Shown piece after piece: positions 1 to 64,000 of a stretch of DNA of 64,000 nt. Within the stretch, counting starts at the first letter, position 1, and every line of letters begins with the position of its first letter. The position numbers were made by a program, and so were the translations under genes. Under the pieces are notes generated by a model. The model was given only the letters and a program-made list of their open reading frames with translations. It had not been told where the DNA came from and did not search any database. The stretch lies in assembly GCA_035221665.1 (NCBI GenBank), contig CM069145.1:19034001-19098000 (forward strand), given 5' to 3'. This DNA comes from Okamejei kenojei. Taxonomy: Eukaryota.

Positions 1-49
1 AATGCTGCCCTGCCTGATGAATATTTGAAAAAGTTACGTAATCATTCAT

Positions 50-712
50 TCCTGTCTTGAACATAGGTGGGGAGGGATTGAACCAAGGGGGATAGGATGG
101 AGTCAAGGTATGTGGAAATGTGTTTGATGGGGCACAAACAGGCAGAGACAATGGGTCTGCCAGGGCAGTCGGGTTTGTGGATTTTGGGGAGAAGGTAAAA
201 TCGGGTCGTGCGGGGCTGGTATACGATGAGGTTGGAGGCTCGGAGGGGGGGGGGGGGGGGGGTAGGGAGCCAGATTTGATGAAGTCAGTTATGGTGCTCG
301 AGATGGTGGCCTGGTGCTCGTCAGTGGGGTCATGTTCCAAGGGTATGTAGGAGGAGGTGTCCGAGAGTTGGCGCGTGGCCTCCGCTTTGCAGAGATCGAC
401 GCGCCAGACTACCACGGCACCTCCCTTGTCGGCGGGTTTGATAACCCAGTCGGGGTTGTTATGGAGTGAGTCGATGGCAGTACGTTTGGGGAGGGGGGAG
501 ATTGGAGTGAGACAGGGGAGTGGAGAAGTCGAGGCAGTTGATGTCCCAACGGCAGTTCTGGATAAAGAGTTCTAAAGCCGGAGGGCCACGAGGGGGGGGT
601 CCACGAGGAGGGGGTTCGTTGGAGAAAGGAAAAGGGATCATCAGTGGGGGGCGAGGACTTCTTCCCGTGGAAGAATGCTGTGAGGTGGAGGCGACGGTAG
701 AAGAGCTCCAAG
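50..712 (-). mobile_element. Penelope-like retroelement, degenerate RT N-terminal fragment
   Basis: Minus-strand translation gives PLE RT motifs: ELFYRRLHLTAFFH, VIKPADKGGAVVVW, FYLLPKIHKPDCPGRPIVSAC; frameshifted. Confidence 0.85.
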
Positions 713-2784
713 TCGTGGTGCTACTGACTTTGTACTGTTTTGTACTGACTCTGTTGGGAAATTCATCTTTCCACTAGAAATAATAATAGACGAGCTCAAA
801 AGTATATTGAAATTTTCAGATAATATCACCTTAACAAACATTACACCAATTATGCCAATGTTATTGTATCAAGTATTGTTAATGCAGACAGAATGGGGTT
901 TACATTTTTAAGGTTAATTATGTTATTTGTTTATTGGAGAGTGATTTGTCTCTGCAGTTACCTTATGTCATAACTTTGACAAACCTTTATTTTGCTCTTT
1001 GGCTCCTTGACAAGCATTACATCATACAACACTATTTTACTTCAGAAGTGCATCATTGGCAAAATAAATGAGCTAAAACATCCAAGTTAGGAAAAACATG
1101 ATGTAAATGCAAGTACTTTTCAGACAATTACAATTGCTTAAGGGATTACAATTAAGTTAAATCTCCTTCACCTGCTCGGTGCTAGAAGGGTCAGGAGGGC
1201 AAGGACTAAGGAGTTGCTCAGCTTCACTTCCAGTTCCTCCCAATACTGTATATGTGGCAGATGGAGAGAGAGTTGACATTTCCCTTTCCATTCATTGGGA
1301 AGAGATTTGCAGAGAGATGGGCCATCTTACACTGTGCCAAAGGCAGGCATGGTTGATGTGCCACAGCTGACATGGCTGAAAACACAAAACAACCCTGCAC
1401 TTGGCAACATGTAGCTATCAGTCTACTTATGAGGGGAGAAGCAGCTTGGCTGCTCTCTGTAAATGCTCACTGGCTGTTTCTGTCATTAACTCTTGAGTAA
1501 TTTACCTGATGGTTTCCATGTTGAAAAAATAAACTGAGGAATAATTTTCATAATTTTTTACTTTACTATTTCGGAGGAGTTGGGAGTAAAGCAGGAGAAC
1601 ATTCTGTGCTTGTTGAAATGACCACAATTATGTGTGGCCTGTGAAGTATGTAACTGGGTCAGGCTTTATTTTTGCTCTATGCTGGTTTTGAAAATTTAAT
1701 TTGAAGGCTGCACCAATTACAAAATTATAACTATACATTACAATCAAATCTTTTTTTTCTGGGGGAAGGGGTTATATATGACTAAATGGCACACCACTGT
1801 CGACTGTATTTTATGGGGTTATGTATTTTGAAATGGGATTCTTTTTTTTACTAAGCACTGAATTAACAACACATGTTCTATGAGACATTACATAGCAATC
1901 CCATCTTTCCAAACTCACATATTGCTGTTAGGGTTGTATGTTGTGCTCTAGAAATTCCTCCTCCCATGTACATTACACACTTAACGTGAAGATTTCATTG
2001 CATTTTTTGGCTTGCTTTACTTTGCTCTCGCAGCATACAAACTCACAGCAACATACTGCTGCTGTTTAAGTAAATACTTAAAACATCAAAGATGAAATGT
2101 GCACTAGCACAATATTTCTTTGATTCAGTGAGGCTTATGGATTGAGCCAGTTTGATGAGGTTCATAATCAATGGTTTGTCCTGCCATTTGTAAGAGGTCA
2201 GCAAATAGCTCATCTGGAACGACTAGTCAGAATTACATTATGTTGAGGGGTGCAGATGGATGAAGAAAGAGGATTAATGTAGTATCGGTGCAGATGTTAT
2301 TCAACCCTTTGAGAGTCTGGAGGTTAAATATTGTCATAGACTAACATGGATAAATGGGCTATTTTCATGTTGTTTTTTTTTTATATGTTCAACTGATGTT
2401 ATAAAAATAAAAGATTATTAAACTTAGAAATCAGCCCCAGAGTGGGCCATAGCGCCAAGAGATGTTTACCTTAGGTTGAGAAAACTCAATTAAGACAGAA
2501 TGAAATTTGGAATTACAAATTCAGAAAGAATGTCATAATTTTTGGAAGCTTTTGTCAACGCTATTGCACATTTACTTAATTATTTAGTTCACTGAGTTAC
2601 AAATTGGTTGTACGTGAGTTACACACAGTGCAAACATTTGCTTAGAAATTGGATTGAATTTTTTTCTGGTGGGCTGAAATATCATTGTGTACAATAAAAA
2701 AAAACCCGATATACAGTGAAAAGCTCTTCCTGAGAAGTATCTCATTGGATGAGAATGCACAAGGCATGTTCAAGGCAGATTAGT

Positions 2785-3875
2785 GAAGATTGTTATCAAA
2801 ATCACAGCAGGATCTTGATCAGCTAGGCAAATGGGCTGAGGAATGGCTAATGGAGTTTAATGCAGATATGCGAGTTTTCGCATTTTGGGAAGTCAAACCA
2901 GGGCAGGACCTTCACAATGAATGGCAGGGGTCTGGGGAGTGGTGTAGAGCCGAGGGATTTAGCAGTATGGTTACATAGTTTCCTGAAAGTCCTGAAAGGG
3001 AATAGGGTGGTGAAAAATGCCTCAGTACATTGGCCTTCATCAATCAGGGTATTGAGTGGAGAAGGTCGGATTTTGTGTTCAAGATGTGCAACACCTTGGT
3101 GAGGCCGTATTTGGAGTATTGTGTTCAGTTTTGAATACCCTGTTTTGGGAAGAATGTCATTAGCTGGAAAGAGTGCGGAGAAGATTTACTAGGATGTTAC
3201 CAGAACTTACAAGGACATTTACATGTGGAATTCTCTGCCTCAGAGGGCGATGGAGGCCGGTTCTCTGGATACTTTCAAGAGAAAGCTAGATAGAGCTCTT
3301 AACGATGGCAGAGTCAGGTGATATGGGGAGAGGGCAGGAACAGGGTACTGATTGGGGATGATCAGCCATGATCACATTGAATGGCGGTGCTGGCTCGAAG
3401 GGCCGAATGGCCTACTCCTGCATCCATTGTCTATTGTCTATTGAAGGCCTGAGCTATATTGGAAAGGGTTGGGCAGGCTGGGGTTTTATACCTTGGAGCT
3501 CAGAAGGGTGAGAATAAACGTATGGAGGTGTATAATATGAGGTGAATAGATTGGGTGAATGCAGAGTCCTTTAATCAGAGTAGGGAAATCAAGAACTAGA
3601 GGACATAGTTTTATGGTGAGAGGGGAAAGATTTAATAGGAATCTGAGGGACAGACAGTGGTGAATATATGGAACGAGCTGCCAGAGGAGGCAGTTGAAGC
3701 AAGTAATTTAACAACATTTAAAAGACAGTTGGACATTTACATGGATTGGGCAGGTTTAAAGGGATAGTGACAAAATGTTACAGATGGGACTCACATAGAT
3801 GGAGCTTCTTGATCAGGATTGAATACGTTGGGGCAAGGGCCTGTTTCCGTGCTGTATGCCTCTCTTAGACTCTGT
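2785..3875 (+). mobile_element. CR1/HER1-type LINE 3' fragment with a younger CR1 3' end nested at ~3224-3443
   Basis: QQDLDQLGKWAEEWLMEFN and RPYLEYCVQF motifs; two successive CR1 3' tails (GGGCCGAATGGCCTACTCCTG + (CTATTGT)n at ~3400-3443; GGGCCTGTTTCCGTGCTGTA at ~3837-3857). Confidence 0.85.
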
Positions 3876-4486
3876 GGCTCCCCTCCTTAGGGGAGCACTG
3901 AATTGGTTAACAACAAGCATGCAACTGTGTCAGCGTGGTTTCAATATATGAAACAATGCGTGAATCACAATCTAAGCTGGTCCCAGTGGGAGCAGCATTA
4001 GTGCTTTTGCCACTTTGCTGAGCAGCACTGAAAAGTTCATCAACCCTTAAAGACATTGTGCCCATTGTAGCCAAACTCCAGATGAATGCAGGCTGCCAAC
4101 AGAGGAAGAGAAACCACAGACAAAAGAGCCTTCGGAGTTGGGGATTTCTAGGCCTCTTTCATTCAGCCTGGGGCCCTACCAGAATTGCCTGCCACACACA
4201 GCTCCATCCTATCCTGATTGCAGTATGATTCTAGAACCAAACATAATTTTATTTTCATGTTAGTTACCTGCTTTGAAAAAAACATCCAGCATAAATTTGA
4301 GCACAGACTGAGCACTGTAGAGTATGTATGAGCAATGTCTTGTGAGCTTTAAAAGCTCACTCTATCTCCACCATTGTAGACCATTCTAATAAATCTTAAG
4401 TTAAGCAAGAGTATAGTGCAGCACACCCCTCATTCTACTGACAGCCATTACATACAGTTTTGAATTTCAAATTATGTTCTAAATTG

Positions 4487-4615
4487 AGTCTGAAGAAGAG
4501 TCCTGACTTAAAAGATCACCTATCCATGTTCTCCAGAGATACTGTCTTACATGCTGAACCTAGTCCAGCAATTTGTGTCTTATTTTTGTAAGCAGCAATT
4601 GCAGTTCCTTGTTTC
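4487..4615 (+). mobile_element. Degenerate Penelope terminal-repeat (pLTR) fragment with hammerhead motif
   Basis: GAGTCTGAAGAAGAGTCCTGACTTAAAAGATCACC...TCCAGAGAT..., a decayed copy of the repeat seen ~20 times in the window. Confidence 0.65.
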
Positions 4616-4649
4616 TCCAAATAATGTTGATGTGGACTGGAACTTATAT

Positions 4650-5770
4650 TACACACTAGTTGACATTTGAGGATGATGGGTGAAGATTGGTGATGTTGTT
4701 GATAGCGAGCAGGGTCATCGTTAGTCATAGAATAATGTGCTGTTTGGTAAAATGGGTGAATAGCAGAGGGAATTTAATCTTGAAAAATGTGGTGAAGAAT
4801 TTTGGGGATAGTAAGAAGTCCTTTTCTTCTAGGACATGTACAATGAATAATAGACTTTACTTTAGAGATACAGAGTGGAAACAGGCTTACCAAGTCCACA
4901 CTGACCCGTACACTCTAGTAGGACAATGGGAGGTACTGACAAATAGGCAGACCTTAGTGTGCATGTCCAATGATCCCTGAAGGCAGCAGCACAGGAGGAA
5001 GGCATAAGGGATACTTGCTTTCATTATCCAGGACAGCGAATATTAGAGCAGAGCGGTTATGGTCAACTATATTCATCACAAATTATGCCACAAGAGTACA
5101 GAGCAGGTTAAGCGAGGTCCTGATTGAGGTACACAATATTATGGGGAGTATAGATGGGTTGGATAATGAAAACCATTTCCCATGCAAGGGCAGCACAGTA
5201 GCGCAGGGGTCGAGCTCCTGCCTTACAACACCAGGTTTGATCCTGACTACGGAGTGCTATCTGTACGGAGTTTGTCCGTTCTCCCCGTGCCCCGCGTAGG
5301 TTTTCACAAGATTTTTGGTTTCCTCCCAAGCTCCAAAGACGTATAGCTTTGTAGGTTAATTGGCTTGGTATAAATGTAAAATTGTCCCTAGTGTGTGTAG
5401 GGGAGTGTTAATGTGCAGGGATCCCTGGTCGGTACGGCCTCGGTGGGCTTGTTACCGCACTATATCTCTAAACTAAACTAAATTATCAGATCTGTTTATA
5501 ACCATAGGGCATTTAAGGTTAGGCAGAAAAACATAGAGAGGACACGAAAGCAATATTTTTCACTGAAAGATGGCTGAAATTTGGAACACAAGCCGAAGCG
5601 GGTGGTGGAATCAGGGATTCTCACAACCTTTACGAAGTATTTAGATAGGCACTTGCAATGCCAAGGCAAGGAAAGGTGGGTACCAAGTGTTAGAAACTAG
5701 GAGACATATAGATAAGCACAATAACCAGGATGGACCAGTGAACCAAAGTTCCTGTTTTGTGCTATATGAC
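4650..5770 (+). mobile_element. Old CR1 LINE 3' fragment interrupted by SINE insertions
   Basis: Decayed CR1 ORF2 end and 3'UTR (TATTTAGATAGGCAC; GTTCCTGTTTTGTGCTATATGACTATG tail). Confidence 0.6.
5188..5481 (+). mobile_element. HE1-type V-SINE
   Basis: tRNA-like head with decayed A/B boxes, V-domain (GGTTTCCTCCCA..TCCAAAGACGT..GTAGGTTAATTGG), CR1-like tail and (TAAAC)n. Confidence 0.85.
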
Positions 5771-7477
5771 TATGATGCCGTGAGTTTATAAGTATTTGCT
5801 TACCACCGGGATGTCCAGTGTTAAGTGTGGAAATGTGAATCGCGACTGGCGGGACTTGGACTAATTTCACAATTAACACAATATCGCCAGGAAATTATTG
5901 TTCACTTGATTTACACTGGGTATAAATCTACCTTGGATTTTGTAGCATTGAAAAAGAATAACAGCTTCTCAGCTAATATTTCCAAAATTGGATTGGAATA
6001 TTGCCAAGCAGAGTATTTTATTTTTTTGTAAAGAAATTAACACACAGATGGCTGAATTAGCCGTATTTCCTCATAATTCCTTTTCGTACAAGGATGTGTA
6101 CATTTGTGCCAAAATGTCACAGCTGGAAACAGTGTCGGAAGGCCAGGTTGTATTCAGGAGAGATTGTCCACGAGAGGCTTTTTTTTTTTGAGGTTTGGAA
6201 ATCTGCTTACACAGACGAATAAAATCCACTGATACCTCCTATTTTCTCGCACCTTTCTGAACAAAGTTCTGAGCCCTGTAAAGAACAGAAATGAATATTG
6301 TCTTGCGGAGGGCTCCATTACCCTGGCGTTATCCAGTTTCTAACTTGAATCCAAGGAATGAAAGTTTCTGGCATCAATTGAGGAACAACTACGTGTACAC
6401 CAGCTCTGCATCTTTCACAGACTGGTCTGACATTCCTTTTTCTACTAAGATGGTCTGCAGGGAATATAAGGATTTCAATATATAATAACATCTGGACCAG
6501 GCAATTAATGGAATTATAGTTTTTTTCATTCTTTTGCAGATTTTCCCACAAATATTATTTCATATTTTTGCATGATTGAGGACTGAATTATTTTCTTGCT
6601 TGTCAGCTTTGATTTGTAATTCTGTGAAAACATTTATTTTTGCATGTATAAAAAAAATAATAATTCTGATGTACAAATTTATCTTTGGATGGCATTAGGT
6701 AGAAATGTTTCATGAGATTGCATTGTAACCCATGGCATATTATACTCTCTGCTATTCTTTTGGAAATTGCCCTTACTGGTTCAATTATAACATGCCCAGC
6801 CTGAGGGCACAGTATTTGAAGTTGGGTACAAGGAAAGCTCATTGACAAACAGCTATCCCGGGCAACATGTTGAGAGCATGAATCTCATTTCTCGTGCAGC
6901 ATTCATTGTAATACATCTTTAAATAGCACTGAAATAATTCAGTAATGCAGGGGAGGAATTTTCTTGTATTTTGACCTGGGGGAGTTCCAATTCCCCACAT
7001 GCATTGGAAACAAATGGCATTACAATTCTGCTCACAGGGATTTCTTTTCCTATGTTTCACTGGGACTTCCAGAAGAGCAGACCATGGGATTGATCTCGAG
7101 TAGTCTCAAGTTAACTGGAGGAACTGCAGGGTGGGATCTTCTCTTCCTATTTGGCCACTTACTTGACATTGCTTGGAAAGATTTCACTATAACTCAATGC
7201 TGCGGTCCGCCCTTGGATCAACACATTCCTGGGAGCAGGCGAGCAACCTTAGATGAGATGTATCTACAATGTTATTTTTCAATATCCAATCGGAACCATC
7301 TGGCTGACAGCATTCAGCTGTGTTTCATTTTCCTGCACCGTTCTTTCTGCACCTTCCACTGAGGCTGTGGCCCTCCAAAGCACACAGCTCTCTGCTTTGA
7401 ATGCAATGTTATTGACCCTGATGTTGATACATGGTAACCCATTGTAATGGAGTAAACCCTACCAGTGAGGAGCTGTG

Positions 7478-7925
7478 AGTCACAGAACCTAGAGAAGCAG
7501 AGCACAGGAACAGGCCGTTTGGCCACTATGTCTGCGCCGATCATGATGCAAAGACCAACTCTTAGCTGCATGCACATAATCCATATCCCTATCCCCGGCA
7601 AATCCATGTCTCTATCCAAAAGTCTCTTAAATGCCACTATCATATCTGCCTCTACTACCAGCCCGGCAGCGTGTTCCAGGCACTCACCGCCCTCTGTGTA
7701 AAAAAATCTTGCCCTGCATATTTCCTTTAAACTTTACCCCTCTCACCTTAAAGCTATACCCTCTAATATTTGATATTTCCATCCTAGAAAAAAAGGTTTT
7801 GACTGTTTATCCCATCTATGCTTCTCATAATTTTATAGACTTCGGTCAGGTCTCCTTGCAACTTCTGGCAATCCAAGTCTGTCCAACCTCTCCCTGTACC
7901 TAAAGCTCCCAAATCTAGACATCAG
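7478..7925 (-). mobile_element. CR1 LINE 3' fragment
   Basis: Reverse complement has the CR1 3' UTR and ORF2 end (VAFKRLLDRDMD). Confidence 0.8.
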
Positions 7926-8902
7926 GAAGGGGTTAAACTGGTAAAACGTATGAAATCTGTGTGTGAACGCTCTGATTTAACAGCACCTGATTTAGGGGTG
8001 ACAGCAAAAGGTACATCAGAAAGGAGGGTGTGTGATTCTGCACACACCCTCCTTTCTGAGTGAGGCTGCTTTCTTTCCATTTTGAGAGCCATTTGTATCT
8101 ATTGGCTGCAAGTGGCGACTGCATGATCTAGCAAGTGTTCGCTTTGTCCTCGTGCCCTATCCCCTGTCACTGTCTGCCAGCCTCCACCTGACTAGTTGGT
8201 TACACTGTGATCTTTAACCTTGCTCCCATGTGAACTGTAGACCCATACACAACTGCCTCTTCAATCTCACCCTCTCCAGCGCTGCAGAATAAATCACTAT
8301 CCATCCCCTGTGCCTTGATCTTTTCCAACTGACGGGGCATCTCGACTGGCCCCGGCTGTGGTTCTCTACCCTTGGACATCCTGTCTAGGCAGAAAATGGG
8401 CTAAAGCAAAGGTTTTCAGGACTTTTGCGATCTTGGATTTTCCAGATGTCCCAGCCACAATCACTCCCTCCTCCCACTCCCCCCCCCCCTCACTTCCTTC
8501 CTCTTTGTAACTAGTGGGGCCGACCAGTCAGAGTAAATCTGATCTGAGTACTTTAGGCTCCCAAGGAACGCCACTGAGGAATATGAGATGTCCTTTTTAT
8601 CCAGTTCATATTACAACTATTAGTACCCTTGTGGCCAAATTCAGTAATTCAGCTGAGTTCCCAAGGGTTTTATCACTTTGCCAATCATGACTAATTATTT
8701 ATTTGTCAACTATGGTATATCAAGATCAAAGCACGGAAACAGACTGAAACAGTGTGTGATGACTGATTGCAGTGTCAGGTTTAATCAGCCTTCCCCCTTC
8801 TCCTGCTGTGACACCTTTTGAGCAGTTTACAAAACTTTTTCAAGAACTGGGCCTGGCTAAAAACTTGAAAGATCACTGCCCGCAGCTGTTTATGTAAGGG
8901 AA

Positions 8903-9180
8903 AGATAGGCACAAAGTGCTGGAGTAACTTAACGGGTAGGCAGCAGAAAAAGCATAGGCGATATTTCTTCAGACTGAATAGAGAGGTGCAGGGGGGAGGG
9001 TTGGACAGTGTATTTCCCCCCACCCCCCACCCTCCACCTCTGCATTCAATCCGACGAGGGGTTCCGACCCGAAACGTCACCTATTCTTATTCCCCAGAGA
9101 TGCTGCCTGACCCACTATTACTCCAGCACTTTGTGACTATCTTCAGTATAAACCAGCATCTGCAGTTCTTTCCTACACAT
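8903..9180. mobile_element. Inverted pair of Penelope pLTR/hammerhead fragments
   Basis: Minus copy 8903-8978 and plus copy 9047-9180 (CCGACGAGGGGTTCCGACCCGAAACGTCACC), with G-rich/C-rich complementary spacer. Confidence 0.75.
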
Positions 9181-9529
9181 GCTGACTGAATGTAAGTAAT
9201 TGAACAAGGCTCTAGAACCTACATACTCAGGACTAATTCATTTGGTGTAAGGCTCAAAGCCTCTGATTTGAATGTGATACCTGGAAGTATGGAGATTAAA
9301 GTCCACAATGTTATTTCAAGAAGATTAATGTTTTCAGCCAGACAAACTAATGCCAAACAACTGTAACTGAAGGGGTTTGCTTTTGAATATCATCTTTGAC
9401 ATGGCAAAATGTGCTTGGGCACTTTACAGATGCATGAAATGGTTGTAAAGTTTAAGAACAGAGAATTGTAGGAGTGAACAAAAGCATAGCTGAACTGCTG
9501 GATTTCAAAACTATTGTGGGAAAATAAAG

Positions 9530-10110
9530 AGGTCAAGTGGTGGCAGAATTAAAAGGGGAACTGCAGAGCAAAAGACGGATAAATGCAGCTTCTAACGTAG
9601 GAGGTGTGATGTTAAAGAAGCTAAAATCAGAGAGAAGTTGAGTTTGATTGTTATAGAGAGGTTTGTAGGGCTGGAGGAAGTTAAGGAGAAATGAAGATCT
9701 CGGTTCAACAGCAGACTTCAGGGGGGGAATCAGGTTAACATTTGGAGAAAAGTTTGCATAGAAATGGGGAAAGAGTGGGAAAAGATTGCGATGAGCTGTG
9801 TTCCTTGTCAAGAGTTTTGGCAATGAGTCAAAGTGTCAAAGGGTCTCATGGACTGAATGGAGAGATGCCGTGGCATGATTTAAACGCAAGGAGAAATGTG
9901 GGATTGGGAGCCAATGTATGTCAGGCAAGACGAGGGTGTGGGTTGGAGTATACGAAGCAGAGCTTTGAGAGATCTGGATCTTATGAAGGGTGGAGGGTGG
10001 GAGCTGGCCAAGAAAGAAATAGAATAATCACATTTGGATTAATGAGGGCATGCATGAAGGTTTCAACAACAGATGTTAATACAATGTTTTGGAAATTGAA
10101 GAATGTTTAC
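9530..10110 (-). mobile_element. Old L2-like LINE fragment
   Basis: Reverse complement contains CTTCCTCCAGCCCTACAAACCTC and adjacent sequence resembling L2 ORF2 3' ends; heavily decayed. Confidence 0.45.
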
Positions 10111-10742
10111 TTTGGGAGCTGAAGACAACTTTCCAGGGATTATGTGGCTGTGCTTCACTGTTCCGTATAGGATGTCGTACCCCCTCTGAGCACTTAACTT
10201 CAGTTTTGCACTTTTCATGCCTCTGACAGTGTTGCTGTATTTTGTACACAGTCCAGCTTGACGAGCAGCTGATTAAAAGGCCCCCTGAACAGTCAGTCAG
10301 CTCTATTTTTGTTTGAAATTCAACCTTTCATTGTTCATCCACAATCTAAAATGCGAGAAAAAGTTAAAACAGCCAGTAACGGCTCAGTTCAACTTTAAGT
10401 AGTGTCTGAGAAGAGTTGCTGTATCTGCATTTGGAGGTCTGGGATTGATGAAAAACAGAAGGGAAAGTCTGGCAGAGAAACTAATTACTCTTCCCATTGT
10501 TCATTTCAGCCATTATATCCTGACATTAGCACTGTCTTCCAAAAGCACTTTATTTTCATACCTTTACTCCTACCATGAAAAGCCTCCTGAAACCCTGTGC
10601 TGTGGCCATATTTCCAGTCTCTTCATCAAATTCTATAACTAACAGAAAAATGTTGTTGTTGGAAACCTGAAAAGAAGAGAGAACATGCTGGGAATACCAA
10701 TTTGGTAGTTAACAACTTGACTTTCAGGTTGCTGAGGTTTCA

Positions 10743-11105
10743 GTTTAGTTTATGGTCATGTGTACTGAGGTACAGTGAAAAGCGTTTTGTTGTGTACTAA
10801 CCAGTCAGCAGAGAGACAATACATGATTGCAATCGATCCATTGACAGTATTTAGATACATGATAAGGGAATAACATTTAGTGCAAGGTAAAGCCAGCAAA
10901 TTCCGACCAAGGATAGTCCGATGGTCATCGAAGAGGTAGTTAGTAGTTCAGCCCAGCTCTCTGGTTGTGGAAGGATGATTCAGTTGCCTGATAACAGCTG
11001 GGAAGAAACTGTCCCCGAATCTGGTGGTATGCGTTTTCTCACTTCTACACCTATTGCCTGATGGTGGAGGGGAGAAGAGGCAGTGGCCAGGGTGTGACAT
11101 GTCTT
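10743..11105 (-). mobile_element. Rex1/Babar-type LINE 3' end
   Basis: SHPGHCLFSPPPSGNRCRSEKTHTTRFGDSFFPAVIRQLN C-terminal motif; tail ...ACACATGACCATAAACTAAAC. Confidence 0.8.
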
Positions 11106-11629
11106 CAGTAGAGGATATTAACTCTTCCTCTTCCACAGACTCCGTGGGCTGCTGAGTATTGAGACAATAGGTTGCAGGAGTAGCCATTCGGCCCTTTCAA
11201 GCAGCACCGCCATCCGTGATCATGCTGATCATCCACAATCAGTGCCCCGTTCCTGTCTTCTCCCCATTTCTCCTGATTCCACTATCTTCTGCGGATAGCT
11301 GACTCCGCTATCTATTTCTCATTCCTCTTGAATCTCAGTTGCTTCCTGCTTGGTGTTCCTAATAATCCACCCACAATAACTACTCGCACCAACCAGTCCC
11401 CTCTGTCCTCCCAACCCTCAACCTCTGAGACCTTGGTTTAAACTATTAAATGTGTTGGTTTTGTCTTTGAGAATATTGGGAGCAGCAGATTTCCCGTCGT
11501 CCTGTTGTTAGTATTGGGCTTCCCAGTGTTCTATCCAAGATAATGCACTGCAGTTGTTGTATATCTGTAGTTTTGTACAGTGGTCAACCAATACAATTTC
11601 TAGTTGGTTTACATGACCTTTACAAACAC

Positions 11630-12205
11630 ATTACAACTAGAAGGTATAGCTTGCAGATGAGAGGGGCCAAAGTTAGATGTGCAGGACAATTTTTCTTCAC
11701 ACAGATTAGTCGGTGGCAGGAATGTACTGCCGGGGTGGTGATGTAGGCACATACAATAGTAACATTTAAAAAGGCTTCGAATAAGTAATGATTTCTAGGA
11801 GCAGATTAAGGCCATTCGGCCCATCAAGTCTACTTATGCATTCAATCATGGCTGATCAATCTTCCCCTCTCAACTACATTTTCCTGCCTTCTTCCCATAA
11901 CCCCTGACACCTTTACTAATCACAAAATTACCAATCTCCTCCTTAAAAATATCCATTGACTTGGCCTCCACAGCTGTGTGTGGCAAGGACTCTCCCACTT
12001 GTGGAAACATCCTCTCCACATTCACTCCATCCAGGCCTTTCACTATTTGGTAAGTATTAATGAGGCCCCCCAAATATTCATGGATTCGAGGGATATGGGT
12101 CACGTGCAGGCAGAGAAGATTAGTTTAATGTGGCATCTTGTTCAGCACAGACATCAAGTGCCAACGGGCCTGTTCCTGTGCTCTACTGCTCTGTGTTCTG
12201 TGACT
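11630..12205 (+). mobile_element. CR1 3' fragment (+) interrupted by an antisense CR1 3' fragment (~11795-12075)
   Basis: Plus-strand CR1 3'UTR pieces at 11630-11790 and 12085-12205; minus-strand YQIVKGLDGVNVERMFP...DIFKEEIGNF between them. Confidence 0.7.
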
Positions 12206-12293
12206 CACAATCTCTCATTCGAAGTACAATGGGTTTGCTAAGCCCACTCACCATGTTTCAACATCAAAGTCAATAACAATGCATTCAAAGCAG

Positions 12294-12602
12294 AGGGCCG
12301 CACGGTGGCGCAGCGGATAGAGTTGCTGCCTTACAGCGCCAGTGACTCGGGTTCGATCCTGACTACGGATGCTCTCTGTACGGAGTTCGTACATTCTTCC
12401 AGTGAGCCGCAAGGGTCTTCTCCGGGAGCTCCAGTTTCCTCCCACACTCCAAAGACGTAGGTTAATTGGCTTGGTATAAATGTAAATTGTCCCTAGTGTG
12501 TGTAGATAGCGTTAATGTGCGGGCATCGCTGGTCGGCATGGACTCGGTGGGCCAAAGGGCCTGTTTCCTCGTTGTATCTCTAAACTTAACAAAACTAAAT
12601 TA
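12294..12602 (+). mobile_element. HE1-type V-SINE
   Basis: A box TGGCGCAGCGG, B box GGTTCGATCC, V-domain, CR1-like 3' tail GGGCCAAAGGGCCTGTTTCC, A-rich end. Confidence 0.9.
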
Positions 12603-14121
12603 AGCTGTGCACTTTGGAGGGCTCCAGCCCCTGTGGAAGGAGCAGAAAGAATGGTGCAGGAAAATAAACCACAGCATAATGCGACCAGCCAAATGATTCT
12701 GATTGGATATCTATTATATTTCATGTCCTAACGATAGTAAGAACCGTAATTGTGAAAGGCATGTTTTGCGAGTACCCACAGAAAAATCTAAATTTAAAAT
12801 ATGAAATGGCCAGCAGTGAGGGCCCAGTTTAGCTACATCTACAGCCATTTTATATTTCTCTGGCTGAATAAATGAAGGAAGCAAAAGATGTTTCGACAGA
12901 TTTTTCTTTGGATGTGCTTTTGAAGACTGGAAAATAGTTGGCAGTTAAATAAACTCTCCTGCACAAGAATAAAGATCTTTTTGCAATAAATAACTTCTAA
13001 AAGGTTTGAGTGAGCAAACACTGTCTCAGCCCACACACAATATCTGTTACCATTAATATATTTTTGCACAGCATCACTTTTCCAACAAAAGATGAATCAT
13101 GGCAGAGAATCACCTGCCCCATGTCTCCTTCCCCAAGTCTAGACAGAGGCTATATTGTGACTGGCCTCGTGGAGTTGAGAGAGAAAGCTAAGGTTACTGA
13201 GGTTATGAAAGAGTCTTGTGCCATTTGTGGGAGGTTGTCTCCGTGTGCAGATTTTTATACCAAATGAAAACAGCATCAATGTCCAAAATTCACAATATAA
13301 AATAAAACACGAGGTGTCAATATCAGGTGTTCAGTAATATAAACTGTAACTTGATATTCTAGAGTACAGTGCTCCCACAAGCATGGAAATATGAGCTTAA
13401 AGGCTCCGTGCATTTCCAGCATTACCCTTTGCTTCTGTCATGTTACTGTTGCCTGCATTCTCATTACTACAATAATGATAAAAAAGATCCAACTGGGTTT
13501 GCATAGCACACAGGAGATGTGGGCCCCATTCTTCCATAATAATTACTAAATCATGATAAGGGGCTGTTTAGAAGGCCCTGCCAAAAGCCATTGTATTTAA
13601 ATTCATATGCACATACCTGACGGCACAGCACAAATGAATTTGTGGCTCTTGAGTTGTTTATTTATGATTCTTTAAAGGGATATAAAGCAGTTTATCAACA
13701 ATTAAATTAAAGCTAACAGTTGTGTGCAGGAAGTGCTTAATTTAATCCATTTGGCAGAAATATCAACTTGGGATTTGTTTTTTTCTACAAAGGAATACGT
13801 TTTACACCAAAAAAATATCGTTGGTTTGTTTTGCAGATGTAACGTGACATTTTAAAATTTAGTTTTGACTCCTAATTTATTCGTATAGATTTTGTGAAGG
13901 AATAATTAACATTGGGCCAAGTCAAGTTGACTGATGGCTGGTGACAGCATTGTCTGATTTCCATGTGCAGATAGCCCAATGCAGAAGAAGGAAAGGTTCA
14001 GTAGATCAAACCTTCAGGCACTTACCACTTGTTCTGCCACTTGACTCCCCATTGAGCCGAGCAGTGGAGCACTGCCGTGTTTACCAGCGGCATTGACTGC
14101 ATTTTGTATTGCCCCTCTGTC

Positions 14122-14757
14122 TGAGGGCATGTGAGTACAAGAGCAGGGAGGTACTACTGCAGTTGTACAGGGTCTTGGTGAGGCCATACCTGGAGTATTG
14201 CATACAGTTTTGGTCTCCTAATCTGAGGAAAGACATTCTTGCCATAGAGGGAGTACAGAGAAGGTTCACCAGACTGATTCCTGGGATGGCAGGACTTCCA
14301 TATGAAGAAAGACTGGATAGACTTGGCTTGTACTCGCTGGAATTTAGAAGATTGAGGGGTGATCTCATAGAGACTTATGAAATTCTTAAGGGGTTGGACA
14401 GGCTTGAGATACAGGAAGATTGTTTCCCGATGTTGGGGAAGTCCAGAACAAGGGGTACTGTTTAAGGATAAGGGGAAGTCTTTTTAGGACCGAGATGAGA
14501 ATCGTTTTTCACACAGAGGAGTGGTGAATCTGTGGAATTCTCTGCCACAGAAGGTAGTTGAGGCCAGTTTGTTGGCCATATTTAAGAGGGAGTTGGATGT
14601 GGCCCTTGTGGCTGAAGGGATCAGGGGGTATGGAGAGAAGGCAGGTACAGGATACTGAGTTGGATGATCGGCCATGATCATATTGAATGGCGGTGCAGGC
14701 TCGAAGGGCCGAATGGCCTGCTCCTGCACCTAATTTCTATGTTTCTATGTTTCTATG
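14122..14757 (+). mobile_element. Young CR1/HER1 LINE 3' fragment
   Basis: EYKSREVLLQLYRVLVRPYLEYCIQFWSPNLRKDILAIEGVQRRFTRLIPGM; ends in (TTTCTATG)n. Confidence 0.95.
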
Positions 14758-14769
14758 AACAGCTCTACT

Positions 14770-15005
14770 TACTTGCGGGCCATTACCAGTCCAGTAGGGG
14801 ATGGGGGTGGGGGTAGGGTGGGGGAAAATGCACAATCAAGTGGAGATTTGTTTGCCAGCTCAAAATGGGTGTAAATGGCATGAAGTTCATCCAGTGGAGA
14901 TGTGCTGTTGCCAGAGATTGCCCCTGGCTTTGGCTTGTAGTTCGCGATGCTAATCAGGTCCTGCCACGGTCGACTGGCATCCATGGTTAAATGAAGCCTC
15001 CAGCC
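14770..15005 (-). mobile_element. Rex1/Babar LINE internal fragment
   Basis: DASRPWQDLISIANYKPK...SPLDELHAIYTHFE resembles the LWQGL..IT.YK...LPDELNAFYARFE motif. Confidence 0.65.
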
Positions 15006-15034
15006 CGTTTTGTCTTAGTTTAGAGTGGAGACGG

Positions 15035-15285
15035 GGAAGCACTTTTTTCCCACAGAGAGTTGTGAGTCTGTGGAATTCTCTGCCTCAGAGGGCAGTGGAG
15101 GCAGGTTCTCTGGATACTTTCAAGAGAGAGCTAGATAGGGCTCTTAAAGATAGCGGAGTCAGGGGATATGGGGAGAAGGCAGGAACGGGGTACTGATTGG
15201 GGATGATCAGCCATGATCACATTGAATGGTGGTGCTGGCTCGAAGGGCCGAATGGCCTACTCAAGCACCTATTGTCTATTGTCTT
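15035..15285 (+). mobile_element. CR1 LINE 3' end
   Basis: Near-identical to the nested copy at 3224-3443; (CTATTGT)n tail. Confidence 0.9.
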
Positions 15286-16789
15286 TCTTGGCATCAGTGA
15301 TAGCCTTGTGGAAATCATACTTACCTTCTTGTACAGTCCGAGATCATCCTTTTTGAATGCCTTCCATCTGGACTTTATCAGAGAGTAACCTAACCAATGC
15401 CTTGTAATTGTAGCTTAACTTCAAAAACGTTATGTCCTGATCCTCTCGATATAAAGCTCAGCATTCCATTCATGTTTTTGAATAGTTTCGATATCATTCC
15501 ATAATATTTAGGAATCTATATTCATGGATCTCTGAGTCTCCTTGAATTTATACTATAAATTTTTACATTTAGCAAGTATCCCTTTCATATCTAAAGTGAA
15601 CAATACCATGTTTGCCCCCATTAAATTTTATTTGGCATAATTTTAATCTCTTGTTATAACTTCACAATTGAATGCTTCCATCTGGGCTGCTGGTATTGTG
15701 TTGAAAAACTTGGCAATATGGCTTTCTAATCTCATCATCTCAGTAGTTAAAAATGCAGGCAATAGTTGAGGCCCCAAGCCTAGACGTCTGAACATCATTC
15801 AATTTCAGGAAACAGTCTCCTGTGAGGAACTTTATCAGATGTCCATATAAAAGTCATCCTTAGACAGTCCCTGTCCACTTTAGCTATATCATCAAAACAT
15901 CAATCAGGATTATCAAGTATAAGCTATCCTTTCCAAAACTATTCACAACGTCTCTGATCAGCTGAAAACTTCTCAGCCTTAATTTATGCTCCATTGTGTC
16001 ACAGAGCGATTCTGTACTGATTCACATCCTTCAGGGCACAGACTCATGCATTTAACAGAAGAAAACTGACAATAATCAGGAGTAAACATTGTCTTGTGCG
16101 CAAGTGATGCAGAAATCATATCAGGCATGCAAGGGTTGATCACTTGAAGAAGTGCCCAGTGGAATTTTCCAAAGTGACACAAATTTACCCAGAAATAGTC
16201 TTTATTGCCTTCAGGACAAAAGATAAGCTATTAAAACAACATAATCTCCAACTCAAGGCAAACTAACCTCAGTCATAGAGCCAAAGTGTTTAGATGTTAC
16301 CGAGGAAGCGCACATTTGGAGGCAAACTCCAAGTCCTGATTATTACTAACATGTTCAATTTAAGAACCAACAGCATTTTCACAGTCAGGAGGTGCGGTTG
16401 TATTACAGCCATACAACACAGTTGCTCACTCAATCAGTCTTGCAACATAGTCCCTACTTACATTAAAGGTCTCCACAAAGTGTCCCTGGAAAACATGGAT
16501 TGTAAGTGCCATATTCCACGAGCCATCTCTCATCAAAGAAAGACATAGTAATGAGAGTTATTGAAGATCCAGCTTCCATTCCAGCACAAAGCCAGGGTTC
16601 TGTCAGCAGCTGCAATACTCTCTTTAGATGATTAGACTCCACAAAACACAGAGAGGATATTATTAAAGATGTCTCAGTAAAATCTGCATACATGTCGGGG
16701 GTTTTATTGTCAATTGCACAAAGTGGGTTAATTGGCGACAACATGGACAGCCCACAAGGAAAACCTGCTGTTGTTTGATCGGCGAGGGC

Positions 16790-17200
16790 AGCAAACTTCA
16801 ACAGGATATTTGATTCAGATAACATACAAAACATAAATTATACATAAATCATAGACCACCGTCAAAAGAAAAAGAATGTTCAAAAACAAGATATAAAACA
16901 CAATTAGAAAACAAAACAATTCCTTTATCGGTAGAGCACGAGGTGGCCCATAGTGTTCCTCTGCTAAGTTAGGATTAGGTGTGTTGGAGGGAACTGCAGA
17001 TGCTCATTTACACCAAATATAGACACAAAATGCTGGAGTAACTCAGTGGGACAGGCAGCATCTCTGGGGAGAAGGAGTGAGTGACGTTTTGGAATCCAAT
17101 GGTAACAGTGAGATGAGGGCTTGGTCCAGATGGTGGGGATCATTGATAAGATAAGTGCTACCATCTTGAGGCAGTGCTTCATGGAGATGCTTTCTGGAGG
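16790..17200 (-). mobile_element. Rex1/Babar 3' fragment interrupted by a Penelope pLTR (16978-17092)
   Basis: 3'UTR similar to 43340-43560; KHCLKM(A/V)ALI..PHH motif; pLTR GCTGGAGTAACTCAGTGGGACAGGCAGCATCTC...GACGTTTT inside. Confidence 0.6.
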
Positions 17201-17367
17201 GCTGTTCCCTTGAAGAACCGGGTTGAGTCCACCACTCTTTTACCCACTGGCCAGATAAGGGACAAACATCAGCATTCTTCTCTCCCCAAGACAAACATTC
17301 CTAGCAAACAAAGCTAGGGCCATCTTCCAACTAGCGGTGTGAATATTGATGTCTCTAACATCCAGTA

Positions 17368-17653
17368 ATGCCCCTGCCCCACTTACGGAACCGAACGGAA
17401 ACCCCTGGAAGACTTTGCGCCCCACCGCAAGGTTCCGTTTCGTTCCCAGAGGGTTTTTGACAGTCTCCCATAGGTCGAAAGTGGTTTCCATTTTAAAAAT
17501 CGGTAATTTTTTAGACGAAGTCGTTGCGATACTAGTTAAGGTGGTTGCCTAAGGACAAAATATTCCTCCGGGAAACCGCACAGAAACCTTGGGTGGGGCC
17601 GCAAAGTCCTCCAGAGGTTTCCGTGTCATGTTTCCTAAGAGGGAGCGGGGCAT
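17368..17653. mobile_element. PIF/Harbinger-like MITE
   Basis: Terminal inverted repeats (TA)ATGCCCCTGCCCCACTTACGGAA / TTCCTAAGAGGGAGCGGGGCAT(TTA), TWA flanks, internal inverted segments. Confidence 0.7.
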
Positions 17654-17659
17654 TTACCC

Positions 17660-18200
17660 TTGCATCCCCTCTCTCTCCGTCCCTATACCCTCCAATTCGT
17701 TGTTTACAAGTTTCACTGTCATCCTTCTGAGTTTCACTTTATCACTTGTGTTTATCACTTCCCAACCAGCCAACAATGAACCAAATGTGGGCCCATCTTT
17801 CCTTGATCATCTTGGCCTGCTTGATTTGACCAATATTTGCCCCCAACCAATGTCTTTCATTTGTTCTATGTACCTTATCATATGTCTTGTTTCCCTCTCC
17901 CCTGACTCTAAGAAGGGTCTCGACCCAAAACGCATCTATTCCTTTTCTCCAGAGATGCTGTCTGAGTTACTCCAGCTGATTGTGTCTATCTTTAATTGCA
18001 CTTATTTGGCTGTAAAGGATAAGACATAATTTGCATATACCTTGTACCTTGCCTCAGTCCGAAGAAGGGTCTAGACCCGAAATGTCTCCCATTCCTTCTA
18101 TCCAGATGATGCTGCCTTTTGCACTGATTTTCTCTCTCCAGCATATTGGGTCCTCTCTTTCATTATAAACTCATCATCTGCATTCCCTTCCAACACAAAC
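17660..18200 (+). mobile_element. Two Penelope 3' / pLTR fragments with hammerhead motifs (~17905 and ~18056)
   Basis: CTAAGAAGGGTCTCGACCCAAAACG and CAGTCCGAAGAAGGGTCTAGACCCGAAATGTC, each followed by the conserved TCCAGA..ATGCTG tail. Confidence 0.75.
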
Positions 18201-18432
18201 AGACTCCCCTCTTATTATGGACCTCTTTATAATGATTTCAATTTAGTGGATGTGAAACTGTTTTAACTGATACAACCATTTATATCGGGAACAAAGGAAT
18301 CATGTTTAGTGTTTCAATGGAGAAACTGTTTGGAAATGACATTGTCTCAGACTGTGTTTACCGTCCTGTTTATTGTGTGTCTTGTTTATAGAAAGTATTA
18401 TTTCTGATTTTTTTGTGTAATTCTGTACTTAC

Positions 18433-18647
18433 CTGTATTTCCCTCCCGGCAATGAAAGACTCCCCCCCCCCCATTATAGATTAGCTAAATTTTGAAAACA
18501 TGCTGACGGGACAAGGAATTTCTCACGCTCAAATAAATAAATTAAACAAATAAAAAATAAAGAAAAGTAACAAATTCAATATGCCCAAGGCATTCCATAT
18601 CTCCCTCCTCCATTCTAGAATGACAGAAGGGTGGGGGCGGAGGGTGA
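18433..18647 (-). other. Candidate exon 2 (probably non-coding/5'UTR) of an unidentified minus-strand transcript
   Basis: Strong acceptor (TTTTTCTTTTTCCCACATCTTCTCCACCTGCAG|) at 18648 and consensus donor (CAG|GTAAGT) at 18432; only short ORFs. Confidence 0.5.
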
Positions 18648-18874
18648 CTGCAGGTGGAGAAGATGTGGGAAAAAGAAAAACGGAGCACACCCGGGACAAG
18701 TTGAATATTATTGTGATCTTAATGAATGACTATACCAGTTGAAGAGACCAATTGAACTCGCGCTGACACAGCAGTAAGCTCCACCGCCTCGCCTTCTGTC
18801 CTGTTATATCCCATCACCCGCTAACCCCGCTTCCGCTCTATGATCTGTTGCACTCTAGACTGGTACCCACTCAC

Positions 18875-19540
18875 TGTCCGGTCCTCCCGAGCCAGGTCAA
18901 AAATAGGGATAACGAGAATTTCAAAACTAAATACCAACTGCTTTTCTGCGTGTCTGTTGACAAGCAGCAGTTCACCTCTGTTAATTCTCACTTGACCTAC
19001 AACCTCACACAAAGCTGTCCCCATCAAATTTACATTGAAAGACAATGACGGACCGGGCAGTGAATTGCATGCAGTTCACCCAGCGTGCCAAGTGATGCCA
19101 TGTCCCCGTGCTCCCGGCGCAGTCGGAATTTTAGGATATTGGGAAGCGGCTGACATGAGCGAGGCCGGAGGTGAGCGGCAGGAGACAGGAGTTCAGCGAG
19201 AAACACTGCCAAGAGCGTGAGATGGGGTCTGGCAGAAGGCGCTGGAGATGTCGCCAGTATCCGCTATCCACTCGCAGCCCGTCCAGAGCTACCTTCCCCT
19301 CCCCGGCCACAATGCGGTGGCCCCTTGTCCGGGAGTGCCGCGGCAGCAGGGCGTGTGTGATATGAGTTGCAGGTGGCATGAGATCCCCGACCCCTCTCTC
19401 ACCTCCTCGACCTCCACCGCACTATAGCCCCTGCGCCCAGCCAATTTGTGCAGTGCTGACCCCGCCAGACTCCCCACACGCTCTGAAAGTACTCTCCACA
19501 CACACCCCCCCCCAAACCACCCCAGCGGCGGCAGTACTTT
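18875..19540 (-). other. Candidate CpG-rich first exon / long 5' leader with several short uORFs
   Basis: Non-repeat, CpG-rich stretch starting ~30 nt downstream of a TATA box; donor ACA|GTGAGT at 18874 (alternative GAG|GTGAGA at ~19402). No recognisable protein. Confidence 0.5.
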
Positions 19541-19650
19541 GACAGCCGCTTCCCCTAAGTTCCCACTTTTATAGCCTCGTTCCCATCAGCTGCCAGCAAT
19601 GGGAGAGACATGGCTATACCCCAAATTACAGCAACATTGTTCTGATTGAT
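19535..19650 (-). promoter_or_regulatory. Pol II core promoter (TATA box)
   Basis: Minus strand reads GAGGCTATAAAAGTGGG (TATAAAA at 19567-19573), E-box CAGCTG at 19587-19592, Inr-like TCAAAGT at ~19540, at the edge of a CpG-rich island. Confidence 0.6.
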
Positions 19651-21476
19651 GTTTACTGCACTGAGAATAGCCAAGTCCTATCTTTCTTGGCTAACAACCT
19701 AACCTTTTGGCCTCCAAGACACGCAGTCAATTTCGTGCCTTAATGTCTGGGAGGTAAAATATAGCGTCTTCAAACAGCCAGGAAGTATGTATATACCATC
19801 CTTTACTGCAGTTATAGGGGACAATCCATTAACTGTACAGCAACACCTCACCTCCCCCCCACCCCCCCCCTCCCCCCCCCCAACCTACCCCCCCTACAGA
19901 GCCACCAACATACCCTCTCCATTGTATGTTAACAATCAGGGTTATAACATGTACCAACCCCAAGACAAGGAAGCAGGCACTCTAAATCCCTATCTAAACA
20001 AGAGATTACTGGTGGTTGTACTGGGAAAATGATTCAAGGATGTCATGCGGTTTCCTCAGAAAAATGTAATATCCTGACTGACACGTGGGAATCTCTGTCC
20101 CAAATCTGCTCAAAATGAAGAAGGATCATCCAGCATGAAGGAACATCCAACGGAAGGAGAATGTTGAGTCCCTTCATTGAAGGAAGACCCCAACCCTAAT
20201 AGTAGATTACTTGTGCCACCTGCCCACCTTGTTATGCATCACCTGGCCCATCCGTGAGAAGCTGTGCAACACATATTGTCTTCATCAGAAACCTTAGAAT
20301 CTACAAAACTACAGTGGACACAAGTCACAGTCAGTCCTCAAGAACTGTCTCAGAAGAAACACATTTGAATTGTTGGATAAGTAGTGCAGGTTGAGGATTG
20401 AGGGAAGATAATATTCAGCACATCTGAAGTCAAAATAAATTGGTGGCTTTTCTTTAAGTCATGAATACTGAGGAATGCTGTCAGATTTTCCAATAGCATC
20501 TGCAGGCAGTTGGCTGTATTTTTCCACTTCTGGACCCCACAGAGTGTACTTACAGTCTGGTCTGTGAGTCAGCTTCCCTGCCTCAGCATAAAATGTTAGC
20601 CTTGGGTCAGACTTCCTGCTGTAAGCTTCCCTCAGTAACTTTGTCTTAATCTGCTTGATGTCAGTAGTCTACATGTCAAGAATCATTGCTGAGTACTTAG
20701 CGGAAATGTGCTATTTTCTGTGCTCCTTTGGGACCAGCACTCCTCATCACAGGCAATCTGGCATCGTGGTCTATGTGTGCTGGCTGACTTGTGTCAGGCT
20801 ACCAGCCTGGTTTCTCTGAAAGCTTTCAGTGTCAGGCAGGCTCCAAGTTACTAATACCTTTCTCGTCCAAACTATCGTCCAACCTTCTCATTAGTCATAA
20901 CAAAATGAACTTAGTTTAAATCCAGTGCTTCAACTCCAACTGAAAGCAGTAGTGAGTGGTTGGTAAATTAAATTGAAGTATTTTTTTAAATTTTAGTTTG
21001 CTGTTGGAAATCAGAATTTTTCCCTGGTTCATTTTCACTGACTTCCATCATGTTTAGCAGAATAGTCAGCAGAGTAACAGGGGATGCAAACAATATGTGT
21101 GTGGGGTACTGGTACACAATCTCCTCTACGCTAATAAATTGAGCATTATGGATGAAATTATTAGACCTATATGTTAAATTAAGTGATTAAAAAATAAAAA
21201 GAATCAAAAATCTATTCCGCAATTTCCTGTCCAGGATTGGAGGAATGTTGTCCCATAGCATTACCATTGTCAGTGCCTCATCCTTGTGCACAATGGGGAA
21301 TAGGTTGGTGCAGCAGATATGTAGAACCTGCAACCCAAATACGTGGTGGACCCATCCATTGCTCAACTCATTTACAAATGAAAGAGAACGACCTTACAAT
21401 CCAATTCACCCATGGACAGTGCTCTTCAAGATTGCTATGAGAGAAACAGCCTCAGTTCAGAAAAGAAGTTAGTCTT

Positions 21477-21780
21477 AAGTGTACCTGGGTTAAGAATATC
21501 TGACTTATGGACACTTTTGTATACAGATGAATTTCCATTATAATATTAGATTCAAACATCTGATGCATGCACATGCATTCTGTCCTATGGAGGCAGAACT
21601 AGTTTCCCCTCTCTCCTCACTTTTTGTAATTCTTTGTTCCTAATGGTCTTCTATGATTTTTATGCCATTCATTACAATACCATGGAGGCATGGTTACCAC
21701 AGCAGTGTTTTTTTGTGTATTTTCTGACTTACAAACACCTTTAAAAACAGAAGTCATTCATTACCTGAGGATCGTCTGTG
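21477..21780. mobile_element. Degenerate Tigger/MER2-like (Tc1/mariner) MITE
   Basis: Ends resemble Tigger-type termini (..CCTGGGTTAAGAATATCTGACTTATGGAC.. / ..CTGACTTACAAAC..TTCATTACCTGAGGATCGTCTGT); decayed. Confidence 0.45.
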
Positions 21781-22084
21781 CATTACTGTTTTGCTGCCAT
21801 TTGTGTATTTATATGTTTCCACTTCATTGCTATTGCTGAATAAAGGAAGGTGAAGAATATTCTGAGGCAGTAATTGAAAGCTTTGTCAATAAATAAAGCA
21901 TAGCTATCTGTAATATTTTGCCCAAAAATGATATGATTGTTGACGGGCTTTGAATGTTCTGATTGACATAGGTCCCCCTTTGCAACTTCTGCAGCATATG
22001 TTTACAGCCCCATTACAATCCATCCTCATGCCGTCACTGCTTCAGGCTCCTCTCTTTGCAGTAGTCTAAAGGTTCACACTAATG

Positions 22085-23400
22085 CCCAACCTAAGGTTCC
22101 CCAGAGGTCATAACAAAATTGTACACGTTCCTACAACAGTCCTAAAACAATCTTGAGAACTGCTTCCAATGCAGTCAGCTGTCAGCTGTTACTAGCAGTT
22201 ACAGTTGCAATGAACCTTTATGTGAGAGATTTTAATCAAACAATCATAACTGACATTCGTCACATCTCCCAACAATTAGTGCGTAATTTTGCTGAGAAGC
22301 TGTTGAATTGGGCTTGCCCAGCTGGAAATCCCTGAATCTTGACCTGGTTTAATTCTCCACTCTACCTTAATCACCTTTAGTTTAGAGATACTGCGTGGAA
22401 ACAGGCCCTTCAACCGGCTGAGTCCGCACCAACCATTGATCACCTGTATACTAGTTCTATCCTACACACGAGGGGCGATCTATAAAAGCCAATTAACCTA
22501 TAAACCAGTACATCTTTGGAATGTGAGAGGAAACCAGAGCAACCCGGAGAAAACCACAGGGAGAACGTACAAACTCCATAATCAACTTAGTAGAAGCTCC
22601 CATAGTCACGATTAAACCCGGGTCTCTGGCACTGTAAGGCAGCAAAGACACCGCTGGAAACTTTGTCACTGAAAAACAAAATTGGACTGTTTCGAGCTGC
22701 ACGAGAGGGGTGAGAAAATGGAGAATTGGTGTTTAATCCCCTCAGTGTTGTTACTGGACCAGTTGGTTTACAATTACCCAGAGTGAGCCCCAGCCTAGTT
22801 CTAGGTCCAGCCACAACTGTAGCTCCAACTCCCTGTTGTTTGCCAAAGTCAGTGAATTAAAACCTTAAAAAGCAGACTCCAACATATCGTCTCTGCCATA
22901 TGGCAGGTTACCCAAAGCGCGAGGTATAATTAATACTGCTAATGTGGCCATATGCATCCCAACCCAAGACAGTTCTTTCAGGAACAGAAAGGGCTGCTGC
23001 TTGAAGAGTATATAGCTGTTCTCCAGCCACATTGTGCATATGAATGTCATTACCTTGGCAACTTCAATGATCCTTTCGTCCAAAAGCCATCAACTCTGCC
23101 AGCAATTTTTGAAGGGCTACGAAATCTGCAGGAGTGGCTGCTGGGAGTCCAGAAATGAACCTGGCCCCCAAACCCATGGATAATCCAGGGAGAGGAACTG
23201 GTGAGGTAAAATGTGGCACCAGCAAAGATGTGATTGATGTTCCCAAGGAGCGTTTCAGATGCCTGGAGAGAGCAGAGGTGCTCAACAGTTGGAGGATTTG
23301 CCAAGGTTATTACAGGTTGCTGAATAACTTTACACACAGTTATGGCAGGCAGAAAGAAGGTCTGCAGCAAGTGGGGGAAGAAGATCAGCATAACAATAAG
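22085..23400 (+). pseudogene. Fossil PIF/Harbinger (HARBI1-like, DDE_Tnp_4) transposase, interrupted by a SINE
   Basis: Collinear decayed motifs: LLLAVTVAMNLY..QTIITDIRHISQ (HTH), MAGYPKARGIINTANVAI (~GFP.V.G.IDCTHVAI), FRNRKG, LGNFNDPFV (~PGS.HDSF), EWLLGV (~WLLGD), KERFRCLE, VITGC*ITLH (~ACC.LHN). Confidence 0.75.
22376..22655 (-). mobile_element. HE1-type V-SINE
   Basis: Reverse complement matches the HE1 body (GCCTTACAGTGCCAGAGACCCGGGTT, GTAGGTTAATTGG-like). Confidence 0.85.
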
Positions 23401-24793
23401 AGCAGAGACATAAGCCAAAGTTACAGAGTTCAACTATTCACGCAAGTTGTACCTTCACGAAACTCGACCCTTCTCCATATGTGCTCAGAAGACTAGCCAT
23501 AAATAGCATTGTCTTCTTTGGGTTCATCAGGATTTCATGAATGTCACCCAGATTCACTTCAAGACCTGTGTGATATTAAAGAACAGTCAGAAAAGATCAC
23601 AGTAGGAATTAATCATGACTGATTCACTTGGCATTTCTAGACATTTTGGGCTGTCCTTGACACAAAAATGTGCTGATGTTTCTTAATGATAGAAAGCACC
23701 AGCGAATGAAGGGACTGGTGAGTCATATTGCATAAACTTAATACACTGAACAGCTGTACTAACAATGTTTTCCACGTTTATAGCAGTCCTGTGGCTCATT
23801 GGTGCTTGTTGAGCATTAAAGAATCATTACTGCAGATGTTTGGTTTTGTTACCACAAAAGAGATCAAATTCTTATGAACCACCTTTTGCAGCCATGATGC
23901 TTTAGTAGGTTTAAATTATCATGAAATTTGATAACTCGTCCATTTTTCAATAAAATAATAAAACAGTATGTTTTCGCAAATGCTACAAGGTTTGGCGATG
24001 GCATAGACATAAAAAGAGAAGTGAAAAAACACTGGTCTGCCTTTGGCAAATTATTCTCAGGATACGAAAGAAATTACAACAAATAAACTGATTTCTGACA
24101 GAGGATTGAAGGAGAGGAATAATGGAATGAAGGTGATTTGCAAAGAACCAAATCAGAAAAAAGTTATTTTTACACCATGACTGGTTGGAGTGTAGATCGA
24201 ACTGCCCCGGGCTGCGGTGGAGGCAGATTCAATTATTGCTTGGGAGCTGGATAGCATCTGAAATGAAAAAATAAATATGTGAGGGAGTCGGGCTGGTACA
24301 ACTTTTTTTTTCATTTTTATTGTATTTCCATCCAACATCAATGGAAGCCTAGTCTTTTATGTATAATATATGATTTTAAAAGTCTTGGGTTTTTTTAGGG
24401 ACGTTTGACATTGTAAGTGCATTGGCCACTCATGAAATACATTGATTTCAACAGAATAACAGAAAGCATGTATAAACCAGCAGCTGATGTTTCTGCACGT
24501 TTGGTGCTGGCAATCATAAAAGAGTATTTCCCATGTTATTTCCTGGATATTAAGTTTCCAGCATAAAGTAGGATTTGTCAAAGAGGGAATGCAGAGATCA
24601 AAAACCTATGTGGACACTGGTGCAATTATAGCTTCAGGTGGTTTTAAAAATGCAGCCTTTGTAGTGGCCACATGTTCTTGAACCGTACTTAGAATATTTT
24701 GTTCACCCTCTGGACATCTCTGTGAATTTTCTGGATTTATCAAGGTTAAATAACCTTGAAGTACCTTAAATTACTTCAAACATGTAATTCAAA

Positions 24794-25430
24794 GAAACAT
24801 AGAAACATAGAAAATAGGTGCAGGAGTAGGCCATTCGGCCCTTCGAGCCTGCACCGCCATTCAATATGATCATGGCTGATCATTCAAATCAGTATCCTGT
24901 ACCTCCCTTCTCTCCATACCCTCTAATCCCTTTAGCCACAAGGGCCACATCTAACTCCCTCTTAAATATAGCCAATGAACTGGCCTCAACTACCTTCTGT
25001 GGCAGAGAATTCCAGAGACTCATCACTCTCTGAGTGAGAAATGTTTTCCTCATCTCGGTCCTACAGGAATTCCCCCTTTTCCTTAAACTGTGACCCCTTG
25101 TTCTGGACCTCCCCAACATCGGGAACAATCTTCCTGCATCTAGCCTGTCCAACCCCTTAAGAATTTTGTACGTTTCTATAAGATCCCCCCTCAATCTTCT
25201 AAATTCTAGCGAGTACAAGCCGAGTCTATCCAGTCTTTCCTCATATGAAAGTCCTGACATCCCAGGAATCAGTCTGGTGAACCTTCTCAAGTACCCCTCT
25301 ATGGCAAGAATGTCTTTCCTCAGATTTGGAGACCAAAACTGTACGCAATACTCCAGGTGTGGTCTCACCAAATCCCTGTACAACTGCAGTAGAACCTCCC
25401 TGCTCCTATACTCAAATCCTTTTGCTATGC
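24794..25430 (-). mobile_element. Young CR1/HER1 LINE 3' fragment
   Basis: 164-aa open C-terminal ORF2 piece (RPHLEYCVQFWSPNLRKDILAIEG...); (TTTCTATG)n tail; very similar to 14122-14757. Confidence 0.95.
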
Positions 25431-26059
25431 TCTAGCTCAAGTCAGTGGTTTTACTGGTCAGGGTTACCTTAATGCCAAAGTTCCCCGGCATGCTGGTGGT
25501 CTGATTAGCATCATGACATCAAATTAATCGTGTTTGCGTATCAGGCCTTGCTACTACTGTTTATTTACAGGCTATACTTTAATCTCTCAGATGATGGTCA
25601 ATATCATGGTTATTTATATGAAGTTTGTTTCAAACAATGTAACTGATGACCAGTTAAATGTTAACCTGGGGTGTGATTTAAGAACTAAAACGTGACCCTT
25701 TTTAATGCATAAGTAATGTATTAGATAATACTTTGGGCATATTCTGATTGTGTTATCATCATCGTGACAGAAAGTAGATCTATAGTTTGCAACTTGCGAC
25801 CTTTGTACTTAATTCACAGTTTGTTTGCAACAGTACATCACACTGAAAGTAGCAATACTTCTCCATTTGTGATATTAGTGTTGGTTTTAAAAATGATCTA
25901 CTGTAATTCTTATTGATTTAAAATAGTTGCTAGGTGCCCTTGGCTCTGCTCCAGGCTTCGGTGAACTGCTAATTGCCCCATCTTTCCTCCCCTCCACCAC
26001 CCAATTTTTTCCTCTCCACTTCCATTTTCCACCTCTTCTTTACTCAACTTCATGGCATC

Positions 26060-26204
26060 ATGAGCCTTGAACCACCTTTAGCCTTGAACGGACTTTATCT
26101 TGCACTAAATGTTGCGCCCTTTATCCTTTATCCGTGCACGAGAACAAATGATTTTCACTGCAACTGGGTAACACATGACAATAATAAACTAAACTAAACT
26201 AAAA
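26060..26204 (+). mobile_element. Rex1/Babar-type LINE 3' tail
   Basis: CTTTATCTTGCACTAAATGTT...ACACATGACAATAATAAACTAAACTAAAC; same family as 10743-10900. Confidence 0.7.
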
Positions 26205-26574
26205 TTAATGATGTCTGTTAAGTGTACAAGTCCATTTGTAGCAATTTTTAAAGGCAGTATGCCAGAATTTTGATTTCTTAAAGTAAGATCTCCACATTTT
26301 GTGAATTTTGTTTTTAAATGCTATTTTTTGATTTGGCATTGATTTGCCCATTTTAGTAAATGTGGGGGAACTTCTGATCCAGAAGATTAGGATGTACAGA
26401 TTCAAGATGGCTTGGTAATATGGATTCAGAACTAGCTTTTTCATAGCAGACAGAGGGTTGTAGTGGAATGTAGATATTCTGGCTGGAGGACTGTGACAAG
26501 TGGAGTTTCGCAAGGATCTGTGCTGGGACCTCTGCTGTTTGTGATATATAAATGACCTAGAAATTAAAACTAGG

Positions 26575-26750
26575 TAAAAACAAATAACTGCAGATGTTGG
26601 TTAATGCAAAAAATTACACAAAGTACTGGAGTAACTCAATGGGTCAGGCAGCATCCCTGGAGAACATGGATAGGTGACATTTCGGGACGGGATCCTTCTT
26701 CAGACTGATTCAGTCTGCTGAATTACTCCAGCACTTTGTGTAATTTCACC
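26575..26750. mobile_element. Fold-back Penelope pLTR/hammerhead insertion
   Basis: Minus pLTR ending CTTCTTCAGACTGATTCAGTCTG then short plus copy; 11-bp TSD TTAAAACTAGG at 26564-26574 and 26751-26761. Confidence 0.8.
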
Positions 26751-27140
26751 TTAAAACTAGGCTCCGACACCACTGATCTGCACCAGTGGATCCTTCTTCA
26801 CCAGCTGCCGCATGGTCCACTTGGTGCACCATGGATGATGTCAGCGGCTCGGCTGGAGGTTGCTCTCCACCTCCCTCATTCTTGCCCACCTTACCAGTGT
26901 CGCACCGAACCTGGGCGATGCTCTTATATCTAGGAAGTGGACAGGAAGCCTTCGCTATCCTCCCGTTGCAATAACACAAGTCATTCAGTAAAGGGGACCA
27001 CCTGTTGTGAATTGTTTACGTAAGTGTGTTTATGTAACTCGCCTATTACATAAGTCAGAGAGTGCCTGGATATAAATGACCTAGGCGTAATTGTAGCTGG
27101 ATTGGTGAGTAAGTTTGCTGATGACCCCAAAATTGAAGGA

Positions 27141-27435
27141 GTTTAGTTTAGTTTGGAGATGCAGCGCAGAAACAGGCTCTTCGGCCCACCAAGTCCGCAC
27201 CGACCAGCGATCCCTGCACACTAGCACTATCCTACAAATTAGAGACAATTTACAATCTATACCAAAGCCAGTTAACCTACAAACCTGTACATCTTTGGTG
27301 TGTTGGAGGAAACTAGAGCACCCGGAAAAAACCCATATGGTCACAGGAGGAATATACAAACTCCATACAGACAGCGCCCGTAGTCAGGATCGAAACCAGG
27401 CCCCTGGTCTGCAAGGCAGCAACACCACTGTGCTG
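27141..27435 (-). mobile_element. HE1-type V-SINE inserted in CR1
   Basis: Antisense HE1 with (GTTTA)n tail at 27141. Confidence 0.88.
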
Positions 27436-28793
27436 TTGTTAGAAGATACACTGGGTATAGATCAGCTGCAGAAATGGGTGGAGAAATGTCAGTTGAAGTT
27501 GCACTTTGGGAGGTCGAATGTAAGGAGAGAGTATACCGTTAATGTTAAGATCCTTAACAATATTGATGTGCAGAGGGTTCTTGGAGTCCATGTTCATAGC
27601 TCATTAAAGTAGATAGGATGGTAAATAAAGCATATGGTATGCTTGCCTTCATTGCTCGGGGGCATTGAATATAAGAGTCAGGAAGTTATAATGCAGCTAT
27701 TTGACTTTGGTGATGCCACATTTGGAGTAATGTGGACAGGAAAGAAGTAGAGGCTTTGGAGAAGGTACAGAGGAGGTTTACCAGAGTGCTGCCTAGATTA
27801 AAGGGTGTCAGCTACAGGGAGAGGTTGGATAGACTTGGATTGTTTTCTCTGTTACAACAGAGGTTGAGGGAAGACTTGATAGAGGTATATAACATTATGA
27901 GAGGCACAGGTAGGGTAGGTTGTCAGAATCTTTTTCCGAGGGTTGGAAATGTACAACAAAAAAGCGAATAACTAAAAGTTGAGAGGGTGAAAGTTTAATG
28001 GAGATGTGTGAAGCATGAGTTTAACGAGTTTGGAACACATTGCCCGAGGTGGTGGTGGAGGCAGATGCAATTGTGGCATTTAAGAAGCTATTAGATAGGA
28101 GCATGTAAGTGCAGGGAATAGAGGGATATGGATCTCATACAGGCAGATGAGATTAAGTTAACTTAACATCAAGTTCGGCACAAACATTGCGGGCCGAAGG
28201 GCCTGTTCCTGTGCTGTATTGTTCTATGTTCTATGTTCGATTTCTAGGGACTTACTTTTAATAGCTTACTTGCATTTACCTTTAAAAGAGAATTGAAAAA
28301 ACCCAAATACTTTCTTCATCACTGATTGTAGTTCTCTTTTGGGTAGTTACCCAAAAAAGCAAGAGTGATCTCAGAAAGCTGCCTATTATATTATCTAGTA
28401 CTGAGATTTTATCAGCTTTTATTTTGTTGTTTGCTGTTTTATTATTTCACAGTTAATTCTCAAGAATCAGGTGTAACTGAATCGTTTAATTGCTTGGGTC
28501 GGAATGGGAAGTTCATTAACATGAGAATTTATTACCATGTAGAGATTAAATAAAAATAGAACTTGAGAAAGTGGTAACTGACACGCCTTAGAATTTTATT
28601 GTTGGCCCAAAGAAATCACTCTTGAATAAGAACTGGCATCTGAGTCATAAATTGAAATAAATACATTCTGATCCATTTGCCAAGAAAATCTCCCATCCAG
28701 GAAGATTTTACAGTTTCATTTGAAGAATGAGCAGTTACATTGTGTCTGGTTCACAAAACAGCTGCAGCAATACAGTTGCAGTTTAATACCTAA

Positions 28794-29289
28794 AGGGCCT
28801 GTCCCACTTGGGCGACCTAATCCGCGAGTTCTACCGAGTTTGCCCTCGACTCATACTCACAGCATGGTCGACACGAGGTCGTAGGAGGTCTTCGTAACTC
28901 TGCTTCATGCTCGAGAGTGGTCTCCGCGAACTCGAGGCCTCAGCTAGGTCATGGCGTTTTTTTCAATATGTTAAGAAATGCCCGCAGGTGAAATAAGGTC
29001 GCCATGGAAAATATCAATACTTTTTTTACTCGTAGGTTTAGTCGTAGTAGGTCGGCATGTTAGCTGTAGGTAATCGAGGGTAGTCGAAGGTAGTCGTAGA
29101 TAGTCTTGACCAGAGTCGAAGGGAGGTCGAAGGAGATCGAAGGAGGTCTTCTTCACTCTCCAATTTTCTCGAAGTTAGTCGTAGCTAGTCGAAGCTGGTC
29201 TTCAACATAGTCGAAGGAGGTCTTCTACATGTCATTTTTTCAAACTCTTCTCAACTCGCCAATTAGGTCTCCCAAGTGGGACAGCCCCT
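28794..29289. mobile_element. PIF/Harbinger MITE
   Basis: TAA TSD both sides; TIRs AGGGCCTGTCCCACTTGGGCGACCTAAT / ATTAGGTCTCCCAAGTGGGACAGCCCCT; interior rich in GTCGAAG/GTCGTAG repeats. Confidence 0.88.
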
Positions 29290-30013
29290 TAACTCACCAA
29301 TGTGACAACTTGTGGGGGAATATTACATTGCTCTTTAGCTGCTCCTTTTCTATTGGTGTAAAAGCTAGACATAGTATCTGATATTAACTGCTGGGGGAGA
29401 AATTTTGTACAATCTTAAATATATTTAAAAATCATTTCATGGGATCTATCTTGAGCAGGTGGAGAGAACCTCATTTTAACGATGTATCCTGAATAATTAT
29501 TCGGTCAGCACTGCAGTGAAGTGCATCCTAAAGTTTAAACCCGTGATAATCTATTGCGAAACGAGCATTTTGTAAACTAACCCAAGCTAGCATTTTGGGA
29601 ATTGAGCTGATTCTCATATTAAAAGAGTAATAAAACTCATGATGAGGTTAACAAATGATAGTGCTCTCCTGTAAAGGCTGTTTTTTTTTTCCCTATTGCT
29701 GCATTCAGCAGACATACACAGGATTCTCCACCCATTGTACTATCTGTTGTATAAAATACTCGAGTTCGACCAATATTCCCTCTTGGCCGCTTCTGCTCAA
29801 GCCCTGATAATATCGGTCAAAAGAAAATATATTTCTCTTAAAATTTGATGATAGTACGAATTAACCACAACTTGGATATTATGTAAACCATCGACAATTG
29901 TTGCTATTCAGAGAGGTGAATTTGTGGTGAATTACCCAAATTAGTAGATTTTTAATCTTGGTTTATTTATCTGCTGAAAAACAGTGCACTTCTGTCTTAT
30001 TTATTATTTCCAG

Positions 30014-30070
30014 GAGGAATTTACAGAATTATCAGTCAGTGCTATTTTTCTGGCATCAGTACATCTGACA
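30014..30070 (+). other. Possible 57-nt cassette exon
   Basis: TTATTATTTCCAG| ... ACA|GTAAGT; length divisible by 3, two open frames; no partner exons identified. Confidence 0.2.
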
Positions 30071-30382
30071 GTAAGTGCCACTTTCACAGTTTTAATGCAT
30101 AAGGAAATTCCTCTTAAAATCTTTATTTGATCTGGCTGTGTTGAATTTATGCCCTCGGCTCTTATACAAAAGGAAATGCATCCACTTTGTCAACCTATTT
30201 TAAAGCTTTAAATTGGGTCTCCTGAAAAGAGGAATGAACTGATCTATCTTTACTGATAGTGGTGTCTGTTGAATTCTGATAATACCCTTTGAAACCATTC
30301 TGCACCATGTCTAGTTACTCTAATTTTCTTTAGCAATCTTTCTTGCCCCTTTAAAGGCTAGACCAGGGTATTGAATTTGAAT

Positions 30383-30479
30383 TGCAGTCTGAAGAAGGGT
30401 CTCAACCCGAAACGTCACCCATTCCTTCTCTCCAGAGATGCTGCCTGTCTCGCTCAGTTACTTCAACAATTTGTGTCTA
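30383..30479 (+). mobile_element. Solo Penelope pLTR/hammerhead insertion
   Basis: CAGTCTGAAGAAGGGTCTCAACCCGAAACGTCACCC; TSD TATTGAATTTG(A/G)AT at 30369-30382 and 30480-30493. Confidence 0.85.
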
Positions 30480-30887
30480 TATTGAATTTGGATGATCTGC
30501 CATGGCAGATTATTAAATAGCAGAGTAGACTCAAAGTATTGAATGGCTCACTCTTGTCCTGTTTTCTATTTCTGTATTTCCTACTGGACTAGCAATGAAG
30601 AACCAATTTGCTTGAGATATCAATAACAATAGGTTTAGGTCCCTTTTCACCTGCTGTGCACATTTTAGCTTCCTTTGTCGACAAGCGTCATGTTGCCTAC
30701 TCAGGCTTAATGCAGAAAAACAATCCATTGCAAAATAAACATTTCAAATAGTTTCACGAATTGCATAATGCCAATATATATATAAAATAAACCAATCATT
30801 CTTTTTCATTCCCTTAGTGTCTTGAGTTCCTTTATTAGTGCACCGGTACAGTGGTATCACAAATCTCACAGAGAACTATTTTGTTTT

Positions 30888-31033
30888 GGCAGCATCTCTG
30901 GAGAGAAGGAGCTGGTAATGTTTCGGGTGGAGACACTCTTTCCGAAGAAGGGCCTCGATCCGAAACGTCACCTATTCCTTCTCTCCAGAGATGCTGCCTG
31001 ACCCGCTGAGTTACTCCAGCATTTTGCGTCTAG
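30888..31033. mobile_element. Fold-back Penelope pLTR/hammerhead pair
   Basis: Minus copy joined at CTCTTCCGAAGAAGG to plus copy GGGCCTCGATCCGAAACGTC. Confidence 0.8.
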
Positions 31034-31424
31034 TTCCTTCTCTTCACTGAAGTCCTCATCGGGCTTTTCTGTAGAGGAACCAAACTTGGCCTTGGGTACA
31101 TCTACAGTATTGTATACATGATCTCCATCATGGGAAGTCTTTGAACTTCTTGGGAATAAAGTACTCAACATAAGACTCCCAGCATGATGTAGCTTCACCC
31201 TTAGCTTTCTAAGTATGTCCCTGAACCCTTTCCAAATCCAGAACACCTCTTCTTTCCACCACCATCAAGGCTTCCAGCATAGAACCCAAAACACTCTCAT
31301 GCTGTGTCAATCCTCACTGTTTCTCAGACCAGACTTGATTATGCAACAATCAGTATATGCTCCAGTCACTCTTCACCTACACTTTAAAGATGTCCAGAAT
31401 ACCTTTATAGGATTCAGTAATAAA

Positions 31425-31543
31425 AAGGAACTGCTGGTTTATACCAAAGATAGACACAAAGTGCTGGAATAACTCAGCAGGCCAAGCAGCATCTCTGGAG
31501 AAAATGGATAAGTGATGTTTCAGGTTAGGACCTTTCTTCAGAC
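31425..31543 (-). mobile_element. Solo Penelope pLTR/hammerhead fragment
   Basis: Antisense copy ending TTTCTTCAGAC. Confidence 0.75.
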
Positions 31544-31989
31544 ATCTTGTTTTAACTGTTATCATTATAATTTTAAATGCTGTACTCATGCAGGTAACTA
31601 ATCTACAGGTGTTAGAAAATGTTACCTGTGTAAGTCGCAATAATGAGCAGGCAACATGAAAAAGTGATGTTGTTTTCATTGTAGTATCTGTAATTGTGCT
31701 TGCCAACTATTCGACTTAACAGGCTGAATATATACCCTACAACTCTGCAACTAATGTTCAGTTATATGGTCTATGGTTTCCTAGATTAATAATGTCTCCC
31801 ATTTTGAAGACATGAATTGTTTGTGCTGTTTGCCATCCTCAGGTTGTTTCTCATTGTGCAATGAAATTTATTTATAAATGTTGGTGGTTCCAGTGACACA
31901 GCTAAGAGAAAGGATGAGGTCCTGCAACTTGAGGTTTGGGAGTTATATAAGGTCATTTAAAGAGCAAGGCCTCCAAGATTGAACCATTG

Positions 31990-32690
31990 GATCGATTCCA
32001 ATGCCACAAGGTAACAAGCATAGGAATGGAAGGATAGGTCAGATGAATGCATGGCTGAAGCGGCAGTGCAGTGGAATGGACTTAACGTTCCTCAATCATT
32101 GTAATCATTTCTAGAGAAGGTGGGATTCATACAAGGAGGATATACCATTACCAGAATAGGACCAACATTCTGTACGGACGTTTGTTGGTGCTATCGGGGT
32201 AGGTTTAAAGTAAGTTGGCAGGAGAATGGGGCGCAGTGCATGTGTTAGTCTGGAGAAGACAATCTTCTAGAGGTGAAATAGTTAAAAAGCTCAGTAGGCA
32301 GAGCAAGCGGGTGAATGTACATTGGTGGAATTCAAAGCTAAGTTGCATCTGTTATAACGCAAGAAGACCAACAAGTAAGGTGGATGAACTCAAAACTGTG
32401 ATTTATTTTGGAAGTATGATATTGCTGCAATTAGTGGGACTTGCTTGAATGAGGATCAGGACTGGCAATTTATTATCCTAGAGTATAAAGTATTCAGATG
32501 AGAAAGAGGGGGCATTGTACTATTAGTCAATGATTGCATACCTTCAATGCTGAGAGACAATATCTGAGAAGGCTCCTCAAAGGAGGTCATGGGGTAGAGA
32601 TATGGAACAGAAAGGTTGGGTCATTCTGCTGGGGGTGTATTGCAGAATCTCCCGCAGGCAAGAAGAGGTGGAGGAACAGATGCACATGTG
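31990..32690 (+). mobile_element. Old CR1 LINE 5' part (end of esterase-type ORF1, start of APE endonuclease)
   Basis: RNGRIGQMNAWLKR..LTFLNH resembles CR1 ORF1 SGNH domain; CICYNARRPTSKVDELK resembles ORF2 start. Confidence 0.6.
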
Positions 32691-32809
32691 AATATTGTAC
32701 ACTACTTGATTCAGTGACTCCTCTTTGACAGATGGGAAAACCTTGTCCCCAGCTTTGTCAACTGATGATGTAATCGAGTTTTTCAATTGCACTGAGCAGG
32801 GAATTAGAA

Positions 32810-34403
32810 GGTAGACAAAAATGCTGGAGAAACTCAACGGGTGAAGCAGCATCTATGGAGCGAAGGAAATAGGCAATTTTTCGAGCCTCTTCTTCAGACT
32901 GATGTGAGTGGGGGGCGGGGGGGGGGGGGGCGGGAAGAAGAAAGGAAGAGGTGGAGACAGTGGGCTGAGGGAGAGCTGGGAAGGGGAGGAGAAAGCCGGG
33001 ACTACCTGAAATTAGAGGTCAATGTTCATTTCGCTGGGGTGCAGACTGCCCAAGCGAAATATGAGGTGCTGCTCCTCCAATTTATGGGTGGTCCTCACTC
33101 TGGCCATGGAGGAGGCCCAGGACAGAAAGGTCAGATTCGGAATGGGAGGGGGAGTTGGAGTGCTGAGCCACCGGGAGATCAGGTTGTTTATTGCGAACCG
33201 AGCGGAGGTGTTGGGCGAAGCGATCGCCAAGCCTACGATTGGTCTCACCGATGTAGAGCAGCTGACATCTAGAGCAGCGGCTGCAATAGATGAGGTTGGA
33301 GGAGATGCAGGTGAACCTCTGCCGCACCTGAAAAGACTGCTTGGGTCCTTGAATGGAGTCAAGGGGGGAGGTAAAGCGACAGCAGTAGCAATTCCTGCGG
33401 TTGCAAGGGAAAGTTCCAGGAGAGGGGTTGGTTTGAGTGGGAAGGGATGAATTGACCAGGGAGTTACGGAGGGAGTGGATTCTGCAGGAAGCAGACAGGG
33501 GAGGAGATGGGAAGATATAGCCAGTGGTGGGATCCCGTTGGGGGTGGCGAAAATGTTGGAGGATTATTTGTTGTATGTGATGGCTGGTAGGGTGGAAGGT
33601 GAGGACAAGGAGTCTCTGCCCTTGTTACGAGTGGGGGGATATGGAGTGAGAGCAGAGTTACAGGGTATAGAAGAGACCCTGGTGAAAGCCTCATTTATAG
33701 TAGAAGAGGGGGACCCCCATTCCCTGAAGAATGAGGTCATTTCCGATGCCCTGGTGTGGAACACCTCATCCTGGGTGCAGATGCGGCGTAGATGGAAGAA
33801 TTGGGAGTAGGGGATGGAGTCTTTACAGGAAGCAGGGTGGGAAGAAGTGCAGTCCAGATAGCCATGGGAGCCAGTGGGTTTATAGTGGATTTCAGTCAGT
33901 AGTCTATCACCTGCGATGGACATAGTGAGGTCTAGAAATGGTAGGGGAATGTTGGAAATGGTCCAGGTGTATTTGAGTGCCGGATGGATGTTAGTGGTGA
34001 AATGGATGAAGTCAGTGAGTTGTGTGTGGGTGCAGGAGGTAGCACCAATGCAGTCGTCGATGTAGCGGAGTTAGGGCCACGGTACGCCTCGAACAAAGGT
34101 TGTTCGAAGTACCCTACAAAGAGGCAGGCATAGCTTGAGCCCATGCACGTGTCCATAGATACGCCTTGTATTTGGAGGAAATGGGAGGAGTCAAACGAAA
34201 AGTTGGTTCTGCGGTAGAGGAAGAAATGGAGGGCTTCAAGACCCTCCTGGTGGGGGATGGAGGTGTAGAGTGACTGGACATCCATGGTGAAGGTGAGGGA
34301 ATGGGGAGTAGACAAAAGTGCTGGAGAAACTCAGCAGGTGCGGCAGCATCTATTGAGCGAAGGAAATAGGCAACGTTTCGGGCCGAAACCCTTCTTCAGA
34401 CTG
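32810..34403 (-). mobile_element. Penelope-like element (Neptune-type), 5'-truncated, RT + GIY-YIG, flanked by direct pLTR copies
   Basis: FTMDVQSLYTSIPH, QIQGVSMDTCMGSSYACLF, YKPT..H.YLD..SSHP, CNRRNCYCC linker, NLIYCSRCSRCQLLYIGETNRRLGDRFAQH; pLTR/hammerhead copies at 32810-32902 and 34308-34403. Confidence 0.93.
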
Positions 34404-36332
34404 GAAATTAGACATCCCTCAAATACTATTAAAGATGAAGTAAACAGTTAGAACAATTTGAAAAGATTTCAAAAAGATGAAACAAAATAATTAATCCTTT
34501 TAAAAATACTTTAAAAAAATTAAAAACAATAAGTTACACAAACACTTAAAGTAGTGTAACTTATTTTATTCTTATCATTCTTTCTCAAAGCATTAAAATC
34601 CCCTTTCAAATAAATTGGTTTGCGCATGATGCTTTACCTGTGGAACAGGTTCCTGGACAGGATCCCCCAGTTTAAGTGCTGGAACAGTGCAGCAAGCTCC
34701 TTCCCCATTGTTGGATTCCATGCGGCGCCCATATTGAGACATTGGCGGGAATCAGCCGCAGTGGGAATCATGGAAGTTGCAGACATTTATGTTGGTCATA
34801 CCACGATGTGACAATGGGCAAAACGTGCCCCTTCCGTCAGCACTGTTGTGGATGTTTGTGATCCACCGTTGATGAGGCGTACAGATTTGTGGTTTATGCT
34901 GGATAGTCCAAAACCCTCACCACCACGTAGCATCTTCCCTTACCATCACCTGGCAATCAACCAGGACAGAGAGCGGCAGAAGGATGTGGGGAAAGGGAAT
35001 CTACTTAATTATCCTGTTAATATCTCGCGTACGCTGAATGAGTTGATAAAAACAAATTGTTAAAAACTGAATCTGTGGCAGCCAGATAACCAAGACATGA
35101 AAAATTATCCCAGTGGCCAAGACATTTGACATATCAGTGTATTCGTAGACCTAACTGCAAAATGACGGACACCTGTTAAAACATTAAACAAGAGACGCAG
35201 AGAATGAAGGCAAGCCAAATTATGTTCAAATGAACAGGAAATTGCTCATGTGCACCAGTATCATATGTGTATTTCATTTCATGCAAACTAGCAGGCATCA
35301 TTCCACTGGCATTCCTCAATTGTGGCTGGGATATGGTAAACAGCATTAACTGTATACAACTCAACTTGACCCTTTGTGCAGGTTACATTGGGAAATAGGG
35401 ACATTTAATCACAGGGTGATTTGAATTGGTGCCTATTAAGCATTTGTATTTTAAGAATTACCTTAAAAAAGTAAACAGTAAAACTTGGTTTGAAATTGTT
35501 TCAGCAGCAATCTCTCGTACTGGTACTGTTGAACTTAAGTAGTGTAAATAGAAGTCAGTGGGTACTGTGCCTTATTCGATATGTACCTACATCAAGAAGC
35601 ACCAAATGAGTGTTAATATATATAATTCTATAATACAATATACCAAATTAGTAGTATTTGTTTGCTGATCCTTGTTCAAGACAATTTTTTCCTAAAACAG
35701 TACGTAAAATCACAACTATCTGCTGACTTTGAATTCTCCAGACTCGGAGGAAGAGTTACCATTTGTAAACCTTAGATCAGGCACAAATCCTCTGGGATTC
35801 CGCAGCAACTGCTAGTGATTTAATTTGCTTATGACCTTAGAAAGTTAAGCACATGTATCTCATCCTAGAAGTTCCAAAGACAGAGGTAGTGGCTCTCTAT
35901 TTGACCTTCCTAAATGATTAAATGAAGTGTTTCCTTACGGCTTGGACTGTGTTCAAAATGAACAACATTGAAAAGATTTTGAAATTGTGCTTGCTTTGTT
36001 TTCCTGCATAAACTACAAATCTCAAATTGTATTGTAAAATGTGGAAACAATTTTGGTAAAATCATTGTTATGCCATCACAACAATACAGTATGGCCTAAA
36101 TTAAGAGCCTAGAGTGCAGCTGCATGTGCTGTAAACTCACAGGGTTTTAAAGGGACCCAAAATAGCAGGAAAACCACAAACTGCATTTGTAGAAGAGATG
36201 GCACCTACATCAGAGGTGCACATGGGCAGATTTATAAATTGGGAATAATCTAAGTCGATGAGAGACCACATTTTGTATCATGTAGGCCTTCACCTGCCAC
36301 ATGTTGAGCTCATACTGCTCAACGTGACACTG

Positions 36333-36778
36333 AGGGCCTGTCCACTTAGGCTATGTTTAGGTGACTGCCAGCGACTGTCATAGTTGTCGCAGGTCGCCGA
36401 AAAAACAGCGACTGGATCCCCTCTTCAACATAAAATTAGAAATAGAATCATTACTTTAACAACAACAACAAAACTAAGTCAGCACCGTCGACAACCTACT
36501 TCACCTGGCGACAACCTGCGTTAACCTGGCGACAACTATGACAGCACCTTCGTCAGGAGAAGTCAAGCTACGCTCATTGGCGTCAAACCCACTGTCGCCG
36601 ACTGTCTCCGAAAATCTTTCAACATGTTGAAAATCCAGCGGCACCCAGAAAGACGCTACGACTCTTTGGGCGACTGAGGAGACTACTCACGACCATACAG
36701 GCGACACCCCGGCAACCATGTGATGACAGCCTAGTCACCTGTAGTCACCTAAAAAATAGCCTAAGTGGGACAGGCCCT
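36333..36778. mobile_element. PIF/Harbinger MITE
   Basis: TIRs AGGGCCTGTCCACTTAGGCTA / TAGCCTAAGTGGGACAGGCCCT followed by TAA; interior GGCGAC/GTCGC repeats. Confidence 0.85.
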
Positions 36779-37214
36779 TAACTAACATAAAACCCACTCC
36801 CAATTATGTTTCATTAAATCATGCCATATTTACATACTATTTTCTGGTTCACTATCTCTGTGATTAATTTCCAAATGTTCCTGAGGTGTAATACATTTGA
36901 AATCGACATTGTCTGATGCTTCTACTGATGATACGGATTACTTGCGATACTTTATCTCACAAATTGCTTGGCTGCCAACTCCAAGTGTGATGAAAGTTAG
37001 TTAAGGAATGGGGGACCATTAGACGCAGCAAGCAATACAAGGGGAGGCAGGGGATATTGTTGGATGAGGAGGAAGAAACGTCTACAGGAGAGGTCATAGG
37101 CACAGTGGGTTTTCAGCAGGAATGTCTTAACCCAACTAAAATGAGGAGTAATTAGTAAAGTGCCTGTTTCATCAAGAATGTGAATTATATTGCGTGAGCC
37201 TCATATTCATCAAG

Positions 37215-37410
37215 TCATAGAATACGGAAATGGGGATTTTGGCCCAACTTGTCCATGTCGACCAAAAGGCCCCAAAGAAGCTCGTCACATATGCCCGTTT
37301 TGGCCCATATCCTTCTACACCTTTTCTATCCGCCTACCCATGCAAATGTCTTTTAATTGCTGTTATTGTATCTGACTCAGCTACATCCTCTGGCAGCTCG
37401 TCCCCTCACC
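37215..37410 (-). mobile_element. CR1 3' tail fragment
   Basis: Antisense CR1 3'UTR (GGCCCAACTTGTCCATG...GGCCCATATCC). Confidence 0.65.
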
Positions 37411-37544
37411 AAACGATTGGACTATGTCCACTATTTAAGCAACTGTCAGTATTCATTGTTTCGACTCGAACCTGCTTGTACAATTTTATTCCAAATTGTA
37501 AGCTGAGAATTGAAGTGTGAACCTGAAGGCACTGTTAATAAATA

Positions 37545-37772
37545 GAATTCTGCAGGTAACTCAATGGGTTAGGCAGCATCTATAGAGGGAAATAGATTGA
37601 TGATTTTTCAGGATGGGACTTTTTTCAGACTGAAGGGGCCAATGCTGAAGAAGGGTCCCAACTTAAAATGTTGTCTGTCCATTCCCCTCCACAGATGCTG
37701 CCTGACCTGCTGCGTTCCGCTCGCATTCTGTTTTTTGTCCAAGCTTCTAGCATCTGCTGCCTCTCGAGTCTC
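37545..37772. mobile_element. Fold-back Penelope pLTR pair (older)
   Basis: Minus copy ending TTCAGACTGAAG then plus copy CTGAAGAAGGGTCCC. Confidence 0.7.
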
Positions 37773-38632
37773 AAAGACACTCTTAAGATGGAGTCATATT
37801 CCCTCCTCAGCCAAAGCCAATAAATACACTTAGAGCACAGATGCTTGCAGTCAGAATCCATGTTCAGTGTTGGATATCTTTACATTTCCTCTTAATTTCA
37901 TGTGCTGGGTGTAGACAGATTTGTTAGCCGATTTGAAATAAAATCCGATATGGTTCTGAATGAGACTTCTGCACTCAAAAGCATGAAATTGTCTTCCCAA
38001 GAAAATCACTGTAAAACCAGTTCTACGTTTATTTTTACTTGATGTTGGTATTTCTCATTTATTTATAGGAAATAAGTAAAATATTCATTTGATTTCTTTG
38101 TAGGTCAGACACCAAATACTGAACGTTTAAAGTCAAATACTCTTAGATTCTTGCAACCATTAAGTGCTTGGTATGTATTTTATATTGGTAATTAACATTT
38201 CAGCAGTTTGACTAAATCAGCAAAAACAATAAAAGTGAATATTGCAGATATACAAACCATAAGCAGTAGTTTGCAAGAGAATTAACTGAACAGAAGAAGT
38301 AAAACTAAAGGGAACAGTCGCTCATCATCCTGTCCAGATGTGTTTTATTAGTGGGCTTAGAAAAGTGATTTACTTTAAAGTATAATTTTTACATTCTTTC
38401 TTGCAAAAATTATCAGAAAATCCTGGAACATATTATTCTTTTTCAATATATTTTAATGACATTAAAATTAAGACAGCTTTATTAACCGCCAGGAAAAAAA
38501 CCACTTAGCCTGTGATCTAATTAATCTAAGTAATCATTTACCGACTAAGTATTTTGTTTATTTTTCAAATAATTGTAAAACCATACTGAAAAAATCCCAA
38601 ATTGTCGAATTAACCTTCCTCTTTACTGCTTA

Positions 38633-39161
38633 TCTGTATATTACTAAAACTCTCATCTTGTTTGTTTGCGTGTGGGTTTGTCCCCGAAACTGCGTCAAAA
38701 CGGTACACAATAGCGCTACAATTTTTGGCCCACCTGACTCACCGTTGTCCTGCGATGTAAACGAGCAAGTTTCATTCAGATTGATGGTATATTTTAAATT
38801 TTTGACATTTAAAATTTTAAAAACACCACTTTTCCACTTCCCCTGCCCATCAGCCGCGTTCAACGTCACAATGGGATCCCAACAGGTCCACCCCCTGCAC
38901 AGGTGGCCCACCGCCATATTGCAATCGACTTTCACATTGCAATTTCTTTTTTGCGTGTACTTGCCTGACGTCATAACAGAGACCCAACGGCTTCACGGGT
39001 AAGTTTAATTCTACTTTACAAGTGTCTCCACGGGTCCTCTATTCACTTTATTAACTTTAACTGAATTTCAGCAGGCAATGCGGGTTCGTCAGCCGCGCTT
39101 GCGCAGTTTGGTGGAATATTGCATTGGGGAAACAGGCCCAACGGGTCCGCACTTGGTCTAG
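38633..39161 (+). mobile_element. Non-autonomous Helitron
   Basis: A|TCTGTATATTACTAAAA 5' end, GTTT microsatellite, 3' hairpin GGCCCAACGGGTC about 10 nt before CTAG|T; no TSD, A/T insertion site. Confidence 0.65.
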
Positions 39162-39339
39162 TAATATCTAAGATTGTCGGTGTTGTTATGTGCAATACTT
39201 GATCAGAACAAAGAAATGTTATTTTGCCACCTAATCTACATGCCCCCACAAAATCCAAGCTCCTGAACATTAAGATTTATATCCATACATTTCTCTGAAC
39301 GTTAAAAAATAAAAATATATATGTTGCAAACACATAATT

Positions 39340-39473
39340 GAGTCGGAAGAAGGGTCACAACCTGAAACGCCACCCAATCCTTCTCTCTAGAGATGCTGCC
39401 TGTCCTGCTGAGTTACTCCAGCATTTTGTGTCTATCTTTGGTGTAAACCAGCTTCTGCAGTTCCTTCCTACAC
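39340..39473 (+). mobile_element. Solo Penelope pLTR/hammerhead fragment
   Basis: GAGTCGGAAGAAGGGTCACAACCTGAAACGCC...CCAGCTTCTGCAGTTCCTTCC. Confidence 0.8.
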
Positions 39474-41753
39474 ATTAAAAAGATGCAATTACATGATGAC
39501 TGAATGCATTCCTGTTGATTATTATACACACTGTAAAATGTCAGTGGTTTCTGAGTTCTGCTTTTCTCTCTGCAGATGACGTCTGCCATCTCCAAACTTC
39601 CATTTGTTAATGTTGAGATGACTGTAACTTGATCAAAGAGTTTTCAGACAATTTTGTTGATGGGAATATTCTGCAAGTGGTTATGTTGTATGACTACGCT
39701 ATTTGTCACGGAAAGTCCATGTTGGAATAGATTTTTGTATCTGGCATTGTGAAAGCATTTTAAGCTGTTTCTCATAAAAGCTCAAGCAATATAACAAATT
39801 TTGCAATATTGCATGAAATCAGTAACAAACCACTTTAGTACATCTGTTATGTGAAGTGATCCTCAGCTCTATATTCTTGCTTCCTGAGAATGTAGAAATC
39901 TAGAAAATTTTGGTTTTTAAATTTGAGATTCAAATGTCACAAGGATGTACATAATAATTTCTGGCACAGCCTGAGAGCTATCCAGTTCCCAAGTACAACA
40001 TTCTCCAAGTTTAATGATATGTTGAAGATTAACATAATGAATGGTGTCAGCTGTTCAATTTATCTTTACTTAATTCACAGACAGCTCTTCTGTAGAAAAT
40101 CAAGGCAATAATCTTTACATACAGTATGCTACATAACTCAGAAAATTCACCCAGACTAAATATTTTCAGTTGAGACATACCATAGATCAAAAGCTACAGA
40201 AGGCAATGTCTCTATATTTTGGTCATTACATTTGTTTATTCAAATACATTTTGAAATATTCATTCCATTTTGGCAATTAGTCCAATGATGAAAGCTGGCA
40301 ATTCTTTCTCAATGCGCATGCTGTCCTGCCTTAATAAGGACAATACCTTTCACTGCTAAAATTCAAGTGGTGATATCCTCATCAGGACATAATAAGATTG
40401 GAAAACAATTTCAGAGAAGTGTAGTCGCTATGACAAAAAGATTCAACATATTGTACATCACAAGGCGAGAATAAATTCAGAGCCACTTACTTGTGGTCAG
40501 TAGATGGGTCAGTGCACTGAGAACAGAAACTACAAGAGGCTTATGAGGATAATGTTTACATTAAATGGGGCATTTGATTGAGTGTTAATATTTGATTGAG
40601 TGTTAATGAAGGGGAACCTCAAGGGGTGAGGGGAGGTGGTGGGGGGCGCCGAGAACGAAGTGGGACCCAACGAGGGAGGAGTGGAAAGTTACTGCTATGT
40701 GCGGCAACTGGCAGTAGACAGGACTGTTCAGTGAACTTTTGTAACTTTGTTGGCGCCAAAATGTGGCGACTCTTGTGTGCTGCCTTGGTGAGATCCGCGA
40801 CATGATTTAAAAATAGCATTCACTTCAGAAGTGAAGATAGAGGCACAGAGATTGTGAGAGAACGACATTGTCAAATGCGAAAAAAAATCACATGGAATGT
40901 AAAATAAATGTCCAATTTGCTAATGCCAATTGCTTCCTGACGGTTAACATTAATATTAAAAGTTAAAATTGATTAAATTGAACCTTGAATATTATGGATC
41001 AGCTACATCTGGATATTTCAAGTTACATATACAGCAAGTTATCATGTACATTTCTAAACACTTGCACATCATCTTCATTGGAGGGTTGGTTGAACATCTG
41101 ATAGTGATGTTGAACATCTGATGTCTGTGCCCAAAGTTCAGTGGCATAGTGCAGGGAGGCATCTATGATGATAAGTGTACACCAATATGATGGCAGGTTC
41201 CTTGCACCGCGTGGTATTTTGTGAAATTCGTCCTAGCTCCAATATTTTTCTCTACTACCTTTGTTCTAGTGATCCTGATTTCATAAGTGCGAATGGTTTG
41301 CTTATTTGCTGCTCACAACGAAAAGATGCTTCAACTGCTTCTGCCAGGAAAATAGCTTGAGAAATGAAATGCGTTGTAACATCCCAGGTCTCAACTCAAA
41401 TTAACTGGATCCTTTAGCTGAAAAGTAAGCTGAGAAATTGCTATTTGTAATGTTACTGGATGAAGATGTTAATGCATTCCATTGCAATTCCTCTGCTACT
41501 TTATCATAGACATTTAAATGATTTTACAGCTCTGCTGAAGTACTAGCCGGGGAATACCAAATTTACATACTAAATAGTTATCCGACAATAATATGTAATT
41601 TACAATTATTTATAAGCAATTCTCTTTGGTAAAACAAAGGAATGAATAATTGATGGGTGTGATTTCTATAACCAGATTGTCAATCAAGAAAATCAATTGA
41701 AAGGCAGTAGAGAGTCAACACATATTGCGAAATGGAAAAAACCTTCTGAATTG

Positions 41754-41884
41754 CTTCAGTCTGAAGAAGGGTCTCGACATGAAACTTCACCTATTCCTTC
41801 CCTCCATATATGCTGCCTCACCCGCTGAGTTTCTCCAGCATTTTTGTCTACCTTCGATTTTTCCAGCATCTGCAGTTCTTTCTT
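41754..41884 (+). mobile_element. Solo Penelope pLTR/hammerhead insertion
   Basis: CAGTCTGAAGAAGGGTCTCGAC...; 15-bp TSD AAACCTTCTGA(A/G)TTG at 41739-41753 and 41885-41899. Confidence 0.85.
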
Positions 41885-42720
41885 AAACCTTCTGAGTTGG
41901 AAGTTTATGGGTTCTGGTCAAATATGTGTTGCTCCATTGCTCCTAGAGCAGTACAGCACGGAAACAAGCCCTTTGGCCACCTTGTCCATGCCAAATAAGT
42001 TGCCGTACTGGGATGGTCACATTTGCCTGCATTTGACATATAGCCCTCTAAACCCTTCCTATTTATATGTCTGTCCAAATGTCCTTTAGAAAGTTGGCAA
42101 ATTTAAAGTCCTGCCCATGCCCCAGAGCCACTGCACAGACAGCTCTGGTGACTGGAGGCAAGGGTTATGTGCTCAGAATACTGAGATGATATTCTAGGAA
42201 CTCACTTCTGCAAAATGAAGCTGCTAACCCTGTTGCATTAAAGTAGTTTCCCAGGTTAAGCTAATGACATGTTCTCAAACAAGAGCATTTTTTAAACAGA
42301 CAAAAACTGTGGAAGAAATAAGTTGTCTCTTCTGTTGTTAAGAGAATAAGATGTGTGAGCCTAATACGAAAGTCTCCTTCACTTTCAGTAATAGGCACCA
42401 GAACTGAGATTTCTCAATCCTGCCAGGATCTCTTTGATTTTATCACTCTGCTGTATAGATGATGAAGCCTGACATCTGTAACATCAAGTGGCTATTCAGA
42501 ATGATGCTCTACGGAGATCTCAGAACAATTCCTGCCAGCTTTCTGATACTACCCTGTGGCTTTCGATGACTTTGACAGCCATTAAATTAAACACATGCTG
42601 CGTGGCCTTGGCATTGAAATGAATCATCATCTGCTTACTCATCAAAAAATTCTTATGTTAACCAGATATCATCACTTTGCCAGAAAATAATTATGACAGA
42701 CCAAACCTACTGATCTAAAT

Positions 42721-42916
42721 CTGTAGGAAGGAATCGCAGATGCTGGTTTAAACCGAAGATCAACACAAAAAGCTGGAGTAACTCAGCGGGACAGCCAGTA
42801 TCCTTGGAGAGGAGTATCTTTGGGTCTGAAGAAGGTCTCGACCCGAAACATCACCCATTCCTTCTTTCCAGAGATGCTGCCTGTCCCGCTGAGTTACTCC
42901 AGCTTTTTGTGTCTAT
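42721..42916. mobile_element. Fold-back Penelope pLTR/hammerhead insertion
   Basis: Minus + plus copies; exact 14-bp TSD CTACTGATCTAAAT at 42707-42720 and 42917-42930. Confidence 0.88.
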
Positions 42917-43269
42917 CTACTGATCTAAATATCAAGTCTGCAAATGCTGGTGTTTCTGCCCATGCTACTATGTAACAATGCTAGGAGGCATTTGGTTTAA
43001 ACCGAGATCAACACAAAAAGCTGGAGTAACTCAGCGGGACAGCTGCCTCTACTCCCATCTCTTGCTTCTGTTAAATATCTGTGATAATGACACAAGCAGA
43101 GCAGTATGTCAATATGATCAGTAATTGTTGCAAGGTATACCTATTCTGCAGGGGGCTTGTGCATGAGCACAGTAACGCACAATTATGTTTTATTGGATTC
43201 TGGTGTAGTTAATGACATCCTCAGGGCTAATTGCCATTTTTTCTCTTTCTGTTTGCAATACGAAACCAG

Positions 43270-44285
43270 GACAATTATTTCGTCAAGTATTTATTGCTGC
43301 AAGTATGGTGATATATAGGTATAATAAATCATTTCATGCTGCAGCATCACAGTTACATGGACACAGACAACACACAGAAATATAAATTATACATAAATAA
43401 TGCATATGTTTTAGATGGTAGAGAAAAGAAAAAGACAGTGCAAAAGCACGAGGCATTCATGTAAAAACACAATTAGAAAACACAACCACAGTGGTGTAAG
43501 AAGTGGTCTGCCATGTTCCATTGCTGAGATTATGGGGTTTGCAGGTTAGTTCAAGAACCTGCTGGTTGTAGGAACTGGGAGTAGGGAATGCAGTCCTTAC
43601 AGGAAGCAGGGTGGGAAGAAATGTAGTCCAGATAGCCATGGGAGTCAGTTGGTTTATAGTAGATGTTGGTCAGTAGTCTGTTACCTGCGATGGAGATAGT
43701 GAGGTCTTGAAACGGTAGGGAGATGTGAGAAATGGTCCAGGTGAAATTGAGTGCCGGATGGAAGTTAGTGGTGAAATCGATGAAGTCAGTGAGTTAGGAC
43801 CGTGAGTCATGAGGTAGCATCAATGTAGGACAGGTCATCCGAAATGTTAATAACCAGAAATTTAAAGTTGCTGAATCTCTCCAGAATGAAAACTGGAATA
43901 TGGTCTCCCAGATTCGTTTTTTCAGAAGTCAACATTAAATTCCTTGTTGGCTTCGACCCATGTGGTTGTTGTTGTTTTTCTGTGTTGTTGTTGCATCACC
44001 ACTGAACATGTTTTCCATCTCTCTCCTGTACGCTGATTCATATACACCAGTGATTTGGCCAACAACAGTGATGTCATCGGCAGAGTTGTCGATGACTTTG
44101 AAGCTGTTCATAGCCACACAGTCATGGTTGTAATGAGAGTGGAGCAAGGGGTTAGGCATGCGGTCCTGAGGTGGGCCTGTGTTGATGGTCAGTGAGGAGG
44201 AGATGTTATTTCCGAACTGCACCACTTAAGGTCTGCCAACGAGGAAGTCATGGATCCAGTTGCAAGTTGTGGATCAGGCCACATA
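43270..44285 (-). mobile_element. Rex1/Babar LINE fragments with a Penelope RT fragment inside (~43575-43800)
   Basis: INTGPPQDRMPNPLLHSHYNHDCVA...SADDITVVGQI (~TGAPQGCVLSPLL..FADD); 43575-43800 matches 33800-34020. Confidence 0.8.
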
Positions 44286-45744
44286 TGAAAATGGAGCTTT
44301 GTTTACTGAAATTAATGGACACCCAGCTGGCTCCAGACATTCTCAGGACATTTTGGGAAATGAAACATACTTTGGGGACCATAGTGAAGTGATTGACTTC
44401 CAATGGTTCCTAACTGAACCACTGCTGGTCAACTATTTGGATCTAAGCACATCTTCGGTTTAACATGCTCTTGATGAAATGTGGAAATCTGAGATGGGGA
44501 GAGGGGGGGAAGATCGGATGCCAGTGCACCTGGCATCCATCTTCACCAGTGGTCTTACCTGTGAGCACAGCAGCAGTGCCAGAGAGAAGAACTGCGTGCT
44601 GTTTGCAACCAACAGCTCAGCTTAATGCCAGCAGCATCTCCATTCATTTGAATGCCCACTTTTATGGGGAAAAAGCTAAATGCTTGCTTTAATTCACTTT
44701 AGTTCACTAAATAAATTTCAACCATTTAAAAAAAATGTTTTATTTGATGTACTTAAGTTAGAATAGTTTTAAATGATTCCCAATCACCATGAACGGTTAA
44801 AAACTGTTCAAAATCCTTTTGCAGCCTGTTCCACCACACCAATAGCTGAGGGTTATGGAAAGCAGGTAGATCTTTTGGTGTATTTGGTTCCATAGTTTTA
44901 AATGTATTAATTTACTTTTAGTGTTTTAAAGGAGTAATTTTTGAATATACTTTCCAGGTGCTTGTGAATGTAAAATGCAGTTGGTGACCTGAGTGGCAGA
45001 TGAGGGGAGATTTGGTAGGAAATTGAGTCTCTTAGAGCCTAGGTGTCCACATTTGGTAGGAGAGACCTTACACTGTACTTGGCCATGCCCATGATCTAGA
45101 TCCCAGATTCCCAATGGAAGGCTGCATCAAGGGGAATGCTGGGAAACATCATACTTCAGGGACATGTGGATGACAACCTCATAGACCGCAGAAGATTTGC
45201 TCCGTGTAACAGCTAATGAAAATATGGATGACTTTTCATCATGTACTCTGTCAGACAACTCTGAATTTATATTCAGTTACTAACATCCTGTATTCCTGTT
45301 TGTCTTAATTTAAACCCACATATTCATAATGTTCTCCTGGTTTTGCATAATGAACAGTCTAACTAGCAGTTCAAAGGATTCTCCCCCTCCATGGCCCAGA
45401 GGAAAACTGCATTGTAGAAATACATGGGCCACAATTTGCATGTGATTAATGAATGGGTGTGGAAAACAAGCTGTAAGTTGTTTTCCAATGCCATAACCAT
45501 ATAACCATATAACCATATAACAATAAATAATGCAATATTTTGTTCAAGCATGATATATGCTTTTAATTTATTTTACATTGATAAAGAAGTTAAAGAGAGC
45601 CATTATGTTAACCAGCGAGAGTGCATCTAAGAACAGCATAGATGTTAGAATATGGTAATCCTTGCTAAGCCATGGTCTACTAATTTGAAGAATTTGCCAG
45701 CCAGAATTTTCTTTATAAGACCATCATTTCTTTATGACCAATAA

Positions 45745-46108
45745 GACCGCTCCAGCGTTCCAGCGGTGGACCCTGATTCAGAGCTGTGGCGGTGTTCCAG
45801 CATTCCGGCGACGGTGGTGGTGGCAGCCCGGCTTCAGCGGCTCGGCCGCGGGCCTAGTGGACGATAACATCGGAGGCCTGGATCGCCTCAGCGCAGAGGG
45901 AGGACAAGTAGGGAAGAAGACAAAGACTTTAAGATTTTTGCCTTCCACCACAGTGAGGAGGTGCCTGGTGAACTCACTGTGGTGGATGCTAAATATGTGT
46001 TTATTGTGTGTTTTGTTTTAATTTATTATATGTTATGACTGCAAGGTAACAAAATTTCATTCAGACCGAAAGGTCTGAATGACAATAAAGGAAGCTAATC
46101 TAATCTAC
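45745..46108 (+). mobile_element. GC-rich non-autonomous retroposon (SINE-like) with LINE-type 3' stem-loop tail
   Basis: Hairpins CCACCACAGTGAG..CTCACTGTGGTGG and CATTCAGACC-GAAA-GGTCTGAATG, then ACAATAAA and (CTAAT)n. Confidence 0.55.
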
Positions 46109-46666
46109 TCTAAATGGGTAATACTGCAGCGCAGTTGAACTTCCTCTTCTTTGTGTAATGATTGTTTGTTGAACTTGAAGCCTGAAAATTCCATACCATT
46201 AGGGGCCACACATATTTTAAGGATATTTACTTTTCTAGTTTTACACCAAATTTATTTCCCATTAGTAAAGATCATAAGGTTAGAATAGGTTATGTTACAT
46301 AATTATGTATGAAACCACAAAGTGAAGAAAGTTAATAGATCTACATTAGACGTGCTCAAATTGTAAATACACTTTAAACTTTGATTGACACTAATTCTAA
46401 TTAGGTCTTCCATTAGAACCCTGAAGTGCTAGTACCCAGGTCACATGAAAATAAATTAGCAACATTTTTATGGAAGTGTGGCACTTAAGCTTGGATATTA
46501 GATTGCATACATTTTTTCAAGTACTGTCCATCACAATATTGATTTTCACTCCAATTAGATTGATTATCATGTTGGGTTGAGATCATGTCAATTCTATTTG
46601 CATGCCCGTTACTGTAGCAACATCTTGGGGCTGTAAAGCAGCCACCATACCAACATGAACTAGACC

Positions 46667-46773
46667 TTAAAGCTTCACTCAATAAGCTTTGTGGAATGGT
46701 TTCAATTAAACTTGGACCAGCAGTCCAGGTTTAATTGAAACTATTCCACAAAACCATTTGAGTGAAGCTTTAA
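46667..46773. repeat. 107-bp inverted repeat (hairpin) bounded by TTAA
   Basis: 16-bp perfect lower stem, 5x5 internal loop, 30-bp upper stem, 5-nt loop CAGCA. Confidence 0.85.
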
Positions 46774-47437
46774 AGGGCATGTCCCACTTGGCCATCATCC
46801 GCGTGTCATTTACGCGGCCTGCTAGCGTGTGGGTAGCGTGCGGGCAGCACGTGGGTAGCGCGGGACGGGCGCATGGAGTGGTGTGGAGTGACGTGGAGGA
46901 GTGTGGACTTCGTCCTGCACGAAATCTTCGCGCGCCACCGGCCTGTTGCGTAACTGACGGCCAAAGTGGGACAGGCCCAAGACACTGGCGCGTCGCAACG
47001 TCTCACCTCCAACAACAGCAGAAGCAGGCAAACGATCGCCGAGCTTGGCCTGGGGCACACGGCCGTTGCGGATCCGGATCCGCCCCCACTCCTACTCCCA
47101 AAGCGGGGCCAAGACGATTGCAGATAGACACAAAATGCTGGAGTAACTCAGCGGGACCGGCAGCATCTCTGGAGAGAAGCAATGGGTGACGTTTCGGGTC
47201 AAGACCCTTCTTCAGGCTGAAGAAGATTCTCGACCCGAAACATCATCCATTCCTTTTCTCCAGAGATGCTGCCGGTCCCGCTGAGTTACTCCTGCATTTT
47301 GTGTCTATCTTCAAATGACGTCATGCGCTCCAGACGGCTGTGCAGACGCATGATGACGCTCGCAACCGTCACGCGACCGTTGCGCGTCAGTCACTACCGG
47401 CCTGCCGGGTAAATGACGGCCAAATGGGACAGGCCCT
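46774..47437. mobile_element. PIF/Harbinger MITE carrying an internal second right end and a pLTR palindrome
   Basis: TAA TSD; TIRs AGGGCATGTCCCACTTGGCC / GGCCAAATGGGACAGGCCCT; extra right end at ~46936-46978. Confidence 0.85.
47122..47310. mobile_element. Fold-back Penelope pLTR/hammerhead palindrome
   Basis: ~90-bp arms meeting at CTTCTTCAGGCTGAAGAAG. Confidence 0.88.
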
Positions 47438-47520
47438 TAAGGTGTCTTAAGGTGTCAAAACTCCTCTTCCAACAGTATGAGACCTGAATGGTTAGCCTGT
47501 GAAATACATGTAGGGTGACT

Positions 47521-47850
47521 TTAGACTTTAGAGATTTGGACTTTAGAGATACAGCATGAGAACAGATCCTTTAGCCCACCGAGTGCGCCAACCAGCAATC
47601 ACCCCAAATACTAGGGACCTTCACCCCAAAAACACACCAGGGACAATTTACAATTTTTTACCGAAGCCAATTAACCTACAAACCTGTACATCTTTGGAGT
47701 GTGGGATGAAACCGGAACAACCGAGGAAAGCCTACATGGTCACAGGAAGAACGTACAAATTTGGTACAGATTGCACCCTTAGTCAGGATCGAACCGGGGT
47801 CTCTGGCACTGTAAAGTAGCAACTCTACCACTGCGCCATTAAGCCACCCT
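47521..47850 (-). mobile_element. HE1-type V-SINE
   Basis: Antisense A box TGGCGCAGTGG and B box GGTTCGATCC, V-domain, tail. Confidence 0.9.
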
Positions 47851-50177
47851 GATGCAACAGCCACCAAAACCCACAGGGTATATTACAACTACGGGGGATT
47901 TTTTTCCCATCAATTAGTTTGCGGACAACTTTATTAATGGATGCCTCAGTACCATTTTTGCTGGTGGGCATCCATTGCAGAAACCACTCAGTTATTGGAA
48001 CACATGTGGGCAATGAGCAAATACATGCCTGTCTGTAAAGAACTGATTCCCATAGAGCCTTCAGACATGGTAACTGGACCTGTCTGAAGAGTAATATATT
48101 CACAGGCTCAGGACTTCAAAGTCTAACAGAACAGAGCAATATGACATTGTATGACCTTCAGACATACTGTTATGCTTGGATTTATCTGTCGTTTTAGTAG
48201 TGACTCAATTCCCTGACCATTGTATCATTTGACATACCATATGGCGGATTTGGGCCATATTTTTAAATTTGCTGCACAATTGTCATGGAGCTGTCACCCA
48301 GCATCTCTACTCATGAAGGAAGAGCCTCATCTTTTTATGGTGTAATTGAAGAAACAGTTGCTCTGCGATTTGTCAACATGGCTGACATGCTGAATGTAAA
48401 CAGGCATTAAGGGACTCATCTTCCATTAAGGCCTTAGATTACAAATGCAGGCCTTTTCATCAATGGATGCTCTTCATAAGGAGAGTAGAAATATGTAGTT
48501 TGTAAAGCAGAGCATGTGACTCTCTCCATGATCACACCATGACCAGCAGCAAGCTCACCTGTGAGCAGGCAGAAGAGATGACCTGATGCGTAATGTTACT
48601 TCATATGCTTCTGTGTGAGTTGGTCCCTGCTCCAATACTGAAATAGCCTGCCACTGTGTTTCTGCAGCTCTTGATGAATGGAAGTTAATTTAAAGAACTC
48701 TGACCTCTGTACAGGGAATCTCCACTCTGAAGGTCTAAACAATGTTCAAATGCTGAAATATATTGGCCCATTGTTCAATATTGATGCTGGCTACTCACCA
48801 TTACATGTTATGCAGTTAAGAATGATGCACATTATTATGTATTGAGCAATTTGACATGCAATGGGTGGAAGAAATTGTAACCATTTCGTGCATGAGAACT
48901 ACGGTCAATCAACAATTAAAAAAAAACCTTTGTACCAATTGACTATTTCAAGTTATGCAATGGGAAAGAACCTGTAAGTGATAGTGACAGACGCTGTACG
49001 TTCTACTCAGCTCACAATTTGATGTGATCAATGTAGGATCGCATGTAATAATGTTTGAGTACCACTTTCTCATCTCTCCTTTCATCTTTAAATCTCCATG
49101 TAGCAGCTGTGGCATCAATGAAACTTTTTCCAGTTACGTGCTCTGCTGTGGTGCCACGAACATTTTGATGGTAAAGTGTCATCCAATGTCCAGTAGCAAA
49201 CAGGATTTTCCTCAAGTATTCACATTATATTAGCAGCCTTTCTTAGTGAGGCATCATGTGACATGTTGCAATGGGAGTTGTTACCATAATGTGCCTGATT
49301 GTGTGTCTCTGCACGTGGAGCAACTTCTTTAGTGGTATCTTGTTCCTAGTGACCTAAGGCAACTTTTTTTGGCATTGCTTCATTTTGGACTCTTCTCAAT
49401 AGAGAAAACTATTTGAGCGATCCCTTTCCAGGTTATTCCTGCTCTCCCAGGGAAACCTCCAGGTTCTCTTAAAACTCAGGGTCTTCCTTGTAGCATTTAT
49501 CTTACCTATGAACATTTCTTTGACCCACTATGCCAATCTGGGAACTAATTTCCTTTCTCCTCTATCTTTCCCCTGCAGTCTCCCTCTCCTTAGTGTGTGT
49601 TGCTGAGGGCTATCAACAGCGGGATTGCTGAGGTCTGTCTTTCGGAGCTGTAACTCTTCTCTCATGGGTGCCCAGTAAATTTATAACACCAGCCCCAAAA
49701 TTAATATAGTTTCACCAAGAACTTAACAAGTTGCTTTTGAACTCTTGTGTAAAAAATACTCTAATGCTGCTGCAAACTAGTTTTATGATTTTTATGTGAG
49801 GGTGTCATGGAGCCCTGTAGTACAGAAAGAGGCCGAAACATCATCCACCTTTTTTCACCAGAGATGCTGCTTGACCCGCTGAGTTACATCATTACTCTGT
49901 GTCTACCTTTGGCCCAACATGCCCATGCTGACCATCTCCAAGGTACCTCTTTAAACCTTTCATACCATATGTGTCCAAACGTCTTTTAATTTAGTGCATC
50001 AAAATTCAGAGTCCCATCATTGATCGCATCAAAAATAGGTGCAATGGCATTTCTAGGATGTTGTGTTTAAAATACAGATTTGCAGGAAAATTACTGGAGA
50101 TTTGCTGGAGAAATTGATTTTCAAAATAGTTATTTCTACATGTTCCAAAATATGTATATCAAGAAAGCAGTCTTCAA

Positions 50178-50368
50178 TAGACACAAACTACTGGATTAAC
50201 TCAGCGGGTCAGTCAGCATCTCTGGCGAGATGGAATGGGTGACGTTTCGGGGTGAGACCCTTCCTCACCCATTCCTCCTCTCCAGAGATGCTGCCTGTCC
50301 CGCTGAGTTACTCCAGCATTTTGTGTCTACCATCAGTTTAAACCAGCATCTGCAGTTCCTTCCTTCAC
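50178..50368. mobile_element. Fold-back Penelope pLTR/hammerhead pair
   Basis: Minus copy to GACGTTTCGGGGTGAGACCCTTCC, then plus copy from TCACCCATTCC. Confidence 0.85.
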
Positions 50369-51585
50369 AAGCAATTGTCAATATTGAATAAGCTCTTGGT
50401 GATAATGATCAGACCTTTCTGTGCCGAAGTTATTGTAGGCAGAGCTCTGGGTGTGAGTTCACATTGTATTTACTACTGCACATACAGAACATGTGATAAC
50501 ACTGAGCTGTGGGTTTCACATGGAAAATTACACATGCTTCTTCCTGGTGCTCACGCCACATTCAATTTCCTACACAGACTCATAGAAGATAAAACTTCCA
50601 TAGACCTACAAAAATACCCAGGGCCACACTATGCAGAAAAAAACATTTGATGAAACTTTTTGAGAGAGTCAAAATAAATGCTGCATTTGAGACATTTCAC
50701 AGCCTAACATGAATTGGCCCAATACTTGCAGACAGATGAATCCAATTTATTTTTTACAACTGCTCATGACTTGGTCTCAGAAATTGAATTATCTTGATGG
50801 AAGGATGTGTTTGCTTAAATATTACAAAATCATTGCTAATTGTCCATAATATATTTTATGTTACCAGAAGACATTTACTCTGAGATCTATGCAACATAGA
50901 ATCACAGAGTACATACTAAATCTTCATGAAACACCAGATGACCTGGCAGAGAGTTCGGTCTGTCACACATGGTTCTGCGAACCAGATCATTCATGCCAAA
51001 TACGAGCATTACCCATCTTCCAGGAACTCCCTCAGTATGTTCCGTCAACTTTATGAGAGCAAACCATGGGGCAACAATAGATTTGTTAAACTCTAGGTTT
51101 TCAATGTTCTTAATCTTATCCTTCAGTAAAAGAAAGGTTGTGGAAAGCCTTCTGCCTCAGATCACTGTTTGGAATGTAGGGAAGGGAGGAAGAGATGATC
51201 TGCCTGGGAATGGGTACAGGGGAGTCGACAAAATGCTTTGAGAGGAGAGGTGGGGGGATAGTCCTTTGTGGAGAGGTTGAAAGAGAGCTAAAAATAACAT
51301 ATGGGAATTGTTATGAGGAATTTTGATAGATTGCTGAGCTCCACTCAAGGTACAGGAAGGATGGGGCACAATTGCAGAAGAATATCAGAAATGTGTGAAG
51401 TTAGTTAGTTTGAAGAGTTATGACTCCAGAGGAGAAAATCTTGCTTTTTACTGGTGTACACGCAATGTTCTGGCCTACTTTCAATCGCTTGATTACTCAG
51501 CCTGGGAAACTTGAATGAAGATGTTATATTGAACGCATTGCTAAATTCTGAGCCAAGAAACCTCACCGAAATAGTTACATTTGAT

Positions 51586-51784
51586 TTAAAGAAGGAACTG
51601 CAGATGCTGGAGAATCGAGGGTACACAAAAAGCTGGAGAAACTCAGCGGGTGCAGCAACATATAAGGAGCGAAGGAGATAGGCGACGTTTCGGGTCGAAA
51701 CCCTTCGACCCGAAACGTCGCCTATCTCCTTCGCTCCTTAGATGCTGCTGCACCCGCTGAGTTTCTCCAGCTTTTTGTGTACCC
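51586..51784. mobile_element. Young fold-back Penelope pLTR/hammerhead palindrome
   Basis: ~78-bp near-perfect arms meeting at GGGTCGAAACCCTTCGACCC; exact 14-bp TSD TAGTTACATTTGAT at 51572-51585 and 51785-51798. Confidence 0.92.
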
Positions 51785-51874
51785 TAGTTACATTTGATGC
51801 TGGCTTTCTGGCCAGGATGTTCAGTAAGTAAGGGAGTGATTGTGTAAATATGTAAGGGAAGAAATAAAATTAAG

Positions 51875-52050
51875 AGACACAAAGTGCTGGAGTAATTCAG
51901 CGAGTTAGGCAGCATCTCCAGAAAACATTGATAGGTGACATCTTGGGTCGGAACCCTTCTTCAGACTCAAAACATTGCCCATCCATGCTTATCCCCCTGA
52001 GTTACTCTGGTACTTTTTTTGTAAAGACTTCTGCAGTTCGTTATCTCCGG
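51875..52050. mobile_element. Older fold-back Penelope pLTR pair
   Basis: Minus copy to CCCTTCTTCAGACT then decayed plus copy. Confidence 0.7.
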
Positions 52051-55000
52051 AAAAAATGAAGAGGATGGTGTTGATTCCAGTTCCTTTGGAAACTCCAGAT
52101 TCAGAGTTTAAGGAGATCTCCTCATTGGAAGAGTGAAGATTCGCCATTGAGTGCAGTCCTCCCTCAAGCTTACCTTTTCTCTTCATTTACTTGCAGTCAT
52201 TTTCCTTCAGATGGTAACAAAACAAGACAAAGCCCATTTCTAGTGTCTCTATCTGGCCAATAAATTGGCAGAACATATTGGATATCCGTTAGAGAAACTC
52301 GCTGGTTTTCATTCCATTGATTTATAACAAATAATGTAAAATCGTTATTCTGTTATCACTGAACTTAATCACTAATTCCAAGGTTGAAAAATGCCTGCAG
52401 AGCATCAGCAACTAAGTGAAAATAGACAAGAAGTGCAGAGTTTGGTTTGCTGAGCTGTCTCGAATGTTTTGCCTCACATTATCAGTGCTGAGATCCTAAT
52501 GGTTCTTGGATCCCGTTTCACTTAATTGGAAAAAAAGGAAACTATAAAAGATATATTTCTGGTTGTTGTTAATCTTTACCCCTTGCTGTGCAGATCATGC
52601 AAAGCTCTGCCTATTAAGCAAAAAAAGGAAAGACTGTACATATGCGACACAATTAAAGGGTCTTGCCTTTCAAAATCTCTGTCATGCTGGATGCTAATTA
52701 ATGGCCAGTCCGCTGCATAGTCAAAAGTAGAGCAGTTGTGCAAGTTTTTAGATTTTGAGAAAATTAATTTTTTAACAGTTTTGGAGGTGTATTTTTTTCC
52801 TTAATGTGTTTTTATTCTAGAAGTCCATCATGCAGCCTGCAAGGGGGGCATTCCGCTCATATTCTTTACAAATTATCCTACTCTCTGATCTTTTCCCATT
52901 ACCATGCAATTTTCCTTCCTCTTCAAATATTTATTCAGTTCCATTTTGAAGGTTATTGGACCCTGACCCATTACCCTTTCAACTTGCAGCTTAACTTTTA
53001 TTTTTCCTCATGTTGTCTCTGGTATTTAAGTCTGTGCTTCACAAATCATCTGTCATTGCAAGCAGTTTAATACATGCTCCCCATCAAAACTGTTTGACTT
53101 TGAACAAATCTTCCAAATCAGTCCTTAAAATATTCTGTTCAACAAGAGCCACCTTAGTTATTCTAGACTATCAATGACCCATTGTCTTTCATCCTTGCTG
53201 CTGCTCTCATAATGTAACTGTGCAATACCTTGACATCATTCCCAAACTATGGCCATATAGTCCAGCTGGAGCCTAACTAGTCTTTTATAAAATTTATGCA
53301 TTGTTTTCTTTTGTTCTTTTTGTCGCTATAAAACTAGAAACCAGTCTGCTATTTTAACAGCTAAATCAACTTCTGTTGTTATTTTTTTTCTGTTCCTTCA
53401 TAGTCTTTAGAATTTTGGGATTGAATATACAATAACTTAGTTATGTTGTTGTGCATGGACTGTAAAATTTCCCATTGATGGTCCTGTCTCCATTTATTGA
53501 TAATCCAAGACGCGAGTGACTAGTGCCATACTGTAACAGCCTGCTGGGACTGCAGTGTGTACAGCTCTGCTGATGTATGCAGTGTTTTTTTAAAGCCTGA
53601 TGTCTTCCCCTGAACGCTGTGCCCAGAAGTGTTTCCAGCTCTACTAAATTAGGCGAATCCTCATCTGAGATGTGTTGGCTGGTTTTAGCGCTTGTTGTCA
53701 AGTGCAAATCGCAATTGGACTGTTGCTAAAATAATTTTGGCCATGATTGCGGATGAAAGGATTGGGAATTAACACTCTTTCCAACACATGTTTTTTTGTG
53801 CAGAATTTAATAAAGTCTAATTTCCACGAACATACATCTCCCTACAGTCTAAAAATCAGCTAATCATTTTCCTCTTTGATTAGTGTTCCTTAGGTCAAAA
53901 TCTCAATTTGATTATATTTTAGATCAAATCTGAAGCTATTGATTTAGCTTGCATACATATGCATGCAAGCATGGCCCATGAATCTAGTTTTTAGGTTTTT
54001 TTGTTTTGGTTGAAAGTTTTGATGACAGTCTTTCTATTGAGAAGTTAGATCCTGCTAAGTTAAGCTGGAAGCCTCAATGATACCTCCTTTCTATTATATA
54101 CATAATTGGCTGTTGTACATCAGTGATCCTTACTCCTTTGTTGCTGCCTCTACCATTCCATGCTGGAGAAGATACACACACCACACTGTTTAAAGGTCTT
54201 GTAAGCAGCTGAGAAAGCTGGAAGGTATTATAGGCACATTTTCATTGTCAACATGAAGTTTCATGAAGATTAACAAAACGGAACGCAAATGAGAGCTCCA
54301 GAATACGTTTTGTCTTCTTTCTGCAGGTATCATTTATAAACACTGGTGATTTTAAAAGGAAATCTTTCACAATATTTGTAATTGTAGTTTCAAGTCAACC
54401 ATTTCTGAATATTAAACAATAAAGAAAAAAATTAAAATTCTGAAAACCTGATGCTAGAACAGAGGTTTATTTAGGATATCTTTTTCAAATTACTATAAAT
54501 CTTTTATTGTGCTGCAGTTGCAGTAACCTTAATGGATTTTTAGCATCCTGTGGTTTTAAATGTTATTACTATGCTTTAAAGATGATGCATTTTTTGATAC
54601 GTGGACTAGATTGGACAACATTGGAAAGTAGCTGTGGTTCTCCAATACAATGTGTAGTTGACCTGGTTGCAGCACCCAGCCAGCATAACCAAACTGTCCA
54701 GCACATAAGCTCCTCAGCACCGATTTCCATATTCACGAGTGACCAGCCAATGCTACCCACATAACATCAGCCCATCTGCAGCTCTTGCGCTGAATTGGTG
54801 GAACTGTACACGCAGACAAATTCAACTTACCCAACTTGATGACAGACGAGACAGAAGAGAGTGCATATCCCACTCGTCAGATGGCGTCATCTGAATCTTA
54901 GAGGAAGAGGCATACAGGGGATCTGAATATTGAGGAACCAGGCAACATGAGGGCAAGGTTCGGTTTTTAAGAGGACAATGCCCAATAGCAAACCCTGAGC

Positions 55001-56669
55001 ATACAAGTGCGGTGCTGAATTCACATGACCTCGCTCATGGCCAAGATTAGTGAATGCAGATTCAGATTAGTATCAGATAAAATGCACCGGTAACCTCACA
55101 AATTGTTGAGTTCATCATCAGCATAAATCAGTTATCCCAAAAGATTCTTATCGAAGAATATGCATATTGTCCACCTCATCCCCGTGCACTTTATGCATGA
55201 ACTACAACCATTCAACCATTATATGACATTAATATACTTTCCTCTATTTTGGAGAAAAGGTTAGCAGATTATTATGTGCAGTAGCAACTGACTGGCAGGT
55301 GTCAGTTTAACTGTATTCTTCGATTCTTCTACCTGTATTCTGCTTTCCTATTTGAAAGAAAATTGCAATCCTTTATTGGAGTGGGTGTGACTTGAGTCAA
55401 GATGGAAACATTAAAACTGAAGCTATTCTTCAACCTAACAAACTTTATTTTAAAACATGCTTTTCATCCTGCAATATCTTCTGATTTACAGACTGCAGCT
55501 AGTGCAGTAGGTGCTTCTTATATTCATTGCCCTCGTTCACCGAATCCCTCACATGTATCCCTTCAAATTACTTGGGACTGCAGCCTGAGCAACTGGTGAT
55601 AGAAGAGTCATAAGACAATGTAAAAGACTATGAGCACTAGCCAAGACTGAGTAGTGGACTAAGCTTAGGACTCTAAGAATCAAACTACTTTCAATAACAT
55701 CAATTTAAATATTAGCCATTGACTGACTTGTTCATTGGTCATCATTGTTGCACATTATCAAGGCTTATATGATGATTCTTATTCATCATACTTCAGTTTT
55801 CCAACAACAAAACCAAGGCTTCCACATTCCATATAATAATGTGCATTGTGGGTGTTATACCTATGAAAATGTATTACTTTATTTAGTTACACTAATGGTC
55901 GAATTGAATTGGATCAACTAGGATTCTTCATGAAACAGCAGTTCCCCTGTTGACATCTTTTGAATTATACCCAGAAGACAGGTCTGATTTACAATGTGGA
56001 GATGACAGATTGTGGATCATAGCTTCTGGTGGGATAAAGAGAGCATCTGTCATTCTGACTTTGCGAATAGACTTCACGTGAGTGAATCTCAATTGAAGTT
56101 CAAACAGAGAAGCATCTCTGTATCCTGGATGGTCTTCCAGGTGGTCATCAAGAGGTCTGTAAAGTGTCACCAACAATTTCTTGGGATTTTATTCATGTTT
56201 GATGTGGCAGAATAGAAGCAGAAAGAGCTCAGGGCTAAAGACAATTTGAGATGCATAGTGCGACAGTCCTTTAAAGATCTGTCATTTCCTAGCGCTGATA
56301 TACAGTGTGTGGCATTTATGAATTAACAGTCCCACTTGGTGCTTGATCAGCCATTAAAGTAGACTGAAGGAAAAGAATTAAACTAAAACATATCTGGGCT
56401 CAGCTGAGATCAATGAACACTTAGGAAAATGTGCACGCCAAATGATCCCGAGATGGGTGGAGTGGAAAATCAAAGGTTTATTATTTTCTTATGGCACTGC
56501 CGAGATACCAAATGTTGTTACTAATCTCATGTGATATGTGCCGGTCAACAGAAACATATTCTTCTCTTGTTTGTTACGATACAACACGATTGTCTAAACA
56601 TTCCGTTTTTTTTCTATTTTCTCTCATCCCTGAGAGGTTGAGTAACACAAGACCCAGACAGAACAAAAG

Positions 56670-57203
56670 CTTAGTTTAGTTTAATGTAGAGATACAGCAC
56701 AGAAACAGGCCATTTGTCCCACCGAGTCAACGTACACCAGTTCTATGTTATCCCACTTTCGCATCCTACACACAGGGTCAATTTACAGAAGCCAATTAAC
56801 CTACAAACCTGCATGCCTTTGGAATGTGGGAGGAAACCGGAGCACCCAGAGAAAACACATGCAGTCAGCTGAAGGACGTGCAAACTCCCCACAGACAGCA
56901 CCCCAGGTCAGGATCAAACCCCAGCCTCTGGTGCTGTGATACAATACGATACGATAGAACTTTATTTATCCCAGGAGGGAAATTGCCAACAGTCATTAAA
57001 CACAAAATACATGAAACTAAAATGACAAGTAGAAAGGATTGGGGATGTGCAAAGATTGGGGGGGGGGGGGGTCAGTCTACCCCACGACAGAAGGGGGAGG
57101 AGATGCACAGTTTGATAGCCACAGGGAAGAAAGATCTTCTGTGGCGTTCTGTACTGCATCTTGGTGAGGCTGTAGTTCTCCTGCTGCACCAATGCTACCC
57201 CTA
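56670..57203 (-). mobile_element. HE1-type V-SINE interrupted by a Rex1-type LINE 3' end (~56938-57165)
   Basis: SINE body 56670-56938 resumes at ~57167 (AGGCTGTAGTTCTCCTGCTGCACC); insert has (GATAC)n tail and SFFPVAIKL motif on minus strand. Confidence 0.75.
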
Positions 57204-57624
57204 TAGCTTGATAGTCCCATGAGAGTGTAAATTTAGTAAGGGCCACATGGGCAGCAAGTCCAATCGAGCAGATCCCCTGACCCAATACTTACCACACAAT
57301 ACCGATGGCCAGGTACAAGTCATTCAGTGAATAATAAGGTTTCTGTTATTTAGATAGGGTGTCACTGTCTTGCAGTTATCCTCCTGAGAGATGAGGCATA
57401 AGAGTTTTATAGTTGTATTAATTTGAGTCTTTTAATGTTAATTACAGGCAGGCTAATTCTGGAATTTAACTAAAAATTATTTTTTGTAATCTAATTGGCA
57501 GAAATTCAAGGAGGTTACTTCACTTCAATCACCGAATCATCCAATTTCTTTAAAAAATCCTAAGAACTTAGTATTTTTGTCTTTTCAAATGAGACAAAAC
57601 TAATTACTTTTGATATTTATTGAA

Positions 57625-57915
57625 AGATGGAAATAAGCCCTGCAGCCCACTGAGTCCACGCTTACTAGCGATCATCCATTCACGCCAGTACTATGGAATC
57701 CACTTTTGCATCCATTTCCTACACACTAGGGGTAATTTACAGAGGCCAATTAACCTATAAACCTGCATGTCTTTAGGATATGGGAGGAAACAGCAGCACT
57801 TGGCAAAAATCCACACAGTCACAGGGAGAACGTGCAAACTCTACATAGAGAGCCACTGTGTGCAGGATCCTGGCGCGTGAGGCAGTTGCTCTACCAGCTG
57901 CGCCACTGTGCCATC
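57625..57915 (-). mobile_element. HE1-type V-SINE
   Basis: Antisense V-domain (CCAATTAACCTA, GGGAGGAAAC) and head GGCACAGTGGCGCAGCTGGTAGAGC. Confidence 0.8.
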
Positions 57916-58519
57916 CTCTTTATTTCAAAAGAGAGCTGTTGTTTTTCTATCTGTATATATTTTTTTCGACTTAAGAAATTAAGTTGCAGAGGTAGGACAA
58001 GTTTGGAGCAAACTCAGGCTGGTGGGACTAGTGTAGCTGGATCATGTTGGCCGGTGTGGGGATGTTGGGCCAAAGGCCCTGTTTCCACACTGTATCACTC
58101 TGTGACTCTAGGTACATGAGTCTAAGTAGTTGTGGATGATTTGCTTCCATTCCAGTTCCTTGGCCTCTGAGGTGGTTGATGCAAATGTTGAATCTGCTGT
58201 CTCTGCCATCGATGGGACAGAAGGTGCTTGTTGGGGTGGGCAGATGGAGTTGTTGGGGAAGTGGTGCTACTACACCACCATTTCTACTGGGTCTCATAGA
58301 TTTGAACTTCTCAGTATCACACTTACCATTTCTCTCTTATGAGCAGTCAAATATCAGGGTTTCCCATAAATCAGTGAGGATTTTCCATTATTTTCAAGGT
58401 TGCTTTAAGAATAGTCTTGAGTATTTTCCACCGTCCACCTTCCATGAATTGCCTTCCATGAACGGAATAGAGTGTCCATTTGGGGTGTCTGGCGAAGTCT
58501 TGGAGCTCGGCCTCTGAAG

Positions 58520-58790
58520 TGTTTATATTCAATTGTCACCAGTTTACTGCAATTCGATGGGTGATCTTGACGCAGGAGTGGAAGTAATTCAAGTTGAACA
58601 GTTCCACAATTCCCCTGTAGATTAGTTCTATCCCAGCAGGGAGCTTGTTGGACGTAATATTGAGCAATGCAGCGAGAAAGATGGAGAAAGTGTTAGAGGA
58701 TTTAAACTACTCAGCATGACACCAATCTACAGGCACTGGGACCCTGAAGGACCTGTTCATTATGGTCACAATTTGTGTGCCATCAAGAAA
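58520..58790 (-). mobile_element. RTE/BovB-like LINE RT fragment
   Basis: Minus-strand FSIFLAALLNITSNKLPAGIELIYRG..LFNL resembles RTE RT (LFSIFLAAML..LPAGVEL.YR.DGKLFNL). Confidence 0.6.
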
Positions 58791-60271
58791 CCAATATATA
58801 TATTGCTGCTTTGAACCTAGCAGTTTAGTTTTTCTGATCAAGTTTCTGCAATGGTCTGTAATAATTATTTTTGAAGTTACACTTTGAAGATGTGTTACAC
58901 TTTGAAGATGTGTAGAAAGTGTAAATCCTTTCTAGAAGTCTAGAGTCAACAAACTAACCATTGGCGTATCTAATATCTGCTTTCCTATTCAGCGGAGCGC
59001 ACTTTAGCTCAGAGGAATCGTAGGCTTGTATGTACTATCTGGCTTTTATATTGGTCTCAGGAAACAGTACCTGGAAAAGAACATCATAACAGTTGTCTTG
59101 AGGTCCGCAGAGTATGAATGTGGACGGTAGGAAAGGTATATCAAAAGCATGTGAAACGGCACCATTTCTATCATTCTTTGTTGCACCAAATGTATTATTC
59201 CTGCTGTTTCAACCTTTGCTGCTCTTCCTGCAAACTTACTATCCTAGCTGATCTGAGCTGGGGACAAGTGTCTGATTTTGCCTAGCCTAAAGGACCCATG
59301 AGGTTCAGTTTCCCCGGTGGTTGTGGGAGTAGTCTGTCTGCGGCATTCCGTTTCAGGGGCAGTCCTTGGGAAGAGGTAGGTTTTCCTTCTTTGGTAGCTG
59401 ATTTCCCAAGTGACCTATGAAAGCTGTCACCGCAAATCCTTCAAGCAAAACAGTGTTTTTGCAGGCTTTGTATTCAGTTGCTGTCTTTATATTAGAGAGG
59501 GGTGCTGTCTGCATCCTATTCCAAAGTCTGAAACCACCTGATTGTTTTGGCTCATATTTTTTTAATTTAAGTTTAGGTTGTGACATTTTGGAGAAGCGTT
59601 TTCTCCAAAAACTGTCAATGTAATATCCTCTCACTCCATCTGACTGAAATTTAACAATAGTTATATTTCAGGGCAGAACACAAGCAGCAGAATGTATCTT
59701 GAAACAGATCCATCTGCAGACTTTAGTGAAAGCACACATGGTGTACCAAATTCAAGATATAAACCATTTAAACCTCTGAATATTTTTTTCAGTAATGGGC
59801 CCTATTATAGCGAGAATTCCCTTGTAAGTTTTACAATAACTCATAGAGCACTGTCCTTTTTGGAAATGGATGAAAACTAATTCAGTGACCGACCCTTCAC
59901 CCACTTAAATTTACCCTGCTTACATTCTCATAGAGAGCATTTGTAATATCAGGGTGCTTTAATACACAGTGTCTATTCACCACTCATTCTGAGGGCTTAA
60001 AATAGTGAACAACTGAGATATTATTTTAAGAGTAGAGTTATGCAGCAGCTGATGGGACGTTGAATAACATCTGTTTGACCAACTGTTCGCAGATTTGAAT
60101 TCCATGGCTGCATATTTTGCTCACTTTAGGAGGTAACCCATGGTATTGATTGATTAACATCCCAAATGATGGAATTTTGATCCATGTTGGGCCAGGGAGC
60201 AGTTTATAGAACGTAAATGGATAGTTCCTGATAGTTGTCCACATGATCAATTGTTCTGATCTCCAGCAAGT

Positions 60272-60590
60272 GGGCACGGTGCAGCAGGAGGTAATGCAAA
60301 GCAGCATCGATGTGAGTTCAATCCTGACCTCTGGTGTTGTCCACGTGAAGTTTACACATTCTCCTCGTGACCGTGTGGGTTTCCCTTGGAAGCCCTGGTC
60401 TCTTCCCACATCCCAAAGTTGGGTGGTGAATTAGCTATTTTAAATTATCCCTGGTGTAAGAGGGTGGTGGGAAAAACTGGAGGGAGCTGATGGCTTTGTG
60501 AGAGAGAATGTGCTGCAGAAAATAACCGAAGGACTGGGATTGGCGGGATTGATCCCATGGGTGGAATGGCCTCCAAAGCCATGAGAAAAT
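60272..60590 (+). mobile_element. Old V-SINE (HE1-related)
   Basis: GGGCACGGTGCAGC head, GAGTTCAATCCTGACCTC B box, CCCACATCCCAAAG V-domain. Confidence 0.7.
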
Positions 60591-61321
60591 ATGTGGTTTT
60601 TCGAGGTAAAAATGGAAGCGAACTGAGAATCAGAAGATGCTATCACTATGACTGTAAGTTTTTACTGTAATTAACTGATCCAGTTCATGAGAATAGGTTT
60701 TTTGTTCGCAGAATTGGAAAATTACCACATTGCATCAGTTGAGCTCTTTCCAATTCTTTAGACATCCAGAATAGTGCAGCTTTGTGAGCAATACCAGTAA
60801 AGTTCTCAGCTCAGTTTGGATTCTTCCTGCCTTTTTTTTTTGCTAACACCCCACTGGTTTATAATTTGTTACAGCGATCTGGCTCCTAAACTTCAATCAC
60901 CAGAATTCCCTCCCACCCCCCCACCCCCCTCCCATTTCATAATGCAGGCATAATTTAGTTCCTTGGAGTATAAATCTCCCCTGTGAACAAGCTTCACTGA
61001 GTAGAACTCTAAATTCCCATTTATTAAATTATGAAGCTTCACAAAAACTGAAGATTATAGTTAATTGATTCCTTTATTTCAACTTTATTTATATCTTACT
61101 TAAAATCTGGTTTTAGTTATACTGAATGACATGGTTTGACTGGTAAACCAAAATAAAAATAAATGCTTAGAGGATTAAATAAACGTTGCTGCCACAACAA
61201 CAGCATTAATTAATCTCCAGAAATGACATTTTTGCTTTAAGAATTTCTAACCATCTTATGTATTTGAGAAATATAGAACATTAACACATTAGAACACTAA
61301 AGAAACTACCCGATAGTTAAT

Positions 61322-61650
61322 AGGATGGCAGAGTGCCACAGTGATTAGCACTGTTCCCTCACACCTCCAGAAACCAGGCTTTAATCTCGAGCTTCGATCC
61401 TGTTTACACACTCACCCTCCCGCTGCTTGGGTTTGTCCCAGTTTATTCCCACATCCCAAAGGCATGGTTGTTGGTAAGTTAATTGGCTACTGCAAATTAC
61501 CCCTAGTGCAGGTGGGCCACAAGAGAATAGGTACTGGGGTGTGGAGCAGTTGATGGGGATGTGAGAGGAAAAATGGGCTTAGTGTAGATGAGAGCTTGAA
61601 GGTCAGCTTGGACATGGTGAGATGAAGGTCCCGTATGACCGTGTAATGTA
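61322..61650 (+). mobile_element. Old V-SINE (HE1-related)
   Basis: CCCACATCCCAAAGGCATG..GTTAATTGGCTACTGCAAATTACCCCTAGTG V-domain. Confidence 0.65.
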
Positions 61651-62399
61651 TGCTGTGGATGGATCCATGCATTTGTCAGGTTAAATATACAGTGTGTTGA
61701 GCTTTACATACTTAGTTACTTTTTCTGACTGGCAACCTAGAGTCATCTTTGTAAACATATTAAGCGTAACTGGTACATTGCTTATAATTACATAGTTTAT
61801 GGGGATGAGAATGTAATTTGAATGACTCTGTAATTTGTCCTCCATCTCTGCAGTCATATTGTCCAGTCAGTTGATATATTCCTTGTATGCAAGATCACTA
61901 TTTTTGCAATGTATGCATGAAAAATATATGAATAGATGAGTTTATTTGCAAGTCTAAACCTAAAATGAAATATGTTTCTGAATCGTGTTGAAGTGAGCAG
62001 GGAAATGTCAGTGTTTTGTTTTCCTCTCTTCCCTCTTCCTCATGATTATAATCTTTCTTTCCCTCTTTTATTTAGTTTTTCTAGGATTTGGCATTCAATT
62101 ATTCATTTTAACTCACATCCCTCTGCCTACCTCAGTCTAAATTTGTCAAATTTATTAGTTGGGAGAAAGACTCATGTCTTTCTGCGGTTTTTTCATGTTC
62201 GCAAAGGTTCCAAATCCCCTGTCGTGAATCCTTCAATGTACTGGATGTCCTGTCACCACAGTGTTCCAATTGAAAAGTTCATCATAAACCAAAACGTTAC
62301 GAATAATTCACAGGAATGGGACCCTGCCACAATCTGGGAATGATCTGTACAAGTTAACCAAGATCAAGGGTGCAATACCCAGGCATGCTTTACCAGTCT

Positions 62400-62652
62400 G
62401 ACTGTCTCCGAGTACATTTTAACTCTGTTTGCCTTGTTGTTACCTTCTCCCGGCTAACATTGATTTATTCTATATTTTCCTTGATCTGCATCTCCGTTGA
62501 CCTCCGTTAACACCTTACACTTCCTTATCTATGTATCTCCCTCTCCCCTGACATCAGTCTGAAGAAAGGTCTTGACCCAAAACGTCACCCATTCCTTCTC
62601 TCCAAAGATGCTGCCTGTCCCACTGAGTTACTCCAGCATTTTGTGTCTGTCT
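62400..62652 (+). mobile_element. Penelope 3' end with pLTR/hammerhead
   Basis: Pyrimidine-rich 3'UTR then CATCAGTCTGAAGAAAGGTCTTGACCCAAAACGTCACCC. Confidence 0.8.
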
Positions 62653-62884
62653 TATGCTTTGTGAACTGTTGGACGTTACTGCACAAGTCTGGCCTCCTCC
62701 ATCTGTTGGTGCTTCAGAGGCCCAGAAGGAAAATTTCAGGCGTCATAAAAGTCCTTGATTTTCCTTTGCATATTTCACTTATTGAAATTGAATTGTATAG
62801 CCTATAAAAACATTGAGTTTCTCAAGGGTGAAGACCAGCTCCGTAAGCAGAGGAGAAGGTTTGTAAAGGGAAATTGGCTTGGTA

Positions 62885-63045
62885 AGCAGTCAAGGGAGAA
62901 ACAGAGAGCTTTGAGGTCTTCCTGGTGGGGGATGGGCATGTAGAGCAACTGAACGTCCATAGTAAAGATGATAGAGGCCTAGAAACCAAAAGTTATTAAA
63001 GAGTCGAAGGACGGTGAGGTGTTTTGGATATAGGTCGGAAGGGAC
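62885..63045 (-). mobile_element. Penelope RT fragment
   Basis: Matches 34225-34295 (FTMDVQLLYMPIPHQEDLKAL). Confidence 0.65.
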
Positions 63046-63214
63046 TGTTACAAGTTGTCAAGTTCTATGAGAAGAACATTTTATATGGCACTGCTGCAGT
63101 CCCCACACTATTTATGCAGCCACATTATATAGTTGCAAATGAAAGGACAATTAAACTTTAATCTTAAACTAAAGGCATTTTCAGTTTTTAAAACAGCACT
63201 CTATGATATCTGAA

Positions 63215-64000
63215 ATACGAAAGGAAGAGGCAGATACAGTGGGTTGTGGGAGAGCTGGGAAGGGGAGGGGAAAGAAGGAGAAAGTAGGGACTACCTAAAA
63301 TTGGAGAAGTCAATGTTCATACCGCTGGGGTGTAAACTACCCAAGTGACATATGAGGTGCTGCTCTTCCAATTTATGGTGGGCCTCACTCTGGCCATGGA
63401 GGAAGCCCAGGACAGAAAGGTCCTCCTACTCCTAATTCCTGCATCTACGCCACATCTGCACCCAGGATGAGGTGTTCCTAACCAGGGCATCGGAGATGTC
63501 CTCATTCTTTAGGGAACGGGGGTTCCCCTCTTCTACTATAGATGAGGCTCTCACCAGGTCCCTTCTATACCCCGTAATTCTGCTCTCACTCCCCATCCCC
63601 CCCACTCGCAACAAGGGCAGACTCCCCTTTGTCCTCACCTTCCACCCTACCAGCCGTCACATACAACAAATAATCCTCTGACATTTTCGCCACGTCCAAC
63701 GAGATCCCACTACTGGCCACATCTTCCCATCTCCTCCCCTTTCCACAGAGATTGCTCCCTCTGTGGAAAGCCAAAACTCCCTGGTCAATTCGTCCCTTCC
63801 CACCCAAACCACCCCCTCCCCTGGCACTTTCCCTTGCAACCGCAAGAAATGCTACACTTATCGCTTTATCTCCCCCCTGGACTCCATCCACGGACCCAAG
63901 CAGTCTTTCCAGGTGCGGCAGAGGTTCACCTGCACCTCCTCCAACCTCATCTATTGCATAGGTGTCAACTGCTCTACATCGGTGAGACCAACGCAGGCTT
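63215..64000 (+). mobile_element. Penelope-like element with 5' inverted segment (63215-63422 minus; 63423-64000 plus, runs off window)
   Basis: Plus part: RRICTQDEVF..., FPCNRKKCYT linker, FTCTSSNLIYC..LYIGET; minus part: GIY-YIG C-terminus and 3'UTR similar to 32940-33130. Confidence 0.88.

Follow-up and report, generated by a model that had tools for sequence, protein, structure and literature searches.

Copies of a short unit carrying a hammerhead motif are scattered through the window (the whole 64-kb stretch of DNA analyzed here), and they raise the question of whether this ribozyme cassette moves by itself or is left behind by the Penelope-like element (PLE) whose ends it also forms. 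The preliminary description of this DNA took the first view and regarded the cassette as a non-autonomous, retrozyme- or SINE-like mobile unit. That reading, with the units as a new ribozyme-based mobile element, does not hold. Instead of a separate ribozyme parasite, the repeats likely represent side products of insertion by the parent element itself, and on balance we regard them as decaying stubs of the Penelope-like hammerhead end, probably generated when reverse transcriptase (RT) starts inside the 5' leader and runs off uncleaved RNA. The motif and the insertion architecture of these units are already published.

A decaying hammerhead unit in many copies

All 21 loci previously listed aligned to the hammerhead unit, and a profile HMM trained on 20 natural copies detected 30 arms in the window and 411 in 1.004 Mb of the genome, with none in the reversed control, which bears out the common unit proposed for about 20 loci. 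Extrapolation gave approximately 1.1 million arms genome-wide. The list was correct in every entry but lacked two arms, at 8880-8975 and 42993-43045. Two motif searches had been suggested earlier. The descriptor-type search agreed with this result, since a generic minimal-hammerhead descriptor found 46 matches in 1.004 Mb, each from this unit family, against none in reversed sequence and 0-1 in three shuffles. The Rfam scan gave no hammerhead model match at E ≤ 5, only 13 chance-level matches, and the PDB sequence search returned no useful match.

The core contained the CUGANGA and GAAA boxes, an NUH triplet, helix II with the G10.1-C11.1 pair, an extra nucleotide after A9, and a palindromic 15.2-16.2, supporting the earlier identification as the minimal type I hammerhead of Penelope-like pseudo-LTRs (pLTRs). 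The statement that most loci retain a core at variable decay needed correction: both boxes, the triplet and at least three helix II pairs were kept in only 6 of the 30 window arms, and of the 198 arms in the wider sample whose core aligned completely, 44 were intact, with 4/4 helix II pairs. Decay was fastest at CpG sites, and the catalytic G12 was hit in 61 of the 198. Four subfamilies were compared for their commonest letter, which differed at 3 of 28 columns in the core versus 21 of 68 downstream (p = 0.04). The covariation anticipated for helix II did not appear: pair-keeping double changes numbered 6, 3, 1, and 0 in the 198 arms, with 4.2, 1.1, 2.5, and 0.7 expected, indicating no compensatory change, in a test that is weak since dead copies decay without selection. 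Five window monomers folded no better than shuffles, and the hammerhead was never the minimum-energy structure.

Solo copies on the plus strand lay at 4486-4613 (tailed, beginning 3 nt before C3, core decayed), 18055-18196 (tailed), 30369-30493 (tail-less, core intact, with its 14-bp target-site duplication, TSD), 39340-39473 (tailed, beginning 3 nt before C3), 41739-41899 (tailed, of the same subfamily as the element at 32807, with its 15-bp TSD), and 49833-49918 (5' end within the core, at +19). On the minus strand, they lay at 16981-17092 (tailed, 5' end also at +19) and 31422-31543 (tailed), together with the short fragment at 42993-43045. Two tail-less plus-strand copies with approximate starts were linked to UTR sequence, at 17660-17996 (about 246 nt of UTR) and 62393-62650 (about 162 nt). 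Head-to-head pairs accounted for 9 of the 21 listed loci, eight by HMM and the one at 51875 by eye. They comprised 8880-9178 (minus arm 8880-8975 and plus arm 9047-9178, separated by a 72-nt UTR-like spacer); 26564-26761 (tailed minus arm and short tail-less arm, 11-bp TSD included); 30888-31035 (minus arm eroded); an old pair at 37546-37757; 42707-42930 (tailed minus arm and tail-less plus arm, 14-bp TSD included); 47118-47314 (two tail-less arms centered on a TCAG-N-CTGA palindrome); 50176-50369 (tail-less minus arm and tailed plus arm); 51572-51798 (tailed and tail-less arms joined inside helix II, 14-bp TSD included); and 51873-52035 (tail-less minus arm and a degenerate tailed plus arm, the latter seen by eye). 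The five TSDs reported earlier as 11-15 bp stood, at 26564/26751 (11 bp, exact), 30369/30480 (14 bp, one mismatch), 41739/41885 (15 bp, one mismatch), and 42707/42917 and 51572/51785 (14 bp each, exact). Three of these five insertions (26575, 42721, and 51586), described as free-standing cassettes, are inverted pairs and not single units.

The parent element and the ends of its copies

The Penelope-like copy at 32807-34403, on the minus strand, spans RT motif A to GIY-YIG, the 3' UTR and a unit, with a second unit joined upstream. That the unit forms both ends was confirmed; however, this is a 5'-truncated copy and not a full pLTR-ORF-pLTR, because the upstream unit (34308-34403, core intact, beginning about 5 nt before C3) joins mid-RT. 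The 3' unit (32807-32902) is tail-less, with helix II partly deleted. Between it and the ORF, a pyrimidine-rich 3' UTR (32899-33005) opens with a GT that overlaps the stop codon and closes with CAG right before the hammerhead, a candidate intron-like or initiator-like segment. In near-full-length copies, the unit and its tail lead directly into the 5' region of the ORF, whose putative start lies downstream of the tail, and one complete pLTR-ORF-pLTR copy had a unit spacing of about 3.68 kb. The unit thus closes ORF-bearing copies at the 3' end and, in full-length ones, also serves as the 5' leader.

There were 542 homologues at E ≤ 1e-20 and, among the matches listed, most carried PF00078 and some PF01541. 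The DKG and YIDD motifs were present in the translations, a GIY-YIG match was found in the window ORF and in a second copy, L008 (E about 0.001, below Pfam's cut-off), and both showed a CX4CxxC linker (33082-33624 in the window). A CX2-5CxxC linker before the GIY-YIG motif defines the Neptune/Nematis clades (PMC8557442), and by this motif the parent is assigned as an abundant Neptune/Nematis-type EN+ PLE. The strict Penelope/Poseidon clade did not fit, as it requires the absence of this linker. A single ORF with RT and C-terminal GIY-YIG endonuclease, a partial-tandem pLTR, an optional tail, and an inverted 5' copy, as in EN+ PLEs, were all found.

The 3' ends clustered at two sites about 35 nt apart, which corresponds to the known 'tail', and did so in ORF-linked, solo, and inverted copies alike. 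The 5' ends concentrated 0-9 nt before the hammerhead core. Among the non-inverted arms (n = 216), 78 of 153 ended in the 10 nt before C3, a rate of 0.051 per nt (0.026 per nt if the next bin is merged), and the rate in the UTR was 0.003-0.005 per nt. As had been expected in the preliminary description, this clustering at the edge of the hammerhead means that the solos do not form a continuous ladder of 5' truncations. Ordinary truncation at random points, of which solos would be the shortest products, would account for the flat rate upstream of -20 and for the 5' ends that fall inside the unit, but it is largely refuted by a core-edge spike five- to tenfold above the UTR rate that recurs in young exact copies and in a related organism, and we consider it very improbable. 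In RNA reads of that organism, the same -3 position was the top heterogeneous 5' junction (874 reads, agreement 0.33). A single raw RNA run of the relative showed near-equal depth on both unit strands and no site where many molecules begin or end; its library was of fragmented poly(A) RNA, so that start or cleavage sites are not decidable from it. The ribozyme cut site, considered as a source of solo 5' ends, was rejected, as no excess was seen there in the 216 non-inverted arms (0.005 per nt).

Long leader-bearing copies behaved differently at this edge. Of 14 that reached the core, 3 stopped at -4 to +1, versus 81 of 156 short copies (p = 0.048), and the other 11 ran on into the UTR, indicating that many templates extend upstream of the core. 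About half of the young copies likewise extended into the UTR. At locus L305, two successive starts at -4 occurred within one insertion. Among 22 non-C solos, 13 had G at -4, an enrichment (p = 0.002); a cap-derived extra G was considered and set aside as only suggestive, with four TSD-resolved solos having no extra base and some extra letters resembling a tiny second arm.

The 5' boundary could also be a barrier in a longer RNA, with the copies again by-products: the UTR would be an intron, and RT would halt at its 3' splice site, the lariat branch point, or bound splicing factors. In the long copies inspected, the UTR started with GT overlapping the stop codon, was pyrimidine-rich, and had YAG adjoining the core, often preceded within a few nucleotides by a CTRAC-like word; the 3' end of the D. 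virilis Penelope intron has been mapped to the 5' end of helix I (PMC4209133), and a leaky barrier would explain the half of copies reading through. A barrier should, nevertheless, halt long and short copies equally, contrary to the 3/14 and 81/156 observed. Moreover, splicing of the UTR or to host exons was rejected with 0 spliced-type against 101 unspliced genomic copies in 1.65 Mb, and no donor-to-acceptor joint was among the best 15 joints in either RNA read set (13 and 106 weaker joints lay beyond these). We therefore regard the intron barrier as unlikely.

Inverted pairs and the origin of the stubs

Among the scorable inverted pairs, 62 of 72 consisted of one tailed and one tail-less arm (Fisher p = 2.4e-10), and the tail-less arm extended further 5' in 36 pairs versus 14. 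TSDs flanked 27 of 72 inverted pairs and 15 of 86 solos, against a null of 0.3%. Clean 3' junctions showed microhomology of at least 2 nt in 20 of 39 cases, versus 19% expected. Distant TSDs were found for 4 of 40 solos without a near one; inverted arms lie within two of these insertions, part of a Penelope ORF within a third, and 721 nt of unrelated upstream sequence within the TSD of the fourth (L247), suggesting that units in host transcripts can sometimes be mobilized.

Instead of two primers, a single cDNA or an antisense template that folded back at a palindrome and primed itself could account for the inverted arm. Several junctions do fall on palindromes (TCAG-N-CTGA, helix II), and fold-back was proposed for rotifer elements (PMC3846280). 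However, fold-back of one strand does not predict the tailed and tail-less arms of the 62 pairs, both outer ends adjoin the direct TSD, and many junctions carry filler or no palindrome, which makes this origin quite improbable.

Amplification of the cassette by the Penelope enzyme as a non-autonomous SINE- or retrozyme-like unit, transcribed from solos, would fit the roughly 10:1 excess of short copies over ORF-bearing pieces (411 arms versus 36 alignment pieces extending beyond the unit), the defined 5' ends and TSDs, and published trans mobilization by pLTRs (PMC3846280), one case of which L247 resembles. In the largest subfamily, solos were also slightly less diverged (0.09 vs 0.12). Against this, clustering of 281 arms at K = 3-5 gave subfamilies that each mixed UTR-linked, solo, and inverted copies at similar divergence, with no solo-only subfamily and, hence, no lineage apart from the autonomous partner; at K = 6, the oldest cluster had 10 solos and no UTR-linked copy, and the solo to UTR-linked ratio varied among subfamilies (p about 0.001). 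No array of the unit was present in the window, and same-strand neighbors within 300 nt (32 in 1.004 Mb) were irregular, mostly separate or nested insertions, and not tandem repeats of complete hammerhead units. No 5' ends marked the cut site, where cleavage-processed RNAs would place them; the core decays, G12 included; inverted junctions vary between loci, so that they are not copies of a single master; and solos, which share their two 3' sites with ORF-bearing copies, reach only as far as the RT start sites and so lack the downstream leader needed by the Poseidon protein in vitro (PMC11167929). We find a cassette amplified on its own improbable. The two 3' sites, the core-edge 5' ends, the tailed and tail-less pairs, and the mixed subfamilies all indicate that the units are neither retrozymes nor an independent SINE, and the missing tandem arrays and helix II covariation lead to the same conclusion.

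Most likely, the copies are twin-primed run-off cDNAs templated by the 5' end of uncleaved parent RNA; the positions at which RT started and stopped are likely preserved in their ends. In work on the Poseidon clade in vitro, Penelope RT initiated internally at two tail-defining sites and extended both strands, and was modeled as a dimer; RNA beyond the start sites was required, hammerhead cleavage was not, and no primer-RNA homology was reported (PMC11167929). Here, RT would start in the 5' leader of the parent RNA, at a distance of about 95 or 130 nt beyond the hammerhead core, and run off the likely 5' end of uncleaved RNA, which would lie 3-8 nt ahead of the core. The target would be cut with a stagger of about 9-16 bp, providing one primer on each strand; of these, one would be extended from the near site and its partner from the tail site. 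Head-to-head joining of the two cDNAs would take place at the cDNA ends or at short core palindromes; a solo would remain if the second arm were lost or very short. For copies extending into the UTR, the template may have been tandem or circular RNA, or RT may have jumped to the 3' unit. We infer that a Pol II start at YYA(+1)GT just before the core sets the 5' boundary, the least certain of these steps. Several observations weigh against this scheme: many long and young copies run on into the UTR, subfamilies differ in their solo to UTR-linked ratio, solos of the largest subfamily are slightly less diverged, the oldest K = 6 cluster has no UTR-linked copy, L247 carries unrelated sequence, and the in vitro data come from the Poseidon clade and report no primer-RNA homology.

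A bolder and rather doubtful version holds that the mRNA starts three to six nucleotides before the hammerhead and that every insertion begins as a twin-primed 'strong-stop' cDNA at the 5' leader, one enzyme subunit per start site, with long copies needing a 3'-unit jump or a circular template. This would place the ribozyme at the cap, where cleavage would take off nothing but the capped head. If so, a Penelope replication intermediate would have left its fossil record in about one million stubs and 240,000 hairpins, and one scheme would explain the pLTR, the tail, and the inverted copy.

Comparison with known systems

The stubs bear on how PLEs form pseudo-LTRs, tails, and inverted copies and on the role of the hammerhead, and they supply testable in vivo numbers, with integrated templates uncleaved, stopping at the 5' edge of the core, and start sites used one per strand. 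Extrapolation also puts the number of short inverted repeats in the genome at about 240,000, and double-stranded RNA could arise from them.

The core resembles the PLE pLTR hammerheads of Cervera and de la Pena (2014, PMC4209133) in its conserved boxes, the extra nucleotide between A9 and G10.1, the G10.1-C11.1 pair, and the palindromic 15.2-16.2. As there, the motifs are mostly single and dispersed, which that paper attributes to probably truncated elements, and it likewise notes close opposite-strand pairs; the sections used here give no account of solo end positions. The Schistosoma motifs have a helix II of 7-8 bp and a helix I of 4-5 bp, whereas here helix II has 4 bp and helix I only 2 bp. 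The known architecture of EN+ PLE insertions comprises a pLTR, an inverted 5'-truncated copy, and a 30-40 bp tail (PMC3846280; PMC8557442), and ours share their head-to-head arms, tail at one end, TSDs of similar length, partial tandems, and palindromes at junctions. Unlike those described, most here are reduced to the terminal 100-135 nt, and the counted tail asymmetry (62/72) and the preferred 5'-end position go beyond them. Non-LTR retrozymes (PMC7229834; bioRxiv 10.64898/2026.07.22.740005) likewise have a type I hammerhead, a pLTR origin, long TSDs, and dispersed monomers; however, they need at least two tandem hammerhead units giving circular RNA, and here neighboring arms were head-to-head in 88 cases versus same-strand in 15, with no arrays. 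PAc, a Poseidon element of Anolis (Frangieh et al. 2024, PMC11167929), differs in clade from the present element with its CX4CxxC linker of Neptune/Nematis, in the short microhomology seen here at junctions, and in having its ORF start inside the hammerhead, the putative start here being downstream of the tail. It likewise has a tail defined by two internal sites of RT initiation, a hammerhead at the start of the leader, and uncleaved RNA as the template.

The hammerhead unit and its copies

The unit, a terminal repeat of about 100-135 nt from a Penelope-like element that bears a hammerhead core, was found by alignment at all 21 loci of the preliminary description. The five target-site duplications (TSDs) claimed there were as stated; the reading of those insertions as single cassettes failed for 3/5, which proved to be head-to-head pairs of arms (an arm being one copy of the unit), an arrangement seen at 9/21 listed loci. 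An HMM built from 20 natural copies detected 411 arms in 1.004 Mb, taken as four blocks, one including the window, and 0 in the reversed-sequence control; extrapolated to the 2.76-Gb genome, this sample gives ~1.1 million arms. A structure-only descriptor gave 46 matches, and 46/46 were this unit, with 0-1 in controls. The cores, said to be retained at most loci, were mostly dead: intact ones were found in only 6/30 window arms and in 44/198 fully aligned arms of the wider sample, and loss was fastest at CpG sites, G12 among them. The feature is real and very abundant: stubs of Penelope-like element ends that carry a minimal hammerhead. The window also holds LINE-RT-like ORF pieces at 14097-14465 (+) and 24889-25431 (-), which we take to resemble the C-terminal part of CR1-type LINE reverse transcriptase, and copies of another short dispersed repeat at about 27081-27612, 56800-57222, 57754-58119 and 60038-60430, presumably akin to cartilaginous-fish SINEs.

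Parent element and independence of the unit

At 32807-34403 (-) lies a copy of the element that is truncated at its 5' end and has its upstream unit joined to mid-RT. The closest named homologues of the element's protein, among the matches listed, were from sharks and rays (60-66% identity). A CX2-5CxxC linker before GIY-YIG separates Neptune/Nematis from Penelope/Poseidon (PMC8557442), and the CX4CxxC found here marks the parent as a putative Neptune/Nematis rather than Penelope/Poseidon element. Further Penelope-like ORF fragments lie at 53-718 (-), 43567-43828 (-), 62825-63044 (-) and 63425-64000 (+), the last two in an inverted arrangement running past the window end. Where a copy is near-full-length, its leading unit and the tail, the ~35 nt between two 3' end sites, continue straight into the 5' region of the ORF, and the units of one complete copy are ~3.68 kb apart; therefore, the unit is both leader and 3' end. 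In the leaders of four sampled loci (L152, L156, L158 and L139), a 13-nt word closing the tail-less site reappears immediately downstream of the tail; these leaders also have a donor-like AAG/GTATG that overlaps the probable start codon. Over the ORF leader at L152:1981-2290, RNA reads of a related organism were strongly one-stranded (~45 vs 2), whether sense or antisense. The unit is common to several families with unrelated 3' UTRs, and subfamilies differed in 3/28 core columns vs 21/68 columns after the core (p=0.04), a constancy that fits selection on active parents.

The proposal that the cassette moves alone as a retrozyme/SINE-like unit did not hold up. Among 281 clustered arms, every subfamily mixed UTR-linked copies (extending upstream into the parent's 3' UTR), solos (single short copies) and inverted pairs, with similar divergence within a subfamily (about 0.09, 0.11, 0.16 and 0.19-0.26 at K=4), and an independent SINE was rejected on this basis. 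Class ratios were unequal among subfamilies (p about 0.001). The oldest of the clusters at K=6 was without UTR-linked copies, which may reflect poorer detection. Retrozyme identity was rejected because no tandem arrays of the unit were found in the window or the 1.004-Mb sample. Helix II showed no excess of compensatory changes. Such motifs have been described as mostly single, probably truncated elements, and the one hammerhead tested gave no cleavage as a monomer and weak cleavage as a dimer (Cervera and de la Pena, PMC4209133). One solo, L247:723-1600 (oriented), carries 721 nt of unrelated sequence upstream of the unit within a >20-bp TSD; it is likely a capture in trans, indicating that mobilisation in trans can occur. 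Short derivatives with the order unit, 300-400 nt leader, unit were observed at L305:1368-1923 and L293:1373-1986 (both oriented), L294, L295 and L284; both units of L305 start at -4, counted from core position C3, and 13 RNA reads of the relative had a similar joint.

Ends of the copies

Close neighbours were head-to-head in 88 cases, same-strand in 15 and tail-to-tail in 9. After 16/88 head-to-head pairs with an eroded end were left out, 72 were scored, and 62/72 combined a tailed and a tail-less arm, with no tail in 8 and two tails in 2 (p=2.4e-10). The arm reaching further 5' was the tail-less one in 36 pairs vs 14, and the junctions differed between loci. In every copy class, 3' ends fell at ~+90-105 and ~+120-135 from C3; the difference is the published tail, whose presence at one end has been described qualitatively (PMC3846280; PMC8557442) and which corresponds to a pair of internal sites where the RT starts in vitro (PMC11167929). 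TSDs of 9-16 bp surrounded 27/72 inverted pairs and 15/86 solos, with a null of 0.3%. Target-element microhomology of 2-4 nt was present at 20/39 junctions clean enough to use, out of 54, vs 19% expected. A literature search of limited coverage returned neither a count of one-tail asymmetry nor a twin-priming model, and nothing describing the 5' pile-up.

The analysis of 5' ends took in 216 non-inverted arms whose 3' end is intact, and 78/153 reaching the core edge ended within 10 nt before C3. Since arms beginning just inside the core are assigned by upstream extension, the fair figure merges two bins, giving 81/156 ends over 20 nt, or 0.026/nt, against 0.003-0.005/nt in the UTR, at most 0.009/nt inside the unit and 0.005/nt at the cut site. 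In 95 solos, base frequencies fell most steeply from -3 to -4. Genome-wide, the base before the exact 40-mer starting at -3 was C in 2402 cases, G in 356, T in 285 and A in 254, and about half of the copies extend into a UTR by arithmetic on 30 loci weighted per class; the G excess at -4 is only suggestive of a copied cap. In the relative's RNA reads, -3 was again the top heterogeneous junction, and these junctions were read as genomic, transcribed in passing, because depth was near-equal on both strands. Counter to one fixed start, 11/14 leader-bearing long copies reaching the core entered the UTR. The letters before the core would also be compatible with a 3' splice site at the end of a GT-AG UTR, making the UTR an intron: in the inspected families (32899-33005 (-) and long copies) GT overlaps the stop codon at the start of the 3' UTR and YAG precedes the hammerhead at its end; however, no spliced copies were found.

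Proposed mechanism and known systems

YYAGT before the core matches the initiator consensus. The 5' boundary would most simply be a Pol II start, favoured because this motif suits that role and the Penelope pLTR contains an internal, TATA-less promoter (PMC2377424). Most likely, the element's enzyme would nick the two strands ~9-16 bp apart, and the leader of uncleaved RNA would be primed twice, once per start site. The cDNAs would extend to the RNA 5' boundary or end sooner and then join head to head, a solo representing a pair with one arm lost or extremely short. What the analysis adds is the statistics of the copy ends, above all the one-tail rule, which make the replication model testable.

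The standard dimer-and-circle model is summarised in PMC6765202. A 5'-end hammerhead serving translation has been reported for RNA viruses (PMC13725137), and by analogy one might speculate that the hammerhead, if it lies at the 5' end of the element's mRNA, aids translation. Retrozymes require arrays (PMC7229834; bioRxiv 10.64898/2026.07.22.740005), in contrast to the unit described here. Whereas the in vitro study reports no microhomology (PMC11167929), 20/39 scored junctions in this genome carry it.
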